From sequence record NC_016571.1: a stretch of DNA of 64,000 nt. One strand, 5' to 3'. A program made the translations under genes and the position numbers. The stretch's first letter is position 1; each line of letters opens with the position of its first letter. Below the pieces are notes generated by a model that saw nothing but the letters and a program-made list of their open reading frames with translations, did not search any database and was not told the DNA's origin. This document shows, piece by piece, positions 1 to 64,000 of this stretch.

Positions 1-408
1 TATTATATCATGTTGGATAAGTTCGGTGATGATATCTCTTGTCAGTCCACTCCGAAACTGAACATCTTCGGCTTACCGACCTCGTTGTCGAAACATGAGC
101 GAGCCCGTGATTTCTATCGTGCAACTCTGAACCGAAATGTGGGTGAAACTGAAGGTCGTCTGTATATCAACCAGAAAGGCGGCGCAGCTGCTGTTCGTAT
201 CCTGGCTCTGGCTAACTCCGCTGAGTTACTGGAGGAATCGGTTAAGCGCTTAATCCGTGCAGATAACCCATTCACTATCGAGCGTCTGGTTTATCCTGGT
301 GAAGAGAAGAACAACCACTCTCTCCAGGTTATCGATAGCATGTTGTCCGACTTTGGCTTAGTATTAAGGAAAGAAAGTGAAGAAGATAAAACTCCGGGAA
401 TTTGCTAA
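1..408 (+). CDS. rpoB: Non-virion RNA polymerase beta subunit, C-terminal part (5'-truncated by window; phiKZ gp71-73-like)
   Basis: Frame is open from base 1 (TAT TAT ATC ATG). YYIMLDKFG...STPKLNIFGLP and NRNVGETEGRLYINQKGG match the beta C-terminal motifs (H.V.DK.HARS.GPY...QQP; GQRFGEMEVWAL). Lies directly upstream of a beta'-C gene. Confidence 0.85.
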   Translation, partial: YYIMLDKFGDDISCQSTPKLNIFGLPTSLSKHERARDFYRATLNRNVGETEGRLYINQKGGAAAVRILALANSAELLEESVKRLIRADNPFTIERLVYPGEEKNNHSLQVIDSMLSDFGLVLRKESEEDKTPGIC

Positions 409-2401
409 TCTCTCTTGTCTCTCCATGCTTCAGTTCACTGAACGTCGAGTGAAGATTGAGGTTATGGACGATCAGGAACAAACGGTTGTCACCGATACAT
501 GGATGATGGCCCTAACCTGGTTCAGTCTCGTAGTACATCGTCACTTCAATAAAGAACCGTATCATATCGATGAGGTTGCAATACTTAAGTCGGAGAAAGG
601 TCGTCAGGCATTTGTTGATGACAACTTACTTAAGAAACCAATCGATAACTTCCTGGGTCGTTTAATGCCCCAGTATGATGATCCGGTCTTCTATGACTTT
701 GTTAAACAATTGGTGTTTACTTGGCACAACCAGGTTCACAACTATATGTGTATCAAGTCTGAAGATGCAGTAGTGTCTGCACGTGCAGTTGATATCGTTC
801 ACGTATATCGTCATCCTAAGGTTGCTGACCTGAAGAAGCGAGTGCGTGAGCGTACAACGAATCTGGCTGATGCAGGTAAAGAGTTCGAGCAGATCATGAT
901 GACGGAACCGGAATTCGATAAATCCGTATTTGGTCTCCTGTATCGTACTCGTTCGGTATCTTCTATTCAGTCGTTCCAGTTGGTGATTGCTCGAGGTGAC
1001 GTATTCGACCTGAACAACGTTATCTTACCAAACACCGTAATGACGTCTTATGCTGATGGTATCACAAACCTGGCTGACTCATTAGGGGACTCCAAAGGTG
1101 CTGGGTTCTCACTTATCAGTAACGGCTCTGCACTACAGGACTCCGAGTGGTTCCATAAAAAGATCCACAACGTTTCCCAAGTTGTTCAATCTGTTCAGTA
1201 TCAGACGGACTGTGGTTCTCAAATAGGACCTATCCTGAAGATTATCAGCAAGGAGTTTAAGAAGTCCCTGGCTGGTCGTTGGCGTATATTAGAAGACGGC
1301 TCCAATGAGCTTCTGATTGGTCCAGCACTGGATAAGATCGAAACCGGTGACGTAATCCAGATTCGTGATGTGGCTTGGTGTCATCTTTCTCATAAAGGTA
1401 AACCATGTTCTAAGTGTTTCGGTAAAATGGAATCAGCTTTACCATATAACCCGTACACGAAGAAATCAGCAGTTCCAGGTTTGTTCTATGGTTCAACATT
1501 TGCTGAACCTATCGGACAGTCTATCCTGAAAACTAAGCACCGTATCGGATCCGCAACATCCGTAGGGTTCAAGGTGCAACGTCAGGATATGGATTATATT
1601 ACCACGGATGAAGCAGGTGACTTCATTTACTTCAAGAAGGATATCTTGAACGAAGATGCCGATCCATACATTATCCTGGATAAAGAAACTCAACAGGACT
1701 TCTCTGACTTCCAATTCATGGATAGCTTAGATGACCTGGACACAACTCGTCTGCGTACTTATGAGACGATTAAGTTGCGCGTCAATATCGTTAACCCAAT
1801 GTTCGATGACAGAAAGGCAACACACTTCCCGATTCTTACCACAACGGTCGCATCTCGTGATGCTCGTATGACTAAGACACTGGTTGAGTATCTGCTTTCT
1901 AAGAACATGGAAGAAGAAGGTCGTACCTTTAAGATCAGTCTGAAAGACTATGATTTCAAAGAGCCTGCTTTTGAACTTCCTCAGGTTAACGAAGATCTGG
2001 ATGCTTATCGTAAACGTGTAGAGAACTTCTTGAAGTTCCCTCATATCAACCGTCGTTGGGATGTCAAAGTTACTCCTGAGTTACATGGGGAGACAATGAT
2101 CGCATTCTGGAAGGTTGTAGACGAGAAGTATAAGGATGCTAACTCTATCATGCACTCTATCTTCCTGTGGGCATGTATGGGACGCGATCCTGAAAATCTG
2201 GATTATGGTATTCCAATCGGTGACCAACCGCGTAACTTCGTGTCTATGCATGAAGCGATCCTTAACCGTGGTCTGGGGAACACCTTGTTGTATGGTTGGC
2301 AGGCGAACGCCTTATTAGGTAGTCCGCTTAACTTCCTGATCAAAAACCGTCAGGGTGGGGTGCTCGAAGCATTTACTCACCCTATCGCTAGAGAAGCATA
2401 A
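377..2401 (+). CDS. rpoC: Non-virion RNA polymerase beta' subunit, C-terminal part (phiKZ gp74-like)
   Basis: SFQLVIARGDV (cf. QLAGMRGL); SNGSALQDSEWFHKK bridge-helix region; Zn site DCGS...WCH...CSKCFG; FAEPIGQSILKTKH (cf. AQSIGEPGTQLTMRTFH trigger loop). GTG start with AAGGAA SD. Confidence 0.9.
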   Translation: MKKIKLREFANLSCLSMLQFTERRVKIEVMDDQEQTVVTDTWMMALTWFSLVVHRHFNKEPYHIDEVAILKSEKGRQAFVDDNLLKKPIDNFLGRLMPQYDDPVFYDFVKQLVFTWHNQVHNYMCIKSEDAVVSARAVDIVHVYRHPKVADLKKRVRERTTNLADAGKEFEQIMMTEPEFDKSVFGLLYRTRSVSSIQSFQLVIARGDVFDLNNVILPNTVMTSYADGITNLADSLGDSKGAGFSLISNGSALQDSEWFHKKIHNVSQVVQSVQYQTDCGSQIGPILKIISKEFKKSLAGRWRILEDGSNELLIGPALDKIETGDVIQIRDVAWCHLSHKGKPCSKCFGKMESALPYNPYTKKSAVPGLFYGSTFAEPIGQSILKTKHRIGSATSVGFKVQRQDMDYITTDEAGDFIYFKKDILNEDADPYIILDKETQQDFSDFQFMDSLDDLDTTRLRTYETIKLRVNIVNPMFDDRKATHFPILTTTVASRDARMTKTLVEYLLSKNMEEEGRTFKISLKDYDFKEPAFELPQVNEDLDAYRKRVENFLKFPHINRRWDVKVTPELHGETMIAFWKVVDEKYKDANSIMHSIFLWACMGRDPENLDYGIPIGDQPRNFVSMHEAILNRGLGNTLLYGWQANALLGSPLNFLIKNRQGGVLEAFTHPIAREA

Positions 2402-2412
2402 CCCAATTAGGA

Positions 2413-2426
2413 CAAGGACGTCCTTG
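2413..2426. promoter_or_regulatory. Perfect 14-bp palindrome CAAGGACGTCCTTG at the start of the accessory island
   Basis: Self-complementary in sequence and abuts the GGAG SD of ORF 2437. Function inferred only. Confidence 0.4.
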
Positions 2427-2436
2427 GAGATTTAAA

Positions 2437-2769
2437 ATGATTACGTTAGCAGATAACATCGATGCAGGTTTCCTGAAGAAAGTATTGCTGGGAAAAATTG
2501 AGCAATACAACAATAACGAATTGGCGACCGGTTATTACCAAGCCCATAAACAGTTGCCCCCACGTGCTGTTTCATTCGCTCATATTACGGTTCGTCATCC
2601 AACGTTTGACGAGAGTATTATTGATGCTTGTTTGGAAGAGTTCAAGAAACAAGCAGGTGACTTTAAACTGACCCTATCAGCACTGGATGTTTTTATCGGC
2701 GCTGGTAAGTTTGGTTGGGAAGTTAAGTTTGAAGTGTTCAAATACGTCGCTCGTTTAGACGAGGTTTAA
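2437..2769 (+). CDS. Hypothetical protein
   Basis: 110-aa ORF with GGAG SD, packed end-to-end with the next ORF. Confidence 0.75.
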   Translation: MITLADNIDAGFLKKVLLGKIEQYNNNELATGYYQAHKQLPPRAVSFAHITVRHPTFDESIIDACLEEFKKQAGDFKLTLSALDVFIGAGKFGWEVKFEVFKYVARLDEV

Positions 2770-2973
2770 ATGGCCAAGCGTCTCCAGGTAGATGTTTCTG
2801 ATGAAACGTTCGACAAATTGTCCGTAATAAAGGATAAGACTAACGCATCTCAGGGTGAGGTAGTCAGTAAAGCAATTAAGTTATATTCCCACATCATGAA
2901 TGCGTTAAACGATGATGGTTCTCTTACTTATCTGAACGTAAATGGTAAGGAAGTTAAACTTATCATTCTTTAA
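2770..2973 (+). CDS. Ribbon-helix-helix (CopG/Arc/MetJ-like) DNA-binding protein
   Basis: KRLQVDVSDETFDKLSVIKDKTNASQGEVVSKAIKLY: alternating beta-ribbon, helix, S-x-x-E-(V/L) turn, helix. Confidence 0.7.
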   Translation: MAKRLQVDVSDETFDKLSVIKDKTNASQGEVVSKAIKLYSHIMNALNDDGSLTYLNVNGKEVKLIIL

Positions 2974-2983
2974 GGAAATTTAA

Positions 2984-3301
2984 ATGACCTTACTTGATAA
3001 CCAGAATGATACCATCACTGTAACCATGAAGATGGACAGTGAAATGAAGATGCCAGGTCGCGGACCCTTTGCGGGATTCCCAAAACTTCGTATCGTCGGT
3101 GTCATCGAAGGTGACAAAAATACTGCGACTGACTTCTGGCCTACCGCCGAGTCTATCCCTAGTACACGTCATCCAAAAACTATCCGGTTGATTAATCTCA
3201 ACTGGCAAAAGAAAACTGCACGAGTAGAATACGACGACACATCAAAGATCATTAAGGTCTTTGGTGGTAACGTTGATTCTGTTGTGATCAAAATCTCTTA
3301 A
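2984..3301 (+). CDS. Hypothetical protein
   Basis: 105-aa ORF with AAGGA SD in operon. Confidence 0.7.
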   Translation: MTLLDNQNDTITVTMKMDSEMKMPGRGPFAGFPKLRIVGVIEGDKNTATDFWPTAESIPSTRHPKTIRLINLNWQKKTARVEYDDTSKIIKVFGGNVDSVVIKIS

Positions 3302-3310
3302 GGATTAGAA

Positions 3311-3811
3311 ATGATAAAGAAAGTGCTTGAAGACTTTATCAAGGTTTGGACTGCGTACGAAGGCAATAACCTGGAACTAGGTGACGCTGTAAAACGTATC
3401 AACTCCGGGGATTGTGGCCTTACAGCCATTGCTGTTCATCACGTACTAAAACATAAGTACGGTATTGAAACGACTGTTCTTCTCAACCGTAATCATTGCT
3501 GGCTTCATTTCGGCGGTAAGGATTATGATAGCATGGCTGTTAACGGTTATGCTAACTCAGCTAATGAGGCATGGTCTGAAAAGGGTGATCCTAACCCAGT
3601 TCACGAGTTGACCTTTAAGGAAGCTTGTGATGAATGGATGCCGTGCGACACATATGGCGGTTATCTGGTCAAAGCGTTTGTTGAACGCTACGGGCTGACA
3701 CTCCCTACTGAACTCCAGCACTGCATCGACAATGCTGAAGAGTATGAGGGCGAGCAAGGTATTCCTGCCATTCTGGTTCGTTATGAATCTGCTAAGGCCA
3801 TTCCTTTATAA
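3311..3811 (+). CDS. Putative papain/transglutaminase-fold enzyme (Cys-His-Asp triad)
   Basis: INSGDC35GLTA helix start, NH62CW strand, D73 about 11 residues later. AAGGA SD. Confidence 0.5.
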   Translation: MIKKVLEDFIKVWTAYEGNNLELGDAVKRINSGDCGLTAIAVHHVLKHKYGIETTVLLNRNHCWLHFGGKDYDSMAVNGYANSANEAWSEKGDPNPVHELTFKEACDEWMPCDTYGGYLVKAFVERYGLTLPTELQHCIDNAEEYEGEQGIPAILVRYESAKAIPL

Positions 3812-3889
3812 GTAGATATCATTAATTCGGTAAAGAGAGTACCTTTATAGTATGATGAGATATTCGTCATACACATAAAAGGTTACACC

Positions 3890-4120
3890 ATGATTACCGC
3901 TATAAATGAAATGAAACCTGGGGAGTGCTTTAGTGTGGCTTCCGATGAAGGTGGAATTAAAAAGGCTCCTTGTCTGAGAAAGATATTAGCTGTAGGGAAC
4001 ACAGCTGTTGCATCTACTGAATTCAATGACCGGGGTTATACCTATAAACTGAAAATGGATAATTACTTGGGTAGTGAACCTATGAAGGATGGTAACACTC
4101 TCCATAAATTCAGCAAATAA
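3890..4120 (+). CDS. Small hypothetical protein (paralog of 4325..4570)
   Basis: Shares AI..(M/I).PG, SD...KAPC, GY...M.NY.G and T.H.F.K with 4325..4570. Confidence 0.7.
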   Translation: MITAINEMKPGECFSVASDEGGIKKAPCLRKILAVGNTAVASTEFNDRGYTYKLKMDNYLGSEPMKDGNTLHKFSK

Positions 4121-4129
4121 GGTAACGCG

Positions 4130-4315
4130 ATGGAATATAAGATCCACGAAATAGTTCGTCACGCCAAAGAGAATCAGGTTCAGATCAACTACATCTGGCA
4201 TCCAGCCAGACCGGTTGCTCCGAAAGGACTCTATGGTTTAAAGATTCGTATCAAAGGTGCCCTGAAAGTATTGACGGGTAAAGCTGATACTGTTGTTTGG
4301 CCTGGTAACCAATAA
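4130..4315 (+). CDS. Small conserved-type phage hypothetical protein
   Basis: W.PARP...RIK.AL.VLTGKAD..VW pattern resembles a small protein type I recall from other phages (not searched). AAGGT SD. Confidence 0.65.
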   Translation: MEYKIHEIVRHAKENQVQINYIWHPARPVAPKGLYGLKIRIKGALKVLTGKADTVVWPGNQ

Positions 4316-4324
4316 GGTTCAGAA

Positions 4325-4570
4325 ATGACCATTAAAGCAATTAGTGACATCCGTCCTGGTAACTACGTGTTCATCAAGTCTGATGCTATCTGTGACAAAG
4401 CTCCTTGCACTAAACGTGTAAAGGAAGTTACAGCTAAAGGTTTCATCTCCGATGATTCTGATGACGATGGTTACGAGTTCCCATTAGATATGGGTAACTA
4501 CGACGGCACCATTGACATCGGTTCCACCGCAGAGAAACCACCAAAAACTATCCACCAGTTTAATAAATAA
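4325..4570 (+). CDS. Small hypothetical protein (paralog of 3890..4120)
   Basis: Same shared motifs as 3890..4120. AAGGT SD; followed by a terminator. Confidence 0.7.
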   Translation: MTIKAISDIRPGNYVFIKSDAICDKAPCTKRVKEVTAKGFISDDSDDDGYEFPLDMGNYDGTIDIGSTAEKPPKTIHQFNK

Positions 4571-4571
4571 C

Positions 4572-4607
4572 GGGAGAGAGGGGCTTCGGCTCCTCTCCCC
4601 TATGTTT
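4572..4607 (+). terminator. Intrinsic terminator-like hairpin (UUCG loop, TATGTTT tail)
   Basis: GGGAGAGAGGGGC-TTCG-GCTCCTCTCCCC-TATGTTT right after the stop codon. Confidence 0.8.
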
Positions 4608-4899
4608 GGAGATTGTCATGAAAGTAGTAACAATTAGTAAGGGCGAAGAGGTCCAGATTAGTTTGGCTGGAATCACTCACTTCTGGTTAAACACAATCGA
4701 AAAGGAGGACGGTTCTATTATCACCAAAGTCAAACCGGCCTACCCGTCTGAGTTTGATTCGAAGTCTCCTTTGCGTTGTAACTATAACTATGACGGCATG
4801 ACGCCCACTCTTATTTACGACTCAGAAACCAAAACGCTGAAAGCGTCCGGTTGGGGTTATACAAAAATGACTTTCACTTTTAATAAGGAAAGTTCGTGA
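4606..4899 (+). CDS. Hypothetical protein (probable start ATG 4618)
   Basis: GGAG SD precedes ATG 4618. Confidence 0.65.
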   Translation: MEIVMKVVTISKGEEVQISLAGITHFWLNTIEKEDGSIITKVKPAYPSEFDSKSPLRCNYNYDGMTPTLIYDSETKTLKASGWGYTKMTFTFNKESS

Positions 4900-5366
4900 T
4901 CAAAGAAGAACACATTAAAGCGGCTGCGGCCATTGTAGATAACTTAACTCAAAAAGGAACCACCATGTCTCATAAAGTAGCTGTAGATAACGTAGAACCA
5001 ATCATTGGCAAATCAACCTTCTATACCGTTAAGAACGGCGAAGTGACCCCAATCACTGAAGATCTGCCTTCCAACGTTATCTTTATTCTGAACTGCATCA
5101 AAGTGACCCAAGACGATAAAGAAATCGTTCTGGGCAAAGAACAAGATGGTAAACGTTTTGTTCCTTCCTTTGAACTGTCTAAGTCAGAGACAGAGTTCAT
5201 CATTAACTACTTTGCGGAGGCTACCGAAGACCAACCTGCGATCAAACTACGCGGTACCGTCGATCTGGAAACTCGCACCATTTCTATTACCGGTGAAGGG
5301 TTTGAAACTGCTGAAGTTGAAGTAGTTGAATTTGCTCAGCAGGACGCTCCAGAAGCGACTGAGTAA
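4896..5366 (+). CDS. Hypothetical acidic protein with two SD-preceded in-frame starts (4896 GTG, 4965 ATG)
   Basis: AAGGA upstream of both starts. Confidence 0.7.
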   Translation: MIKEEHIKAAAAIVDNLTQKGTTMSHKVAVDNVEPIIGKSTFYTVKNGEVTPITEDLPSNVIFILNCIKVTQDDKEIVLGKEQDGKRFVPSFELSKSETEFIINYFAEATEDQPAIKLRGTVDLETRTISITGEGFETAEVEVVEFAQQDAPEATE

Positions 5367-5373
5367 TGATGCC

Positions 5374-5400
5374 TTGGGGTAGTTAAGGCTACCCCAAAAA
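5374..5400 (+). terminator. Hairpin TTGGGGTAG-TTAAGG-CTACCCCAA
   Basis: 9-bp perfect stem after the stop codon at the end of the accessory island. Confidence 0.65.
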
Positions 5401-5488
5401 GGAAGCTGTATTTAGTTACTGAGTTCGCAATCTGATAGCCAAGTATACTTTGGGCCTGCATGTTGCCTAGGTTCCTTAGAAACTATGT

Positions 5489-7048
5489 GTGAGGTTTATA
5501 AGAATGCGCCGGACGCTAGTTATCCATAAAGGGCACTCGTATGTCCGCCTGACTGACTATAAACCTGAACTCATGCAGCAAATATTACTTCCTTTTTGCA
5601 AGAGGAATTTTTACCGAGTTCAGAAAACGCCAGTTCCTGGTGGCGGACCAAATGCCATAAAGTGGGAAGTCAGTCATGTCTTCGCTCGTTTCAATAATGA
5701 CAAGACAGAACTTCGGTTCAATGCTGAGAAACTCCCAGATCTGTTAAAGATGATGGAAGAGAATGGTTATAACAAATCTCGGATATTAATCGAAACAGAG
5801 CCAGAAATTGAAGGTGCCAATGCGGTCATCAAGCTGAAAGATCCGAAGATCAAACCTCGTAACGAATTGCAGGAAGATTACTGTCAGTTCATGCTAGGTC
5901 CAAAACCAGTTGTTGTGAATAACGCGACCACTGGCTTCGGTAAAAGCTTCATGGCTATTTGGACAGCATACATGTTACAGAAGAGAACACTGATAACCGT
6001 ACTCCCCAGATATGTTGATATTTGGGTTAAGACGATTGCAGAGTTCCTTAACGTTCACCCCACGGATATCCTGGTGGCAGATACGTTTGGTATAGAGAAA
6101 CTTCACCAGATCATGAAAGACGGTTTGGTTAACCCTTCCTTTATCATACTCCCTCTGACCAAGATTGACGTATATATTAAGCGCATGAAGGAAGATTCTT
6201 CATTGCCAGGTTTGGATGAAGTATTCACGGACTTGAACTGCGGCTATCGTATTATCGATGAAGCACACGAATCGATCTATTCGGTTTACATGTCCATGAT
6301 GTTCGGTAACCACAAGAAGACCGCTGCATTGTCAGCTACTCTCTCTGGTGACGATGACTTCGTCAATGGTATCTACAGTCAGATATTCCCTCATCACGCG
6401 TACCTTAGACCTCCTGAGTACACCAAGTACATTCACGTCATTGCATATACTCACCGCATCGATGTGAACCGATACAGAATCCAAGCAAAAGGATTCGGCG
6501 GTTATTCTCATGTGAAGTTTGAACAAGCTGTGATGAAAAGCAGTCATGTTTGGGAACAGTATTATCAGATGCTTAAAGAGGCATTTGTGACTTACTACCT
6601 GGATACATATCGAGAAGGTCAGAAGGCCATGTGGTTCTTCCAGACCGTTGAGATGTGTGACCTGTTCCTGAAACGGCTCAAGAAAGACTATCCTGATTTA
6701 GATGCGATAACATTCACGGCAGAGCAGAGTGCGAAGAAGGAAACCAAATCAGCCTATAGAGAGCACAGAGTCGTTATTACAACTCCGGGTTCCTGTGGTA
6801 CTGGTAAGGACATCCCTCAGCTCTACATCGTGTTCAGTCCTGTTTCGGTGAGTTCTTCTCAGCGTAACGACCAGATGGTTGGACGTACTCGTCCGATTGA
6901 CAAATGGTGGCCTGACCTCGATCCGATCTTCTTGTACTTCGTATGTCCTGACATTGCGAAACAAGTTGATTACCATCGGAAACGTAAACAGATCTTCGAT
7001 AAGAAAATGAAGAAGTTTACGTTGATAGACTCTGGATCGCGTATTTAA
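5489..7048 (+). CDS. Superfamily 2 (DExH-box) helicase (phiKZ gp75-like)
   Basis: Walker A TTGFGKS; Walker B IIDEAHE; motif III LSAT; motif V GTGKDIP; motif VI QMVGRTR. Confidence 0.9.
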   Translation: MRFIRMRRTLVIHKGHSYVRLTDYKPELMQQILLPFCKRNFYRVQKTPVPGGGPNAIKWEVSHVFARFNNDKTELRFNAEKLPDLLKMMEENGYNKSRILIETEPEIEGANAVIKLKDPKIKPRNELQEDYCQFMLGPKPVVVNNATTGFGKSFMAIWTAYMLQKRTLITVLPRYVDIWVKTIAEFLNVHPTDILVADTFGIEKLHQIMKDGLVNPSFIILPLTKIDVYIKRMKEDSSLPGLDEVFTDLNCGYRIIDEAHESIYSVYMSMMFGNHKKTAALSATLSGDDDFVNGIYSQIFPHHAYLRPPEYTKYIHVIAYTHRIDVNRYRIQAKGFGGYSHVKFEQAVMKSSHVWEQYYQMLKEAFVTYYLDTYREGQKAMWFFQTVEMCDLFLKRLKKDYPDLDAITFTAEQSAKKETKSAYREHRVVITTPGSCGTGKDIPQLYIVFSPVSVSSSQRNDQMVGRTRPIDKWWPDLDPIFLYFVCPDIAKQVDYHRKRKQIFDKKMKKFTLIDSGSRI

Positions 7049-7052
7049 TAAC

Positions 7053-7091
7053 TGGACCTTGGGACCTTTGGGTTCCAGGGTTCATGTCTTT
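7053..7091 (+). terminator. Terminator-like hairpin after the helicase
   Basis: CCTTGGGACC-TTTG-GGTTCCAGGG followed by TTCATGTCTTT. Confidence 0.6.
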
Positions 7092-7543
7092 TGGCGGTAA
7101 CAATGAATGTATTAAATTTAGTATCGTTTAATGTCCGTGCTCCAGAAATTGCTCAGCTAGACACGTTACAAGTTGTAGCCGCTGGCTTGAACATTTTACT
7201 GGACGGACATAAAGCATTAGGGTTGGATATGGAGGACTTCAGTTTAATGGAGAACGCCAACCTTACCATGGGTGATCATGCATCTGAACTCTGTAACGGT
7301 TCAGATGAAGACTTTGACCGAATCTATAAGAATGCCAAGAATGTGCTAAATACCGTGTTAGCAACTCAAGGTGAAGAGTTGGTTGGGTTCGCTGCTAATC
7401 TATTAAGCATCGATGACATGATGACGTTTGAGTATCCTGGTCTTATAAGACTCTGCGTGAAAGAGGGTAGCAGAAATGGAAACGCTGGAAGTAGTCTCCT
7501 TTACCTTACCAAATCCGCGTATTGTTCAGGCTATTCATACTAA
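7091..7543 (+). CDS. Hypothetical protein
   Basis: 150-aa ORF; true start probably ATG near 7103. Confidence 0.65.
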   Translation: MAVTMNVLNLVSFNVRAPEIAQLDTLQVVAAGLNILLDGHKALGLDMEDFSLMENANLTMGDHASELCNGSDEDFDRIYKNAKNVLNTVLATQGEELVGFAANLLSIDDMMTFEYPGLIRLCVKEGSRNGNAGSSLLYLTKSAYCSGYSY

Positions 7544-7880
7544 ACCTATCGTCCTCCACGAGATCGTTGTATTTGTGCTCGGCAAACAGTTGATTTTGGG
7601 ACCTACTGAAAAGTATAGTTTTGATAACCGCATGCTTGAGTACATGGTGTCTTGTTTGGATCCACTGGATAAGACATCGGTTGTTAACGGCGATGACAAT
7701 GTTACGTTAATTTACTTAGAGTTAATCGACATTATCGAAAAGATTCAGCAAGGATATGTTTATCAGTCCCTGCTGAATGGAGGAGAGGTTTACCTTAAAT
7801 ATGACTATGATATTGGAAGAAGGTTTTCGAAAATTAGGTTGTACACCGATACCTATGAATACGGGGACCCCGTTTTATAA
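7476..7880 (+). CDS. Hypothetical protein
   Basis: GAGGG SD 8 nt before ATG; 68-nt overlap with the upstream ORF. Confidence 0.65.
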   Translation: METLEVVSFTLPNPRIVQAIHTKPIVLHEIVVFVLGKQLILGPTEKYSFDNRMLEYMVSCLDPLDKTSVVNGDDNVTLIYLELIDIIEKIQQGYVYQSLLNGGEVYLKYDYDIGRRFSKIRLYTDTYEYGDPVL

Positions 7881-8505
7881 CGAACCACTCGATTTACTTT
7901 ACTTAACTGGAGTATCACAGATGCCTTTGAATAACACAGCCGGTACATTACCCGCAACAGAACAAGCCATGGTCACTTATAAGTTCAAGTGCCCGGACTT
8001 AGCAGAGTTCTTTGAAACCCTTAACCCAGAGCAGTCACACATCGCTCTGGAAGGCGCTCTGAACATTATCTTTGCTAAGCCACCTATGTCATTGGAAGAT
8101 GTAATGGCTCCAATGGGGGACGGTACAGAGGCTCCTGATGAGGATGAGATTGAACCGCCTCAATCAGAAGAAGAATGTCAGATGGACCACGAAGGTTCTG
8201 TAACGCAGGCAACTGTACTGGCGCTGTTCGACCACCAACAAGGTATCCTGGCAGAAGCTGCTGGTATTACCGACATGGTCCCAGTCGATGATCCTGAGAA
8301 CTCCCCACTGTATCAGCAGATGGAAGAGATCTTTGGAAACATCGTGACTAAACTTTCTTCTGATATCACCGAAGATCGTTTCAACCAAGATGTCATTACT
8401 CTTTACGGAGAAATGGAGTTCTTCTCCCGCATCGAAATGTTCACCTATCAGTATAACACCAAAACTGATCAGCTGATCGTAACGATCTCTGCGTGTAACG
8501 CTTAA
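7777..8505 (+). CDS. Hypothetical acidic protein (probable start ATG 7921)
   Basis: GGAG SD before ATG 7921 removes the 104-nt overlap. Confidence 0.7.
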   Translation: MEERFTLNMTMILEEGFRKLGCTPIPMNTGTPFYNEPLDLLYLTGVSQMPLNNTAGTLPATEQAMVTYKFKCPDLAEFFETLNPEQSHIALEGALNIIFAKPPMSLEDVMAPMGDGTEAPDEDEIEPPQSEEECQMDHEGSVTQATVLALFDHQQGILAEAAGITDMVPVDDPENSPLYQQMEEIFGNIVTKLSSDITEDRFNQDVITLYGEMEFFSRIEMFTYQYNTKTDQLIVTISACNA

Positions 8506-8520
8506 GACAATGAACAGTCC

Positions 8521-8550
8521 CTCCCCTACTCCTTAACCGGGGTAGGGGAG
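8521..8550 (+). terminator. Hairpin CTCCCCTACTCC-TTAACC-GGGGTAGGGGAG
   Basis: 12-bp stem with one G-U pair; member of the CTAC/GTAG hairpin family. Confidence 0.7.
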
Positions 8551-8592
8551 TGGTCTGAATACATTATTCCTTCCTAATTAAAGGAGTGCCTT

Positions 8593-9048
8593 ATGCCTGT
8601 CATTATTTATAAATGGATGACTCTAGCCAACATACCTCCTTTAAGCAAGGAGTCACCCGAGATAACGGATGTTTATGCTCACATAAAAGAAGGACTAAAG
8701 AAAGATCCTAAATTTACTGTTTGGGAAATTCCTCAATATACCTCATTCGGTGGAAGAGTGAGTTGGACCGCGTCCAACTTGAGAGTTTCCATAAAGGGCA
8801 TGATCGCATATCAAGTAGGAAAGTCTCTGCGAATGTCTACGGGGATCTTTAAGAACGGTGTACCCTCTGTTCACATCCCCACATTGACGTACTCTGAGTA
8901 CTTTCCATTGGACCGTATTATTGCCTGTACATTCCTTCCTATCCCGGAGGAGTTATCAGAATACTCCAAAAGTGAGTTAAAGGTAGGGAGAATAAATGGT
9001 CAAAAACATCAAGTTCATTTGGCTAATTTGAAGTGGATGAAACCATAG
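8593..9048 (+). CDS. Hypothetical protein
   Basis: AAGGAG SD; flanked on both sides by related hairpins. Confidence 0.75.
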   Translation: MPVIIYKWMTLANIPPLSKESPEITDVYAHIKEGLKKDPKFTVWEIPQYTSFGGRVSWTASNLRVSIKGMIAYQVGKSLRMSTGIFKNGVPSVHIPTLTYSEYFPLDRIIACTFLPIPEELSEYSKSELKVGRINGQKHQVHLANLKWMKP

Positions 9049-9051
9049 TTA

Positions 9052-9079
9052 CCTTGCTACCTCTACCGGGGTAGCAAGG
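9052..9079 (+). terminator. Hairpin CCTTGCTACCTC-TACC-GGGGTAGCAAGG
   Basis: 12-bp stem right after the stop codon. Confidence 0.7.
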
Positions 9080-9088
9080 GATAATACT

Positions 9089-9838
9089 TTGAACTATTAT
9101 TTTTTTTATGGAGCAACAAACATGTCTTGGGAATTAGAACATTTCGCTACAATGGTATCCGGGTGTGAATCTATCAATACTCATTTGGCTAAGGGCACTG
9201 GCCTGTCTGCTGATGGTGAGTATGCCTTCACTGTACTTAAACTCCATGCTTCTGATGCAGGCTTTGTTGCAGGAACCGAGGGTTTCCTGGACAACGTTAA
9301 GAAAGGCGCTAAGAAAGGGAAAGAGTGGTTTATTGCTTTCTTCAAAGCACTGAAAGATTTCTTCAAACAAGGTTTCAGAAATGTAATCTCTAACCTGGGT
9401 AAGTTGAAAGGCGGTGATAAGAAACATGCAGCTAAAACGGCAGCCACTTCTTTATCTCAATTGGAAGCAGCGATTAACGTACTCGAAATTGTAAGTGATC
9501 GTGATGCTGGTCTTGACACCGGTTACTACCGTGAGATGTTGGCCTTTAAGAATGATGTAATCCATGCCAGCCAATTATCCAAGAAAGCCAATGAACACGA
9601 CGTTGATCGTCTTATCAAGTTGGTTGAAGACGCTCTCTCTAAGGGTCAGCGGTTGTCAGACCGTATGGCAACTGACTGGGAACGTAATGTGGAGAAAGCC
9701 GATGCCGATGAGCACCAGAGAAAGTACTATATGGAGTTAGGGCGTGCCGGTGTTGATGTAGGGCGTGCCCTTAGCTTTGTTACAAGTGCTGCTCAGGTAT
9801 GGTCTCGCGAACTACGTGATGCTGGTGTGAAAGAATAA
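9089..9838 (+). CDS. Putative internal head protein, orphan member of the G-x-E paralog family (probable start ATG 9122)
   Basis: SGCES and AGTEGFLDNVKKGAKKGKEWFIAFFKALKDFF mirror the cleavage site plus amphipathic helix of the 20.5-37 kb head proteins. GGAG SD before 9122. Confidence 0.6.
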   Translation: MNYYFFYGATNMSWELEHFATMVSGCESINTHLAKGTGLSADGEYAFTVLKLHASDAGFVAGTEGFLDNVKKGAKKGKEWFIAFFKALKDFFKQGFRNVISNLGKLKGGDKKHAAKTAATSLSQLEAAINVLEIVSDRDAGLDTGYYREMLAFKNDVIHASQLSKKANEHDVDRLIKLVEDALSKGQRLSDRMATDWERNVEKADADEHQRKYYMELGRAGVDVGRALSFVTSAAQVWSRELRDAGVKE

Positions 9839-9883
9839 CATATTCCCCTTACCCTCCGAAAGGAAGGGTAAGGGTTATGTTTG
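9837..9883. terminator. Bidirectional terminator-like hairpin (GAAA loop, bulged A)
   Basis: AACATA..CCCTTACCCTCC-GAAA-GGAAGGGTAAGGG-TTATGTTT between convergent genes. Confidence 0.8.
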
Positions 9884-11197
9884 TTATCTGAGTATTTGAG
9901 ATAAAGACATGGTTATGGTTTTCAATTGAGATACGTGCATCGCTTTCATACGCGTCAGCATGAACTGTGTAAATACGTAAACGGTTTCTGCTGATACACG
10001 GGTTTTGATCGCACCCAGTTTCTCACCGCAACATGTTTTACACAAGTTGTCATCAGGCTGAGTACAATACTCAGGAACACGCATTGCGACGACTGTACCA
10101 ATTAAGGATTCATGAGCCTTAGTCAACAGTACTGGCGTATTCCCTTCCATGATGTAACCACCCAACCAACCTTTGAAGTTAAACTTATTCAGCTTAATAG
10201 GTTCTGTGCGTTTGGTATCGCACATATCGGAACCAATCATCATACGGTTAGTTAAGAGAATAGCTACCTTAACTTCTGCACCACCTTCACCGGTTGCGTT
10301 ACCACGGTCAAATGACGCAGATACAGCGGTGTTAATGTATTCAGGATAATGATCAGGATCCCAACCCTCATCCAGTGATTTACGCAGTAATTGATATTTA
10401 CCTGTGTTGAAGTCAGGTACCATATCAAAGATGATGAACATCTTCTTACGGGCGTTATCAATGAACTTACCGTTAATGAAGAAGTCTTTAGATGGACCAG
10501 CGTATTGGATCTTAGCATCCAGCGCAATAACCTTATCAATAGCGATAGCTACTGCGGTAGGGTCATCTAGTTTACCTTCATCTTCTAACTGCTTCAATAG
10601 TTCATCACGGAGCTTGGTCACTTCAGGATGCACAGTGAGAACATCGATAGATGAAGCTTTAACGAAGACTTGGTTCATACCTTCAAGGTAGTCCAACTGC
10701 TTTGTTGCTTTCAGACATTCATCTACGGATGCTTTCCCTTCCGGTAGTTCTTCCCCTGGTAATGGGTTATCAACCATCAAGCCATCAATGATGCCTTGTA
10801 CAACACCACCAGAGATACGACCATTTACATAACTGGTACGAGTACCGAATGACTCAAACAACACAACGATGTTAACAAGGAAGATACCGATAGTGGTTTC
10901 TTTCTTTTCTCTAACAAAGTCATGCACGTCCATGTCAATAGTCAACTTCTCATTCTTATAGAAGAGAGGTTGGTTAAAATCCTCGTAGCCAGTAATAATG
11001 ACCTTGTTACCTTGTTCATCGATAAAGTAGAACTGTTTGTTCTCGTTATCACGAATCATCGCATACGGAACTTTCTCTAAAAGAGATTTGTTCTTAGGAG
11101 TATCGTGTACGAGGCTGAAGATGGACATCAAGAAAGTCTTACGAATGTATGCACGATTCTTAAATGCCAAGAACAGATAGTCGAGCTTATGCATCAA
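9884..11197 (-). CDS. rpoC: Virion RNA polymerase beta' subunit, C-terminal part (phiKZ gp80-like)
   Basis: NARKKMF; SFDRGNATGEGGAEVK (bridge helix); Zn site CDT...RVPEYC...LCKTCCG; FMLTRMKAMH (trigger loop). Assignment as the virion enzyme is from recalled gene order. Confidence 0.8.
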   Translation of the reverse strand: MMHKLDYLFLAFKNRAYIRKTFLMSIFSLVHDTPKNKSLLEKVPYAMIRDNENKQFYFIDEQGNKVIITGYEDFNQPLFYKNEKLTIDMDVHDFVREKKETTIGIFLVNIVVLFESFGTRTSYVNGRISGGVVQGIIDGLMVDNPLPGEELPEGKASVDECLKATKQLDYLEGMNQVFVKASSIDVLTVHPEVTKLRDELLKQLEDEGKLDDPTAVAIAIDKVIALDAKIQYAGPSKDFFINGKFIDNARKKMFIIFDMVPDFNTGKYQLLRKSLDEGWDPDHYPEYINTAVSASFDRGNATGEGGAEVKVAILLTNRMMIGSDMCDTKRTEPIKLNKFNFKGWLGGYIMEGNTPVLLTKAHESLIGTVVAMRVPEYCTQPDDNLCKTCCGEKLGAIKTRVSAETVYVFTQFMLTRMKAMHVSQLKTITMSLSQILR

Positions 11198-12074
11198 GCT
11201 TCACCTCTTTCAATATTTCATTTCCTTTATACACTTCCTCAATGGTGGAGCAGTGATCTTCGATTAATGCAGTGAACTGTCCGAAGATCTCTTTATCGCT
11301 GAGGTCAGAGATAATCATCAAGGATAATACCATGCCCAGATAAACGATCGGTTCTTCATCTACCAATGACAACGCTAACTCATTAGCAAACAGGGTGAAG
11401 TAAACGTCAATGTTTAAACCAACACCACCACCATTTGCTATGTGGGTACCAGCAAAGGTTTTCACCAGGAATTGCTTGTTACGGATGATGCGCTGTTTCA
11501 GTACGTGATCCAGAACTTGATCGTCGTCTTCATCAATCAGGTTCAAACCGATTTTAATACCACGAATGGTATTCATGGAAACGTCTTCAATGAAGTACTC
11601 CATGTCATCCAGCTTGTTCTCATACTGAGGCTGGGTTAGTCTGACGATTTTCAGGAAACGTTCTTTACAGTCTGCTTCATCGTCATCTAATACGTCAACC
11701 AAGCCGATCAGGTCAGTCATACCGTCGAACAGATAAATGGTATCGATAACGATCTTCAATGGTTCTAAGTGATCCATTGTTAAAAAGTCTTTATCAATGA
11801 TAATACCCATTATCTGCAACGCGTCGATAAAGGTATCGATAAACAGTTTGCGGACATGAGCAATCAAGTCTGCCGTATCTAAACCTTCATCAATAAACAG
11901 ATGTTCTAGCGTTGAGTCGATGTAACTGTCAGGGAATGACAACGTAATTAAATTATACGACTCAATGAATAATGTAGCTTGGGCAGGATGTACACGCGCT
12001 ATAAAGTCCAGCCACATATCACCTAAATTTTCCGCACCTAAGTCTACGTTGGTAAGATCAATCATATCTGACAT
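11187..12074 (-). CDS. Hypothetical acidic protein, co-transcribed with the vRNAP subunit
   Basis: 295-aa ORF overlapping the next gene by 11 nt. Confidence 0.75.
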   Translation of the reverse strand: MSDMIDLTNVDLGAENLGDMWLDFIARVHPAQATLFIESYNLITLSFPDSYIDSTLEHLFIDEGLDTADLIAHVRKLFIDTFIDALQIMGIIIDKDFLTMDHLEPLKIVIDTIYLFDGMTDLIGLVDVLDDDEADCKERFLKIVRLTQPQYENKLDDMEYFIEDVSMNTIRGIKIGLNLIDEDDDQVLDHVLKQRIIRNKQFLVKTFAGTHIANGGGVGLNIDVYFTLFANELALSLVDEEPIVYLGMVLSLMIISDLSDKEIFGQFTALIEDHCSTIEEVYKGNEILKEVKLDA

Positions 12075-12107
12075 AGATTTGCCTATTTACTTATAAGGGG
12101 TCATAAC

Positions 12108-12866
12108 ATGTCTAAGAAGTCCGTTCACACTCGTGCTGTAAAACGCAATGCCCGCGCTAAAGCTAAACGTACATCAATCGCTCGTGGCAAGGCAACTCCA
12201 GCTGCGTTACAGCAGAAGAAGATGAACAAACTCTTTGACGTCATTGGGGATCGTCCTGATTTCGACAACGTGTTAGAACACGCGATGAAACAAGTACGTA
12301 AGGGTAAAGTAGAGAAGTCGTCATTTAAAGACAGTTCCGAGTTACTGGATGGTCTGAAGAAAATGACAGGCGAAGTATTCCGTATGTACTGTTATATTAC
12401 TCTGGTTAACGAGATGATTAACAAGCAAGTTATTGTTGATGAGATCAAAGTTGACCTGCCTGGTATTACTCGCAAGCTGCTGGAAATCGACAACCGCATC
12501 GGTCAGTTGGTTTATCTGACTGAGAACCGCACTGAGATGGAAGATAAGTTCGGTGAAGGTTCTGACCTCTACATTAACACCGAATCTCTGGATATGGGCA
12601 CCACACTCCAGACCTTCGCAGATATTCTGTATGAAGAAGTTGCTCGTTTCGAACCGCATTCTCTGGTATTCGAAGAAACATTATCTCGTCTGGCTGATGG
12701 CGAAGCAGAAGGTGATGAGAACCAACGTCGCTTCAAAGTACTGCAAACTATCGCTTACGCTTACATGGCTGACATTAGTCTGAAAGATAAAGAAGCGGAA
12801 GAACAGACTGCTTCAGAACTTCAAGAAGACAACACTGGTGGAAATAACGAACCCGTTGTTGCTTAA
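12108..12866 (+). CDS. Hypothetical protein (basic N-terminus, acidic C-terminus)
   Basis: 252 aa; K/R-rich first 40 aa; strong codon bias. Confidence 0.8.
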   Translation: MSKKSVHTRAVKRNARAKAKRTSIARGKATPAALQQKKMNKLFDVIGDRPDFDNVLEHAMKQVRKGKVEKSSFKDSSELLDGLKKMTGEVFRMYCYITLVNEMINKQVIVDEIKVDLPGITRKLLEIDNRIGQLVYLTENRTEMEDKFGEGSDLYINTESLDMGTTLQTFADILYEEVARFEPHSLVFEETLSRLADGEAEGDENQRRFKVLQTIAYAYMADISLKDKEAEEQTASELQEDNTGGNNEPVVA

Positions 12867-12907
12867 TCCGTAATCCCTCAATCCACTCCTTATATAGGAA
12901 TGTAATA

Positions 12908-14527
12908 ATGTCAGAAGTTAATAACGACACACCTCAGACAGAAATGCAGCAGGAAGTAAATAAAGAGAAGTGCATTAAGATTCTCCGTGCTACACTGCTG
13001 GGAACTGCTGATGATCTTCAACCTTCCCTTCCTCTGTTCATTGGTACTCTGAAAGAAGAACATGCGATTATCTATCGTGCTGCAACTTCTTATCTGGGTA
13101 TGGTAGATGCTCAGAAGAAAGGTAATGAACGCGCAGTAAATATCTTCAAGTCCCAGTTCGAAGAAATTCGTGCAGAACACTTCCCTGGTTCTGAAGATGC
13201 CGTTCTGTTCCCAATGTTGACCAACTACTTCCACTTCTTCTTCAATGGACTGGACCGTACTCTGGTTCGCGATGAAACCATTGATCTGGCTCAGACCGCT
13301 GATGTCGGTAACACTTTCCCAGGCAAAGCTGGACCGATGGCACTGGTTAACCCTTTGACTCCATCTGTTAATGCCACGATGGGTGTCCGTGAACGTATGC
13401 GTCGTAACTTCCTGCGTGCTTATGATCGCCCTGACTCTTTCAACCTGGTTCTGGAAAACTCCCTCATCTTTATGAAGGTTAAAGTTCCTGAGCCATTGGA
13501 ACTGGTTCGTCTGATTAATGACATCGTCATTAAGCTTCGCCAGTACGGTGAAAAGTATCAGGTGTCTTCTCTCCACCTGGAACGTGCCGGTATTGGTAAG
13601 ATCCTGGTTAACTTCATTCTGGACCGTCTGTCATACCACAGTGTTAAAGGTATTGACGATCCGTATGAACTGAAGTCAATTATTCTGGCTAACGACCTTA
13701 ACCAGATTGCACAGACTCTGTTATGTATCACTCAGCCTAAGGGTGTTGCATTCCGCATGTACTGCCTGGCTAACAAGTGTAACTACTCAGAGAACGTTAT
13801 CATTGATCCTACATCAATGTTACTGGAACTGGGTAACACTATGCCTGAGAAGCGCTGGGAGCTCTTACAGGACGTTGTTAACAATGGTCGTAAGTTATCC
13901 CGTGAAGAGATCGCTGCTAACCCTCCTGTCTATCTGGACAAAGAAGGTAAGGAAATCAAACCAGGGGTTGACCTGAAAGACGGTACTGGTCGCTTGCTGA
14001 TTGGTGTTCCTACCATGGGTGAGTACTTCGCTGCGTTTGATGCAATGGCAGAACGTCTGAACCCTGAACTGCGTCAGTTGGCAGTAGACTTCCCTAATCA
14101 GAAGATCTACTCTGAAAAACGTAAAGAAGTGGTTGCTGCGTTACGTGGCGGCGAGTACCTGCAATGGTTCCGCGCTTACGAAATCTTCCCTCCTGTTGGT
14201 GAAGAAGGTGATAACGAAATCATTACTCGTGAAGAAGATCCTAAAGAGTTCGATGAAGGTCTGATGGATATCTTCAACAAGGATGACGATCTTTACTACG
14301 ATGCCATTCAGCAGATCATTACTTACGCACCTCGTATGACATATACCTTCGTTGGTATTAAAGACGACGTGTGCCCTAACTGTAAGAAGAAAGCAGAAGG
14401 TGTTGACCGTGAAGCTACCCCAGGCTTTACTCCAGTTGACCCAGTACTGAATTTTTTCGACCATACCCGAATGATGATCAACGTCCAGACGTTCAACGGA
14501 ACTTTACAAGAGGACAGTCTTTCTTAA
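12908..14527 (+). CDS. Conserved-type hypothetical protein with two Cys pairs (possible Zn-binding baseplate assembly factor)
   Basis: YCLANKCNY and VCPNCKK motifs. Function is a guess. Confidence 0.55.
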   Translation: MSEVNNDTPQTEMQQEVNKEKCIKILRATLLGTADDLQPSLPLFIGTLKEEHAIIYRAATSYLGMVDAQKKGNERAVNIFKSQFEEIRAEHFPGSEDAVLFPMLTNYFHFFFNGLDRTLVRDETIDLAQTADVGNTFPGKAGPMALVNPLTPSVNATMGVRERMRRNFLRAYDRPDSFNLVLENSLIFMKVKVPEPLELVRLINDIVIKLRQYGEKYQVSSLHLERAGIGKILVNFILDRLSYHSVKGIDDPYELKSIILANDLNQIAQTLLCITQPKGVAFRMYCLANKCNYSENVIIDPTSMLLELGNTMPEKRWELLQDVVNNGRKLSREEIAANPPVYLDKEGKEIKPGVDLKDGTGRLLIGVPTMGEYFAAFDAMAERLNPELRQLAVDFPNQKIYSEKRKEVVAALRGGEYLQWFRAYEIFPPVGEEGDNEIITREEDPKEFDEGLMDIFNKDDDLYYDAIQQIITYAPRMTYTFVGIKDDVCPNCKKKAEGVDREATPGFTPVDPVLNFFDHTRMMINVQTFNGTLQEDSLS

Positions 14528-14568
14528 ATACTGAGAAAGATTTAAACCCTCAATCGGTTAATAAGGCG

Positions 14569-14979
14569 ATGGAATTACTCATCGCCTCAGCCAATGAAGT
14601 TGATCCATTGAAGTTAGCCATAACCGATCATCGGATGTTTGCTTTGCGTCATGGGTACATCTCTGATAAGGAACCTTTTGTTAACCACATTAAGTTCAAT
14701 ACTCAGTTACGGGATTGTTATCATCCGTGGTCGGCTAGCTCTGTCGGACACACATACGGGATACGGGAATACGAAAAGGTTATATCTCTGAAGGACTACA
14801 TGACTATGCCGGTAGACCTTACTGAGGATCTTTTGGAAGCCGTTGTTCGTGGTCAAGCTGACTTAGCTAAGCTTAAGAAAGAAGCTGCGGACAAAGCTGC
14901 ACGTGCAGCAGGTGGATCTACCGACCCTGGTAAGTCTGCCATAACTAATGCATTAAGAGAGGACAAGCGTCATGGGTAA
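14569..14979 (+). CDS. Hypothetical protein
   Basis: 136-aa ORF with AAGG SD. Confidence 0.7.
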   Translation: MELLIASANEVDPLKLAITDHRMFALRHGYISDKEPFVNHIKFNTQLRDCYHPWSASSVGHTYGIREYEKVISLKDYMTMPVDLTEDLLEAVVRGQADLAKLKKEAADKAARAAGGSTDPGKSAITNALREDKRHG

Positions 14980-15499
14980 TGCTTTTGAACCACCTAAGGT
15001 AGACAAGCGTCAGAATGCTGTCGCCGTACAAGTTGCTGCTGAAGTAAAAGAAGCTGAAGCACCACGCGTACCTACTACTCCAGCCACCATTTATAAAAAT
15101 GGTATTGATACCTTCGTTCGCTTCCTGAAAGGTGAAGTGTTTGGTGGTTCCCTGGAAGAACGTAAGAAGTATCAGCTGCAATTCGTTGATTCTATCTGGC
15201 CTATGCTGGAACTGAGCGACGCACTGCTGAAAGACATTCTGGATCACTTCGTTATTCAGATTGTTGAGAACAAAGATGTATTCAACTACAATTCTGTTTG
15301 TGCTCCTCTGTTCTCCGTTGAATCAGATCGTGCAACCGATGTGATGACTCGTTACAAGCAGTTCATGCTGTTCATTATCATGTACGCTGAGAATGCTCGT
15401 GACCGTCAACGTTTCCTGGCTATGTACGATGTACCTCGTTTCACTAACACGCTGACTCCTATCGCGAAACAGCGTCTTACCAACTACGTGTATCGTTAA
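14972..15499 (+). CDS. Hypothetical protein
   Basis: 175-aa ORF with GAGG SD and strong codon bias. Confidence 0.8.
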   Translation: MGNAFEPPKVDKRQNAVAVQVAAEVKEAEAPRVPTTPATIYKNGIDTFVRFLKGEVFGGSLEERKKYQLQFVDSIWPMLELSDALLKDILDHFVIQIVENKDVFNYNSVCAPLFSVESDRATDVMTRYKQFMLFIIMYAENARDRQRFLAMYDVPRFTNTLTPIAKQRLTNYVYR

Positions 15500-15506
15500 T
15501 ATAATT

Positions 15507-15548
15507 CCCTACTCCCTCCGCAAGGAAGGGGTAGGGGTTTATGTTTGT
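15507..15548 (+). terminator. Hairpin (GCAA loop, C.A mismatch) with TTTATGTTT tail
   Basis: CCCTACTCCCTCC-GCAA-GGAAGGGGTAGGG-GTTTATGTTTG. Confidence 0.8.
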
Positions 15549-15563
15549 CTATTCATTTTCAAA

Positions 15564-15590
15564 CAGATATTATTATAATGTATAAGTACA
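15564..15590 (+). promoter_or_regulatory. Putative early (virion RNAP) promoter, ATATTA-N6-TGTA
   Basis: CAG-ATATTA-TTATAA-TGTA. The same spacing recurs at 47736 and 54477. Resembles the TATTAC-type phiKZ early element. Confidence 0.55.
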
Positions 15591-15621
15591 AATCTAAATT
15601 ACCCCAATAAGGAATAACACC

Positions 15622-16089
15622 GTGGCTGATATTACTGATGATTTCTTCTCTGTTACTGAAGACTCTTTCAAAGAGTTACTGAAAGATAAAGTAGCTGGTA
15701 TTGATGAGCGTAAACTTGTTCATTTGATCAAGGGTATTCGCAAACAGTCTTACTTCGGTGAGAGCATGTTCAAAGATCCTGCATTCGGCCAGGGCGAGCG
15801 CTGTAAGGTTGTTTACCAAGCCGTCCCTAACCCACTGACTGCTGAACAGTTCCATGAGCAATCTAACATCAAGGTTCCTTATACTGATCTGTTGGACGCC
15901 TTTGTCATTCCGCTGTGGGTTCCTAATCAGTGTAATGCGGTACAAGCTCGTCTGGCTATCTGCACCCCGCGATATGGGGACCATGTCATCGCTGTACAGG
16001 TCCGTTATGGCTTCAAACAAAATGTGTGGGCAACCATTTACTGTGATACCCAAACAGTAAAAATCGCCATCCGTTCAATCCTCCGTTAA
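15622..16089 (+). CDS. Hypothetical early protein (paralog of 16101..16568)
   Basis: Shares E.SF.ELL, LDA.VIP and QVR with the next ORF. AAGGA SD with GTG start. Confidence 0.7.
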   Translation: MADITDDFFSVTEDSFKELLKDKVAGIDERKLVHLIKGIRKQSYFGESMFKDPAFGQGERCKVVYQAVPNPLTAEQFHEQSNIKVPYTDLLDAFVIPLWVPNQCNAVQARLAICTPRYGDHVIAVQVRYGFKQNVWATIYCDTQTVKIAIRSILR

Positions 16090-16100
16090 TAGGTATCCCC

Positions 16101-16568
16101 ATGGCTAAAGAAATTACCGAAGAACAATTCAATCATGACATCCCTCCATCTATTCTGGAGAAGTCTTTCCGTGAGTTGTTGAACGAAACGTTCATTAAGG
16201 ATAAGCGAGCTTATTTGATTCACGAAGTTCGTAACATGTCCCATCACTCTGGTTTTGAGAACATTTTCAACTACGAATACATCGATCACTACGAACGTGT
16301 GGTTGTTGAAAAAGATGCTATTGTCAATCCGTTCTTTGATGATAGTCCTGATCGCCCTGAGAAGCTCGATGCGCTGGTTATTCCGTTCATGGATGGGTAT
16401 GGTTCAGTTTGCCATATCAAGCTGTGTATCTCCATTAGCGAGTACGAATATCCTACCTATGAACTTCGTTTCCAGGTTCGTGGGGTTCGCCGCAATATCC
16501 ATCTTCCGGTAACGCCGAAGAACGCTCTGCCCACCATTAAGAAACTTCAGTACCCTGGTAAGTTCTAA
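16101..16568 (+). CDS. Hypothetical early protein (paralog of 15622..16089)
   Basis: Same shared motifs as 15622..16089. AGGT SD. Confidence 0.75.
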   Translation: MAKEITEEQFNHDIPPSILEKSFRELLNETFIKDKRAYLIHEVRNMSHHSGFENIFNYEYIDHYERVVVEKDAIVNPFFDDSPDRPEKLDALVIPFMDGYGSVCHIKLCISISEYEYPTYELRFQVRGVRRNIHLPVTPKNALPTIKKLQYPGKF

Positions 16569-16577
16569 GGAGAAGTA

Positions 16578-16832
16578 ATGTCTATCGATAAAAGGAAGTG
16601 GGTTGTATCATCTAAAGGCCGACCTACTAATACCGTGGAAATATCTGCTGTTCAGTACGGTGCCCATGGTAATACCTCGTGGGGCTGGCCCGGTGTCGAT
16701 AAAATAATTCTTCTTGACCAGCGCTCTGGGTATTCTCCCGATTTACCAAACGCCATGGAGCTGATCAAAGATGCTGAGGAACTCGCTCAGGTTGTCTGTG
16801 ATCATAAGAATAAGAAGTTAGGTCTACTATAA
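16578..16832 (+). CDS. Small hypothetical protein
   Basis: AAGGAG SD; 84 aa. Confidence 0.75.
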   Translation: MSIDKRKWVVSSKGRPTNTVEISAVQYGAHGNTSWGWPGVDKIILLDQRSGYSPDLPNAMELIKDAEELAQVVCDHKNKKLGLL

Positions 16833-16834
16833 AG

Positions 16835-16879
16835 ACATATCCCCTACCCACTCCGTCAAGGAGGGGTAGGGGTTTATGA
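16835..16879. terminator. Bidirectional hairpin; 32-bp core is the exact reverse complement of 22748..22779
   Basis: ACATAT-CCCCTACCCACTCC-GTCAA-GGAGGGGTAGGGG-TTTATG between convergent genes. Confidence 0.8.
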
Positions 16880-18628
16880 TTATGCTGCTTTTTTCATTTG
16901 TTCGATGAATGGGATTACAGACTCTTCATAGAAAGAGTTGATTTCAGTTAACTGAGGCATCCCGTAAATGGTATTACACAATGTCACTGCGTTAGCGATC
17001 GGTGATGATGCATAGTTCACACCAACGCGACGGAACTCGAAACGGTCCAGTCCTTCAATCTCACACACTTCCATCTTAGTAGTCTTGTTAGACACGTTAA
17101 GTGAAACTGTGATATGAGGGTAGGCACCTGTTACGTCGATATCGTCCGTATCCCCACGACCACGTGAACGCCATGAAGGAAGTCCAGCATAGATAGCTTT
17201 ACCTTTATCTTCATTAAGCTCAGCATGGAGCAGAGCGATCCAGTCACGCAGGTCTGGCTTGATCTCTTTCCAAAGATCTTCCTTCTTACGACCAACTGTA
17301 CCCCAAACATAACCTTCTTTCAATGCGATGAATGAAAGCTTATCGGAGATCATTGATGGTTGTGATTGGTAAGACTTCAGTTCAGAAGAAGTTACCAGAG
17401 ACGGAAGTGACAGTGAGTAGTCGTTAGTGGCACGGTTCAGATCTTCAATGACCCAGTTATCTCGGATGTTATACATTACGTATTCGTACGGATAATTGGC
17501 TACCATGAATTTGTGCCATTCAACAGAACCAGGTTGCAGATGTTCTGCTTCAGGAATATACAACTTCCCTTCTACCTTCTCAGCCTTAGCTGTGTTCTGC
17601 AACGAATAAGATTCCTTCTTACCCATAGGAGCACGTTTAATTGCATAGAAAGACATTCCGTCAAACCACTGCCAACGAGCTGGGGCTTGAACTACTGGGA
17701 ATCTTTCTTGTGGTTCTAAAGGAGATTGTGAACCATCTACTTTACGTTTAAACTCACGACCTTTAAAGTAATAGTAATCTTGATACGGTTTAGGAATAGA
17801 AGGATCAGAATAAGTCTCAGCTAAATTGTAACCTTCATTTTCAAGAGCTTTCTCATTCTGCTCCATATCAAAGTTTGCGTTCCAGCTAACAACGAAGTCC
17901 ATTGACATCCGGTGCCAAGCTTGTACGTTATTATAAACAACCTGACCTGGCGTGTTAGCCAGTTCCCACTGGATCGTTACACCGTGCTTGTCCATATAGT
18001 CTTTCAAGTGAATCGCCGCACACTCGTTCAACTTACGGATAATAATCGCGTCGTCTTTCTGATCTTCTTCTGGGAAGTAACTACGAAGACCCGACCAATA
18101 GGCTTGTTCCTTCATAGTAGTAGAAGCCATGTTGATTGGACCGACGGAGCCATCTTTCATGATGTAAGTTTCAACGTCGTATGCCGCAACCTTAAAAGCT
18201 TCTGCTGGTTGGTGGTCAGGGAATCTTTCGTAATACTTTTGTTTATAGATTACGGGAACAGATTCTTGACACCCGAATACATATGGGTTGTTCTTCATGT
18301 CAGAGATCTGAGCTTTACGATCTGGTCGACCAAAGAGACACTTACTGATCTGTTCTGCTAAACGTGATTCGTTGGTTGAGTGCTTGTCGCACTTGTTCGC
18401 TTCGATATAGTCACGTTTATCTTTAAAGCCTTGGTACTTCTTCTTAACAATATAGAAGTCGCGTTTATAGTTCTCAATCTGAACTAAACGGTCGGTACGT
18501 TTGCCGCTCTGATGGATATCAGTTACCTTGGCAGTAAGTAAATCATTACCACCGCTAAATTTATTGAAGGATAAGTAAGCGTGCTTACAAACGCGTCCAA
18601 CAATAGGATCTTCGATTTTATCTGTCAT
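16880..18628 (-). CDS. Split family-B DNA polymerase, 3'-5' exonuclease plus motif A subunit (phiKZ gp82-like)
   Basis: ExoI AYDVET; ExoII VSWNANFD; YSLQNTA; ExoIII YNIRD; PolB motif A DIDVTGAYP near the C-terminus. No motif B or C. Confidence 0.85.
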   Translation of the reverse strand: MTDKIEDPIVGRVCKHAYLSFNKFSGGNDLLTAKVTDIHQSGKRTDRLVQIENYKRDFYIVKKKYQGFKDKRDYIEANKCDKHSTNESRLAEQISKCLFGRPDRKAQISDMKNNPYVFGCQESVPVIYKQKYYERFPDHQPAEAFKVAAYDVETYIMKDGSVGPINMASTTMKEQAYWSGLRSYFPEEDQKDDAIIIRKLNECAAIHLKDYMDKHGVTIQWELANTPGQVVYNNVQAWHRMSMDFVVSWNANFDMEQNEKALENEGYNLAETYSDPSIPKPYQDYYYFKGREFKRKVDGSQSPLEPQERFPVVQAPARWQWFDGMSFYAIKRAPMGKKESYSLQNTAKAEKVEGKLYIPEAEHLQPGSVEWHKFMVANYPYEYVMYNIRDNWVIEDLNRATNDYSLSLPSLVTSSELKSYQSQPSMISDKLSFIALKEGYVWGTVGRKKEDLWKEIKPDLRDWIALLHAELNEDKGKAIYAGLPSWRSRGRGDTDDIDVTGAYPHITVSLNVSNKTTKMEVCEIEGLDRFEFRRVGVNYASSPIANAVTLCNTIYGMPQLTEINSFYEESVIPFIEQMKKAA

Positions 18629-18643
18629 GTCAATACCCGAATG

Positions 18644-18657
18644 TTATGACGTCATAA
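18644..18657. promoter_or_regulatory. Palindrome TTATGACGTCATAA carrying TATG on both strands in a divergent intergenic region
   Basis: Perfect 14-bp palindrome. TATG is the phiKZ late-promoter consensus. Confidence 0.45.
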
Positions 18658-18681
18658 GTTGAATTTGCTACACAATCCAGC

Positions 18682-20049
18682 TTGCCCTTTTATTTTACTC
18701 CCGGAGTAACACTAGAAATGTTAGATATTAACTTTCTGAATCCCAAAGCCCCGCTGAACTTTGCGGGCATGGAGTTTATGGACTATGTTAGTTCTGACCT
18801 CTATCCTAGCCTCATCAAGTTTTTCAGTGACTATACTTTCATCGATGAAGAAACTGGACTTGAACGCATCAACGTAAGTAAAGAATCCGTAGAACGTTTC
18901 CATGACATCGTTTTCCCACTTACCGGAATGGACGTACTGTTCACCGAAAACGCACTCATCGGAAACATGGCGGTCGATGTAGGATACTTGTCCCCGCATA
19001 ACCTTTTAAATATCGCTGCGCTGGATATGTACATCGATAAAGAAGAAACTAACGTTGCCCGTGCAATGAAAGTTCTTAAGACTGATGTTCTCAAGGGTTG
19101 GGTTGATACCTCTACCGGTAAAATTGGTGGAGATTTTAGCAAGGTACCTATTACCATTTCTGTCAACGTTTGGGCTGACGAGTGGATGAAACGCAAAGTC
19201 CTGGCTAAACTGAAAATCAGTCTCCCTGAAGCACTGGCTATAACCGTGTGTCACGAATTGGGCCACGTCTTTACTGGTTTCCTTTATGTTACCCGCACTT
19301 GCTTCGATGCCATTCTTCCGGTCATCGCTATTAAGCAAGTTTGTGGTGGAAGCATCTACGGTAAAGAGCGCGCAACTATTATTAACGATACATTGAAAGA
19401 GTTGGATATCCCACCAACCGCCAAAGTAGAAGAGGTAGCCAGAATGGAAGAAGACCAATTAGCGGTCTACTTCAGCAAAGCTATCAATAACCGAGACCTG
19501 AACCGCACCTTGTCAATTGGTGGTGCGTATCGTGGCTCTGAAGTATTGGCTGACCTTTATGCTGTCCGTATGGGCTGTCCTAAAGCAATGTTGGCTGCTG
19601 CGGGTGCGCTGAAAAGTACGTTCCCTGATAAAGGCACGGCTGTCCTCGGTGGTATCACCTTCTTCCTGGCTGTAGCCGGTACATCAGTCCTGGCAGGTTT
19701 TGCTGGTGTTATTTTTGCTGGTATGTTGCTTTTACGCTTTGGTGCGTACAACATCCCTAACCCTTCGTATGACGCTCCTTATCGTCGCATGAAGAATATC
19801 CTTCGCGATACCGTTGTTCGTCTGAATGATGATAAAGGGATGGATAAACGTGAAAAGGCTAAACTCCTGGCTTCGGCTAAAGAGATGGAGACTATGATCT
19901 CCGACTCCAAACCTTTCTTTGAAGGAACTGGTGTCCAACGTCTCGTGGGGTATATCCTTTCCGGTACTGACTTCCGGGCTGCTGACTTCGAGCATTACAC
20001 CGAAGAACTCATTGGCCATACTCTGTCACTTTATAAAGAAGCTTTCTAA
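18682..20049 (+). CDS. Head-cluster virion protein with M48-like Zn-metalloprotease motifs (probable start ATG 18718)
   Basis: VCHELGH (19252-19266); EVLADLYAVRMG about 91 aa later; hydrophobic hairpin AVLGG...LLLRF; N-terminal AGME site. First gene of the head cluster. Confidence 0.6.
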   Translation: MPFYFTPGVTLEMLDINFLNPKAPLNFAGMEFMDYVSSDLYPSLIKFFSDYTFIDEETGLERINVSKESVERFHDIVFPLTGMDVLFTENALIGNMAVDVGYLSPHNLLNIAALDMYIDKEETNVARAMKVLKTDVLKGWVDTSTGKIGGDFSKVPITISVNVWADEWMKRKVLAKLKISLPEALAITVCHELGHVFTGFLYVTRTCFDAILPVIAIKQVCGGSIYGKERATIINDTLKELDIPPTAKVEEVARMEEDQLAVYFSKAINNRDLNRTLSIGGAYRGSEVLADLYAVRMGCPKAMLAAAGALKSTFPDKGTAVLGGITFFLAVAGTSVLAGFAGVIFAGMLLLRFGAYNIPNPSYDAPYRRMKNILRDTVVRLNDDKGMDKREKAKLLASAKEMETMISDSKPFFEGTGVQRLVGYILSGTDFRAADFEHYTEELIGHTLSLYKEAF

Positions 20050-20058
20050 GGAATAACC

Positions 20059-20490
20059 ATGTCTCATTTGGCTCACATTGTAAAACTTAAGCAAGACCTG
20101 ATCGCTAATAAAGTGGTCGCTCCTGCTGATCAAATCGCAGTGGTTCGTACCGCTTATGTTAAAGCACTCATCAATGTTAACGCTGTTAACAAGTTGGATG
20201 AAGATCAGTGCATTAACTTTAACCGTTTCGTACTGGGCTACTGGAATGAAGTAACTCCTGTAAACGGTCCACTGGTCATGGCTATGATCGGTAAGTTCTT
20301 CCGTTCCTTCGACGCGTTTGTCGCTAGCACTATTACCGCCAACACTTTGGAAATCCAGGTAGTTGATAAAGTAGAAGGTGTCGACTTCAAATGGGAAGAA
20401 TTGGATTCTTACCGTGAACTGGTACAGACTCTGATTGCTGAAGGTAAGCACAAGCTGGAACAATTCCTGCCTACCGATAACATCGTTTAA
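20059..20490 (+). CDS. Hypothetical protein (probably virion-associated)
   Basis: AAGGA SD; within the structural operon. Confidence 0.7.
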   Translation: MSHLAHIVKLKQDLIANKVVAPADQIAVVRTAYVKALINVNAVNKLDEDQCINFNRFVLGYWNEVTPVNGPLVMAMIGKFFRSFDAFVASTITANTLEIQVVDKVEGVDFKWEELDSYRELVQTLIAEGKHKLEQFLPTDNIV

Positions 20491-20502
20491 TCTGGAGCTA
20501 TC

Positions 20503-22086
20503 ATGTCCGAAGAAAAGAAAGATCAAAAGACTGATAGCGAATCCGTAGAGCTGGGGTCAGTACTCCAGCTTCACCCTCACAAGCCAACCACTAAAGTTAA
20601 TACGGTTGATCGTAAGGACGGAGAAGAATACATCTCTCTTGATGATGTATACGAAGTTACCGGTCAGGAATCACTTCAAATCCTTGCGGCTAACTGTCGT
20701 GAGTTTATGAATAACAAACGCCTGGCTCCATCAGGATACACTGTGCTGCTTCTGGCGGGCAATGAATCCATGATCCCTGGCTATGACCGTTATAATGCGG
20801 TTAAAGGCGGAGAGGGCTTCCTGGAAGCTCTGAAGAAAGGTTTCGTCATTATCATCAAGAACGCTAAGCGTTTTATTATCGCAGTGATCGATTGGGGTGT
20901 GGCGCGCTTGCGTGCTTTGCTGGCTTTCGAGAAAACTGAGAAAGAACTGGCTATTATTGCTAGCGTATCCAAAGAAGTTAAAACTAAACTTCTGGGTATC
21001 CTCAGTGAACTTGCTGATGGTGAGAAAGTTCCTTTCGATACAGCTGAACTTTACGCTGCCCTGCCAGGCAATATCACAAGTACTGACGCATTCTCCATTG
21101 TGCGTGGTGGAATCAATAAAGGTATCACCGCTCAGATGAAGAACTTCCAGTCTGTAGTGAAAGATCTGGATGCTGCTTCTCAGCTGATGATTCGTGCCGG
21201 TATGGATGCGAAGAACTCACGTAGTCGTTATCAAATGGCAGTGCGTAAATTACGTCAGGCGTTCCGTGACCGTGAATCGTTCTCTGCTGCTGATGTAACT
21301 GAGTTCCGTCATGCTATCGATAAAGAGCTGGTAGAAGCTCTGAACCCAGAACCAATGCGTGATATGCTCGATAAGATCATTACTCGTGTATATGACATTG
21401 ATTTGGGCAACATCGGTCTTGATGGTGCGTTTAAAGATAACCTTCGCAAACAACGTGAAGAACTGACTAAAACTGTTCAGGTTAAAGTTACCCCTGAAGA
21501 GTATGAAGAGTATCGTGGGATTGCTAGTAACCTGGCAGTCACAATGCTCAAGCAGTCTTCCGATCGTTTCGATGCTAACCAACTTGCAGTACTGAAAGAC
21601 GCACTGGAAGTTAAAGATGCCGAACTTATTGAAGAGATTCAAAATGCGTTCCCAGAACACGGCGTACTTTCTACAAGCTACACTGCTTATGCTGCTCATA
21701 TATCTGAGTACGTATCAACCATGGAATACCTGGTAAACGTTTGCGGTAACGTCCGTCGTTCTATCGCTAGCATTATCAACTGGGGTAATAAGGTTGACCG
21801 TCTGATGTTCTCCTACATCACCAAAGACATCTCAACTATTCTGGCTGCTGAAGATGAGCTACTCTCTAAAGAGAAAGTAGATGATCTGGCCGCTAAAGAT
21901 AAAGATGGTAAACGTGTCGATTCTATTTTGAATATCGATTACGATGCTACCTTTATTGCTAAGCACCCTGTCTATGGTCGAGCTATTCAAGCTTATCGTT
22001 TTGAAACCAGTAAGCTTCGTCAGAAGTTTAAAATGATTGATGAAGTGAATAAGCTTCTGAAGTCTATCGGTGCAAGGACTATCTAA
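20503..22086 (+). CDS. Putative internal head protein with G-x-E processed propeptide
   Basis: TGQES, AGNES and GGEGFLEALKKGF followed by an amphipathic helix. Confidence 0.65.
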   Translation: MSEEKKDQKTDSESVELGSVLQLHPHKPTTKVNTVDRKDGEEYISLDDVYEVTGQESLQILAANCREFMNNKRLAPSGYTVLLLAGNESMIPGYDRYNAVKGGEGFLEALKKGFVIIIKNAKRFIIAVIDWGVARLRALLAFEKTEKELAIIASVSKEVKTKLLGILSELADGEKVPFDTAELYAALPGNITSTDAFSIVRGGINKGITAQMKNFQSVVKDLDAASQLMIRAGMDAKNSRSRYQMAVRKLRQAFRDRESFSAADVTEFRHAIDKELVEALNPEPMRDMLDKIITRVYDIDLGNIGLDGAFKDNLRKQREELTKTVQVKVTPEEYEEYRGIASNLAVTMLKQSSDRFDANQLAVLKDALEVKDAELIEEIQNAFPEHGVLSTSYTAYAAHISEYVSTMEYLVNVCGNVRRSIASIINWGNKVDRLMFSYITKDISTILAAEDELLSKEKVDDLAAKDKDGKRVDSILNIDYDATFIAKHPVYGRAIQAYRFETSKLRQKFKMIDEVNKLLKSIGARTI

Positions 22087-22737
22087 ATGCAGAAAGAAGA
22101 TCTGTACGCACTCATTGACCAACTGACTATTGACCAGGAACGTTATAACAAGTTCAAGGACTATACGCTCACGTTCGTCAGAGATAAGCGTTGTCGTAAA
22201 GGCGCACTGGCGTTTGTAGAAGAAGTATTTAATCTTCCACAGATTTCAGGGCGTGATGAATTGGCTCTGAGGTTGTTCTCTGAAAAGAGTTTACAAAACT
22301 CCAGAATGGTTGAAGATTTTATCTTTACCCATCCTATCACCATTGGGTATTCAGAAGCCCTCAAAACAGCCAGACTGGATTTGATGAAGAAGGTCGGTGA
22401 ATATATCATCGATATCTCTCGTCGTCTTACAGAGTCTGAGATTGCTGATAAAGATGAACGTCAAGTTTATCTTCGTCGTGCAGTAGCAAGACTGTATAAG
22501 GTTTCCTGGCGTCGTACTCAGGTCACTATCCAAGCTGATCAATGGCATGAGGTAGAACCTGAAGATATCCCTTATCTGACCGAGACCCTTGATGAACTGA
22601 CGAATCGTATTTCTGATACCCGTCGTTTCCTGATTTGGTCTGATCAGTATGGTGATAGCTTTGGTCTGGATGATGAGAAGACACTCAAATCTCTTCGCAC
22701 CTATTTAGACTATCTGGATACCTATCTGGAATACTAA
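22087..22737 (+). CDS. Hypothetical protein
   Basis: 216 aa, abutting the upstream stop codon. Confidence 0.75.
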   Translation: MQKEDLYALIDQLTIDQERYNKFKDYTLTFVRDKRCRKGALAFVEEVFNLPQISGRDELALRLFSEKSLQNSRMVEDFIFTHPITIGYSEALKTARLDLMKKVGEYIIDISRRLTESEIADKDERQVYLRRAVARLYKVSWRRTQVTIQADQWHEVEPEDIPYLTETLDELTNRISDTRRFLIWSDQYGDSFGLDDEKTLKSLRTYLDYLDTYLEY

Positions 22738-22740
22738 CAG

Positions 22741-22790
22741 CATAAATCCCCTACCCCTCCTTGACGGAGTGGGTAGGGGTTATGTTTGTT
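22741..22790. terminator. Bidirectional hairpin (inverted copy of 16841..16872)
   Basis: CATAAAT-CCCCTACCCCTCC-TTGAC-GGAGTGGGTAGGGG-TTATGTTTG. Confidence 0.8.
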
Positions 22791-22794
22791 TCTT

Positions 22795-25773
22795 TTATTC
22801 TTCGATGAAGTGACGTTTGAACTGAACTTCGATATCTTCCTTAATGGTGAGATAACGGTCAGCTGTTTGGTCAATCACCTTACGAACACTGAATCCATTC
22901 GTGGTGTCGATGTTGGTAATGATGTCAATACCCATCGTGCCAGCATTACCGATAACCTTAACGTTAAGAACATCAGAGCCAGCATTCTGACGAAGCTTAG
23001 CAGTGATCTCACTGATACCAACAGTATCCTGACGAAGGATTTCGTTGATGATGCGGTGAGTTGACGTAATGAGACTATCTTTGAGGTTCTGGTTACGCAG
23101 ACCTTCTTTGGTGAGAGAGTAAGTAACACCGAAGGTAAGATCTGTTTTGAGAATACGTTCGATTGCTTCGTTGTAAACCACGCGAGTGTAACCCATGGTG
23201 GAACGAGGTTTGAACACCAACTTAGTTTCATCGAGAGTAATGCGGTTGTATTCATCAAGCTGGGAAATAACTTCATCAACGAAGAAGTCATCGATACGAT
23301 CCATATAGTTCGTATCATACTCATCCTGAGAAACCATATAGTTATAGTCGAACCCAATGAAGTCGAAGTAATACTTCATCTTGCGAGGTTCTAACGGAAT
23401 AGGGAAACCTTGATCGTCGTACATGGTCTGACCCTTTGTAAACTTCCAGACAGGCTTACCGTCAGAAGTAAAGCGTTGGGTACCGGCTTTATGAACAATG
23501 ATAGGTTTCTTATTATCATCTAATACCAGTTTCTCAAATGGCTCGCCGTTAGGCATAATAACCGTTTCAGTCTGGTAGATGTTTTCCGCGTAAGTATCAG
23601 GAACGTCAGCAGTATACTTCTTGTACTGTGCTTCACCGACCATAGGGCGGATACGAGAGTACAGCGATTCCAGAGGGCGACCAAATTCAACAGCATACTC
23701 GGTTTCAATCATCGAGATGGTAGTTGAACTAAACAGGGTCTGGTCAATCTTCATATCCGACTTAGACAGCAACTGGTTACCAGGACCGCTGTAAGTGAAG
23801 ATGAAGTTAGCAATCGTTGACAGATCTACAAACGTATGGTCTTGTGGTCTACCGAACTGATTGAACCCAGCCATGTCAATTTGGTTACCGTCATCAATAT
23901 CAAACTTAGTATCGATGCGGAATGAGAAGATGCGTTCTTTTGTATCAGCGTCAATACCATCAAACTTAGCACGCATCGTAGCAGGAGATGTTGTCCCGAT
24001 AGGAGTAAGGCTAAGCTGTACACCAACAAGTTCATCACTGATTTGTTTATAAGAATCAGAAGACTGAGTGCGGATGGAGATCGTGTAACCTTTAGGGTCT
24101 GCCGCGATGTTGATTTGACCAACACCAACCTGCACACCTAAGTTAACGTTCTCGAAACGGAATGTCTGATACTTAATGGTAGGACGGCTAAGACGATAGA
24201 TACGAACAGCTGCTCGATCCTTGGTGGTATCGAAGACGTAGGCAAATGGGTTATAGACCATCGACCGTTTAGTCATCGTATCAATCTTGTTCTGGTTAGT
24301 AGAACCTAAGAGCGTATCGATCTCATGCTTACTTACCAGGAACGGAGTTTGCTGTGTAATATCAAATGCCCCGCGTTGTAGCAGGGTGATACGTTTACCA
24401 TTGTCAATCCCCCAACCCGTTCCAACAATCTCATCCAGGGACGTTAGGAGTGATCCTACATGCGTACCGATAGAAGAGTTGAAGCGAGTGAACGAACTGT
24501 CATTAAACAGTTTGTCTTCCTGAATAGGGAGATCTTTGGTTACACGATACAAACGAGATGTCACGTGGTCAATGGAGCGAACAGAAGAATAACCATTACG
24601 CAGCATGAATTGAGAGATGTCTGAGTTACTGACCGGAATCAGACGGCGACGGTGGCCGTAGATCATCAGGTTCTTCAGTTCTTCAAACGGAGTAGCGTCA
24701 CGACCACCAGTGATTGGATCAATGGAGTCGATCAGTACATCATCAATACGACGGAAGGGTTCCTCGTAAGTGCTGAGTTTACCTTTGTCATTATTGTAGT
24801 TGTAATACTTCGCTGAATGATACTGAGTTTTAAGTGTGGTCAGATCTCGGTAGTAAACACCTTTGGTGGTGTAAACCAAAATTGACACACGTCCAATAGC
24901 AGAACCGTTCTGAATATAAACAGAAGGTATCGAAGCTTCAAATGTCGTGTCATCAATGACGTCAACAACCAGAGTCGGGAGAGTCGGGTTATAAACTTCA
25001 TTGTTATAAATGACGGACATTTCATTACGCTGACTTGTTCCATCTGGAGTGATGAAAGCACGGACCGCATAAAGACTATCTTCGAAAGTCACTGGTTCTC
25101 TGAAACCTGTCGCGTTGTTGACTGGACGGTTTGGAATCTCAGTAATGTGTAGCTGACGTAATGGGAGTTCGATAGTCAGATAACGACGGTTGTCGATATC
25201 CAGATGACCGATCTCCGGGGTGTTCGTGGTTAGAGGTTTCAAAGGAGATTGACGATCACTATCGTAGACCACCTGATACCCACCGTGTTCCATCACACGA
25301 ATCTCTACAGGGTTTTCCAGAAGGAATGGAAGACCTGCTACGTCGAATTCAGTATCCCCAGGGATAACCAGCTTACGGTAACGGTTGTTTAAGTTACCAT
25401 CAACATTATCAAAAGGAATAGAAAAACGATCCAGAGACTCTTGCGAGATAATAAAACGGATTTTCGTGTCTGACGGCTCAGCAAATATACCATACCAATC
25501 CTCATCTGACATTTGTTTAGAGAGATCAGAAATATTTCTGGCATGAACCTTAAAGGTCTTGGCCTCACTGTCACCTAAGCGAGAGATGAAACCATAGTTA
25601 GTTCCAACTACCAAATCCACCGCATAAGCAAATGGATGGTCTGTGGAGTTGAGAGTACCAGCGCCTGCGCTGAATGCACTCTCGATATCATTAAACACGG
25701 TAGCAATAACACGTGAGGGGTTATTACTAATTCGTGCGAGTTCGTCAAAGTCCATACTCATCTTGGTACCCAC
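22795..25773 (-). CDS. Putative baseplate wedge protein (phiKZ gp87-like)
   Basis: ITGGRDATPFEELK resembles the baseplate-J/gp6 GG.D.E..EEL motif; 992 aa; structural context. Confidence 0.6.
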   Translation of the reverse strand: MGTKMSMDFDELARISNNPSRVIATVFNDIESAFSAGAGTLNSTDHPFAYAVDLVVGTNYGFISRLGDSEAKTFKVHARNISDLSKQMSDEDWYGIFAEPSDTKIRFIISQESLDRFSIPFDNVDGNLNNRYRKLVIPGDTEFDVAGLPFLLENPVEIRVMEHGGYQVVYDSDRQSPLKPLTTNTPEIGHLDIDNRRYLTIELPLRQLHITEIPNRPVNNATGFREPVTFEDSLYAVRAFITPDGTSQRNEMSVIYNNEVYNPTLPTLVVDVIDDTTFEASIPSVYIQNGSAIGRVSILVYTTKGVYYRDLTTLKTQYHSAKYYNYNNDKGKLSTYEEPFRRIDDVLIDSIDPITGGRDATPFEELKNLMIYGHRRRLIPVSNSDISQFMLRNGYSSVRSIDHVTSRLYRVTKDLPIQEDKLFNDSSFTRFNSSIGTHVGSLLTSLDEIVGTGWGIDNGKRITLLQRGAFDITQQTPFLVSKHEIDTLLGSTNQNKIDTMTKRSMVYNPFAYVFDTTKDRAAVRIYRLSRPTIKYQTFRFENVNLGVQVGVGQINIAADPKGYTISIRTQSSDSYKQISDELVGVQLSLTPIGTTSPATMRAKFDGIDADTKERIFSFRIDTKFDIDDGNQIDMAGFNQFGRPQDHTFVDLSTIANFIFTYSGPGNQLLSKSDMKIDQTLFSSTTISMIETEYAVEFGRPLESLYSRIRPMVGEAQYKKYTADVPDTYAENIYQTETVIMPNGEPFEKLVLDDNKKPIIVHKAGTQRFTSDGKPVWKFTKGQTMYDDQGFPIPLEPRKMKYYFDFIGFDYNYMVSQDEYDTNYMDRIDDFFVDEVISQLDEYNRITLDETKLVFKPRSTMGYTRVVYNEAIERILKTDLTFGVTYSLTKEGLRNQNLKDSLITSTHRIINEILRQDTVGISEITAKLRQNAGSDVLNVKVIGNAGTMGIDIITNIDTTNGFSVRKVIDQTADRYLTIKEDIEVQFKRHFIEE

Positions 25774-26849
25774 CAGGTTAATTTAATACCCGTTCTTGCG
25801 ACAGTACGTCCGCCCTCACCTTTTATCTCAGCAGTACGAGGAAGAAGCAAAGGACTGGCACCGTAGTTATAAGGTATATATTCATCGGACTTAAGTTCAC
25901 GGTAAAGACGATTACGGTTCTCTGGTCGCATACCTTTATTATACTCAAAAGTATGTTCGTTGAATGATTGGATTAAGCCCCACTCATCCATGCGCATGCC
26001 AGCAGAAGAGAACTGAACTGTAAAGTCGTCTTGTCCTTCGCCACGGAGTGTGGTGGAGGTATTATCGATGTTCGCAATAGAACCGGCTGGGTATGTTACC
26101 GGAATAGATTGAACGGTAGCAAAGATATGCTCAAGGAACTCAGAGTCCTTGTTCATTATAAGGTGATAGATACGGCAATCGTAATCAATACGGTTACTCA
26201 TCAAGTACCAGTCACGAGGACCAACTTGTCTGTCACCGGAAGTTACTTCAGAGATATAATCTTCCCAGTATTGGAACAGGGCTTGAATCACAGAAGGCTT
26301 CGGATTGTAGTAAGCTTGCTGAATAGTGAAGACACCATTCGACTCTAACTTACTGGCAACACGTTGATAAACCTGCTGTCTCATTCCTGGTTCACTGGTA
26401 TCAATAGAGATTTGAAGATCGTCGAACCCAGTAGACGTTTTAAGATATTCTGTCAACACCGGTATAAAAGGAAACTGATTATTCAGCCCTACCGGGTTGT
26501 TTGCAGCACCCCAACGTTCGTCCAGCATTCCTCGGACATAGGCACCAACACTATACTGACTTGCGCCGAACAGACTAACCAGTTTCTCTGAACGACTGAT
26601 GTTATCATCAGACAGATTCAGCTGGGGCCTTGTTACGAGCGACAATCCTATGGTGTTATCGGCCATAGGCATCATTGCCGGGCCTTTACCTAGTATCCTA
26701 ATTCCTCTCATGGAATTAAGCATTGGTGAAATATAGCCAGGAGAAGTACCGGACAAGAGTGCAGCGTCAAATATGTCTTTTCGCTTTTCTAGGTTCTCCC
26801 CTGAATAATTTGTAAAATTATTTTCATCTTGATCCATATAAGACCTCAA
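25758..26849 (-). CDS. Virion structural protein, possibly tail-tube/baseplate related (probable start ATG 26837)
   Basis: Context and beta-rich pattern; GAGGT SD before ATG 26837. Confidence 0.5.
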   Translation of the reverse strand: MRSYMDQDENNFTNYSGENLEKRKDIFDAALLSGTSPGYISPMLNSMRGIRILGKGPAMMPMADNTIGLSLVTRPQLNLSDDNISRSEKLVSLFGASQYSVGAYVRGMLDERWGAANNPVGLNNQFPFIPVLTEYLKTSTGFDDLQISIDTSEPGMRQQVYQRVASKLESNGVFTIQQAYYNPKPSVIQALFQYWEDYISEVTSGDRQVGPRDWYLMSNRIDYDCRIYHLIMNKDSEFLEHIFATVQSIPVTYPAGSIANIDNTSTTLRGEGQDDFTVQFSSAGMRMDEWGLIQSFNEHTFEYNKGMRPENRNRLYRELKSDEYIPYNYGASPLLLPRTAEIKGEGGRTVARTGIKLTWWVPR

Positions 26850-26862
26850 AACGGAGCATTCA

Positions 26863-27954
26863 ATGATTCCTCAACTCTTAACTTTTGGGAGCGTCATGAC
26901 CCAATTGGCGACTACCATCGGTGTCGCAAAGGAAGGGGCGGCCGGAGCTAAAAAAGTTTTAGACACAGCCTCTTCAGCATACAATGTTTTAAACACGAAC
27001 AGTGTATCGCAGTCCGCCGGTCGTACTCTCATCGCACCAATGGTTGCCGTAGAAAATACATTACTTCATCAGGAATACATGTCAGACCTGATGACTGTGA
27101 TCAACCTGCGTGATATCAAAGATGCATTAACCCACCTGGCTATGCAGGGTTCTGTTAATGGTATCAAGATTGGTTCACTGGTAGATTCTATTAACCCACG
27201 TCGTGCTGGGCTGTTGTCACTGCAAGGTGCCGAAGCATTCGGCGGTGGTAACTCCTGGAATGCAGCAGATAAGAGCAACAAAACCATTGAGAACCGCGTG
27301 ACAGTTGCCGGTAAACAAATGGCTGATCTTACTGAGTATACCCCACTGGCTATCGGTCGTACTGTAGAAGCATCTGCACAGATCGATGGTGTTCAGGTAT
27401 CATTCCCTCTGACCTTCCGTCAGATTCCAGTTCCAGTATCTTCAAATGATCTTCAAACCATCTTTGAAGCAGCTCGTCCTGAAGATGGAATGTTTGCTCG
27501 TTTCATGATGTGGCGTGCTGGTGAAATCACCACTCCTGAATTCCTGACTGGTACTGACCAGATCAAACGTGAGTTCAACATCCGTAAAGACGATATGTCT
27601 GGCTACTATAAAGAAGCTATGGATCGTCAAGCTAAAAACCGTCTCGCTTCTCTGCGTACTGGCGTGCTGAGCATGAACACAATGGCTAACACCATTATCA
27701 TGTCTTCTGACACGGCTCGCAATATCGAACTCGAACTGGGTGTTCGCTTCGATGGTGACGGTATCAACAAAATCAAAAAATCTGTACTGGCTAACACCAT
27801 TGTTGTGGTTGATGACGGTATGGGTGTCTTCACGTTCTATTCTTCTTCGACTAACCGTCCTGAAGAATACACCCGTCGTGAAATCACCGTCGTGTCCAAG
27901 AAGGATACTTCTCTGGACTTGAACTCTCTGATGAAAATGTTTGGTGGGCGTTAA
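26863..27954 (+). CDS. Putative head/inner-body protein (phiKZ gp89-like)
   Basis: QGAEAF G-x-E site; recalled gene order. Confidence 0.55.
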   Translation: MIPQLLTFGSVMTQLATTIGVAKEGAAGAKKVLDTASSAYNVLNTNSVSQSAGRTLIAPMVAVENTLLHQEYMSDLMTVINLRDIKDALTHLAMQGSVNGIKIGSLVDSINPRRAGLLSLQGAEAFGGGNSWNAADKSNKTIENRVTVAGKQMADLTEYTPLAIGRTVEASAQIDGVQVSFPLTFRQIPVPVSSNDLQTIFEAARPEDGMFARFMMWRAGEITTPEFLTGTDQIKREFNIRKDDMSGYYKEAMDRQAKNRLASLRTGVLSMNTMANTIIMSSDTARNIELELGVRFDGDGINKIKKSVLANTIVVVDDGMGVFTFYSSSTNRPEEYTRREITVVSKKDTSLDLNSLMKMFGGR

Positions 27955-27957
27955 TCC

Positions 27958-28839
27958 ATGATCATTATTAATGAAACACCTAAGGGTGATGTAGTCGAGG
28001 CCATCAATGATGAACTTGATCATGTCACTGGTCTTCGCGATACCCTGAGTCTGCTGAATGATTCTGGTAAAGCTAACGTCGATACCCTGGAAGGTTACGT
28101 TCAACGTAACGCCGTTCTGAAGAGTATCGAGTCTCAGCTGAAACAGTCTCTGTCTCCACGTGCTACTCTTATTAGTGCATTAGAGAATAGTACCGAACAG
28201 CTGGCTCTGTGGATCCCTAAACTGTCCGACCGTATCAATAAAGGTAGCACCAAGGTCTTTGACCGTGAAACCGTTACCTTTAAAGAGAAAGGAATCCTGG
28301 ACATCGTTGCAGGTATCAACTTCTTCAACCGTTACGCCACCATGGTTCTGGATATCCTCCTGAGTCAGGCTAACAAAGAAGAACGTCTGGAAAACTATCT
28401 GGGCAAAGTTGATTTCGCATTCTTCAACTCCACTTCCAAATACTTCGCTCACTTGCTGGTGAAATTCAGTGAGTCTGTTAAGAACCTGGAAGCTCAGATC
28501 GATGCACTGTCTGACGAAACCTACGATTCTGCATCAGAAGAGATCATTAGTGCCCAGCTGGGTGCTAGCGCTGTGTCCGTTAAGAACATGGCTCCTCATG
28601 AGCTGAACCCGCTGCACTGGTACAAGCGCCGTCAGATGAAAGGTGATGTTAAGACCCTGGTTAAATCCGGTCAAGACATTGACATGCTGGCAATGAAGAT
28701 TGCACGTCTGAACAACCGTCGTAATGGTACTGACAACCCGGATCTGGATCGTCAGATTGAAACTTACCAGGATGCTATCCTGAAGAAACGCGCGAACATG
28801 GTTCGTATCGAGAGCAAATACAATGGCAACAGAGTTTAA
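27958..28839 (+). CDS. Putative head protein (phiKZ gp90-like)
   Basis: Helical/coiled-coil protein in the head operon; strong codon bias. Confidence 0.55.
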   Translation: MIIINETPKGDVVEAINDELDHVTGLRDTLSLLNDSGKANVDTLEGYVQRNAVLKSIESQLKQSLSPRATLISALENSTEQLALWIPKLSDRINKGSTKVFDRETVTFKEKGILDIVAGINFFNRYATMVLDILLSQANKEERLENYLGKVDFAFFNSTSKYFAHLLVKFSESVKNLEAQIDALSDETYDSASEEIISAQLGASAVSVKNMAPHELNPLHWYKRRQMKGDVKTLVKSGQDIDMLAMKIARLNNRRNGTDNPDLDRQIETYQDAILKKRANMVRIESKYNGNRV

Positions 28840-29353
28840 GCATCTTAAATTCGGTCTGGTTCCATCTGCTTTAGATATGGGTGTTGTTGAGAACAGCGAA
28901 ACCGTTGCAAAGAGTTTCCTTGATGCTTTCAACGGTTTTGGTCTGATGCAGGATAACAACTCTCACGTCGAAGTGTTCCAGGTCATGCGTCGTTACATCG
29001 GCAAGGATTTCCGTAACTGGCTGATCGTTAACTTCCGTCATGGTGCTGGCGCTCGTAAAGAGCTGGTAAGAAAGATTGTTGGTTATGTAGAAGGTCGTAT
29101 CTCTGGTCGTTCTGTAATTGGGCAACTGAATATCGACTTCAACCGCATCCAGCATATCTCTGCCAACGGTGAACCGATCACTACATCTATCATCTATGAT
29201 GAGTATGATGAATCCCGTAACAAGTACCGTGTAGAGGACGTTGACTTCAATTCAATTGATGATCGTCACCTGTACGACTTCATGGCACTCATTGGTCCAG
29301 AGATGGCTGCTAAGTTTATCCTGAGCATGGATGGTATCTTCTATGACCGCTAG
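28823..29353 (+). CDS. Hypothetical protein in the head operon
   Basis: 176 aa, overlapping both neighbours. Confidence 0.7.
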   Translation: MATEFKHLKFGLVPSALDMGVVENSETVAKSFLDAFNGFGLMQDNNSHVEVFQVMRRYIGKDFRNWLIVNFRHGAGARKELVRKIVGYVEGRISGRSVIGQLNIDFNRIQHISANGEPITTSIIYDEYDESRNKYRVEDVDFNSIDDRHLYDFMALIGPEMAAKFILSMDGIFYDR

Positions 29354-30608
29354 TGTTCTCAAAGATCTGAAGATGGCTGAGATCTCTTTAGCGAAAGTTC
29401 AAGATGTCGGTAAAATGACGGATGAAGCACGTGACATTCTGAATAACTTCCGTACTGATGTGCGGATTAAAGAAACTGTTCAGAACGCCTTGGAGAATAT
29501 CGAGTCTAAACAAGACTACGAACTGACTCCGAGTATTGCCGCTGAGATTGATAACGTTATCAATACTCACTCTGATATGGCAGTGCGTGCAGGCCAGCCG
29601 GTGATTGCCGGTACTGAAGCTTTCGGGATTTCTCTACTTCCAGCGGAATGGCGTCGTACACGAGCACTAGCTCTGCGCGAAATGCTTGATGAAACGTATC
29701 GTAACATCAAACGCTGGGCTAACCAATTGTCAGACAACTTCCAGCGTACCTGGGTTGAGCTACACACATCCACAGAAGTATTAGAAACTCGCCTGGAATC
29801 CCTTGATGCTACTATTGATGTTGTCGGGGAGATTAAGGAAGGTTTCAAAACGATCGAACTGAATGAGTTAATTGCTCGTTCTATTTCTAAGAGCGGTAAA
29901 GTTATCACTACCGATCTGGATCGCACTTTGCTGGGTGATGTAAACTACATTATGTCTTGTATTAAACTGTGGGAGATGGAACAGGTTCGTTTCAAGAACA
30001 CCATCATCCGTTACTTCGGTAATAAGAACAATACAGACATCACTGTAATCAAGCGTGAAATTCCTAAGATGTTTGATCAACGCCTCAAGGCACCAGGTGA
30101 GGATATTTCCCTGTTGGCTATGGGTACACGTCCAATGCTGGATGGTCATTACTTCGAAGGTTTGACAGTTGCACCACAGTGGATCAAAGATAACATCAAA
30201 GGTCCTGAAGATGCAACCACTTACGCTGAAGCGTTATCTCACACCGGTTACCATGTAATCTCTGATGAGAAATATCGCGTAAATAAAACAACGGTTAACA
30301 TTCTTACTTTGAATCAGATCTATGGTGTTCGTGATATCATCAATACGATCATTAACAGATTGAAATCATTGAATGTTGAAAGTGATCCGGTTAACTTTAA
30401 CCCGGATGATGTTAAGGACGTCCTGAACTCTCTTCGGGCAGCCGAATCTGGTGAAGCACGTGCTTTGCAATATGGTACTATTACTGCTGACTATCAGTTT
30501 GATGTCAATGGTTTTAAAACAGGCGTCTCTGGAGCGTTAACAGTTCTGGCTAGTCATCTGATCACCATGTTGAATCAACATCTCGAATGCTATACCGTCG
30601 AACAATAA
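29331..30608 (+). CDS. Putative internal head protein (probable start near 29343)
   Basis: IAGTEAFG G-x-E site about 95 aa from the N-terminus. Confidence 0.6.
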   Translation: MVSSMTASVLKDLKMAEISLAKVQDVGKMTDEARDILNNFRTDVRIKETVQNALENIESKQDYELTPSIAAEIDNVINTHSDMAVRAGQPVIAGTEAFGISLLPAEWRRTRALALREMLDETYRNIKRWANQLSDNFQRTWVELHTSTEVLETRLESLDATIDVVGEIKEGFKTIELNELIARSISKSGKVITTDLDRTLLGDVNYIMSCIKLWEMEQVRFKNTIIRYFGNKNNTDITVIKREIPKMFDQRLKAPGEDISLLAMGTRPMLDGHYFEGLTVAPQWIKDNIKGPEDATTYAEALSHTGYHVISDEKYRVNKTTVNILTLNQIYGVRDIINTIINRLKSLNVESDPVNFNPDDVKDVLNSLRAAESGEARALQYGTITADYQFDVNGFKTGVSGALTVLASHLITMLNQHLECYTVEQ

Positions 30609-30610
30609 TA

Positions 30611-30648
30611 GGCTAGGGGTTTCGGCCCCTAGCCCTTTATGTATGTTG
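30611..30648 (+). terminator. Hairpin (UUCG) with CTTTATGTATG tail
   Basis: GGCTAGGGGT-TTCG-GCCCCTAGCC. Confidence 0.8.
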
Positions 30649-30726
30649 TCCGATACTATGCTTAATACATTGCAATGTACATTGGCAGAACCAATTGGTT
30701 ATTCATCTCCTTAAGGAAATAAAGAA

Positions 30727-31767
30727 ATGTCATTTAAAGATATGTTCACCAGCATCGCTGGCCAGGAAAGCGCCGATCTGACCCCAGAAGTTATCGAAGT
30801 TGCTGCCGTTACTGCTGAAGAAGCAGCTGAAGCAATTATCGAAAAAGAACTGGCTGTTCATGAAAAAGACCAGGTAGAAGCTATTGCTCTGGTTGAGAAA
30901 CACGACAACGCTATCGAAGTTCTGGAAGAGAAGATCGAAGAACTGCAAGAGTGTGTTGACGGTATGGAAGCTATGTCTAATGGCTCCCGTGACTTCAACG
31001 CCGAACTGTTCACTCACTTCCACAAAACTGCAATCAAACACGCTAACTCTTTCGGCGCTAAAATGCAGTACCAGGGTGTTGAGAACTTTGCTGACGTTGG
31101 TCTGGCACAGGTCAATGGTTTCGAAGCTCTGAAAGATCTGAAAGAAGTTGCATCTAAGGGCAAAGAAGCCGCTAAGAAATTCCTGGCTGAATTGTTCGCT
31201 CAGGTTTCAGCCGCTATCGGTGCTCTGTTCAATGGCGCTGGCGCGATGGCTAAGAAAGCTGAAGCCATGAAAGCTGCTCTCGGCAAGAAAGAATCCAAAG
31301 AAGGTGATATCACCATCTCTGGTCTGCTGAAAGACAATGGTGCTGATGACTTCCTGAACAAGCTGACCGGTGCTTTTGGTATCGTTAGTTCTGGAGGTTC
31401 CGAAGAAGGCGCTGCTGCTAAAGTTGCCGAAGCTCTGAAGTTTGGTGCCGGTGAATCTCGTTCGGTTAAAGCTCTGTCCATCGCCGATTGTGGTTCTCGT
31501 CTGACTGAAGTTATCAACTTCGGTAAAGGTATTCAGACCATCAAAGGTAAAGCTGAAGCTCTGGTTAAGAGCAACGATGCTGCGGCAGCCAAACTGTTCA
31601 AAGAACGTTCTGCTGACGCTACCGATAAGTTTGATGCAACCAAAGCACAATCCGAAATGCGCAAGTCAGTTAAAGAACTGCTGGCTGGTATCCGTACCGG
31701 TGGTGAAGTGCTGAAGGCTAAACTGAAAGCCGTGCAGGACTCTGTACAAGATAAGAAAGAAGATTAA
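30727..31767 (+). CDS. Internal head (ejection) protein paralog 1
   Basis: MSFKDMF start; four G-x-E sites (GQES, GMEA, GVEN, GFEA). N-terminal ~140 aa homologous to the next two ORFs. Confidence 0.75.
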   Translation: MSFKDMFTSIAGQESADLTPEVIEVAAVTAEEAAEAIIEKELAVHEKDQVEAIALVEKHDNAIEVLEEKIEELQECVDGMEAMSNGSRDFNAELFTHFHKTAIKHANSFGAKMQYQGVENFADVGLAQVNGFEALKDLKEVASKGKEAAKKFLAELFAQVSAAIGALFNGAGAMAKKAEAMKAALGKKESKEGDITISGLLKDNGADDFLNKLTGAFGIVSSGGSEEGAAAKVAEALKFGAGESRSVKALSIADCGSRLTEVINFGKGIQTIKGKAEALVKSNDAAAAKLFKERSADATDKFDATKAQSEMRKSVKELLAGIRTGGEVLKAKLKAVQDSVQDKKED

Positions 31768-31787
31768 TCTTTCTGATTAACTATTAC

Positions 31788-31825
31788 TAGGTAGAAGGGC
31801 TTCGGTCCTTCTACCTAATTTTATG
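31788..31825 (+). terminator. Hairpin (UUCG) with TTTTATG tail
   Basis: TAGGTAGAAGGGC-TTCG-GTCCTTCTACCTA. Confidence 0.85.
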
Positions 31826-31855
31826 AATTCCAAAATACCGTTAAGGAAATAACAA

Positions 31856-32932
31856 ATGTCTTATCAAGATCTGTTTAAAAATATTCTGGGTGGTGAGTCG
31901 GCGGAACTGACCCCAAGCCAGGTTGATGTAATTGAGAAGACGGCAGAAGAAGTTGCCGAAGATATTATTGAACGTGACATTGCTGTTGCGGAGAAAGACT
32001 TTGCAGTCACTCAAACTACTCTGGAAGCTCATTCCGATAAACTGGAAGTTCTGGATGGTCTGGTTGAAGATCTGGAAGAATCTCTGGATGGGATGGAAGC
32101 CATGACTACTGGTCATTTCAACCCAGAACTGTTTGCGTCTCACTATAACAAAGCAGTTAAGATCGGTAATCGCTTTGGCCTGAACCTGGAACGTCATGGT
32201 GTGGAAAGCTTCTCTTCTAAAGAGACTGCTAACTACACAGTACACGCCGGTGTTGAATCACTGAAAGAAGTCGGTAAGAAAGCTGTGGAAGAAGGTAAGA
32301 AGATTCTGGTTGAAATCTGGAACTCCCTTATCGCGGGTATCAGTAACTTCGTTACTATTTTCAGCTCAGTCAAAACAAAAGCACAAGGGTTGCTGGACGG
32401 CCTGAGCGAAGACAAACTGGTTACCGGTACGGTGAAGCTTCCAAGCGATTCCTTCCTGCTTTACAATGGTAAAACGAATGACTTCTATAAGCGTCTGGTA
32501 AGCATCGCTAGAGCATTCAACAACTACACCCCAAATGAAGACTCCTATACCAATATGGTCAATAGCATAGAAGGTAAAATTGGCGATGGTGGTAAAGTGG
32601 TTGCTAACAAGGACTCTGGTTCTGTTTCTGTTGAGAAGGCTGGTGAAGGTAAATCAGAATCTCAGGCACTGGGTTTGAACGGTGTTAAGTCACTGCTGCT
32701 GGATGTTGTTGAAGGCACTGACGAACTCCTGAAAGCTCAAGCTAACACCAAACAGCTTCAGATGAAACGTGACCAGGCAATTGCCAAAATGGGCTCTGGC
32801 GCTAAAGAAGAGAACTTCGTTAACCAGAAGAAATACGGTCGTCTGTCTTGCAAACTGGTACTGCAAGCTATGGCTGTTCACACTCGTATTCTGAAAGCTC
32901 AGTTCGCTGTTGCTAAAGCAAACTTTAAATAA
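31856..32932 (+). CDS. Internal head (ejection) protein paralog 2
   Basis: MSYQDLF start; GGES, GMEA, GVES, GVES; shared FN..LF..HY.KA motif. Confidence 0.75.
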   Translation: MSYQDLFKNILGGESAELTPSQVDVIEKTAEEVAEDIIERDIAVAEKDFAVTQTTLEAHSDKLEVLDGLVEDLEESLDGMEAMTTGHFNPELFASHYNKAVKIGNRFGLNLERHGVESFSSKETANYTVHAGVESLKEVGKKAVEEGKKILVEIWNSLIAGISNFVTIFSSVKTKAQGLLDGLSEDKLVTGTVKLPSDSFLLYNGKTNDFYKRLVSIARAFNNYTPNEDSYTNMVNSIEGKIGDGGKVVANKDSGSVSVEKAGEGKSESQALGLNGVKSLLLDVVEGTDELLKAQANTKQLQMKRDQAIAKMGSGAKEENFVNQKKYGRLSCKLVLQAMAVHTRILKAQFAVAKANFK

Positions 32933-32937
32933 TATCT

Positions 32938-32976
32938 AGCTAGAGTGGGGAATTCCCCACTCTAGCTTTATGTTTG
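32938..32976. terminator. Perfect 30-bp palindrome with TTATGTTT tail
   Basis: AGCTAGAGTGGGGAATTCCCCACTCTAGCT. Confidence 0.85.
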
Positions 32977-33026
32977 TCTGTTGAATATTATGGCCTACTA
33001 CTTAAGTATACTTAAAGGATTTATAT

Positions 33027-34238
33027 ATGTCTTTCAAAGATCTGTTCTCCGGTATCTCTGGTACCGAATCCATGGATATTATTCCAGATACTCAACCTGT
33101 GGTAGTTGAACAAGTTGTGTACAGCCCTGAAGAAGCTGCGCTGATTGTTAATGATCGCGATGTAGCTATTAACGACACTGTCGTCACCCAACTGACCAAC
33201 GTTGTGGATAATACTGCAACGGCTATGGAAGTTCTGACTGATAAAGTTGAAGAACTCCAAACTAGCATCGAAGGTATGGAATCAATGCGTTCCGGTAAAG
33301 TTGAGTTTAACGCGGGTCTGTTCGCTCATCACTATAACAAGGCAGCTAAGATCAGTGCTCAGTTTGGTGCTAAACCACAACATCTGGGTGCTGAGTCTTT
33401 CACTTCCAAGGATGAGCTGGGTCAAGAGCTTCTTGACGGTTGTGAAGCCTTTAAAGATATCGCTAAGAAAGCTGGCGGTAAAGTTAAAGAGATGTTCATT
33501 GCTCTCTATAACGGGTTCCTGGACCTCTTCGATAAATACATCGCTGGGTATAAGAACCTGGGTCAACGTGCCACCACTCTGCTTAGTCAAGTTACTAAAG
33601 ACGCTAAGGATATGGTTGCTGCTGATAAAGTTAAACTCCCAGCTGCATGTGCGTTCGTTGATGATAAAGGTCAAGCGTCCGATATCCCTCAACAGGTTAT
33701 TGCATTGGCTAATGGTCTGAAATCCATTGGCTCTACCGCACATCCTGATGACGTCATGAAAGCAGTTGATTTCGCGACTAAAGGTATTCTGGATCTCGGT
33801 AAGAAATCTCAGATGGGTACCGATGAAACCACCGATACCTATAAAGTAGAATTCAACGACGTTCACTTCACTCTGGTTGTTCCTCGTGAAGTTAAAGGTC
33901 TGGATCAGTTGGCTCTGAAAGATATCGGTACCGATAGCAAAGCTCGTGAAGTAAGTGGAATGGCTCCTAACCAGTTGATCAGCCTGCTGAAAGAAATTGA
34001 AAGCTACTGTAAGAAACTGGAAGCGGTTGATCTTTCCCGTAAAGGTCTGACTACTATCCGTGATAACGCGATCGCACGTACCAATGCTGGCTTTGAAGCC
34101 AAGAACGTTCAGAACCTGCACGCTGGTATGCTGAAGCTGTGCAAAGGTGTATCTGAACTGTCTGGTCGTTCTATCAAAGGTCAGTTGGCTTTCGTACAAG
34201 CTCAGATCTCTCAGTCTACTAAGAAAAAAGAAGACTAA
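33027..34238 (+). CDS. Internal head (ejection) protein paralog 3
   Basis: MSFKDLF start; GTES, GMES, GAES, GCEA. Confidence 0.75.
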   Translation: MSFKDLFSGISGTESMDIIPDTQPVVVEQVVYSPEEAALIVNDRDVAINDTVVTQLTNVVDNTATAMEVLTDKVEELQTSIEGMESMRSGKVEFNAGLFAHHYNKAAKISAQFGAKPQHLGAESFTSKDELGQELLDGCEAFKDIAKKAGGKVKEMFIALYNGFLDLFDKYIAGYKNLGQRATTLLSQVTKDAKDMVAADKVKLPAACAFVDDKGQASDIPQQVIALANGLKSIGSTAHPDDVMKAVDFATKGILDLGKKSQMGTDETTDTYKVEFNDVHFTLVVPREVKGLDQLALKDIGTDSKAREVSGMAPNQLISLLKEIESYCKKLEAVDLSRKGLTTIRDNAIARTNAGFEAKNVQNLHAGMLKLCKGVSELSGRSIKGQLAFVQAQISQSTKKKED

Positions 34239-34249
34239 CAAACATAATC

Positions 34250-34281
34250 GGATAGGGGGCTCTCGCCTCCTATCCTTTATG
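34250..34281 (+). terminator. Hairpin with TTTATG tail
   Basis: GGATAGGGGGC-TCTC-GCCTCCTATCC-TTTATG. Confidence 0.75.
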
Positions 34282-34311
34282 AATGCTATGATCTAAACTA
34301 GGAGCTTAACG

Positions 34312-35397
34312 ATGGGCAAATTAATTCCGGATCCAAAAGCCCCGAACGAATCCACCGATTACATCTATGGCGAACGTTTGGCGCCGTTCGAAGAAAGAAT
34401 GAATTTCTTTCAGAACGAAAAGGTCGTGGTTAAGAAAGACAACGTTAAGGATGAAGATAAGGCTGAAGTAGATGGCCTAGAATCGCTCATACAACGTTTC
34501 AGTGATTGGGGTAAGCTAAGTTTACCTGGGTCAGTTGAAGTGGCTGTAGAGGGCGGTACAGTAGCTGGTGTTGAGGGTAGTGATCAACCTATCCCTTGGA
34601 CTAAGTACTTTATTCAGCTTGCTAAAGAAGCGGTTGATTTCATTCTTAACTTTATTAACAACCGTATTGCACGTATTGACAACCGAACCTACCGGACGTC
34701 TCTGAACCGTAAACGATTGGGTGTGAAATCAGTAGAGGTAACTTACCCTGCTGGTATCCGTCGTTTGATTGTTCCGCTGACTATCTCTACCGACCCTAAT
34801 TGGGTTGTCGGTTCTATTGACACGCTGCGTGACTTCTATAAGCAGTCCATCCAAGCTTATCGCTTCCTCACTGCTTCTATTAAGAATGCCGGTGGTGAAA
34901 CATTTGATCTAACTCGTTCGGTAGATGAAACTATCCGTGGTGTTGCCAAATGTTTTAAAATGAAAGCTCAGGGTGAAACGTACGGTACCGATATTCTTCC
35001 TGGTAACAGAAGAATGTACCTGAACGAAGTCACCGATGGTAGCACGGGTGGTATCGGCATCTATTTCTCATCAAGCGGAACTGATGCACGTATGCGTACC
35101 AATGTCTTTACCCCAACAGGGTATTTGATTGACAACACACTGAAGTCCATCGATTCAACGATCAAAGAGATTCGCTCTAACCAGAGTACGGTCTCTCAGT
35201 TGTACAGAACGTTTGAACGCGATGTGGTTAAGTACCAGACAATCAATAACCTTCGTATGGGTGCAGATGGTCGTCAGTATCTCGGGTGGTTAGTTCGCTT
35301 TGCTAAACGTCTCATGAACATGGTTCTGATTTACGTTATCAACGGACTTGACTGTGGTCTTGACTTCTGTAATGCGGGTATCCAGGATGACAATTGA
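34312..35397 (+). CDS. Putative internal head protein
   Basis: DGLES and AGVEG sites followed by an amphipathic helix. Confidence 0.6.
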   Translation: MGKLIPDPKAPNESTDYIYGERLAPFEERMNFFQNEKVVVKKDNVKDEDKAEVDGLESLIQRFSDWGKLSLPGSVEVAVEGGTVAGVEGSDQPIPWTKYFIQLAKEAVDFILNFINNRIARIDNRTYRTSLNRKRLGVKSVEVTYPAGIRRLIVPLTISTDPNWVVGSIDTLRDFYKQSIQAYRFLTASIKNAGGETFDLTRSVDETIRGVAKCFKMKAQGETYGTDILPGNRRMYLNEVTDGSTGGIGIYFSSSGTDARMRTNVFTPTGYLIDNTLKSIDSTIKEIRSNQSTVSQLYRTFERDVVKYQTINNLRMGADGRQYLGWLVRFAKRLMNMVLIYVINGLDCGLDFCNAGIQDDN

Positions 35398-35902
35398 TAT
35401 TATCAACGTCAATGGTCGGCATACAAAACAGCTGGTCATTGATGCATTCAATAAAGTCAATGGTACTCAGGTAAATCCTGATTTCCAACAGCTCGAGTTT
35501 GAAAGAACAGGTGACAGTAATAAGGTTATGTTGCATAACCCTGGTTCTCAAAAAGGAGCTCTTATTAATAAGATCTCTCTTAGTGACCTGTTCCCCAAAA
35601 CTATCGACCTGAGACCATTCAAAGAACGTACGGGTAATCTACCCGAGTATAACGAGAATGCTGTTAAGTTAATTAACGATAGACACAACACAGAACTTGT
35701 TCACCCAGGTAAAGATGTTCTAAAGGGTCGGACTAACATTCTTGTTGATGATGTTAAGATGTTCCTTCTGTTTTGTCGTGTTTATGGTTTCTACGAACTT
35801 GATATTTCTGAAGTTGAGATTTACAACTTTGGGACATCGCTCGTTATCACACCAAACCAAAACAACCAAATCTACACTGGTACACTTGAGGTCTTAATAT
35901 GA
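35348..35902 (+). CDS. Putative virion structural protein (probable start ATG 35387)
   Basis: Structural operon; C-terminal YG.ELD...I...N..Y.GTL pattern. Confidence 0.55.
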   Translation: MTVVLTSVMRVSRMTIDIINVNGRHTKQLVIDAFNKVNGTQVNPDFQQLEFERTGDSNKVMLHNPGSQKGALINKISLSDLFPKTIDLRPFKERTGNLPEYNENAVKLINDRHNTELVHPGKDVLKGRTNILVDDVKMFLLFCRVYGFYELDISEVEIYNFGTSLVITPNQNNQIYTGTLEVLI

Positions 35903-36483
35903 CTTATGCCAATTCTGATAACTACCTACTGCTCAAGCAGCTACTGGTAGCTTTGAAGTTAAAGCATCTGGGTAGTATCGTAGAAGTTGGCAATATCGAG
36001 ATTACCAAGGATGGTGGACTCACTGATAAAATCTGTGAGTTAATGGCTACCATGGAAGCTGACTTCACTTTACCATATGCTCTGCTACGCGACATGCCGG
36101 TCCATATCGACATGTATCATATCCTGGACAGAATGCCAGCACTACATGACACCATCATCACAGACGACGCTATGGCGCCTAGTTTGGATGATAAGGATGG
36201 TCTTTACCGTTTGGTATTCAGTGCTCCAGATATTGAAGGGTTCGGGATCCAAGCGAAGGGTAAACTGAACTCCTATTCTAATACTCGGTTACTGGCTGGT
36301 CGCTTAGTTGAGGCCGCTTCATTAGGACTGACTCGCGTTCGCAAATGGGCTGAGAAATCAGATGACCCTATTCCATTGACGCAGATGTTAACTTTGCTCA
36401 ATGCGGTAGAAATCATTGACTGGCTCTTTGCATACACCAACGATTATTACGGGGTTCCTGAAAATGACCTTAAACGAGAATAA
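35899..36483 (+). CDS. Hypothetical protein
   Basis: ATGA-coupled start; 194 aa. Confidence 0.7.
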   Translation: MTYANSDNYLLLKQLLVALKLKHLGSIVEVGNIEITKDGGLTDKICELMATMEADFTLPYALLRDMPVHIDMYHILDRMPALHDTIITDDAMAPSLDDKDGLYRLVFSAPDIEGFGIQAKGKLNSYSNTRLLAGRLVEAASLGLTRVRKWAEKSDDPIPLTQMLTLLNAVEIIDWLFAYTNDYYGVPENDLKRE

Positions 36484-37303
36484 CATTGACAACGAGTTCC
36501 AAGTAGTCCAGTTCCACCTGGATGGTTGTGAAGCTCTGAACAATGCTATCAACAGTAACGCAACACTGGCTGGCAATGAAAGTTATCTCCACCTTCATCT
36601 GGATGCTTTAAGTTATTCCGGTATGGAAGCAGGTAACAAGTATATTGACAGTCTGAAGGAAGCGGGCAAACGCCTCTATAAAGAAGTGACTGATATGCTC
36701 AAGCGTATTCGTGAGTACTTCTCTGGCGAAGGTAAAGATGCGGCTGACGCTCGTCTTAATGAGGCAAAAGAAACTTCCGATGCTCTCGGTAAGATGACGC
36801 CTACTGCTCCATTGCCTGATGACCACCCGGCTCGTAACCCGGATACTTACATCAAAGATCTGGAAGGTGGTGTTGACTTCAATGAACTGATTGAAGAAGA
36901 CAGTAAACTTCGGGGCGCTATGGAAAAGGTACGTCGTGCCTTTGAACCTGTTAAGAATGCGGCAACTGTAGGTCAGTTGCGTGCAGTCTATGCCCAGGCC
37001 ATTAAGGCATCTGAAGATGCTATCAATGTGATTTCCCGTAGCCTGGATGAAAAAGTTCGTAAAGCAGAAGCAGCGGCTTCTAAATTGCGTAATCCTAAAA
37101 CACCTAAAGACACTGATCCTAAAGAAGTTTCAGATGCGGTGAAGCAGGAAAACCAGGAAGCTACCAATACGGCTAAGATTGAAACACGTCAGGCTCGTAT
37201 TGTCGGCGGAATGCGTAACAAGATCGTTGCTGCGCTAGGTCACATCCAGTCATCTGGGCGTGGTCTGAAAGCCAAGATGCCTAAGTCCAAGTTTAAGGGG
37301 TAA
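36416..37303 (+). CDS. Putative internal head protein (probable start ATG 36463)
   Basis: DGCEA, AGNES and SGMEA, then amphipathic helix YIDSLKEAGKRLYKEVTDMLKRIREYF. Confidence 0.65.
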   Translation: MTGSLHTPTIITGFLKMTLNENNIDNEFQVVQFHLDGCEALNNAINSNATLAGNESYLHLHLDALSYSGMEAGNKYIDSLKEAGKRLYKEVTDMLKRIREYFSGEGKDAADARLNEAKETSDALGKMTPTAPLPDDHPARNPDTYIKDLEGGVDFNELIEEDSKLRGAMEKVRRAFEPVKNAATVGQLRAVYAQAIKASEDAINVISRSLDEKVRKAEAAASKLRNPKTPKDTDPKEVSDAVKQENQEATNTAKIETRQARIVGGMRNKIVAALGHIQSSGRGLKAKMPKSKFKG

Positions 37304-37305
37304 CC

Positions 37306-38226
37306 ATGAGCTATTCATTTAAGGAAGATGTCACCGCCAGATTACCGGACGGTCACTCCTTAATACGAATGTACTCAGTAGGTGAATCCGAAACCCACAT
37401 AGAAACTCTTAAGGGCTCCATTAAGCATACTTTCATAATGGCCAAGGTGGATGTCTCACCTTGGTTCCTTAAACTCCCTACAATCGCTCTCAAAGAGAAT
37501 GCGACCTATAATGACCTTTATGCTTTAATTAGCGAGGTCTATTCGTTAGGGTTAGTTGAAGGTGTTGACTATTTTAATGCTCAGCCCGTAAACCCCACAG
37601 AAATCAAGCAGTACTTCGCATTGCCTATTTTGAAGGATAGCCATGGTTATCGTGGTGAAATGCGTTGTTATGCGATTAAGGATGATTTCTCGGGCATCAG
37701 TGGTCATGTACAACGTGATCTTACTGAAGTTGATATGTTGGAAGAATTCACTCGACTGAAGATTCGTAACTACCTGGCTGGTAACCTCTTTACTTATGAC
37801 CGTCCTATGTTTATCGATGATCGGTTAAGTATCGGGTTTATCGACTATGTCTCTTCTTCCAGTTACGATGAGTTAGGTCCTATCGGTCCGGCTTTACTTC
37901 GTGAAGAATTAATTCAGTGTTCTGTTGTTGATGTGTTCAACGATGGTATCTCTGATGTCTCAATTCTTAAGACTGCGTCCAACGAACTATCCTTCTTACG
38001 TTATCTTTCTGAAAAGGGTGATTTACCTTCTCTTAAAAATTACGAGAGAATTGATCTTGAGATAGATGACTCGAAAGGGTTGCCTATTGGAGATAGTGAT
38101 AGTAGTTCGGAGAATCCGGGTCAGGGGAAAGGGGATATTAATAACACGAACGATAGTGAGTTTCCTAATTCCTCTACCGGAGGTAACTGGGAAGTAGATA
38201 AACCAGTAGAGATTGAAATCATTTAA
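37306..38226 (+). CDS. Putative virion structural protein with a low-complexity C-terminal tail
   Basis: 306 aa; D/S/N/G-rich last ~55 aa. Confidence 0.6.
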   Translation: MSYSFKEDVTARLPDGHSLIRMYSVGESETHIETLKGSIKHTFIMAKVDVSPWFLKLPTIALKENATYNDLYALISEVYSLGLVEGVDYFNAQPVNPTEIKQYFALPILKDSHGYRGEMRCYAIKDDFSGISGHVQRDLTEVDMLEEFTRLKIRNYLAGNLFTYDRPMFIDDRLSIGFIDYVSSSSYDELGPIGPALLREELIQCSVVDVFNDGISDVSILKTASNELSFLRYLSEKGDLPSLKNYERIDLEIDDSKGLPIGDSDSSSENPGQGKGDINNTNDSEFPNSSTGGNWEVDKPVEIEII

Positions 38227-38233
38227 CTAAGAT

Positions 38234-38268
38234 CCTATTACTCCTTAATCGGGGTAATAGGGTTTTGA
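38234..38268 (+). terminator. Hairpin CCTATTACTCC-TTAATC-GGGGTAATAGG
   Basis: Same architecture and near-identical loop as the 8521 hairpin. Confidence 0.75.
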
Positions 38269-38301
38269 TGTTATGATTGTAATTAAGAGGGATACAACAC
38301 T

Positions 38302-39891
38302 ATGTTTTCAGTTAAGATTCCTTCATTTGAAACTTACAAGACAGGATTGCGTCCAGCTGTTTTAACATCATTGGGACAGATACTGAAGTATTGTGATATC
38401 GATTTAAATCACAAAATCTTTTTCAATAATGAAGCTGAAGTCTCTAAGTTATTAGGTGGAGAGTATAATGGGAGACGAGGGGATGATGTTGCTACGGATG
38501 TTGGTTTTGATAACAAGATCTTCGTAGAGCTGGAAAGAGAGTTAGCCGGATATAACGATGAGTTGGATGGGAACACCACTGACGATACCGTTCCTCCTGT
38601 TTGGAGAGATCCTATCACAGGCTCCACTATTACTCCTAAGTACAGTACCCGTCGTTTCAACGTGACAGTTAACAAGTATTTCAAAGATCGTGTTAGTGCT
38701 GAGCGGTTCTATACCAACATTCGTTCTAAGACATTGGGTATCCATCAGAACAGTGAGTTCTCAACAGAGACACACTACCCGATTACTTATCCGATGATGC
38801 AGTGTTACAAAGAGATCTTCGACAGACTCATTGTTGCTAAACAGTTGCCTGATGATAAAGACTTTATTGACTGGATGATGGAATGTTCTACAGTACCTTC
38901 TGGTATCTTGAGAAACCTCATCGGTAATAACCCGGTCTTTGTCTTTAAACAGTGTATCGATGAAATCGGTATCAATATGGAAAACCCGAACATGGCTCAG
39001 GTCAATCAGGGTAGCTATATTGGTAAGTACGAGGTGAGTTTCCGTTATTGGTTCTTCTGGTCTGAACATACCGAATGGATTAACCGTTATCCGTTACAGG
39101 TATATCAACAGCCAATGCCTGAAGAGTATATTCCTGACGTGTTTGAAAAGAACATGGAAGATTATGCTACTCGTCGCTTCTTCGAATCAGCAGCTTCTGC
39201 TGTGGTGTTCGATTACAAGAAGAACAAAGATCCGTTCTATATCGTTCTCCCTAAACAAGACAACTGGAGACCAGCCCCGGAATACTGGATTAGTCCCCAG
39301 CTTCAAGTCGTTGTTAACATGGAAGACGTTGACCAGCAGGTGCTTCTGAATATCAAGGAAATCCAAGGTTTCGATTGGAACCCTAAAGTTCTTGGTTATA
39401 TCATGAAGTACCATGATAAGGTTACGAACAGACACGCTAACCCGATGCAGTTCAAAGTGTATTCCGATGATATCCAGGTATTGGAGTCCCAGATTAAGTT
39501 ATTTGATAACGGTGATTTGATCCTGACTCGTAAACCCCGGATGAGTAACATCTACCGAATCACTTTTAACTTCGACTACGCCCTCCGCCTTTACAGCGAA
39601 GAGTGTATTAAGGATTTCCTGAACGACCCGGAATGGGCTGAATGGATCATCGGTAATCTATTCCCGCAATGGCCTTGGAATCCAGGATTCGGTCAAGGTG
39701 GCGAGAATGATTGGTGGGATATCCATAATGGAATTGAAGTCGGGGATGGCGAAGAGATTCATCCATACTTCCCTTACGGTATGTTGTACAGTCTTATTAT
39801 AGCACACCGTGAAGGACAGTCCCACGATCAATTTGAAAACCTCATGAATAAAGGTAACATCGATGGCACAGACTATTATCGGCAGTACTAA
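38302..39891 (+). CDS. Virion structural protein (phiKZ gp98-like)
   Basis: 529 aa; recalled gene order; no diagnostic motif. Confidence 0.5.
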   Translation: MFSVKIPSFETYKTGLRPAVLTSLGQILKYCDIDLNHKIFFNNEAEVSKLLGGEYNGRRGDDVATDVGFDNKIFVELERELAGYNDELDGNTTDDTVPPVWRDPITGSTITPKYSTRRFNVTVNKYFKDRVSAERFYTNIRSKTLGIHQNSEFSTETHYPITYPMMQCYKEIFDRLIVAKQLPDDKDFIDWMMECSTVPSGILRNLIGNNPVFVFKQCIDEIGINMENPNMAQVNQGSYIGKYEVSFRYWFFWSEHTEWINRYPLQVYQQPMPEEYIPDVFEKNMEDYATRRFFESAASAVVFDYKKNKDPFYIVLPKQDNWRPAPEYWISPQLQVVVNMEDVDQQVLLNIKEIQGFDWNPKVLGYIMKYHDKVTNRHANPMQFKVYSDDIQVLESQIKLFDNGDLILTRKPRMSNIYRITFNFDYALRLYSEECIKDFLNDPEWAEWIIGNLFPQWPWNPGFGQGGENDWWDIHNGIEVGDGEEIHPYFPYGMLYSLIIAHREGQSHDQFENLMNKGNIDGTDYYRQY

Positions 39892-41161
39892 GCCCCCGGT
39901 TAAAGAAGAAGTTGCTTTACCGAAGGAGTACCGCCATACGTTAGTTGAGTCACGATATATTCCTCATACAAGTATGTTGTCCCACGTCCCTGGTACCCCA
40001 ACCAGGGTTTGGTGGTATCGCGGTTCTTATGGTCGTGATGAAGAACAGCATCAGTTTGAGCCAGAGTCTATCGAGACTTATGCTTCATATAAAGTGATCA
40101 AAGACCTTATCGTTAAAATCGATAATGGAAATGGTAACTTTAACTTCATTCAACAGAGTGGTCAGTCAGATCACCGTTTGTCTGGTTATGTCTTATTTGA
40201 TCTGACGCCTAACAAAGGCGACTTGTTCATTAAAGACGTAGGGGATGGTCGTGCTGGGCTATATGCTTTAGTTGAGCAACCTGAAATCAGAACCATCTAT
40301 GCTGATAAGTGTTACTACTTTGAAGCGGAACTCCAAGCATTTATGACCGATGCAGTTCAGGCCAATCTGGACTCTAAGGTTATTGAAGTACTTCACTATT
40401 CTAAAGACTCAGCAGTAGCTGGCGGTAATGCGGTACTTACCGAGAATGACTACAGTCTGAACAAACGTCTTTACGATATGCAGATTGCCATCATCGATGA
40501 CATCATGGCTAACCACTACTTCTGGGATGAAGATACGATCTGTATTCCTAATACGGAAGGTGATTGGTTGTACGATCCATATCTGGCGAAGTTCTTAAGC
40601 TACGTGTTCCCTACTAAGTTGGTCGGTGCTCGTAAGAAGATCACAACCCTGAGCGTTCAATATTACGTTGACGACAGGAAGATGCAAGATCCTATTACTG
40701 TGTGGGATATGTTCTATCGGAATGACTTCAGTAACCCAGCCCGATACAAACAGGACTACTACGTCCACCCTCGCAATAACCTGATCAACACCCGTTTCTA
40801 TGGTAACGTATTCTTCTCTAAATTTGACAGAGCAATCGTTATCCACAAAGAGAGTGCTCCACGTAACCCATACCTTTATAGCGGTGCATTAGTGCCGTCA
40901 CCAGTACCCAATCCACCCCGTCCCCCATCAGAGGGAACGAAGTGGGATTATTTCTTCGGAGATGATTTCTACAATGGTGGTGGTACTGATACTCAGAAGT
41001 TTATTTGGAAGATGTTCAAAGAGAAGACTATTGACAAAGCAGAGCTGATGAAAGTTCTGGAAGGTTATTGGTCTCTTGATGATGTCTCTAAACTTTACAT
41101 GAGTGGTATCTACGTTGGGGCTATTAAGACTGCGCTGGTAACTAACAGCCAATACACTTAA
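39863..41161 (+). CDS. Virion structural protein (phiKZ gp99-like; possible neck/head completion)
   Basis: DLTPNKGDLFIKDVGDGRAGLY beta-barrel-like segment; context. Confidence 0.5.
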   Translation: MAQTIIGSTKPPVKEEVALPKEYRHTLVESRYIPHTSMLSHVPGTPTRVWWYRGSYGRDEEQHQFEPESIETYASYKVIKDLIVKIDNGNGNFNFIQQSGQSDHRLSGYVLFDLTPNKGDLFIKDVGDGRAGLYALVEQPEIRTIYADKCYYFEAELQAFMTDAVQANLDSKVIEVLHYSKDSAVAGGNAVLTENDYSLNKRLYDMQIAIIDDIMANHYFWDEDTICIPNTEGDWLYDPYLAKFLSYVFPTKLVGARKKITTLSVQYYVDDRKMQDPITVWDMFYRNDFSNPARYKQDYYVHPRNNLINTRFYGNVFFSKFDRAIVIHKESAPRNPYLYSGALVPSPVPNPPRPPSEGTKWDYFFGDDFYNGGGTDTQKFIWKMFKEKTIDKAELMKVLEGYWSLDDVSKLYMSGIYVGAIKTALVTNSQYT

Positions 41162-41169
41162 GGCCAAGT

Positions 41170-41808
41170 ATGCAAACTGAACGTTATATCCATCTTCGTA
41201 AAGAACTGGTTAGACTGTACAAGGTTCTTACTGAACAAACCTATACGGTCATTATCCCGTTATCTTCATTCCTCACTCTGAAGCAACTCGAATATGCAAA
41301 GGAACGTCCACCGATCGCAGGATTTGAATCGTTGGAAATCCCGGTAGAACGTCCATTCACCATTGCTCGTTTACTCACTGCTGTTGACGTTATGGGGGAC
41401 GAGCTGGAGATTGGATTCCGATTCCCGCGTAAAGACATCCCTGAAGTCTACACCAATATCCAGGATTGGATTCGCTACTGGATAGAGATTAAACGAGATG
41501 CTGGGTACTTGAGGACCCCAAGCATTGATGAACTTGCATTAATGGAACGTCTGGCTAAATACGTATTCTCGGCGTACGCCCATTATCACCATGAGAAAAT
41601 CAATAAAACTCTGAACGTTAACACGCAAAGCGAGATGACTTTACTTGATATTCTTAAAGGCAAGATGATGTTCGGTTCTGATATAGATGAACCGATCTCA
41701 TTCATTTCTTATGTGGATGAGTGGCGTTCTTCGACTGGGTATTCAGCTCAGATGGAAGAGTCAAGGAGTTACAACGCGAGTATGTCTGGATTTGGCGGGG
41801 GTATGTAA
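41170..41808 (+). CDS. Conserved-type hypothetical protein
   Basis: 212 aa in the structural operon. Confidence 0.7.
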   Translation: MQTERYIHLRKELVRLYKVLTEQTYTVIIPLSSFLTLKQLEYAKERPPIAGFESLEIPVERPFTIARLLTAVDVMGDELEIGFRFPRKDIPEVYTNIQDWIRYWIEIKRDAGYLRTPSIDELALMERLAKYVFSAYAHYHHEKINKTLNVNTQSEMTLLDILKGKMMFGSDIDEPISFISYVDEWRSSTGYSAQMEESRSYNASMSGFGGGM

Positions 41809-43148
41809 TGCTCGGTAATCAGATTCAGGCATTTCTTAAACAAGCCACACTAACAGCTAAGATTACGAATAACCCTGCTGAGACAATGACCATCCAAGTC
41901 ATCATAATCACGCCTACGAACCAATATACGGCGTTAGGATGTGAAAGGATGGTAGAGATGGCTGACTTTGTTACAGGGACGTCAGAGACCGTACAGATTC
42001 GTGTGCGTCTACAACCATCAGTCTACTTCGACAAGATCGTTCCATATCGTGATGATATCAAGATTCAAGTCGTAATGGATTCAGGTACTGACAGGTTTGT
42101 AAGGGAGTACACCGGGGTTCCTCTTGTCGACAGGGACGTTCGTTCAGAGAGCAACAACACTGCTGCTACTAACTTGGAAGCACTGGATACCACTAACCTG
42201 GTAGCTTATGAATTCCAGTTAATAGATCCTGGGTATGCCGTTATTCGTAATAAGCCTGTATCGAACATCTATCAGATGGCAAACATCGAGAACGTGCTCG
42301 GTACAGTAATGGAAGAAGAAACTAAGAAGTTAGGATTGACCGGTTATAGTGCATATAAGGGAATGTACATGCACCGCCCTGTAGATAACACCAAAAACTA
42401 TCCGCAGATCATCTTACCTTCCGGTACCCGTCTTAAGGACGTCCCACGGTATCTCCAGAATCATAACGAGTATGGGGTTTACTCTAAAGGGTGTGGTTGC
42501 TTCTATAAGCAGAACTACTGGTGGATTTATCCGTTGTTCAATACCAACCTTTCAGATACCCATCCTCGACCTATCGATATTCTCAGAGTACCAGAGAACA
42601 AGATACCTGATTTGGACCATACGTTTTATCGTTCTGATATCTCCATGACAATCATAGCTTGTGGTAAAGGCGATCATAAAGATAGAGCCGATATCCGTAA
42701 GCAGAATGATGGTGTTGGGCAACGTGTTGTTATGGGTGATTCAATAGCCGGTGATACTGGCTACCACTATAACAATGGACGTGCTATTACCACTCGTGCT
42801 GACTCCATGCAAGAGTATAAACTATCAGACAGACGTAATGGTGAGGAATGGACGCCAATCGATCTGAACCCTACTGGTAACGTTTGCGCACCTATGTCAA
42901 CTAACGCCTTCAACGAAGGTGAGATAATTGAAGTGGAGTGGCGTAACGGAGATGTGGGTTATTTGGAACCAGGACACCCTGTACGCTATCAGTACATGCA
43001 AGATGAGGATACCATGTCACTTAGACGTGGCGTGCTCTTAGGGTACCGTACAGACTTTATTCCGATCACTACCTATGCAACACCGATGTTAAAACGCACA
43101 ACTATATTGAAGTTGTTCTTAAAACGTCAAGAAAAGTATAAAGCGTAA
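41721..43148 (+). CDS. Putative baseplate hub protein (phiKZ gp101-like; probable start near 41807)
   Basis: Hub-like organisation with terminal YLEPGHPVRY...RGVLLG barrel; context. Confidence 0.5.
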   Translation: MAFFDWVFSSDGRVKELQREYVWIWRGYVMLGNQIQAFLKQATLTAKITNNPAETMTIQVIIITPTNQYTALGCERMVEMADFVTGTSETVQIRVRLQPSVYFDKIVPYRDDIKIQVVMDSGTDRFVREYTGVPLVDRDVRSESNNTAATNLEALDTTNLVAYEFQLIDPGYAVIRNKPVSNIYQMANIENVLGTVMEEETKKLGLTGYSAYKGMYMHRPVDNTKNYPQIILPSGTRLKDVPRYLQNHNEYGVYSKGCGCFYKQNYWWIYPLFNTNLSDTHPRPIDILRVPENKIPDLDHTFYRSDISMTIIACGKGDHKDRADIRKQNDGVGQRVVMGDSIAGDTGYHYNNGRAITTRADSMQEYKLSDRRNGEEWTPIDLNPTGNVCAPMSTNAFNEGEIIEVEWRNGDVGYLEPGHPVRYQYMQDEDTMSLRRGVLLGYRTDFIPITTYATPMLKRTTILKLFLKRQEKYKA

Positions 43149-43164
43149 AACAAATACATAACTA

Positions 43165-43194
43165 CTAGAACAGGACCGCGAGGTCCTGTTCTAG
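43165..43194. terminator. Bidirectional hairpin (GCGA loop)
   Basis: CTAGAACAGGACC-GCGA-GGTCCTGTTCTAG between convergent genes; ACATA on the left flank. Confidence 0.85.
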
Positions 43195-43204
43195 CATTTG
43201 CTTG

Positions 43205-44749
43205 TTATGCTTCCATATCGTCGAAGTCTGAACCGCCACCCATTGCTTCACTACGGTGTGATAGTGATTTACGGAAAATCTTTTTCTCGAAGTTTACATC
43301 GTGGACTAAGCCATTATGAGGATCAAGAGGATAAATACCAAAACGGTTGCTTTCCATTGCTCCTTCACCACGCATCTTACCGACGTAGTAAGTAAAGAAG
43401 TTTTCGTTGTTCTGCATCTTAGCAACGTGGAAACCAATAACACAGTCTACTTCGTTCGTTAACTTAGTTGAACCTTCAGTCATTGACTTACCGCCAACAT
43501 CACGGATGAAGTATGCTTCTGAATCGTCGTCCTGTTCACGAATGAACTTCTTAGCTTCTGGGTTAAGCTGATGCGGTGTGAGCAGAGCTGCACCACGAGA
43601 GGTAAAGAAGTTACGAGCACGGTTATACAAGTTCTGAAGTTTATCAGAACGAGATTCACCTTGACAACCAGACAAGTCAGCCATAGCCAAGTAGTCATAA
43701 GCTGCAACGATGATTTCGTGACCTTTCAGTTCCAGTGTGCGAATACGCTGCATGATTTCGTGAATGTTATCATGAGACGGGTTAACACGATAGAACTTAA
43801 ATGCCCAACCGGACTCTTCAAACGTTTCGATGATCGTAGTCACAACTTCGTTAGTCGTAGCTTTAAAGAAGTCTGGCTTAGTACCAGTCTTAGCAGTAAC
43901 GAACAGTTCATACATACGCTTAAAGATCAGACCTAAGCTATCCTCAGCTGACATCAATACAACAGTTGGAATCTTCGTCTTATTACGGAGAATCGGTTTG
44001 TTGTATAAAGGAACTGATGCGATGAGGTGAGCAAGACCAAATGACTTACCACGGTTAGTCAGAGCTTCGATCATGTACATCAAACCACGACGGATACCGC
44101 AGTCAGGATACAGAGCTTCGTTAAGACCAGCCAAACCAGTTTTAATAATACCTTCTGGAGAGATCTCAACTTTAAGCTGATCGATTACACTTGCAATACC
44201 TTCTGGGTTATCAGAACCCGTAGCTTCAACCACAGCTTTATCGAAGGTATTCTCATTCATGTCGTTAATCTTCTCAGAGATCAACTCACCCATTTTAATC
44301 CAATCATCTTTACTAAGGTCTTGTTCACCTTCAAAGAGGATTGGTCTAACCATACTGCGAAACTCTGCCGAGAATTTCCCACGAGTATCGACATCACGCA
44401 GTTCTTTAATAATTTGGAAGATAAGATGACGGGCATCTTCAGTCGCATAACCATCTACGAATGCTTCTCCCAGAACTTTCTCTAACTCAGGAGAAAGAAG
44501 GATAATCTCTGCAACCTTACTGGACAGCAATGATGTTATGATATTGGAGTCTTCGGGCTGCTCACGTATCCAGCCGAGTAGTTTACGAAGATACGCTTCT
44601 GTTTTCTTGTCTTGTTGAACCAAGCTCTCTTTGCTCTTAGGAACATCACCTGCGAGTAAGATGATTTCATCCATGAGGTCTACGTCTTTTAAACGCCATG
44701 CTTGATACATCGCAGTAGCTAATTTGACGAGACGAATCAGGTTGTTCAT
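43205..44749 (-). CDS. dnaB: DnaB-like replicative helicase (phiKZ gp118-like)
   Basis: KTGLAGLNEAL; Walker A EALTNRGKS; SAED; Walker B AYDYL; HQLN; GKMRG. Confidence 0.9.
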   Translation of the reverse strand: MNNLIRLVKLATAMYQAWRLKDVDLMDEIILLAGDVPKSKESLVQQDKKTEAYLRKLLGWIREQPEDSNIITSLLSSKVAEIILLSPELEKVLGEAFVDGYATEDARHLIFQIIKELRDVDTRGKFSAEFRSMVRPILFEGEQDLSKDDWIKMGELISEKINDMNENTFDKAVVEATGSDNPEGIASVIDQLKVEISPEGIIKTGLAGLNEALYPDCGIRRGLMYMIEALTNRGKSFGLAHLIASVPLYNKPILRNKTKIPTVVLMSAEDSLGLIFKRMYELFVTAKTGTKPDFFKATTNEVVTTIIETFEESGWAFKFYRVNPSHDNIHEIMQRIRTLELKGHEIIVAAYDYLAMADLSGCQGESRSDKLQNLYNRARNFFTSRGAALLTPHQLNPEAKKFIREQDDDSEAYFIRDVGGKSMTEGSTKLTNEVDCVIGFHVAKMQNNENFFTYYVGKMRGEGAMESNRFGIYPLDPHNGLVHDVNFEKKIFRKSLSHRSEAMGGGSDFDDMEA

Positions 44750-44787
44750 TTATTGCTCCTAGTAAAAATCTTTTAAAGGTAATTAGT

Positions 44788-45339
44788 ATGATTTTAAGAC
44801 TTGGTGAAAATGTTGTAGATGTACTGTTCCTTAACGAACAACACCTCCACATGTTGAATTCTTTAAATATTGAACTGAAGGATTTGCCTTATCTACCTAA
44901 GTTCAATGAAGTGTCCGATCAAGATTGTCTTGATTGGCTGGGCTTCCAGCGCGCTGTCGAGAAACAATACTGTGGTTTCAAGACTACAACTTATGATTAC
45001 GCCAGTGATATTACAGTTGGTAAAATTAATCGTGAAGGCGTAGTTTATAAAACAAAATATGATGAAGTACTAAATGCAGACCGTAGTGTTAATTTAGGTT
45101 CGCACTTTGCTTATCATTTGTTCAACGGTAAACTCTTTATCTTGAGCTCCAGTAATACTGTGAATAGTAAAATGTTCACAACCGTGCAGGGGAATCTGGC
45201 CAGTTCTCTTTACCAGGCTTTACTGAACTCCTTCAGCACTTTTGAAACTTACGGCCGTGAGAGTAAAAATCTCAAGGAATCGGTAAGCCAAAGAAAGTAT
45301 ATTGATCTCGGTTTTGTGCTTTCTAAGTTAGTTAATTAA
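44788..45339 (+). CDS. Hypothetical protein upstream of the capsid gene
   Basis: 183 aa; AAAGGT SD. Confidence 0.7.
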   Translation: MILRLGENVVDVLFLNEQHLHMLNSLNIELKDLPYLPKFNEVSDQDCLDWLGFQRAVEKQYCGFKTTTYDYASDITVGKINREGVVYKTKYDEVLNADRSVNLGSHFAYHLFNGKLFILSSSNTVNSKMFTTVQGNLASSLYQALLNSFSTFETYGRESKNLKESVSQRKYIDLGFVLSKLVN

Positions 45340-45460
45340 ATAGGTGTAGAGTTACTGTTGATGCGTGTTACAGATACTTATCTATCTTATGCGTAAAAAT
45401 ATTAACTACTGCGAACAAATGCATTTGTTTTCAAAAAGACTTCTTTAAAGGTAATTTATA

Positions 45461-47620
45461 ATGGAACAAAATAACGAATTCCGTTTTGGTATCTCCAAAT
45501 CTGGCGTAGACCTGAAAGCACTGATGACTGGCGTTGTTAGCAACCAGCAGTCCGACGGTACCCTGCGTGGTCTGGTTGGCGCTGAGTCAATGACCGATGG
45601 CCTGAAAGCTATCGAGAAAGGCATGGGCTTCAACCAGAAGAACGCTATCTCTTCTCTGATCGCTGACAGCGGTAAGTTCAACAGCCGCGCTGAAGCACTG
45701 AAAGCAGTTGTAGCTCACGGTGGTATGGAATCATTCTCCATGCAGCTGGATGCTGGTAACGTTGCTCGTCAGAAAGCTGCTACCATTGAACTGAACGCCC
45801 GTTCTAACCGTCAGTGGGATGCTGCTGAAGCTCTGTACCCAACTCTGATCATTCCTTACGATCAAGAAGCTCTGGTACTGCCAATCGATATCGCTGGTGT
45901 TGGTGCTTATAACGCATCTGGTAACGCTAACGAAGCTTTCGAAGATCTGCGTCCAATCGCTTCCGTTCTGGCTGACAGCAAATTCAACGCTGGCGACGAT
46001 CTGAAACTGGTTCCAGTATTGCCTGCTAACCCAACCGACGCTAACGCTGCGATGTTCGTACCGTCTGCTGACTGGGCTCCATGGGATACTACCTATGACG
46101 CAAACGACCTGCTGGGTCGTGAAGCTCATAAAACCAACTTCCTGGCGATCCGCAAGATCAACAACCTGCTGTCCCTGTGCCGTGCTCCAGGCGCGACTGC
46201 ATTTGAGCAGAACGATGAGATCGAAGCATCTTCTATCAAACTGAACCGCATCCTGCTGAAACTGAAAACCAAAGATGGTGAAGGTTTCGTTACTCTGGAC
46301 ACAGCTTCTATGGCTGGTGTTGCAGCCCGTCCGTCTACCGGTACTACTGCTGACGAAAAACGTCAGATCAACTTCGTACTGAACGGCCTGAACGTTGCAA
46401 ACCTGAAAGACAAAGACGGCAAAGCTACCGAGCTGTTCAAGTCTCTGACTGACGCTGGTCTGAAAGTATTCCTGTCTATGGAACTGAGCGCGACTTATCA
46501 TCGTTCTACCCGTAGCTGGTCTCCAACCGTATCTCCAGTTGCAGTTGCATACGTAATCAACAAAGACGGCGACCGTCTGGTAGTTGGTCACAGCAACATG
46601 CCTGCTGATATCGCAACTCTGATCACCGATCAAGCAGTTGAAGCTTCTATCCACGGTGTGGATCTGAAGATGAACCACGCGAACACCAACCGTAGCCGTT
46701 ACGGTACTACTGTTGTTTACGCTAACACCACCAAGTCCTACAACATCCAGCGCCGTCAGCCAATCAGCGTTAAGTACCCAATGCTGAATGATGACAACAA
46801 CGCTGACGTACTGGCAATGCTGGTACAGCAGATGGACATCATGGTTACCCGTAACATGTCTCACGACGCATTCAAAGCTGCTAACCAGCACTTCGCTTAC
46901 GTTTACGACAACAACGGTATGAAGATCGTTAACATCAATGACGACTCTTCTTCTGTACTGCCAGGTCAGCACTTCCTGGGTACCGTGGGCATCGAGTCCG
47001 AGATCGACCTGATCACTGAAGTTTCCACCCTGGATTCTAAAGACACTCTGGCGAACATCGAAGCTGCTCTGGTGAACAAGGTATACGACATCATCACTGG
47101 TCTGCGTGTACGTTCTAACATCTCCGCTCTGAAAGAGCTGGATGGTCGTGAAGAAGCTTACACCATCATCGCTCACGCATCCCTGGCTCCGTTCCTGATG
47201 CGTACTGGTGACTACCGTACCTTCGGTACCAATGTTAAGTTCAAAGTACTCGAAACTAACATCGATTCCGAAGTTGGTCGTATGTGGGTCATTCCTGAGT
47301 CTCAGACTAAGAATGGCGTAGTTGATATCTTCGGCGGCATGGGTATCTGTGTAGCTAAAGAACTGCTGGTAATCGAAGGTTCTGTAAACCAGAGCGATCG
47401 TCAATACCGCATGATCATCACTCAGCCTGCATACCAGCACCACAGCCTGTGCCCAGTAGCTGGCCGTCTGACCATCAAAGACATCGATAAACTGATGGGC
47501 GACGAAGGTCTGATCGCGCTGGTCAACAAACACCTGGTTACCGTTAACGGTAAACTGGAAGGCGCTGCTGGCGGTACCGGTAAAGAAATCGAAGTTGAAA
47601 TCCCAGGCACCAACGGCTAA
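45461..47620 (+). CDS. Major capsid protein (phiKZ gp120-like)
   Basis: 719 aa; extreme codon bias; propeptide with GAES and GMES sites; AAEALYPTLII motif; follows dnaB as in phiKZ-like phages; strong terminator. Confidence 0.85.
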   Translation: MEQNNEFRFGISKSGVDLKALMTGVVSNQQSDGTLRGLVGAESMTDGLKAIEKGMGFNQKNAISSLIADSGKFNSRAEALKAVVAHGGMESFSMQLDAGNVARQKAATIELNARSNRQWDAAEALYPTLIIPYDQEALVLPIDIAGVGAYNASGNANEAFEDLRPIASVLADSKFNAGDDLKLVPVLPANPTDANAAMFVPSADWAPWDTTYDANDLLGREAHKTNFLAIRKINNLLSLCRAPGATAFEQNDEIEASSIKLNRILLKLKTKDGEGFVTLDTASMAGVAARPSTGTTADEKRQINFVLNGLNVANLKDKDGKATELFKSLTDAGLKVFLSMELSATYHRSTRSWSPTVSPVAVAYVINKDGDRLVVGHSNMPADIATLITDQAVEASIHGVDLKMNHANTNRSRYGTTVVYANTTKSYNIQRRQPISVKYPMLNDDNNADVLAMLVQQMDIMVTRNMSHDAFKAANQHFAYVYDNNGMKIVNINDDSSSVLPGQHFLGTVGIESEIDLITEVSTLDSKDTLANIEAALVNKVYDIITGLRVRSNISALKELDGREEAYTIIAHASLAPFLMRTGDYRTFGTNVKFKVLETNIDSEVGRMWVIPESQTKNGVVDIFGGMGICVAKELLVIEGSVNQSDRQYRMIITQPAYQHHSLCPVAGRLTIKDIDKLMGDEGLIALVNKHLVTVNGKLEGAAGGTGKEIEVEIPGTNG

Positions 47621-47659
47621 GCCATTGAACCTGTGAACAACAAATAAGTTACGCACTTT

Positions 47660-47700
47660 CCTCCTACCTCACCTTCGGGTGGGGTAGGGGGTTTTTGTTG
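47660..47700 (+). terminator. Intrinsic terminator after the MCP gene
   Basis: CCTCCTACCTCACC-TTCG-GGTGGGGTAGGGGG-TTTTTGTTG. Confidence 0.9.
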
Positions 47701-47733
47701 TCTATTAAAAGATGCGGCTAAAAAAGTTTAAGC

Positions 47734-47755
47734 AGATATTATCCTTATGTAAACG
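47734..47755 (+). promoter_or_regulatory. Putative early promoter, ATATTA-N6-TGTA
   Basis: CAG-ATATTA-TCCTTA-TGTA upstream of the operon containing nvRNAP beta-N. Confidence 0.5.
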
Positions 47756-47758
47756 TAT

Positions 47759-48874
47759 GTGTGTTTACAATCACAAGAGGAAATAGATGTGGGAAACGTG
47801 TCCGGTGACAACTGGCATCACGGTATCCATACTCCGGTTGTAGAAGGAATTGAATATTTCAACTATTCTGATTTCGATGTGACTATCACTGACAAGTTAG
47901 GAATAGAAATTGAGATACTTAGGTCAGAACACCGACCTGAACGTCTGGAAGATCGCGGCAAGGTAATTGCTCGTGTAACCAGATTAGCAGATCCACGCCG
48001 AGTTAACATACCGACGGTTGATGCACGTCTCGCTGTTGATCGTGAATACCTTATGCAGTTTAAGCGTAGCCTTGATCATCAGAAGACACGCATTGGTGAG
48101 TACGTACCTGAAACTACCCAGATGCGTTTAGCCATGCAAGCTGAATTACGGTTTGACTTCTACACCCCTACAACGATTGCAAAATCGAACCTCTTAGGTA
48201 TCACAGTCCGTGCCTCTTCTAACCGAGAAGCACAACAGTCTCCTGATACTCCTCTGGGATATATTCAGAGTGTTATCGGGGACGAGTTACGTGATGTAGA
48301 TGTAGAATGTGACAATGGGGTAGATAAGGGTATCCGTACTCTGTTCTCTGCCAGACTAATAGATAATACTAATCGTGTAGGTCCATTGTGGACTAGTGGA
48401 TTTGGTTCCACCTCTCGAGTAGTCCCAGTTAAAGATGAGGAGCAAATAGAAGGGCTATACTTAGCCGGTGGATTAGGATTAAAACATCAAGAGTTTATAC
48501 CAATCGATGATCTCATGGATCAAAAGAAACTAGTCTCGTTAAATCTACATCGAACGGAGCTAGATGCCAAACGTCATAGCACAGGAGAGTTCACAACCTC
48601 GGTTATTACTGAGAGAGATAAATTACGCAAAGAAAATAAAGATCTTAAGAATGACAATGGGAAGCTAACAGGAAAAGTAGAATCCCTGGAAAACAAACTA
48701 GAGATCGAAAAAGTAAATAAAGCCCATAGTGATTTTAAACAGACACGCACTATGGAGTATATAAAAGAAAACAACGTTAGCAATGTTTTAGGCGGCTTTA
48801 CCCGACTGTTCAGTACGGTAATGACCAACTTCAAAACGCTGATAGGTTTCTTGTCTGTTATTAAAGCAATGTAA
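47759..48874 (+). CDS. Hypothetical protein with C-terminal coiled coil and amphipathic tail (probable start GTG near 47789)
   Basis: GAGGA SD before GTG; heptad-like RDKLRKENKDLKNDNGKL. Confidence 0.7.
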   Translation: MCLQSQEEIDVGNVSGDNWHHGIHTPVVEGIEYFNYSDFDVTITDKLGIEIEILRSEHRPERLEDRGKVIARVTRLADPRRVNIPTVDARLAVDREYLMQFKRSLDHQKTRIGEYVPETTQMRLAMQAELRFDFYTPTTIAKSNLLGITVRASSNREAQQSPDTPLGYIQSVIGDELRDVDVECDNGVDKGIRTLFSARLIDNTNRVGPLWTSGFGSTSRVVPVKDEEQIEGLYLAGGLGLKHQEFIPIDDLMDQKKLVSLNLHRTELDAKRHSTGEFTTSVITERDKLRKENKDLKNDNGKLTGKVESLENKLEIEKVNKAHSDFKQTRTMEYIKENNVSNVLGGFTRLFSTVMTNFKTLIGFLSVIKAM

Positions 48875-48889
48875 GTTTAGGAGAGATAG

Positions 48890-50581
48890 ATGGATCCGCA
48901 ACTGCTCAAAAAGGTCAGGCGTGACCGTGGTGGCTTTACCCCAGAGCTTACAGATGGATGGCACAAGAAGGACATGGACAAAATTGCACCTCACTATGAG
49001 AAGTGCCTTGAGAACATGTTCCGATCTCTTCAGGAGAAGGGCTATTACTTTGATGGGATCGAAGAGGTTTGTCCTCTGGAATTCTACAATCAGATCACTC
49101 GATCTAGTAGTAGCGGTACCAAAGACTTTGAAATCGCTAAGAACAGTTTCTTTGGGGTTCGTATCAAGAACCACTTTAAAGATCCAGTTACTGGTGTAGA
49201 GTCAGAATTGAAATCCCCGCTGATCTTCCTGGCTTATACTAATAAGCACGGTGATCTGTATACACGTAACAGCACGTATTCACTTCAGTATGTTTTATCT
49301 GAACGTGGTCCTTCTGTTGATGGTGGTCGTGATAAAACCATCTTCATCCGTGTACTGGGATATAAGTTCAAAGTAACCAAAGAGATTCACACTTTCAACC
49401 GTGTGTTCCGTACGGGTAATAAAGTCCAAACTGGTGCGATCAATATGACGCTTCCGGCAAACCGCTTTTATAACTCCCGTAATGATCGTAAGATCACAAG
49501 TAAGAAAGTACCAATTCCATTGCTGGCTTGGTATGTGTTTGGGAAATATGGTTTTGATCATTGCATGAAGGAATTTGCTGAGTGCGATTACATGATCGAT
49601 ACCTTGGACACATTACTGTCTATCTGCCCTGAAGATGATGGGTGGCAAATCTTCTCTAACACACAGTCTATCCATCCGAAAGCGTTCGATCGTCCAAAGG
49701 GCACTCCTCTGTTAGAGGAACCGGCTATCGCGATCAAGACGCGTAATAAAGGTGGTGAAGTAAGTAACCTGGCTTTACAGTACTCTGCTGGACTGTTGTT
49801 CATGTTTGGTGTATTCAGTCATGAACTGGATATCCGTCGACTGGATGACATTAACTATTGGCGTTGGATCATCGGCCGGTGTTCTATTCGTCTCCCAGCA
49901 AAAACAGCACCTGATGTGTATCTTCGTCAAATGAACGAACACTTCAGTTCTGTTGAAGAGTATGCTGATGATATTACCATCGATAAGTATAACAAGTTCG
50001 ACATCGAAGTTAAATCGACGTATGACCTGTTAAACTACTTGATGCTCAATTACTCTGCACTGATCAAACTGTACAACCCTGCTGATATGCTCCACAAAGA
50101 GCTAGCATCAATGGAGTTCCTTCTGGACTTCCTGATTCACCAGGCGAACGACTTTAAGTTCATGATCCGTAACAAGAGTAATATCACACCGAAGATTATC
50201 AACCGTGAACTAGACGCTCATTTCCGTCTGTTCAATATGGATAAGTCGGTACGTGAAAACAATACCATCTTAGAACAAACCGGCACTGATAACCCGTTCA
50301 TTGACTATGGACTGGGGATCATTCTTCAGACTAAGTCTACGGTAAACCGTGGACCAGGTAAAAAGAAAGAAGAATTCGATCCGAACCACCCTGGCAGCGT
50401 TATTGATGCTTCCCAGCCATTTGTGTGTTCGTATCAGTATAGTACAAAACCAAACCCAGATAGTCGTGGGATGTTACAACCTCGGGTGTGTCTCGTGCAG
50501 GGTAAGTATACCTCACTCCATCCCGAGGATCGGGAGGACTACGAGGCACTAAAACATCGTCTTAAGTTTAGAGAGAGTTAA
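48890..50581 (+). CDS. rpoB: Non-virion RNA polymerase beta subunit, N-terminal part (phiKZ gp123-like)
   Basis: IFLAYTNKHGDLYTRNSTYSLQYVLSERGPSV (cf. IPLMT.[23 protein letters not shown]); DASQPFVCSYQYSTKPNPDSRG (cf. HYGRVCPIETPEGPNIG). Confidence 0.85.
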   Translation: MDPQLLKKVRRDRGGFTPELTDGWHKKDMDKIAPHYEKCLENMFRSLQEKGYYFDGIEEVCPLEFYNQITRSSSSGTKDFEIAKNSFFGVRIKNHFKDPVTGVESELKSPLIFLAYTNKHGDLYTRNSTYSLQYVLSERGPSVDGGRDKTIFIRVLGYKFKVTKEIHTFNRVFRTGNKVQTGAINMTLPANRFYNSRNDRKITSKKVPIPLLAWYVFGKYGFDHCMKEFAECDYMIDTLDTLLSICPEDDGWQIFSNTQSIHPKAFDRPKGTPLLEEPAIAIKTRNKGGEVSNLALQYSAGLLFMFGVFSHELDIRRLDDINYWRWIIGRCSIRLPAKTAPDVYLRQMNEHFSSVEEYADDITIDKYNKFDIEVKSTYDLLNYLMLNYSALIKLYNPADMLHKELASMEFLLDFLIHQANDFKFMIRNKSNITPKIINRELDAHFRLFNMDKSVRENNTILEQTGTDNPFIDYGLGIILQTKSTVNRGPGKKKEEFDPNHPGSVIDASQPFVCSYQYSTKPNPDSRGMLQPRVCLVQGKYTSLHPEDREDYEALKHRLKFRES

Positions 50582-50586
50582 AATAA

Positions 50587-53010
50587 ATGTCAGCGAACAA
50601 TGGGTCACGTGTATTAACTGGTAACCGTCAAAATCCACAACAACCAGGCGGTTTAGGAAATAATCAGCAACAAGGGAACCAGAACCAGACCGCTCAGAAT
50701 AACCCTATGGCGGGGTTGGCCGCAATGGCTCAGCGTTTGAGTGGAAATATCAACGGCCAATCTAACGGGACAAGTGGTCTCTATAACGTTGGTCCATCTC
50801 GCACTAACTTCTCTTCTCTGTTGTGTCTTGATGATACAATGGCTGAAGAACAACTGAAAGCCCAAGCTATTCAGGAAGGCGGTACATTAGCTAACCAACT
50901 TGTTATGCTCTGTGCTCGCCGTATTATCGCTAACCCGTACTTCAAAGTGTGGCGAGCTGCTTTAGAGCGCTTTAAGTCACCTAAGAAGGGAATGCCTCCA
51001 GAAGCAAACCTGGTTGAGTTCGTTAACGAAATCGACAGTAACCAGAACCTGTATAACTTTATCCTGGTTAACGCCGGTATTCAGTTGGGTTCTGTATTTG
51101 CGCAATTCATGGCAAGTGGTGATGAACGTATTCGTCAGCAACGCGATATCCTGGAACAGTGCTGGTATCAGTGTTGTGTTGATACCATTTATCTTCAGTA
51201 TTATGATTTTCTCGGTAACCATCCTGATGGTGCTCAGATTTATTATCGCTGCTCTCCATTAGTGAAAGAAGTATTGATGGAGTTGGAACCGAAGGTATTT
51301 GAATTAGCACAATCTCGTTTCACTTTTGCTGGACAGCAATGTCCATGGCGTAAAGGTCAGTTAAGTGCAATGCAACAACGCAGTGTGGTTGATAACCCAT
51401 TACTGAATGGGGTAACTAACTTCGTTGATATGGGTATGCAGGGAACTTACTTCGATCCTAACTGGAACCCGTCTACAACGGCTCCGGCTAATACGGATCA
51501 AGATGGTATGCGTAAACTGCAAGAGTATGTGCAGCGCACAGCAAACCAGGTTAAGAACGGAACCTATGGTTCTTATGTTAATAACCCGTCCATGCAAACT
51601 GAAAACTATCCACCACAGGTAACGTATGGTGATCATGATAAACCTGAGCTGTCTCTCGAGAACATTACTCGCGAGAACCGTCATCAGTATCTGATCAGCA
51701 AGTATGCGACTAATATCCCGGGTACAGATTGGTATGTAATGCCGGAGCAGTATGTCCGCTTGATTATGCCGACTATGGTCATGGATGATGGAATACCATT
51801 CCGTCTACGCGATACACGTTGCCTGGGTTGTCAGGTTATTTATCGTATTAACTGGCAGGAAGGAACATTCAACTTCCGTTTAGTGAAACACAATCTTCAG
51901 GACCTTGATATCATGTCCGCTCTGATTAGCGATCCGTCAAAGTTACTGCCGTTCATGTATGAAGAAGATGGTATTCAGAAAACTACGTTCGATCCGACCG
52001 TATATGAAACCAACAAATTCGAAAACGATGGCAAGATTTATCCTGTTGGTGAAGTGAAAGACCTGGAGAAAGAACCTGATATCCTGGTTGGTAGCAAACC
52101 AATGAAAGCAAACCTGGGTAACGAAGAGACTGTTAACCGTCTTAACGTTTACACCAAAACTTATGACCCTCAGAACAAACTGGATGCATTCGTTCTGCCA
52201 ATGGTTATGACCCGTGAATGGAAAATGGAATCCAATGTTGATATGGATCGTTTCTATTCTGATTTCGGTATGATGGTCCACGGTAACACTTATGAACTGA
52301 CAGACACTGCTCGTGTTCTTCGTGCTATCCGTGCTGCTGATTCCGAGTGTGATTCTGAGGAGTTCCGTTCTTTCGTTAAACCATATATGACCAACCTGGT
52401 AAACCGTTGGTTAGTAGAATGCCGTGGTTATGCAGAAACCCGTACAGAAGCTCAAGAAGCTAATGGACAACTGTCTTATCTGAAAGTCGGCGATATCTTT
52501 GCTGACCTCGAAGATCTGATTGAACATCTGCGTGATCAAGACCTTCCAACACTGCGTGCCTTCATGGACTACAAAACCAATACGTTTATGCGTTATGGTA
52601 TTGAAGTGCTGGTACCGCGTGAAGAAGTGAAGAAAGAGTTCGAAGAGAAGTTTTCTAAGGAAGAAGATACGATCATGCGTAATGCGTTGATCGCGACTGG
52701 TGAGACCACCATTATCATTAGTCGTAATACTGTATTCTTCAACGTTCGTAAACTGATCGGTCCTCGTACTCCTGAAGCTGTGGTATTGAAACATTCTGGT
52801 AACCCTGAGATCTTCGCTATCGTTAAGAAAGCATTGAGTGTTTCTCGTAAACACTTCAAAGATCATCCTCAGGTATTGATTAAGTTCGATACCGATGAAG
52901 GTAATAAAGTTTGGGTAGCTACTCGCTCTGACTTTGACCCGGAGAATGTATTCGTATTACGTGCCCTTGATGGTGGCGTAGATTACACTCATGCCTGGCC
53001 AATGATCTAA
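50587..53010 (+). CDS. Large hypothetical protein with Q/N/G-rich N-terminus
   Basis: 807 aa, 5 nt after nvRNAP beta-N. Confidence 0.8.
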   Translation: MSANNGSRVLTGNRQNPQQPGGLGNNQQQGNQNQTAQNNPMAGLAAMAQRLSGNINGQSNGTSGLYNVGPSRTNFSSLLCLDDTMAEEQLKAQAIQEGGTLANQLVMLCARRIIANPYFKVWRAALERFKSPKKGMPPEANLVEFVNEIDSNQNLYNFILVNAGIQLGSVFAQFMASGDERIRQQRDILEQCWYQCCVDTIYLQYYDFLGNHPDGAQIYYRCSPLVKEVLMELEPKVFELAQSRFTFAGQQCPWRKGQLSAMQQRSVVDNPLLNGVTNFVDMGMQGTYFDPNWNPSTTAPANTDQDGMRKLQEYVQRTANQVKNGTYGSYVNNPSMQTENYPPQVTYGDHDKPELSLENITRENRHQYLISKYATNIPGTDWYVMPEQYVRLIMPTMVMDDGIPFRLRDTRCLGCQVIYRINWQEGTFNFRLVKHNLQDLDIMSALISDPSKLLPFMYEEDGIQKTTFDPTVYETNKFENDGKIYPVGEVKDLEKEPDILVGSKPMKANLGNEETVNRLNVYTKTYDPQNKLDAFVLPMVMTREWKMESNVDMDRFYSDFGMMVHGNTYELTDTARVLRAIRAADSECDSEEFRSFVKPYMTNLVNRWLVECRGYAETRTEAQEANGQLSYLKVGDIFADLEDLIEHLRDQDLPTLRAFMDYKTNTFMRYGIEVLVPREEVKKEFEEKFSKEEDTIMRNALIATGETTIIISRNTVFFNVRKLIGPRTPEAVVLKHSGNPEIFAIVKKALSVSRKHFKDHPQVLIKFDTDEGNKVWVATRSDFDPENVFVLRALDGGVDYTHAWPMI

Positions 53011-53033
53011 GTGATCGACTTGATATAAGTTAA

Positions 53034-53065
53034 AGAGAGAATCGGGCTTAGGCTCGGTTCTCTCT
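53034..53065 (+). terminator. Hairpin AGAGAGAATCGGGC-TTAG-GCTCGGTTCTCTCT
   Basis: 14-bp stem with G-U pairs after the stop codon. Confidence 0.7.
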
Positions 53066-53184
53066 AATGCTTGTGTATGTCTCTGTAGTGCCTTTTATTA
53101 TGTATTCGAGTACTTATTCATTTATATACTAAAAGACGCTCATAAGCTCTTTTATAAACAATTTAACCATGTATAGGACTACTA

Positions 53185-53412
53185 ATGAAAACCTTTACCA
53201 CTTCCATTCTTGTACCTGCTAAACTGAAAGCCGAATTGAACGTTATGCAGCAAATGGAAATGAGTCGTAAGCTCGCTACCAAGAACATCCCAATTTCTGA
53301 TGATCTCGGTACAGGTGCTTTAGACGATTTAGTTGATGGCGACGAATTCGTTCTGATCGTCAATGGTGAACATGAAAAACATCACCTACAAAATGAAAGT
53401 GTGTGGACATAG
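53185..53412 (+). CDS. Hypothetical protein (possible N-terminal half of a frameshifted gene)
   Basis: AGGA SD; overlaps an SD-less downstream ORF by 50 nt. Confidence 0.6.
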   Translation: MKTFTTSILVPAKLKAELNVMQQMEMSRKLATKNIPISDDLGTGALDDLVDGDEFVLIVNGEHEKHHLQNESVWT

Positions 53413-53617
53413 TGTTGGTCGTCCTCGTTTAATGATGATTGAGCCAGAAATGCCAGAGGTTAAACGTTTCCTCAGCTGGCGCATCGATCCAACGAAACTC
53501 ATGGTGCAGAAAAGCCGCACTCAGTTCCAATTGCGTAACTTCACTACTGAAGATCTCCGCCGTTTAATTCGTTCAGCCTACGCTATGGGTGAACGTCATC
53601 ATGTTAAATACCGTTAA
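53363..53617 (+). CDS. Hypothetical protein (possible C-terminal half of a frameshifted gene)
   Basis: No well-spaced SD at ATG 53363, 53372 or 53393. Confidence 0.5.
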   Translation: MVNMKNITYKMKVCGHSVGRPRLMMIEPEMPEVKRFLSWRIDPTKLMVQKSRTQFQLRNFTTEDLRRLIRSAYAMGERHHVKYR

Positions 53618-53629
53618 GGAAAGAGAATA

Positions 53630-53818
53630 ATGTCCGGTCCTGAAGATTTCGAAGATTACCTAGCAGCAAACCCTAACGCATCTTACTCAGAACTCCAATC
53701 TAAGATGGAAGAGATTCTGAATACCGAAGGTGGTGATCGTGGGGAAATGGAAGAGATGCTTGATGAGCATTTCGAAGACTACCAATCAAGCCCTGAAGAT
53801 TTTGAGGATGAGTTATGA
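53630..53818 (+). CDS. Very acidic small protein (DNA-mimic candidate)
   Basis: 21 D/E versus 2 K/R in 62 aa; PEDFED at both ends; AAGGA SD. Confidence 0.65.
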   Translation: MSGPEDFEDYLAANPNASYSELQSKMEEILNTEGGDRGEMEEMLDEHFEDYQSSPEDFEDEL

Positions 53819-54408
53819 ATACGTCTACCACCAAAGTTAATTCCCTGTTTTACCCTAAGACTCTGGAAGACTTCTTCCATATCTTCCAAGTTCTCTGTGT
53901 GCATAACCAGGTCATGTACCGTGAAGAAGCATTACCAATCATTGCTGAAATCGACCATACTCATCATACAGAAACGGCACTGGCATTTGAGGGTAAACGT
54001 TTGGTTACTGTAATGGAACCAGTTCTTGCCATGATGCCTAAAGAACCTACGCGCACTAATCCTGGTGATCTTTCCCTTGGCTCAGGAGAGTCGTACAAAC
54101 TTATTCACTTGTACACCTTTGATGAGATATTTCACCCGGAACGAGTTGCTCCAAAAACCCCACTAGTAAAGGAAAAGGCAGAACGCCGAACTCCTATTAC
54201 AATGGAGCAGTTTACAGCGGCCGATAAACGTTCTCTTACACGTCCTGAATGGATCTGTGTTGAAGACTTTATCCACGCCGGTGGGTTTGGCTGGCGTTGT
54301 GCTTTGAAAACCCAGCATAGGCTGTGGGGAGTTTTCCCGGGCGGTATCATAGACCATATCAGAACAGGTCTGGATAAGCTCGGATATGACCATACCGAGT
54401 ATCTTTAA
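53815..54408 (+). CDS. Hypothetical protein
   Basis: ATGA coupling with the upstream gene; GAGGA SD. Confidence 0.75.
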   Translation: MNTSTTKVNSLFYPKTLEDFFHIFQVLCVHNQVMYREEALPIIAEIDHTHHTETALAFEGKRLVTVMEPVLAMMPKEPTRTNPGDLSLGSGESYKLIHLYTFDEIFHPERVAPKTPLVKEKAERRTPITMEQFTAADKRSLTRPEWICVEDFIHAGGFGWRCALKTQHRLWGVFPGGIIDHIRTGLDKLGYDHTEYL

Positions 54409-54469
54409 AATAACCGTGGGGTATATGAGGACCTCTTATAAAGCCCCTAATTTCATTTGAAAGTAAACT

Positions 54470-54500
54470 CAGACCTATATTACCTAAGTGTAAATACAAA
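54470..54500 (+). promoter_or_regulatory. Putative early promoter, TATATTAC / ATATTA-N6-TGTA
   Basis: CAGACCT-ATATTA-CCTAAG-TGTA; contains the phiKZ-type TATTAC exactly. Confidence 0.6.
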
Positions 54501-54530
54501 CAGTATTAACTAACTTAAAAGGATTCCGCT

Positions 54531-55166
54531 ATGACGCGCCATCACAAATACTTAGGTTCCGACTCTAAGCCTGTAGAGGCTGTTGAAGCGGAATCAATCG
54601 AAGCAGTACAATCAACCATCAATCCAAGTGTAGAGGAAATTACCATGACTAACGTTAACCTGAACAACGAAGCAGCAATCGACGCAAACGTAGTAGACGA
54701 AGCAACAGTAGTTGAAACTGAAGCAACTGAAACCCTGCGCGATATCGCAGCAGTAAAACAATCTGGCGGGTTCCGTAAAGGTTCCGTAGCGTATGCAGGT
54801 ATTCTGTCCGGTGCGATCTCGGCCATCGCTATGGTACTGGCTCGTTCAGCAAGCGATGATGTCAAGCTGAGCAAAATGGATATCCTGAAACGCACTGCTG
54901 CGACTACAGCTGCTGCAACCACAATCCAGGCTGGCGTGCAGCTGGCTGCTAAACGCGTTAACAACAACTCAACAGCTTCTTATGTAACTGCCCATCTGGT
55001 CGGTTGTGTAACAGCTCCGGTTGCAATGCGCGCTATGGTAGCTTCTGGGTTTGGTGCTGAAGGTTATAAAGAGCACGGTACAACTGAATCAGAAATGCTG
55101 GCTGGCGTATCTGGTCCGGAAGTATTCGATGCAGTTGAATCAGCTCCAGTAGTTAACGAACTGTAA
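54531..55166 (+). CDS. Putative early membrane-associated protein with two SD-preceded starts (54531, 54645)
   Basis: Hydrophobic segments SVAYAGILSGAISAIAMVLA and VTAHLVGCVTAPVAMRAMVA; own promoter and terminator. Confidence 0.65.
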   Translation: MTRHHKYLGSDSKPVEAVEAESIEAVQSTINPSVEEITMTNVNLNNEAAIDANVVDEATVVETEATETLRDIAAVKQSGGFRKGSVAYAGILSGAISAIAMVLARSASDDVKLSKMDILKRTAATTAAATTIQAGVQLAAKRVNNNSTASYVTAHLVGCVTAPVAMRAMVASGFGAEGYKEHGTTESEMLAGVSGPEVFDAVESAPVVNEL

Positions 55167-55167
55167 A

Positions 55168-55212
55168 GACATAACTCCTACTCACCGTAATGGTGAGTAG
55201 GAGTATACGTTT
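55168..55212. terminator. Bidirectional hairpin
   Basis: ACATA-ACTCCTACTCACC-GTAAT-GGTGAGTAGGAGT between convergent genes. Confidence 0.85.
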
Positions 55213-55230
55213 AGTTACTTATTTTTTTTG

Positions 55231-58116
55231 TTAGCTGGTCCAAAGGTCATCACCGCCACCTTTAAGATCATCGCCTAACCCATTATCGGTTTGGACTTGT
55301 TCAACACCTTCTTCCTTAGGTGTACCATCGTCATTAAAGTTCTCAACGATAGTTTCATTACCTGGTTGTTCCGCATCCAAGTTTTCATTGAACATGTCGT
55401 CACTAGGTTTCTGAGGAACTAACCCATCGCCATTTTCATTGGTCAGGAAACTTTGTTCTTGAGGCTCAAGTGAATTCAAAGAGTCATTGTTTTCCTTTTC
55501 AATTTTATCTTTGAGCTTCTCAGCTTTAACATCACCCTTCTTAGTTCCTTTATGCCATTCGGTAAGGAACTTAACAACGTTCAGATCAAGATCGGTTACA
55601 CGAGAAATGTATGTCAACATACCACCCGCATTACCGTTGCTCAGAATCTGTTCAAACGGCATTGGTAAGTTATACCGTTCGAATGCTTCAGTCAGAAGTA
55701 CGCCTTTCATAGTCCCAATGATATTCTCACCATCCAGACCAATCTCTTCAGCACGTTTCTGCAACATCTCGACACCGCCACCCATGGTAGTCCAGACTTC
55801 AACCAGTTTCTCAACAGCTTCAATCTTGTCTTCCAGTTTAAGCAGGCTGTCTGTAATGGCGGGGGTAGGAAGAGTAACGAAGAAACTATTTAAGAAGTCT
55901 TTAAGGACTAACTCGATAGCTTCCATATCTTCTACTTCTACTTCTTCAGCACCGTTGTTATTAATTTTCTCAGCGGCTTCTTCTTTAACTTCCAGCGCGC
56001 CAGTCTGATCGGGTTTCTCGTATAGGGATTTGTTCTCTCTGATAACTTCAACCAGTTCAGCAATCAGTGGTTCGTTAACACGCATATGTTTGCGCATGAT
56101 GTCAGTGAACCCACGAGAGAAAGTACGAGAATAATCCGTGGTTTGGTTACGCAACAGCTCTTGGTCAGCCAATGCTTCAATAGCAAAGTCATTACCATCA
56201 CCAGTGTCTTCCAGCCAGCTACGTTTCAGACCGAAGAAACCAGAGATGGTGTTCAACAGGTTTTCACGTAATGACGGATCAATACCTTTAAGTGATTCAC
56301 GTTCCATCTGACGTGCAGTGATGTCAGGGGTAATAGCGTATTTGTTATCGCTAGGGTTAACCTTGACAGTAACTGACTGCTCTTTAAAGCGGTCAAGTAC
56401 CGCATCAATAGAAACGTTATTATAACCTAAGATATCGTGAAGCGTTGGGTTAGCTGAGAAGTATTCATCACGAATCATCGCAATGGTATTACGGATATCA
56501 AAGTCTTCTTCTTCTGGTGTGATTTCCAACAGGGTATGAGAGATAGAGTTCTCAACCTGAGCAAGAGCATCAGCGGTATCCAGAACAGCCAGACGAGTGA
56601 TGTGTAATTTAGCTTCATCAACCAGTGAACGACCAACACCCAGACGAGAGAAGTCGATCGCAACGTAAGTTACGTACTCAGCAGGAACGAAGATAGCTCG
56701 AACACCCTGGTCACGTAAAGCACGCCCCAGATAGAGTTTCTTATTCTCTTCAGTTAAAGAGATACTCACATCTTTATGGAGATCACCATTGAGGAAACCT
56801 TCAATTAGTTCCTTCTCAAGTGTAGCAGATGAGAACTCTGCCATCCACGCCATGTCTTCGTTACATTCTTTACCCTCAGCCACAGTGCGGATATGGTTAA
56901 CGATTTCGTTAATCGAACCCATCTTAGGTTGAGTGGCTTCGCCAGCACCTTTGGCTTTCTGATAGAATTTAACGTCTGAAGTATTCTTCAGTGGTTCACC
57001 TGTTTCCGGATCCGTTAAAAGGATGAATCCAAATGGTTTACCAATCTCACCGTTAACGTGAACGGGGATACAACCTTCAGAAGGCCAATGATAACTGATG
57101 CCAACACCACGACCATTCCCAGAATAGAACTTACCTTTACGAACGGAAGTGGACTCATTGAGTTCATATTCACGGTCAGGGTAAAGTCCTTTAATCTCTT
57201 CTTCAAGAGTCTTCTTAGAAACAGCATTGATGTGGTTATTGTTAACCTTGTGACGTTTCCGAGGATCTTTACGGAATACTGAACGAATAGCCGAATCCAT
57301 GTCTTCCAGACCAGCCATCTTCTGCAAGCGGTCAGCACGCATACGTTGTGCTAACTCACCTACTTTCAGTACAAGTGGGTTATCCGTAAATGTCCACTTT
57401 AAACGATCATCAACGATGTTATATTCTGCTTCACGGTTACTGGATGGGTTGTAAATACTTTCAAAGCCTACGAAGCTACCTTTAGTTTCGCGAGTCTTAC
57501 GAATGTAACCCAAGTTCTTAGCACGGTCCCAACTGTTCCCAGTAAAGTGTTTAGCCAGTACAGCTTCTGCCTGAGACTTAAAGGATTCAGATCCATCTAC
57601 TTCCATCCCGTTAATGAGGTGGTCGAGGACGGAGTGTGAAAGAGAAACGTGTGCATAAGAGCCAGTACGGAATAGGACATCTTTAATAATTTGAGGGGCT
57701 AACTCTTCTACGGGGTATTTTGTTGTAAAGTAGTTTTCTACCTTTTGAATCAACATATCGTGCAGCTTGGCATTCTTGATATCTGATTGTTCAGTATCAT
57801 AAATGAATAGCTGACGCTGATCCCCGTTTGGTTTCAACAGAAGAGTTGTCCAGATTTGTTCAGCACGCTTGATGTAGTGAGTAATAGTACGCAGGTCAAC
57901 TGAAGCCTGGATATTATTACTGATTATGTCAGAAAGGTTCTTTACCTTAGCGACCGGTGGTTTAGTTTTGTTTTCTGCGTCTTTCTCATCCCTGATATTC
58001 TTATCTTTGACGAGTAAGGAACGCATGCTCTTATCAAGAGGAGATGGGTTATTTAACCGTCCCCTTACTTGAGTTCGATCAGTGGGCTTTATCCCTTTGG
58101 GTAAAGTAGAAGACAT
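55231..58116 (-). CDS. Probable portal protein (phiKZ gp129-like)
   Basis: Size, position divergent from a gp128-like gene and G-x-E sites (GSES, GFES, GLED). Assignment from recall of this family, not from a diagnostic motif. Confidence 0.6.
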   Translation of the reverse strand: MSSTLPKGIKPTDRTQVRGRLNNPSPLDKSMRSLLVKDKNIRDEKDAENKTKPPVAKVKNLSDIISNNIQASVDLRTITHYIKRAEQIWTTLLLKPNGDQRQLFIYDTEQSDIKNAKLHDMLIQKVENYFTTKYPVEELAPQIIKDVLFRTGSYAHVSLSHSVLDHLINGMEVDGSESFKSQAEAVLAKHFTGNSWDRAKNLGYIRKTRETKGSFVGFESIYNPSSNREAEYNIVDDRLKWTFTDNPLVLKVGELAQRMRADRLQKMAGLEDMDSAIRSVFRKDPRKRHKVNNNHINAVSKKTLEEEIKGLYPDREYELNESTSVRKGKFYSGNGRGVGISYHWPSEGCIPVHVNGEIGKPFGFILLTDPETGEPLKNTSDVKFYQKAKGAGEATQPKMGSINEIVNHIRTVAEGKECNEDMAWMAEFSSATLEKELIEGFLNGDLHKDVSISLTEENKKLYLGRALRDQGVRAIFVPAEYVTYVAIDFSRLGVGRSLVDEAKLHITRLAVLDTADALAQVENSISHTLLEITPEEEDFDIRNTIAMIRDEYFSANPTLHDILGYNNVSIDAVLDRFKEQSVTVKVNPSDNKYAITPDITARQMERESLKGIDPSLRENLLNTISGFFGLKRSWLEDTGDGNDFAIEALADQELLRNQTTDYSRTFSRGFTDIMRKHMRVNEPLIAELVEVIRENKSLYEKPDQTGALEVKEEAAEKINNNGAEEVEVEDMEAIELVLKDFLNSFFVTLPTPAITDSLLKLEDKIEAVEKLVEVWTTMGGGVEMLQKRAEEIGLDGENIIGTMKGVLLTEAFERYNLPMPFEQILSNGNAGGMLTYISRVTDLDLNVVKFLTEWHKGTKKGDVKAEKLKDKIEKENNDSLNSLEPQEQSFLTNENGDGLVPQKPSDDMFNENLDAEQPGNETIVENFNDDGTPKEEGVEQVQTDNGLGDDLKGGGDDLWTS

Positions 58117-58144
58117 TGACAGGGCTCTCCTTTAAGGAACCTTT

Positions 58145-60271
58145 ATGCTTAAGAATATCGAATTTAAATCCTACATCATGAGGACTATATCCTTCGCAAG
58201 AACGATCGTCATCAAGTGTGAGGATATCGCCTTTCTTGACAACAGGTTGATGGAACAACATTACGGCATTGTGCCTGGTAAAGATAAAACACAATGGCGT
58301 TATTACCTTAACCTGAATGGCGACTACCACGTCACCGATGATAAAATGCAAGTTCAGTCTCTGGATAATGGCGATACGATTGAGTTCACCAAAGCCAACT
58401 TAGATTTGCACTTAGCAACTAAGCGAGCTTATAGACAGGGATCCTACTACTACACACGACTTGTCGAAAAATACCCTCATCAGTCAAATCTTATTAATGG
58501 AATCATAAACCCAATTCCACCATCGGAAAGTATCCCGGCAAAGAATTACCAAATTCTCCGTTATAACACCGATTATGTAATGTGGAATGAGTACCAGTTG
58601 ATCAATGCTCTACAAGATCATATCGACACAATGGTACAAGGTTCATTCAAGACAGAGTATTTGTATACTGATAACTTAATGTTGCCAATCATGCTGGCAA
58701 ACCTTCATGGTTCATTAGTTTCAGCTATCCTAATGATTCGTAAAGAAGCAGACGGTACCCGTTATGCTCATGACTTCTATATCTGGAGTCGCTTATCTTC
58801 ATTAGGTCTGTCTACCATTTATAAGAACGTGTTGAACCAGAAACAAACGATGTGGTTATACCGCAACCTTGAATATGTTCTCCGTAAACAAGGTCGTCGT
58901 AAAACGTTTGATGAACTGGTCGATATCGTATTGACCGAACGTCGTATTCCTATCTCCCGTTACGAAGCAATTCAAACAACGGAAGATATGCTGGAAACCT
59001 TCAAACCGAAACCGATGTTCTTAAGCCGCCCTGTTAACCTTCAACAGGAGTTCGGTCTTGATACTCGTATCTGGACTGTTCCGGAAGTTATTCGTAAAGA
59101 GCGACCATTGGCGCTTGATAACGAAGACGAAGAAGAACAAGGTATCTACGAAGCTGACTACAACATCAAGTACGGGCTTCATTCAGATATCCCTTCTAAG
59201 GTATTAGAGTCTAACATGACCGATACCACAGACAGGAACCCAGACAGGATTATGCGAGTATTGCATAACCACTGGATCTATCTTACGTCTAAGGGACTTT
59301 ATAACATCAACGTTGATGTTACTGATATTCGTACGGGTAAACACTTCCGTGTTACGACACAGGAGTCAATCATACTCTGGCATTATCTTATCAACCGTTC
59401 ACGTGGTGTTACTACGTGTACTGATATTCCTGAGTATCCGTATTACCATGTCAGAAAGATTACCCCTCCGACATTCCAGGAGTTACGGGAATTAGGGCAT
59501 AAGGATATCTTAACTGAAGAAGTCTGTAAGGACATCCTGCTTAACAGAGTTGACTTCCCTACATTAATATCTCCTGATGGTTTCTTTACCAAGTGTAAAG
59601 AGGTCCAGGACCGGATGTGGGACCATAAGAAACTCTATTCGTACATTCTTAACCTCTTCCATTCTAGTCGTCGTCAGAACGCTGTGGAGGCTTGCTATGA
59701 GACTGGTGTTGCCAAGATTGGTAACTACAAGACTTATGACGAGTTCTTACTGAAACTTGATCTTGACTACTACGACTATACTCCTGATGAATGCCTTGAT
59801 TTAGCTTGGGCCATTTGGAGTAAGGTAACGGGTTGGGAGTTTAACGACCACTTGAGTATCGGCGCTCAACAGAGATTGCTGATTAACCTCATGAAAGACC
59901 TGACCAGTTATACTGTTCAGTACATCGGTTCTACTGAAACCTTAGAAGGTCAATTCAGTTTACCATACATGATGTTGCTGGATGGTGACTATTACTTTGA
60001 AGATGGCGAAACTGCACTTGAGAGTCTCGACAATAAACTTCAGATCCCTGGTCACGTTAAAGGCATCCCAGAGATGTCGTTGGAAGCTAAGGAATTAACA
60101 GGTAGTCTACCTGGCGACAACTGGGGTCGTACTGATCCTGAGTCTATCGGTTGTGCCAAGATAGACTTACCTATGGTCCTTCGTCCTATTGAATTCCCTC
60201 CTGAACCGTCGGTGTATCGTATTATGAACTCCATGACGCTGAAGGAAGTTATTGATTATGGAACGCCTTAA
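58145..60271 (+). CDS. Virion structural / baseplate protein (phiKZ gp128-like)
   Basis: WRYYLNLNGDYH motif as recalled for this family; 708 aa. Confidence 0.55.
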   Translation: MLKNIEFKSYIMRTISFARTIVIKCEDIAFLDNRLMEQHYGIVPGKDKTQWRYYLNLNGDYHVTDDKMQVQSLDNGDTIEFTKANLDLHLATKRAYRQGSYYYTRLVEKYPHQSNLINGIINPIPPSESIPAKNYQILRYNTDYVMWNEYQLINALQDHIDTMVQGSFKTEYLYTDNLMLPIMLANLHGSLVSAILMIRKEADGTRYAHDFYIWSRLSSLGLSTIYKNVLNQKQTMWLYRNLEYVLRKQGRRKTFDELVDIVLTERRIPISRYEAIQTTEDMLETFKPKPMFLSRPVNLQQEFGLDTRIWTVPEVIRKERPLALDNEDEEEQGIYEADYNIKYGLHSDIPSKVLESNMTDTTDRNPDRIMRVLHNHWIYLTSKGLYNINVDVTDIRTGKHFRVTTQESIILWHYLINRSRGVTTCTDIPEYPYYHVRKITPPTFQELRELGHKDILTEEVCKDILLNRVDFPTLISPDGFFTKCKEVQDRMWDHKKLYSYILNLFHSSRRQNAVEACYETGVAKIGNYKTYDEFLLKLDLDYYDYTPDECLDLAWAIWSKVTGWEFNDHLSIGAQQRLLINLMKDLTSYTVQYIGSTETLEGQFSLPYMMLLDGDYYFEDGETALESLDNKLQIPGHVKGIPEMSLEAKELTGSLPGDNWGRTDPESIGCAKIDLPMVLRPIEFPPEPSVYRIMNSMTLKEVIDYGTP

Positions 60272-60596
60272 GAAACAGTATTCAGATTCAGAACGTTTGG
60301 ATGTCTTAGTCAACAGGGAGGATGAACTCCTCCTTTTGTTGGATTCGAGACACGCTAAGTTTGAAAAGCAAAATCTTTCCTTTATTGATCAACACCATGT
60401 GAAGACTAACCTTAAAACTCTGAGACCTTCGGATGTTGTGAGACTTGTTCGTCATTTGGATGTGGAACTTTACTCCACCGATATTGGATCTATCAATCAA
60501 GTACCTGGCGGATATCAAATAAGTATCCGTCCCGATTGTTTGATTCATTATGGGACATTCAAAATTAAATACCGTGAATATAACGAGGATAGTTAA
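60252..60596 (+). CDS. Small putative virion protein
   Basis: C-terminal LDVEL...DI...ISI...CLIHYGTF pattern shared with 35348 and 37306. Confidence 0.55.
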   Translation: MIMERLKKQYSDSERLDVLVNREDELLLLLDSRHAKFEKQNLSFIDQHHVKTNLKTLRPSDVVRLVRHLDVELYSTDIGSINQVPGGYQISIRPDCLIHYGTFKIKYREYNEDS

Positions 60597-60599
60597 GAA

Positions 60600-61526
60600 A
60601 TGGCAGATAACGTAGACGCTGGGCGCGATTCCCAGAAACTCCCTAACCAGATCGTAACGCCGAACGGTATGGGTATTATTATCAACGCAGCCTGTGTTAC
60701 TCGACAGACGGTTGAAATTCCAAAGAACACCACTCTGAACGAACTGTACGACGTACTGGCTGATGAATCCCTGGGTCGCAAAGCTGGTAAAGATTTCCAG
60801 CTGGGTTACTACGGTATTGGTATCGGTGGTTCTCGTTGTATCGGTACAGATGCAAACGGTTTAGAAGGTCGCCGCGTTTACCAACACAAAGCAACTGACT
60901 ATAACGCATTCTACCCGATCCCGTTCATTGCTCGTAAGCTGGGCGAAGATATCGATCCCGTTCTTCGTGACAACTACCGTATGCGTGTTGTTAAGAAAGT
61001 CGGTGATGAGATGTATGTCTTCTATTACCTGAAACTGATTGACTTCACTGAATTCGACCCAACTCAAAAAGTGGGTGAACGTGATCCAGAGACAGGTAAC
61101 GAAACAGAACGTCCGTACATTCCTAAGAAGGAAGACCTGACGCCTAAGCCTTACGAACTGCAAGCTACAAACTCAGTACCAATTACCAACACCTATATTA
61201 ATGGTTCTGGTAAAATGACGCTGACTCTGAATGGCAATGACCTGGAAGAGATTCGTAACGTTTGCCGTATCCTGTTCAATGATAGCTCTAAAGCAGCAAT
61301 CAACGAAATGTACCTGGCTTATGGTATTGAAACCCGCAACGATGGCGACATCACTGGTGGCGGTACTGTTAACTATAAAGAACTGCAATCAGCTGTGGTT
61401 TCATACCTGATTACCGAAGCTTATGCTCGTGACGCTAACGCTAACAGCAAAATGCCTTGGGCGTTCTGGTACGGTAACTCATTGCCGCTGTTGGTTTCTC
61501 CTGAGACTCTGGCAGTAGCTGGCTAA
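60600..61526 (+). CDS. Virion structural protein (tail/baseplate associated)
   Basis: YYGIGIGG, FYPIPF and YYLK motifs as recalled for a conserved jumbo-phage virion protein; strong codon bias. Confidence 0.55.
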   Translation: MADNVDAGRDSQKLPNQIVTPNGMGIIINAACVTRQTVEIPKNTTLNELYDVLADESLGRKAGKDFQLGYYGIGIGGSRCIGTDANGLEGRRVYQHKATDYNAFYPIPFIARKLGEDIDPVLRDNYRMRVVKKVGDEMYVFYYLKLIDFTEFDPTQKVGERDPETGNETERPYIPKKEDLTPKPYELQATNSVPITNTYINGSGKMTLTLNGNDLEEIRNVCRILFNDSSKAAINEMYLAYGIETRNDGDITGGGTVNYKELQSAVVSYLITEAYARDANANSKMPWAFWYGNSLPLLVSPETLAVAG

Positions 61527-61544
61527 TAACAAAGGGGCTTTGAC

Positions 61545-62165
61545 GTGACAACCGTAACTGACAAGGTCCCTCCCGTTATCGTCGAGCTTTCAATAACTAA
61601 GTGGTCTTCATTCAAGGCCACTATCCCTTCCCTTATTGAGAGTCTTGGTATCGAGATTAAACCAGAAGACTATGAAGACCGTCTTGCCTTTATTGATACA
61701 GACGGTTCTTTGAAGATCACTGGCGTTAACCTCAGTACCGGTAATGTGGACTGGGTAATAAAGAACAAAGTAATAACCAATTCTTCTGAAGAATCCATTA
61801 TGCTGGATAATCCCAAAGACTTCCACTTCAAGGAAGTTATTGAGAATGTGTCCGCATTGGTAAATACCGAAGCTGAATTGAGTTTCATGAAGAACTTAAA
61901 GTTGGATGTCCGTGATGACTCTGGTCAGATTGGTAACTCAACCGCAAGACAACTCATGCAAGTATTAAACAACTACCGCATTGGGAATGGCTGGACTGCC
62001 AACCCTGGCGCTGGTTGCACAACCGCCTACTTCGTACCTCGTTACTACGGCCCTGGTGCAGATGCTCCAGATATTTATAACTTTAACCGTGATGCTCGTT
62101 TACTGGTCGTGGTGGAGTTACTGATGTATGGGGGATATAAAACCCATGCTCTAGTCGTGAGATAG
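61545..62165 (+). CDS. Putative virion structural protein
   Basis: 206 aa, GTG start, in operon. Confidence 0.55.
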   Translation: MTTVTDKVPPVIVELSITKWSSFKATIPSLIESLGIEIKPEDYEDRLAFIDTDGSLKITGVNLSTGNVDWVIKNKVITNSSEESIMLDNPKDFHFKEVIENVSALVNTEAELSFMKNLKLDVRDDSGQIGNSTARQLMQVLNNYRIGNGWTANPGAGCTTAYFVPRYYGPGADAPDIYNFNRDARLLVVVELLMYGGYKTHALVVR

Positions 62166-62169
62166 TATT

Positions 62170-62736
62170 ATGAGTGTACGCATATTAGGGATTGACCCAG
62201 GGATAAGTAACCTAGGTGCCGCAGGCTTTGAAGTCGACTGTTATGAGCGTAAGCCTTTCAAACTCATATATGCAGACACCCTTCAAGGCGATTACAATGA
62301 TTTCGGTATATCCAAGACTAACCCATTGCAGATTAAAGCATTGGGGTTGACTCGGGCATACGGCACGGTATTTGAGATCGTTGAACCTCATGCAGTTAGC
62401 TGTGAAGATAACTTCTTAGGTCCATCTCCCTCAAGTTTCAAACGACTCATTGAAATCGTTTCATTCATTCACCTGCATAATGCCAATACAGGAGATCGCG
62501 TTGGTTTTATACAAGTGCTCCCCCGGTTAGCTAAACAGATCGTTAATGCTGACTTCAGAGGGACGACCAAGGATGATGTCACCAAAGGGTTAAAAGCTTG
62601 TCCCTTCATTGATTTGAATGGGTTCGATCTCGACAAGTTAACAGAGCACGCCAACGATGCAATCCTCCTTGGCCTTTATAGCTGTGTTCAGTATTATAAA
62701 GAATTAGGATGGGATGTCTTTGATGGAAAGAATTAA
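62170..62736 (+). CDS. ruvC: RuvC-like Holliday junction resolvase
   Basis: ILGIDPG, CEDNF, K..V and HANDA catalytic pattern. Confidence 0.9.
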   Translation: MSVRILGIDPGISNLGAAGFEVDCYERKPFKLIYADTLQGDYNDFGISKTNPLQIKALGLTRAYGTVFEIVEPHAVSCEDNFLGPSPSSFKRLIEIVSFIHLHNANTGDRVGFIQVLPRLAKQIVNADFRGTTKDDVTKGLKACPFIDLNGFDLDKLTEHANDAILLGLYSCVQYYKELGWDVFDGKN

Positions 62737-63373
62737 AACTCTGACCGCTGAGACCCGTATACATCCGTGGGACAGAATCCCGATCGTGTTAAAAGCGATA
62801 TCGGGGTTCAACTCATGCTTGACTGTATCAGTCACCAGCGCAATCTTTATCTGGGGTATCCATCAGTCAGTTACTACTGGTGTTGGAACGTGGCCAGGAA
62901 TAGCCACCGCCCTGTTAATGATGATAGGTCCGATTATCATCGCATGGAACTTCGTAAACGCGAAATCCATTATAACTACAATTCTGACTCAAGATCCAGA
63001 TGGTGCTGAAGGGGACACTATCCCTAAGCAAGTTGTTGTACCCTCAGCTACTCCAATCATCACGGAGTCTGACATAGCAGTAGAACGTGAGATAGTTGGT
63101 CCTACTACAGTTATCCTACGCGCTATCGCTGGTGCATTCTCAACTCACATCATCTGCTTCTGTAGTCTGTTGTTTACTTGGACTATCCATGATGCCATGA
63201 TCAGCGGGAAACACCTTCCAAGCAACACTGAGCTGTTTATGGTTGTAGTTGGTCCGATTGTAACGTCATGGAACTTCGTACGCGCTAGCGCTACCCTGAG
63301 CACTGTAATGCAGGGTACGTCTGCTATATCGAAATGGCGTAACAAGTTATCTGGTTGGATAGCAACAAAATAA
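62714..63373 (+). CDS. Integral membrane protein with a tandem two-helix repeat (holin candidate)
   Basis: Two copies of [hydrophobic W.IH...TM...GPI..(A/S)WNFV]; basic C-terminus. Confidence 0.55.
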   Translation: MSLMERIKTLTAETRIHPWDRIPIVLKAISGFNSCLTVSVTSAIFIWGIHQSVTTGVGTWPGIATALLMMIGPIIIAWNFVNAKSIITTILTQDPDGAEGDTIPKQVVVPSATPIITESDIAVEREIVGPTTVILRAIAGAFSTHIICFCSLLFTWTIHDAMISGKHLPSNTELFMVVVGPIVTSWNFVRASATLSTVMQGTSAISKWRNKLSGWIATK

Positions 63374-63376
63374 ACA

Positions 63377-63420
63377 AACATATCCCTCTACCCCTCCGTA
63401 AGGAAGGGTAGAGGTTATGC
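63377..63420. terminator. Bidirectional hairpin (GTAA loop, C.A mismatch)
   Basis: AACATAT..CCTCTACCCCTCC-GTAA-GGAAGGGTAGAGG-TTATG. Confidence 0.8.
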
Positions 63421-63428
63421 ATGCACAA

Positions 63429-63881
63429 TTACTTTTTGATACTAATGCCTGGAGGTTTGTTATCCTGAAGATTATCAATAACAGAATTGATATTCCCAGT
63501 CATTCTATCCAAAGCTTGATTCAGTCCGTTGATTTGGTCATTGGCAGCATCCAGCTCCTTGGTAGTAGCAATCAACAAGAGTCTGGTTTCTAGGTAACAA
63601 CCTTTGAAATCATCCTGAGTTAAACAGAAGTTGTTACCAAGGTAGTAATCCAACTTACCTATGTTGCTTTCCCGGTACTTCCAGTCCTTACTATAAACGT
63701 TAGCAGGGACATCAGTGAGACTATTTTTTAGGCTGGCTAGCTGGGTTCGGTACAGGTCCAGTTTTGCTAGCTCGGTTTTCATCTCTACGTACGTCCCGCC
63801 CTCCGTTATCTTCGGTTGGCTGTTGCACGCGACGAGCATAAATGTCAGCAATAGTAAGATTAGAGTTTTTGTCATACCCAT
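63429..63881 (-). CDS. Lipoprotein, putative o-spanin (Rz1-like); start trimmed from the ORF-track 63989
   Basis: MGMTKTLILLLLTFMLVAC lipobox; +2 residue is Asn, not Asp (outer-membrane sorting); two further Cys; coiled-coil C-terminus. Confidence 0.65.
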   Translation of the reverse strand: MGMTKTLILLLLTFMLVACNSQPKITEGGTYVEMKTELAKLDLYRTQLASLKNSLTDVPANVYSKDWKYRESNIGKLDYYLGNNFCLTQDDFKGCYLETRLLLIATTKELDAANDQINGLNQALDRMTGNINSVIDNLQDNKPPGISIKK

Positions 63882-63999
63882 ACTTACCGTAAAGATCTTC
63901 ATAATCGGCTTCTCGTTTCTGTTGGTTCTGTTGAGTCGCGTTCTGTAAATTAGCAGCCCACTCTCGTTGATCCGCAGCAACCTTACCAATGTTCTCCGA
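63721..63999 (-). CDS. Putative i-spanin (Rz-like), C-terminal part; 5' end outside window; absent from the ORF track
   Basis: 92 open codons SENIGKVAADQREWAANLQNATQQNQQKRE...GPVPNPASQPKK*, overlapping the lipoprotein gene in another frame by about 160 nt. Confidence 0.55.
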   Translation of the reverse strand, partial: SENIGKVAADQREWAANLQNATQQNQQKREADYEDLYGKYGYDKNSNLTIADIYARRVQQPTEDNGGRDVRRDENRASKTGPVPNPASQPKK

Positions 64000-64000
64000 A

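Follow-up and report, generated by a model that had tools for sequence, protein, structure and literature searches.

The DNA analysed here, a window of 64,000 nucleotides, corresponds to bases 62,001-126,000 of the giant Pseudomonas phage OBP (genus Petsuvirus). Many of its hairpins are followed within a few nucleotides by TATG, and at convergent gene junctions the other side of the hairpin carries ACATA or CATA, i.e. the same word on the opposite strand. In phiKZ, TATG is the late promoter of the nvRNAP, with +1 at the G (PMC4666361, PMC12809450), as the original prediction correctly stated. This raises the question of whether hairpin and word together form a termination signal or a terminator fused to a late promoter. 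Our analysis indicates that the OBP hairpin-TATG elements are very probably intrinsic, factor-independent terminators of the phiKZ family. The original prediction took both options as undescribed, which for the termination signal was mistaken, since the corresponding phiKZ motif is published (PMC10914365).

Hairpins mark gene ends in the OBP genome

The OBP genome contains 70 strong intergenic hairpins (dG ≤ -15 kcal/mol), which are located at gene 3' ends and mostly have loops of 4-8 nt. Such hairpins are found at 19 of 20 convergent junctions, 50 of 239 co-directional junctions and 1 of 20 divergent junctions (Fisher p 6e-9), and eight of those at convergent junctions have TATG on both sides. 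The OBP catalogue thus shows the stable, GC-rich, short-looped stem of the phiKZ-type terminator as well as its placement at 3' ends and its two-sidedness at convergent genes. One stem, CCCCTACCCCTCC...GGAGGGGTAGGGG, recurs in many copies, as does CTCCTACTCACC.... The divergent junctions of the window (25-89 nt long) have no hairpin and no clear TATG promoter, and Rfam gave no family match within the window.

TATG belongs to a longer U-rich tail

When all 256 4-mers were ranked by enrichment in the 12 nt 3' of intergenic hairpins, TATG came first (45/130 flanks versus a background of 4.3%, p ~1e-28) and TTAT second. The original prediction proposed counting the motif after hairpins throughout the genome, and the count came out clearly in its favour. 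Using the RNAfold-based hairpin catalogue of the genome we defined 88 terminator-oriented tails, 36 of which (41%) have TATG no more than 10 nt from the stem. In 5000 shuffles of each tail, the number with TATG averaged 6.2 and never exceeded 16. The word has an intergenic background frequency of 3.4%, and 1 of 90 intragenic hairpins carries it. The excess is therefore 10-17x over background and 6x over composition-matched shuffles.

The frequency depends on the flank. TATG is found in 22/38 convergent flanks (58%) versus 14/50 co-directional sense flanks (28%; p 0.008), and also in 16% of flanks on the antisense side of co-directional hairpins.

When the tails are aligned on TATG, the resulting matrix has T at 67-71% in each of the next three positions, followed by G/T and then T. 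The OBP tail unit is thus longer than the four letters, consisting of the stem followed by the U-rich TTATGTTTGT. The roughly 60% of tails that lack TATG are mostly also T-rich, often containing TTATC or TTATT, and simple T-runs occur in a few cases, for example TTTTTGTTG at 47692 after the major capsid gene. The proposal that the hairpins end in this motif rather than in poly-U therefore holds for the approximately 40% of tails with TATG, but was overstated for the rest. As in a canonical bacterial intrinsic terminator, the OBP hairpin is directly followed by a U-rich segment (7/10 U), and the symmetrical flanks resemble those of canonical bidirectional A-tract/U-tract terminators, which suggests two-way action. 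Unlike the canonical form, the U-tract is broken by A and G at fixed positions (UUAUG), and only about 1/10 of OBP tails have an uninterrupted run of at least four T adjoining the stem. Within the first 7 nt after the stem, TTTT is present in 6/41 co-directional and 0/26 convergent tails, so a canonical U-run is not the rule.

Putative terminators within the window

The window has 19 strong intergenic hairpins (dG ≤ -15 kcal/mol), 10 of which carry TATG no more than 12 nt 3' of the stem. All ten hairpin-TATG sites and all six ACATA/CATA sites originally listed were recovered at their positions, and CATA is found on the 5' side of the hairpin at all 6 convergent junctions of the window.

Four of these convergent junctions have a putative two-way terminator with the word on both sides. 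Between OBP_089 and OBP_090 (9839..9879, dG -20.4) it consists of CATA 9839-9842, hairpin 9846-9874 and TATG 9876-9879 (TTATGTTTG), and between OBP_098 and the DNA polymerase OBP_099 (16836..16878, dG -26.0) of CATA 16836-16839, hairpin 16841-16872 and TATG 16875-16878. The OBP_103/OBP_104 element (22741..22784, dG -25.1) comprises CATA 22741-22744, hairpin 22748-22779 and TATG 22781-22784, and the fourth (63379..63419) comprises CATA 63379-63382, hairpin 63385-63414 and TATG 63416-63419. At the junction of OBP_121 and the DnaB-like helicase, a candidate two-way terminator (43157..43194) has CATA 43157-43160 (- strand tail TAGTTATGTATTTG) and hairpin 43165-43194. At the convergent junction with the portal gene the predicted terminator (55170..55203) has CATA 55170-55173 (- strand tail TTATGTCTTT) and hairpin 55175-55203, with no TATG on the + side. 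At these last two junctions, the opposite-strand TTATGC of some relatives corresponds to a gene end GCA-TAA read in reverse. Overlap with stop codons was considered as the source of the tail motif, and accounts for a few sites only.

The remaining elements lie between co-directional genes or face the + strand. The co-directional hairpin 4572-4600 (4572..4604, +, dG -20.8) is followed by TATG 4601-4604 and then TTTGG. Hairpin 15507-15536 (15507..15573, +) has the tail GTTTATGTTTG (TATG 15540-15543), directly followed by an early-promoter match at 15557-15573 (+; TTTCAAACAGATATTAT). Three predicted + strand terminators precede OBP_110, OBP_111 and OBP_112: hairpin 30611-30634 with tail CTTTATGTATG (30611..30641), before the internal head protein gene OBP_110, hairpin 31790-31815 with tail TAATTTTATG (31790..31825), and hairpin 32939-32966 with tail TTTATGTTTG (32939..32972). 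A second TATG is located 67 nt before the start codon of OBP_110 and 35 nt before that of OBP_112. Hairpin 34250-34275 (34243..34281) has TTTATG on the + side (TATG 34278-34281) and CATA 34243-34246 on the other. Read on the - strand, the latter gives GATTATGTTTG, even though the flanking genes are both + strand genes. Hairpin 38234-38261 has the tail TTTGATGTTATGATTGT (38234..38280, +). The putative terminator of the major capsid gene (47660..47742, +) has hairpin 47660-47691 and a plain T-rich tail, TTTTTGTTGT, without TATG; an early-promoter match (47726-47742, +) is found 3' of it.

Relation to mapped terminators of phiKZ and 201phi2-1

A terminator motif, 5'-BCCYCCCCHWWDGGGRRGGBYTTATKYYGT-3', was derived for phiKZ from 61 ONT-cappable-seq termination sites (Putzeys et al. 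2024, microLife; PMC10914365). Both it and the OBP elements have a GC-rich pyrimidine/purine stem with a short loop, TTAT(G/T) directly after the stem and then YYGT; both are located at gene ends and are bidirectional at convergent genes, in phages with the same split multisubunit RNAPs. Compared with phiKZ, OBP has a longer stem of another sequence (CCCCTACCCCTCC versus GCCCTCCC) and a tail with one extra T (TTATGTTTGT), and it belongs to a different genus. The phiKZ 3' ends were mapped, while the OBP elements are predicted from sequence.

Four published 3' ends of 201phi2-1 (179552, 183876, 189851 and 229201) lie 1-2 nt after hairpin-TTTATG/TATATG, or 7-8 nt after the stem, and release at about this distance is also typical of canonical terminators. 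In reporter assays in host cells without phage, 201phi2-1 terminators placed between two reporters strongly lowered downstream expression; among the four TATG-type terminators two surpassed the positive control, one matched it and the fourth ranked with the weaker terminators that have a single motif (PMC11512511). Some of the hairpin-TTTATG type are predicted to be intrinsic by ARNold. Motif A of 201phi2-1 (PMC11512511) shares hairpin and TTTATG with OBP, but its stems are short (GCC(N)CC) and enclose a TTCG loop, two motifs are joined into longer stems in some terminators, and its function is established by these assays. The same architecture was also present in 45-50 kb samples each of phiKZ, 201phi2-1, N1M2 and SXP01. 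The agreement of the OBP motif with the YTTATKYYGT of phiKZ and with the 201phi2-1 3' ends supports the first option of the original prediction, a hairpin plus UUAUG stop signal.

A GC-rich stem-loop, often CCCCTACCCCTCC/GGAGGGGTAGGGG, with a U-rich tract behind it that is interrupted at fixed positions (consensus (U)UUAUGUUUGU) would work as follows. With the polymerase standing on a weak rU:dA-rich hybrid, the nascent hairpin would fold in the RNA exit channel. Release would follow some 6-8 nt beyond the stem, with the RNA ending at the G of UAUG or immediately 3' of it. The near-perfect palindrome CATAA-stem-TTATG of convergent junctions would read the same on both strands and could thus stop transcription from both sides, with the far-side CATA serving as the tail of the opposite-strand terminator. 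We infer that both the vRNAP and the nvRNAP of OBP terminate at these elements. Motif, statistics, placement and conservation are observed in OBP, and RNA 3' ends at such elements have been shown only in the relatives phiKZ and 201phi2-1. A search of sequencing runs for OBP yielded two weak DNA matches and no RNA. The fixed A and G in the U-tract lie outside what the classical terminator model explains.

Conservation across five phages

We compared orthologous junctions in OBP, N1M2, SXP01, pEt-SU and AH04. Stems are maintained through compensatory and wobble changes and tails are conserved; covariation is modest, with double changes at two pairs in the capsid terminator. The tail TTTGATGTTATGATTGT (38234..38280) is nearly invariant in all five phages, with one T-for-G in SXP01 and TA for TT at the first bases in AH04, while its stems vary and the alignment there is imprecise. 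Such conservation is stricter than a U-tract requires. The plain T-rich tail of the capsid-gene terminator is also kept in all five. The element at 63379..63419 has TATG on both sides in 4/5 phages, with pEt-SU lacking it on the left flank. At the OBP_113 junction (34243..34281) the tail alternates between TATG and TTTG, yet none of the five phages lacks a TATG in the stretch from hairpin to gene. This constancy would be compatible with an additional promoter function at some sites.

Late promoters and other readings of the elements

Could the tail TATG also be a late start for the nvRNAP, with +1 at the G, so that antisense RNA would arise at convergent junctions? TATG is necessary for initiation by the phiKZ nvRNAP, and it is insufficient and frequent in the genome (PMC4666361). 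OBP has phiKZ-type split RNAPs, with OBP_073, OBP_074, OBP_090 and OBP_126 annotated as subunits. OBP_126 is homologous to phiKZ gp123 (E 3e-14) and, despite an overall identity of 22%, residues of the TATG pocket of GP123 align with aromatic or His residues in it. Within the window, co-directional hairpins with a TATG tail are concentrated ahead of late internal-head and virion genes, with 36-93 nt separating them from the start codons, and the OBP_113 junction points the same way. TATG is also rarer in terminators of predicted early (vRNAP) operons (4/19 versus 32/69 in the others; p 0.065, not significant).

The distribution of the word argues against such a switch. The four letters are the same as in the phiKZ late promoter, but they lie in sense orientation upstream of a late gene in the co-directional subset only. 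They peak (58%) on both sides of convergent junctions, where promoters are not expected and would make only antisense RNA, they also occur on the antisense face of co-directional hairpins, and hairpins are almost missing from divergent junctions (1/20), where promoters are needed. A promoter TATG needs no hairpin and no TTTGT after it. The best-characterised phiKZ late promoter, P119L (TATGTAGACAG), has no hairpin upstream, nor does a block at 45381..45396 (+), CTATCTTATGCGTAAA, which is invariant in the five phages and precedes the start codon of the major capsid gene by 70 nt. By analogy with P119L, this conserved hairpin-free CTTATGCG block is likely the nvRNAP late promoter of the capsid gene, with +1 at G 45391. 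The OBP tails are T-rich after TATG (TTTGT), and P119L and the capsid-gene block (TATGCGTAAA) are not. At several internal-head junctions there is also another TATG, separate from the tail and closer to the gene. Hairpin-free TATG upstream of genes showed a mild sense bias (4.8-6.1 versus 3.7 per kb) and no extended consensus; a 4-nt word is too short for finding late promoters by this count.

Early promoters bear on the same question. In eight OBP cases an early promoter is located 22-45 nt after a terminator, giving a stop-then-start cassette. Three TATG-tailed terminators have an early promoter 22-36 nt downstream and therefore need no start of their own. The arrangement recalls the T4-type PeSL cassette, which combines an early promoter with a stem-loop, but in OBP the promoter is a separate AT-rich early element and not the tail TATG. 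The fused switch is thus unsupported as a general reading and we consider it unlikely, while a small number of co-directional sites could also act as starts.

It is very unlikely that the elements instead serve RNA processing or stability, with the hairpin shielding a 3' end and the adjoining UUAUG cut by an endonuclease, so that the 3' ends of the relatives would be processed ones. AU-rich single-stranded segments beside stable hairpins are indeed typical RNase E-type sites, and ONT-cappable-seq 3' ends alone cannot tell termination from processing. Yet the 201phi2-1 terminators lower downstream reporter expression in vivo (PMC11512511), some are called intrinsic by ARNold, 3' ends 7-8 nt past the stem agree with intrinsic release, and the two-sided palindrome at convergent junctions suits termination from both sides. 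A dispersed DNA-level palindromic repeat (a mobile element, protein-binding or recombination site) that is intergenic by chance could explain the many nearly identical stems, but is hardly credible for elements whose positions follow gene 3' ends (95% of convergent versus 5% of divergent junctions), whose orthologous copies preserve pairing through base changes and not sequence, and whose copies in relatives coincide with mapped RNA ends.

A shared word for stopping and starting

Intrinsic termination at the OBP elements leaves the shared TATG to be considered. Speculatively, the pocket with which the beta-like subunit (phiKZ GP123, OBP_126) recognises non-template TATG at initiation might capture the same word during elongation just past a hairpin, giving a sequence-specific pause that replaces a long U-run, perhaps with restart at the same G at co-directional late junctions. 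We regard this as improbable. The aligned aromatic/His residues of OBP_126 and the poverty of early-operon terminators in TATG hint at it, as does AR9, whose nvRNAP has a different promoter word and which has 0/19 TATG tails, although its GC content is 27%. Against it, the pocket is reported to be incomplete in the transcribing complex, and host RNAP also stops at such terminators (PMC11512511). If U-richness alone matters, hairpins followed by TTATGTTTG and by TTTTTTTTG, TTACGTTTG or TTATCTTTG tails would stop transcription equally. If the pocket does act at terminators, initiation and termination would be linked in a new way, though the sequence data do not require such a connection.

The stop signal itself is very probably of the phiKZ type, mapped by RNA-end sequencing in relatives, and is not a new kind of promoter switch. 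The analysis gives a map of about 70 probable OBP terminators, 19 of them in the window, which can be used for operon annotation and for the mining of compact two-way terminators. The phiKZ terminator box thereby reaches the distant OBP/N1M2/pEt-SU/AH04 clade.

Hairpins Followed by TATG in Phage OBP

The window spans bases 62,001–126,000 of the 284,757-bp genome of Pseudomonas phage OBP (JN627160 / NC_016571); in a megablast search, window 45000–53000 matched this phage at 100% identity. OBP is a jumbo phage related to phiKZ, and genes for split multisubunit RNA polymerases are annotated in it. The original prediction named ten hairpins followed by (T)TATG and six ACATA or CATA sites, and all 16 are present in the sequence. 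Genes were called with a simple codon-usage ORF caller, which agreed well with the RefSeq table within the window, and hairpins were catalogued both with a strict stem finder and by an RNAfold scan. Ranked by enrichment in the 12 nt downstream of the strict set's intergenic hairpins, TATG comes first among the 256 4-mers (45/130 flanks vs. a background of 4.3%, p ≈ 1e-28) and TTAT second. The RNAfold set holds 70 intergenic hairpins with dG ≤ -15, and TATG lies within 10 nt in 36 of their 88 terminator-oriented tails (the nucleotides 3′ of the stem). Shuffling the letters of each tail gave a mean of 6.2 TATG tails and a maximum of 16 in 5000 trials, the intergenic background is 3.4%, and hairpins of equal strength inside genes have TATG in 1 of 90 cases. 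As all three are far lower, T-richness does not explain the pattern, which is real.

The idea that tails carry TATG rather than poly-U holds for about 40% of them; it is not universal, and plain T-runs occur. Of the tails without TATG, most begin with TTAT or are T-rich in some other way; a plain T-run, as in the OBP capsid-gene terminator (TTTTTGTTGT), is seen in a few. In TATG-anchored tails the preceding position is T (64%), and TATG is followed by T (67%), T (67%), T (71%), G/T and T (69%). The tail consensus is (T)TATGTTTGT, in which 7 of 10 letters are U in the RNA and the A and G within the tract are fixed. CATAA-stem-TTATG is palindromic, and the CATA noted on the far side of convergent hairpins is therefore the tail of the opposite-strand terminator. 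Many OBP terminators have a near-identical stem, CCCCTACCCCTCC ... GGAGGGGTAGGGG or CTCCTACTCACC ..., among them those at window 9846, 15507, 16841, 22748, 47660, and 63385, with other copies genome-wide.

In the internal-head cluster, the 5′ arms of the co-directional terminators are rich in purines and form G-T pairs. Such pairs would make the opposite-strand hairpin less stable and may be a mark that distinguishes one-way from two-way stops. Two further strong hairpins, 8517–8555 (dG -26) and 9052–9079 (dG -20), flank the HNH endonuclease gene OBP_088 (8593–9048). Neither has a tail that is T-rich or carries TATG, and the two may be homing-endonuclease insertion borders rather than terminators.

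Placement Relative to Genes

Strong hairpins are found at 19/20 convergent and 50/239 co-directional junctions, but at only 1/20 divergent ones (convergent vs. divergent, p 6e-9). Terminators would be expected to be distributed in this way, and promoters would not. The share of flanks with TATG no more than 10 nt from the stem is 58% at convergent junctions; at co-directional junctions it is 28% on the sense side and 16% on the antisense face (p 0.008 for convergent vs. co-directional sense). Eight convergent hairpins have TATG on both sides. The motif is therefore commonest where a promoter would only yield antisense RNA.

Terminators in Related Phages

In phiKZ, 133 termination regions have been mapped by ONT-cappable-seq, and 61 termination sites define a terminator motif of a stem-loop plus 5′-TTAT-3′ (Putzeys et al., 2024; PMC10914365). 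The same motif was found in 59 of 132 termination sites of 201phi2-1 (PMC11512511). Eight strong 201phi2-1 terminators were assayed with reporters in host cells free of phage; six equaled or exceeded the lambda T0 control (PMC11512511). Four termination coordinates printed for 201phi2-1 (PMC11512511) each fall 1–2 nt after a hairpin with TTTATG or TATATG, 7–8 nt past the stem. Of the two options raised originally, a hairpin+UUAUG stop signal and a fused terminator/promoter switch, the first is thus directly supported in this relative, and it had already been published there, contrary to the view that neither was described.

The same gene and hairpin pipeline, run on 45–50 kb samples, found hairpin-TTATG tails, mostly at convergent junctions, in phiKZ, 201phi2-1, Klebsiella phage N1M2 and Shewanella phage SXP01. 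In Bacillus phage AR9 the non-virion RNA polymerase (nvRNAP) recognizes another promoter word, AACA-N6-TA (PMC5312081), and TATG occurs in 0 of 19 tails, with TTTAT and T-runs plentiful; as AR9 has 27% GC, this contrast is a hint only.

Seven orthologous junctions were aligned in OBP, N1M2, SXP01, pEt-SU and AH04. The stem of the capsid-gene terminator is kept through wobble and double changes, and its tail, TTTTTGYTGT without TATG, is present in all five phages. At the convergent junction at window 63385, four of the five have TATG on each side; the exception, pEt-SU, lacks the left-flank copy, and the right-hand copy of AH04 is displaced. At the orthologs of the junctions at window 43149 and 55167, the gene ahead of the convergent hairpin ends in GCA-TAA in several relatives, so that the opposite-strand tail TTATGC overlaps the stop codon in a very compact layout.

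By analogy with these phages, the OBP elements are very probably phiKZ-family intrinsic terminators, two-sided at converging genes. The hairpin would fold in the nascent RNA, the hybrid would be weak and U-rich, and the RNA would be released at the G or just beyond.

Promoters and the Role of TATG

The phiKZ late promoter is indeed TATG with +1 at the G (PMC4666361). The TATG of the phiKZ late promoter P119L is at a junction of divergent genes, where the upstream sequence is AT-rich and there is no hairpin. A comparable OBP block, CTATCTTATGCGTAAA (window 45381–45396), lies 70 nt upstream of the major capsid start codon. It is invariant in the five aligned phages in an otherwise diverged spacer, has no hairpin upstream, and is likely the nvRNAP late promoter of the capsid gene. 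Its conserved context is longer than the 4-nt phiKZ consensus, and TATG is followed by CGTAAA, whereas TTTGT follows it in the OBP terminator tail. The capsid-gene leader also holds a perfect 16-bp palindrome, AACAAATGCATTTGTT (window 45414–45429). The four relatives carry AACAAATATATTTGTT instead, so the central change preserves the palindrome. A role in regulating capsid expression is possible, either as an operator or as a small hairpin in the RNA.

The homolog of phiKZ gp123, the nvRNAP subunit that binds TATG, is OBP_126 (window 48890–50581; 22% identity, E 3e-14), which, like its phiKZ counterpart, lies three genes beyond the capsid gene. In the 22%-identity BLAST alignment the GP123 pocket residues F151, H185, H331, Y399, and Y406, the five stacking residues of this subunit, correspond to F, Y, H, H, and F. 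These residues fit a TATG-type start signal kept in OBP, a match that is suggestive only.

The OBP early promoter is known (consensus quoted in PMC7058600). A promoter scan placed this AT-rich element (TTTYARRYAKATATTAT) 22–45 nt after eight terminators genome-wide, two of these compact stop-then-start cassettes being at window 15507–15573 and 47660–47742. Three of the eight terminators have TATG tails, and these TATGs therefore need no promoter role. The start region of the early promoter is itself frequently TTATG(T). At several internal-head-protein junctions a second TATG lies nearer the gene, which fits a separate promoter behind the terminator.

There are sequence hints that some co-directional tail TATGs might nevertheless act as promoters. 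Upstream of OBP_113, TATG and TTTG are exchanged among the aligned phages, yet none of the five is without a TATG in the stretch from stem to gene. Upstream of OBP_118 the tail, TTTGATGTTATGATTGT, is nearly invariant, and its strict conservation is another hint. TATG tails are also scarcer at predicted early-operon ends (4/19 vs. 32/69), a non-significant difference (p 0.065).

Bacterial RNA polymerases prefer a pyrimidine at -1 and G at +1 both in pausing and in start-site choice, and the U-G step of the tail resembles this. Such a preference could be the reason for one word at starts and stops, without fused functions. That TATG is shared by both is a fair question; it adds no new support for a switch. 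The OBP terminators belong to an already described kind, here in a genus distant from phiKZ.

Follow-up and report, generated by a model that had tools for sequence, protein, structure and literature searches.

The M48 peptidases, among them Ste24/ZMPSTE24, HtpX, Oma1 and BepA, carry an HExxH motif and, in a later helix, an ExxxD motif whose glutamate is the third zinc ligand. In HtpX, Ste24 and Oma1 the peptidase is paired with hydrophobic helices, and in HtpX and Ste24 the segment between HExxH and the glutamate contains transmembrane helices.

The closest described phage proteins are phiKZ gp84, SPN3US gp45 and Goslar gp067. With the protein described here they share a length of 413-457 aa, the order of their parts, the motif pair HExGH...ExxxD, a G/A/S-x-E site, a hydrophobic stretch and the gene neighbourhood. 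The annotation of phiKZ gp84 calls it a structural head protein, and proteomics papers enter the family as 'head, unknown function'. SPN3US gp45 has been compared to the T4 internal proteins IPI-III and Alt, which are likewise stored in the head with a short leader that is cut after Glu by the prohead protease; the gp45 propeptide has the size of a T4 CTS (PMC5694885). In nucleus-forming jumbo phages, proteins are injected along with the DNA into a lipid vesicle. According to a preprint on the Goslar structure, neither the complete list of these injected proteins nor their roles are known.

The DNA analysed here, called the window, is a stretch of 64,000 nucleotides from the giant Pseudomonas phage OBP. 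The gene of interest is OBP_100 (gp100), which is a 100% match to positions 80718-82049 of JN627160 and is annotated there only as 'putative virion structural protein'. Sequence comparison identifies gp100 as the OBP ortholog of phiKZ gp84 and SPN3US gp45, members of a core head protein family in nucleus-forming, phiKZ-like jumbo phages. OBP gp100 is most likely an active, divergent M48-like metallopeptidase that is packaged in the head. Features of the locus are collected in Table 1.

The open reading frame matches PHROG 2767 with an E-value of 3.9e-92, over residues 15-454 of 455, and tblastn connects OBP gp100 to the SPN3US, Goslar and Moabite clades. In the collection searched, at least 274 phage records contain a member of the family. 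Comparisons across the family use a set of 34 sequences with 16-58% identity, which includes phiKZ gp84, SPN3US gp45, Goslar gp067 and Moabite gp313. The first three of these are only 16-19% identical to OBP gp100.

Gene order is kept as well. A DNA polymerase gene followed by gp84-85-86-like genes is found from phiKZ to a Bacillus phage, and OBP_100 and OBP_101 are ordered as in phiKZ, SPN3US, Goslar, Moabite, PCH45, Special G and AgentSmith. Besides its PHROG match, OBP_102 has a weak match to an internal head protein family. The original prediction spoke of a head cluster. That label suits the two downstream genes, which belong to head-protein families, but not the upstream neighbour, which is a divergently transcribed DNA polymerase.

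Table 1. Features of the OBP_100 locus. Positions are those of the window; residue numbers refer to the 443-aa protein.
Feature	Position	Strand	Basis or remark
OBP_099, DNA polymerase, divergently transcribed neighbour	16880..18628	-	PHROG 3011, E 2e-207; annotation
In-frame upstream extension from TTG	18682..18717	+	absent from all homologs; GGAG inside
GGAG, likely ribosome-binding site for ATG 18718	18703..18706	+	read from sequence, 11 nt upstream of ATG
OBP_100 (gp100) CDS	18718..20049	+	443 aa plus stop; phiKZ gp84 / SPN3US gp45 / Goslar gp067 ortholog
Predicted 19-residue propeptide ending A-G-M-E, cut after E19	18718..18774	+	family alignment, SPN3US gp45 ASE-20
N-terminal alpha/beta subdomain, residues 20-100	18775..19017	+	AF2 models, pLDDT 90-97 over most
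Zincin (M48-like) catalytic core, residues 101-300	19018..19617	+	VIA-align and profile vs PDB
HELGH, H179-H183: two predicted zinc ligands and catalytic Glu	19252..19266	+	invariant HExGH, 34/34
EVLAD, E275-D279: ExxxD motif, predicted third zinc ligand	19540..19554	+	E275, D279 invariant; A278 at least 90%
Hydrophobic helical hairpin, residues 304-345; uncharged 306-339	19627..19752	+	AF2 helices 304-320, 323-345
YDAPYRR, conserved motif after hairpin	19768..19788	+	Y351 and R357 invariant family-wide
C-terminal helical region, residues 358-443	19789..20046	+	AF2 helices 354-371, 377-396, 405-418, 421-442
OBP_101, virion structural protein, phiKZ gp85 position	20059..20490	+	PHROG 14520, E 2e-48
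OBP_102, virion structural protein, phiKZ gp86 position	20503..22086	+	PHROG 14541, E 1e-190

The reading frame had originally been taken to span 18682-20049 on the forward strand. This frame exists, but its start needs to move. GenBank has OBP_100 start at ATG 18718, and TTG 18682 is a product of ORF calling. All homologs (80/80, 441-457 aa long) have the Met of ATG 18718 as their first residue. Inspection of the sequence found no Shine-Dalgarno sequence ahead of the TTG, and the GGAG lies downstream of it. Given the GenBank start, the homolog N-termini and the GGAG, the true start is probably ATG 18718, and the 36-nt stretch before it is probably untranslated.

The protein then begins with a short leader, of which residues 1-17 have a pLDDT below 50 in the AF2 model. 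Across the family a site 10-25 residues from the N-terminus has Glu at P1 in all 34 sequences and G/A/S at P3 in 33 of them. OBP E19 aligns with the ASE-20 site of SPN3US gp45, where cutting by the prohead protease has been mapped by mass spectrometry in both virions and heads (PMC10052503 Table 2). According to PMC10052503, every phiKZ homolog of a conserved cleaved protein undergoes cleavage too. An AGME processing site had been predicted for OBP gp100, and the alignment bears this out; the cut itself is mapped in SPN3US alone. By analogy to the short T4 capsid-targeting sequences, the 19-residue leader would take OBP gp100 into the prohead, after which the phage serine prohead protease would remove it behind E19. 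The T4 internal proteins have no sequence relation to OBP gp100, and whereas injection is established for them, for OBP gp100 we infer it.

It could be that the protein is itself a second morphogenetic protease that works not in the host but in the maturing prohead or capsid, or else on the inner body upon ejection. Iyer et al. 2021 (PMC7824862) proposed such a role for a conserved 'zincin-like metallopeptidase' that they describe in group 1 jumbo phages. The accession concerned, AMR59696.1, differs from the Special G ortholog of OBP gp100 and may belong to this family. In addition, the protein is found in heads together with proteins that are heavily processed, and orthologs are without disruptive transposon insertions, like most virion genes. 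This reading is nevertheless unlikely. In SPN3US, all 14 of the 14 mapped cleavage sites are A-x-E and are attributed to the serine protease gp245 (PMC10052503), so that no orphan cleavage is left there for another protease. The hydrophobic hairpin discussed below also has no obvious use inside a capsid.

The OBP reading frame contains HELGH and, 91 residues on, EVLAD, just as the original prediction said. It had also proposed checking whether the zinc-ligand and catalytic residues are conserved in the family, and this is the case throughout: H179, E180, G182, H183, E275 and D279 are invariant in all 34 sequences, down to 16% identity. Since these sequences are 16-58% identical overall, the motif pair HExGH...ExxxD is not there by chance. 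Mature OBP gp100 would then be a very divergent clan-MA(E) gluzincin, with M48 as its nearest family. H179, H183 and E275 would hold the zinc, with E180 as activator of the water and D279 as a brace for the site. Because H179, E180, H183, E275 and D279 are strictly invariant, OBP gp100 is expected to be a working peptidase.

Zincin folds might also be used without catalysis, as a scaffold or a peptide-binding module, which would make this a structural or chaperone-like pseudo-enzyme. The strong divergence from cellular M48 fits that idea, as does the lack of recorded activity for any member. Pseudo-enzymes usually lose catalytic residues, however, and here the catalytic Glu, both His, the third-ligand Glu and the bracing Asp are kept at 16% overall identity, which makes the idea hardly probable. 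A literature search found no experiment in which a family member binds zinc, cleaves protein, is ejected or associates with a membrane, and a text search found nothing for PHIKZ084, or for gp84 in the context of phiKZ.

The kinship of the presumed active peptidase with M48 can be seen from profiles. A family profile with distant clades added (A4), compared to all PDB sequences, has the M48A proteases ZMPSTE24 (E 0.0023) and Ste24p (E 0.015) as its best and next matches. The ZMPSTE24 alignment has two collinear stretches, which put HExGH on H335/E336/H339 and E275-D279 on E415-D419. The distant clades are needed for this PDB signal; with the close-family profile (A1), ZMPSTE24 reaches only E 1.3. 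OBP gp100 as a single sequence has no match in Pfam (E<=1), NCBIfam or the PDB, and a six-frame scan of the OBP genome with PF01435 (Peptidase_M48) found no match at E<=10.

The gathering threshold of PF01435 is 20.3 bits. The Moabite ortholog scores 20.4, P0116 18.2, SPN3US gp45 17.7, P0104 17.5 and Goslar 11, while phiKZ gp84 has no match. This means that several orthologs on the phiKZ/SPN3US side reach or approach the threshold, but OBP gp100 does not. PF01435 is the sole recurrent Pfam family among the close relatives (7 of 35), and it is found in 15-63% of the members of adjacent viral ESM Atlas clusters. In a BFVD search the orthologs come first, and the named matches below them are zincin or M48 peptidases. 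A GenBank note on the Moabite gene mentions an HHpred result of 98% to HtpX 3CQB. Reading the family as a zincin or M48 peptidase is not new, as it is found in GenBank notes and possibly in a 2021 genomics paper (PMC7824862).

In the AF2 models, the catalytic core is made up of a three-stranded sheet, a long active-site helix, a helical insert and the Glu helix. With the full-length model, VIA-align places generic helical hairpins matching residues 300-345 on top, with ZMPSTE24 at rank 31 and Ste24p at rank 39. As such generic matches dominated, the domain was refolded without the hairpin. The resulting model of residues 20-300 (pLDDT 85), compared to 48,161 chains, has ZMPSTE24 (Z 6.8), Ste24p (5.7) and abylysin (5.5) at ranks 1-3. 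The top 40 also includes BepA (rank 15, Z 4.9), selecase, jannalysin, PprI and BlaR1. These Z values of 4.4-6.8 lie in the range that VIA-align itself calls ambiguous, with a high rmsd for ZMPSTE24 and Ste24p, and what counts is only the order of the matches and how it fits with what the sequences show. Foldseek against the PDB gave nothing significant for either the full model or the 20-300 domain model, the best matches being unrelated with E>0.1.

Minigluzincins and BlaR1 superpose on the core over nearly their whole length: abylysin does so over 94 of 105 residues with an rmsd of 3.4 Å, and selecase and M56 BlaR1 have Z values of 4.8 and 4.4. Unlike OBP gp100, abylysin, selecase and jannalysin are soluble archaeal proteins of ~100 residues, and BlaR1 is a sensor-transducer. 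No sequence-level signal connects OBP gp100 to the minigluzincins or BlaR1.

The protein had been called an M48-type gluzincin. The profile comparison with the PDB, the fold ranking and the recurrent PF01435 matches of orthologs agree with the type. OBP gp100 does fall outside strict M48 membership, because it has no Pfam match and its hairpin comes after the Glu helix and not between the motifs. Where HtpX and Ste24 have membrane helices, OBP gp100 has a soluble helical insert. It also has an N-terminal alpha/beta subdomain and a C-terminal helical region beyond what M48 has, and its family, as known from orthologs, is packaged in a virus capsid.

The original prediction held the protein to be packaged in virions, and the data on orthologs concur. 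SPN3US gp45 is found in purified heads with 899 PSM (published proteomics). For Goslar gp067 there are 19 peptides, one of which spans HEIGH, and about 32-76 copies per virion (published data). The phiKZ gp84 annotation points the same way. In published data, phiKZ orf84 has 0 filtered transposon insertions in 1242 bp, versus one per 42 bp genome-wide. As orf85-87 likewise have none, this could be a polar effect.

A ~35-aa hydrophobic hairpin had been predicted after EVLAD, and an uncharged stretch of 34 residues is found there. Its Kyte-Doolittle 19-residue mean is 2.13. Residues 315-333, after the Glu helix, are the sole stretch of OBP gp100 where this mean is at least 1.6; the insert between HExxH and Glu is mostly non-hydrophobic. 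A hydrophobic stretch, with a median of 37 aa, is present at the equivalent place after the ExxxD helix in 34 of 34 relatives. The segment is the least conserved part of the family (0.29 identity), and the uncharged stretch varies from 19-37 aa in the phiKZ/SPN3US clades (19 in phiKZ gp84) to as much as 61 in the OBP clade. The arms of the OBP hairpin are short, 17 and 23 residues, and charge counts of its flanks gave no clear positive-inside signal or topology; a re-entrant, buried or oligomerisation role is for these reasons possible.

Chimallivirus capsids reportedly start their assembly at the host inner membrane. Together with the hydrophobic stretch kept in all relatives and the short capsid-targeting-like leader, this could mean that the hairpin serves assembly: an inner-membrane protein would nucleate or tether proheads and enter the head as a by-product, and the peptidase may serve release from the membrane. 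This is very unlikely. Mature SPN3US gp45 has its full mass of 48.2 kDa (PMC10052503), so the hairpin is retained in the head, and the Goslar copy number exceeds what a single nucleation site would need.

What we regard as rather likely is a leader-bearing, capsid-stored peptidase that is anchored by its hairpin, is ejected with the DNA and has a membrane-proximal substrate; activity, ejection, membrane insertion and substrate are the parts we infer. Tens of copies would be stored in the capsid and leave it with the DNA. By its hairpin the enzyme would then be anchored in a membrane, that of the early-infection vesicle or the inner membrane, and would cut a substrate close to it. The original prediction had also suggested a membrane-inserting protease with a part in ejection or early vesicle formation, or in the cleavage of host defence or membrane proteins, and these roles stay hypothetical.

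It is more doubtful that the ejected protease resides specifically in the vesicle membrane, with its activity or a wedge-like hairpin being needed for forming or opening the vesicle, or for handing over the genome to the phage nucleus. The early-infection vesicle literature that was searched does not mention the phiKZ gp84 / SPN3US gp45 family. If true, this would be among the first vesicle-resident enzymes known for nucleus-forming phages.

Few head proteins have an enzyme active site that can be recognised, and this family is among them. A protease anchored in the membrane and delivered just as infection begins would be a concrete candidate for a role in vesicle biogenesis, host takeover or defence evasion. 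For OBP itself, the gain is a better annotation.

The window covers positions 62001-126000 of the genome of Pseudomonas phage OBP. The open reading frame under study is 100% identical to JN627160, where it is OBP_100, a 'putative virion structural protein' in GenBank. The ORF caller starts it at TTG 18682, as did the original prediction, giving 455 aa. The real start is probably ATG 18718 (443 aa), because the GenBank entry starts there, all 80 of 80 database homologs are 441-457 aa long with the Met of this ATG as first residue, and a GGAG lies 11 nt 5' of it. Read from the sequence, no stretch resembling a ribosome-binding site lies ahead of the TTG. Residues are numbered on the 443-aa protein, OBP gp100.

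OBP_100 and its neighbours in the window
Feature	Position	Strand	Remark
DNA polymerase gene	16880-18628	-	divergent neighbour of OBP_100
OBP_100, ORF as called from TTG	18682-20049	+	
Head-protein family gene	20059-20490	+	downstream of OBP_100
Head-protein family gene OBP_102	20503-22086	+	downstream of OBP_100

HELGH (residues 179-183) is indeed followed by EVLAD (275-279); 91 residues separate the Glu from the second His, in line with the predicted gap of about 91. H179, E180, G182, H183, E275, A278 and D279 are identical in all 35 relatives (25-67% identity). A broad alignment of 34 sequences also takes in distant clades, with phiKZ gp84, SPN3US gp45, Goslar gp067 and Moabite gp313 at 16-19% identity. 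There H179, E180, G182, H183, E275 and D279 are still invariant (34/34), among them the H/E/H/E set whose conservation had been proposed as a check. The pattern is real, not chance. ExxxD is the classic gluzincin (thermolysin-type) layout, in which Glu serves as third zinc ligand and Asp holds the site in place.

OBP gp100 fails the simplest test for M48, a zinc metallopeptidase family. As a single sequence it has no match in Pfam, NCBIfam or PDB sequences, and PF01435, the M48 model, finds nothing in any of the six frames of the complete OBP genome, even at E<=10. Yet five independent lines converge on M48.

Against all 177,635 distinct PDB sequences, the broad-family profile finds ZMPSTE24 as best match (E 0.0023), then yeast Ste24p (E 0.015). 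The ZMPSTE24 alignment has two collinear stretches, placing HExGH over H335-E336-H339 and SExxAD over E415-D419, where the known zinc ligands and catalytic base of that enzyme lie. Residues 20-300, folded alone, reach pLDDT 85 and pTM 0.83. Compared with 48,161 representative chains, this model ranks ZMPSTE24 (Z 6.8), Ste24p (Z 5.7) and abylysin (Z 5.5) first to third; each value is in the tool's grey zone, and the signal is that a single enzyme clan is overrepresented among the best ranks. Abylysin, a minigluzincin, superposes over 94 of 105 residues at 3.4 A rmsd, and BepA, selecase, jannalysin, PprI and BlaR1 are also in the top 40.

PF01435 is the sole Pfam family recurring among relatives, matched in 7 of the 35 close ones. 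Its scores are 20.4 bits in Moabite (cut-off 20.3), 18.2 in P0116, 17.7 in SPN3US gp45, 17.5 in P0104, 14.2 in P0107 and 11 in Goslar, and the matches mostly cover both motifs. In the ESM Atlas, neighbouring viral clusters carry it in 15-63% of members. In BFVD, the entries below the orthologs that carry a name read 'zincin protease' (Bacillus phage AR9), 'beta-barrel assembly-enhancing protease' and 'Peptidase M48 domain-containing protein'. GenBank labels the AH04 ortholog 'peptidase' and the AgentSmith ortholog 'beta-barrel assembly-enhancing protease'; the Moabite record notes an HHpred hit of 98% to HtpX (3CQB) and a BLAST link to phiKZ084.

From these converging lines, and despite the failed direct matches, OBP gp100 is, as judged from sequence and models, a highly divergent clan-MA(E) gluzincin closest to M48, not a regular member. 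Where HtpX and Ste24 place membrane helices, in the gap from HExxH to the Glu, OBP gp100 has a soluble helical insert, and its hydrophobic hairpin comes after the Glu helix. The AlphaFold model shows two further parts, an additional alpha/beta subdomain at the N-terminus and a helical region at the C-terminus. The predicted M48-type signature stands on motifs, profile, fold rank and PF01435 matches in orthologs, but not on a Pfam match of its own or on M48 architecture.

AR9 has two apparent 'zincin protease' paralogs (A0A172JI27 and A0A172JHV9 in BFVD), weakly like the OBP domain (E 1e-3 and 1e-2). The pair may have arisen when the family duplicated within the AR9/PBS1 lineage.

The phiKZ prohead protease has S/A/G-x-E specificity. 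OBP gp100 has A-G-M-E at residues 16-19, and a Glu lies 10-25 residues from the start in 34 of 34 sequences, with G (22), A (9), S (2) or T (1) at P3. This fits that specificity and agrees with the mapped A-x-E sites of SPN3US. SPN3US gp45, a 50.3-kDa head protein, is cut at ASE-20 by prohead protease gp245, as found by mass spectrometry (PMC10052503 Table 2), in every virion and head preparation; phiKZ homologs of conserved cleaved proteins are likewise cleaved (PMC10052503). Because this A-S-E (residues 18-20) aligns with OBP E19, and the Glu is family-wide, homology supports AGME well as the predicted processing site.

Packaging in the virion is borne out in orthologs, and by analogy would hold for OBP. 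SPN3US gp45 is enriched in purified heads (899 PSM in a 37-slice head analysis). Goslar gp067 was found in purified virions by 19 peptides, one spanning HEIGH, at 47% coverage and an estimated 32-76 copies per virion. The main text of the paper on the 28-protein Goslar cryo-EM model does not mention it, which would fit an internal, non-symmetric location.

The expected hairpin of about 35 aa after ExxAD is present: 34 uncharged hydrophobic residues (306-339), modelled by AlphaFold as two helices (304-320 and 323-345). Every relative has such a stretch at this position: hydropathy averaged over 19 residues reaches 1.6 or more, and the uncharged part has a median length of 37 aa. That part is, however, only 19 aa in phiKZ gp84; members of the SPN3US clade have 25-37 aa, and a central Pro is usual. 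The stretch is also the least conserved segment (mean identity 0.29 versus 0.42-0.64 elsewhere), which fits lipid-facing helices selected for hydrophobicity alone. Flanking-charge counts give no clear orientation signal. We infer membrane insertion; for the form of the segment, a full hairpin, a re-entrant wedge and a buried surface are all conceivable.

Directly after it, YDAPYRR (window 19768-19788, residues 351-357) is among the most conserved parts of the protein; Y351 and R357 are invariant, phiKZ, SPN3US and Goslar included. Contact with lipid head groups is one possible role, completion of the active site another.

It is moderately probable, from sequence, models and orthologs, that OBP gp100 is an active metallopeptidase. 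The leader would direct it to the prohead, the prohead protease would trim it, and tens of copies would be kept in the capsid. A pseudo-enzyme remains an alternative, as does a membrane tether for prohead assembly. A second maturation protease also remains: Iyer et al. 2021 (PMC7824862) suggested a maturation role for a 'conserved, uncharacterized zincin-like metallopeptidase' of group 1 jumbo phages. However, each of the 14 cleavages mapped in SPN3US falls at an A-x-E site of the serine protease gp245 (PMC10052503), so there is no orphan cleavage, and the interior of a capsid offers little use for a conserved hydrophobic hairpin. Of the SPN3US head proteins then known to be processed at the N-terminus, gp45 alone had a propeptide as short as T4 capsid-targeting sequences, and its family's leader resembles those of injected T4 internal proteins (PMC5694885). 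For these reasons action after ejection, at a membrane, is favoured.

In a phiKZ transposon screen, orf84 has 0 filtered insertions in 1242 bp, against a genome average of one per 42 bp. This gap is possibly polar, because orf85-87 are equally empty.

Earlier work already lists the family among head proteins without an assigned function. GenBank notes, and probably also Iyer et al. 2021 (PMC7824862), have recorded its zincin/M48 character before. New for OBP are the revised start codon, a map of its domains, the table of residues invariant across the family, the evidence from profile and fold, and the tie of AGME-19 to the mapped ASE-20 site. The role of this putative peptidase is directly testable.

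With one family member, tblastn finds at least 274 phage records, including phiKZ-like Pseudomonas, Erwinia, Salmonella, Vibrio, Ralstonia and Bacillus phages; the gene order is the same in those whose neighbourhoods were compared. The counterpart of window 16880-22086 is a block made up of the genes for DNA polymerase, the M48-like head protein, a second head protein (about 145-170 aa) and a protein of about 350-575 aa. Together with a large reverse-strand virion protein, wherever the compared stretch reaches it, the block occurs in phiKZ, SPN3US, Goslar and Moabite; its first three or four genes are also in PCH45 and Special G. The 200-kb Bacillus phage AgentSmith has it too, with the polymerase on the same strand and one gene between, so by this comparison the block predates the Gram-negative/Gram-positive host split of these phages. 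Besides its own family, OBP_102, which holds the gp86 position, weakly matches an 'internal head protein' PHROG (E 0.004).
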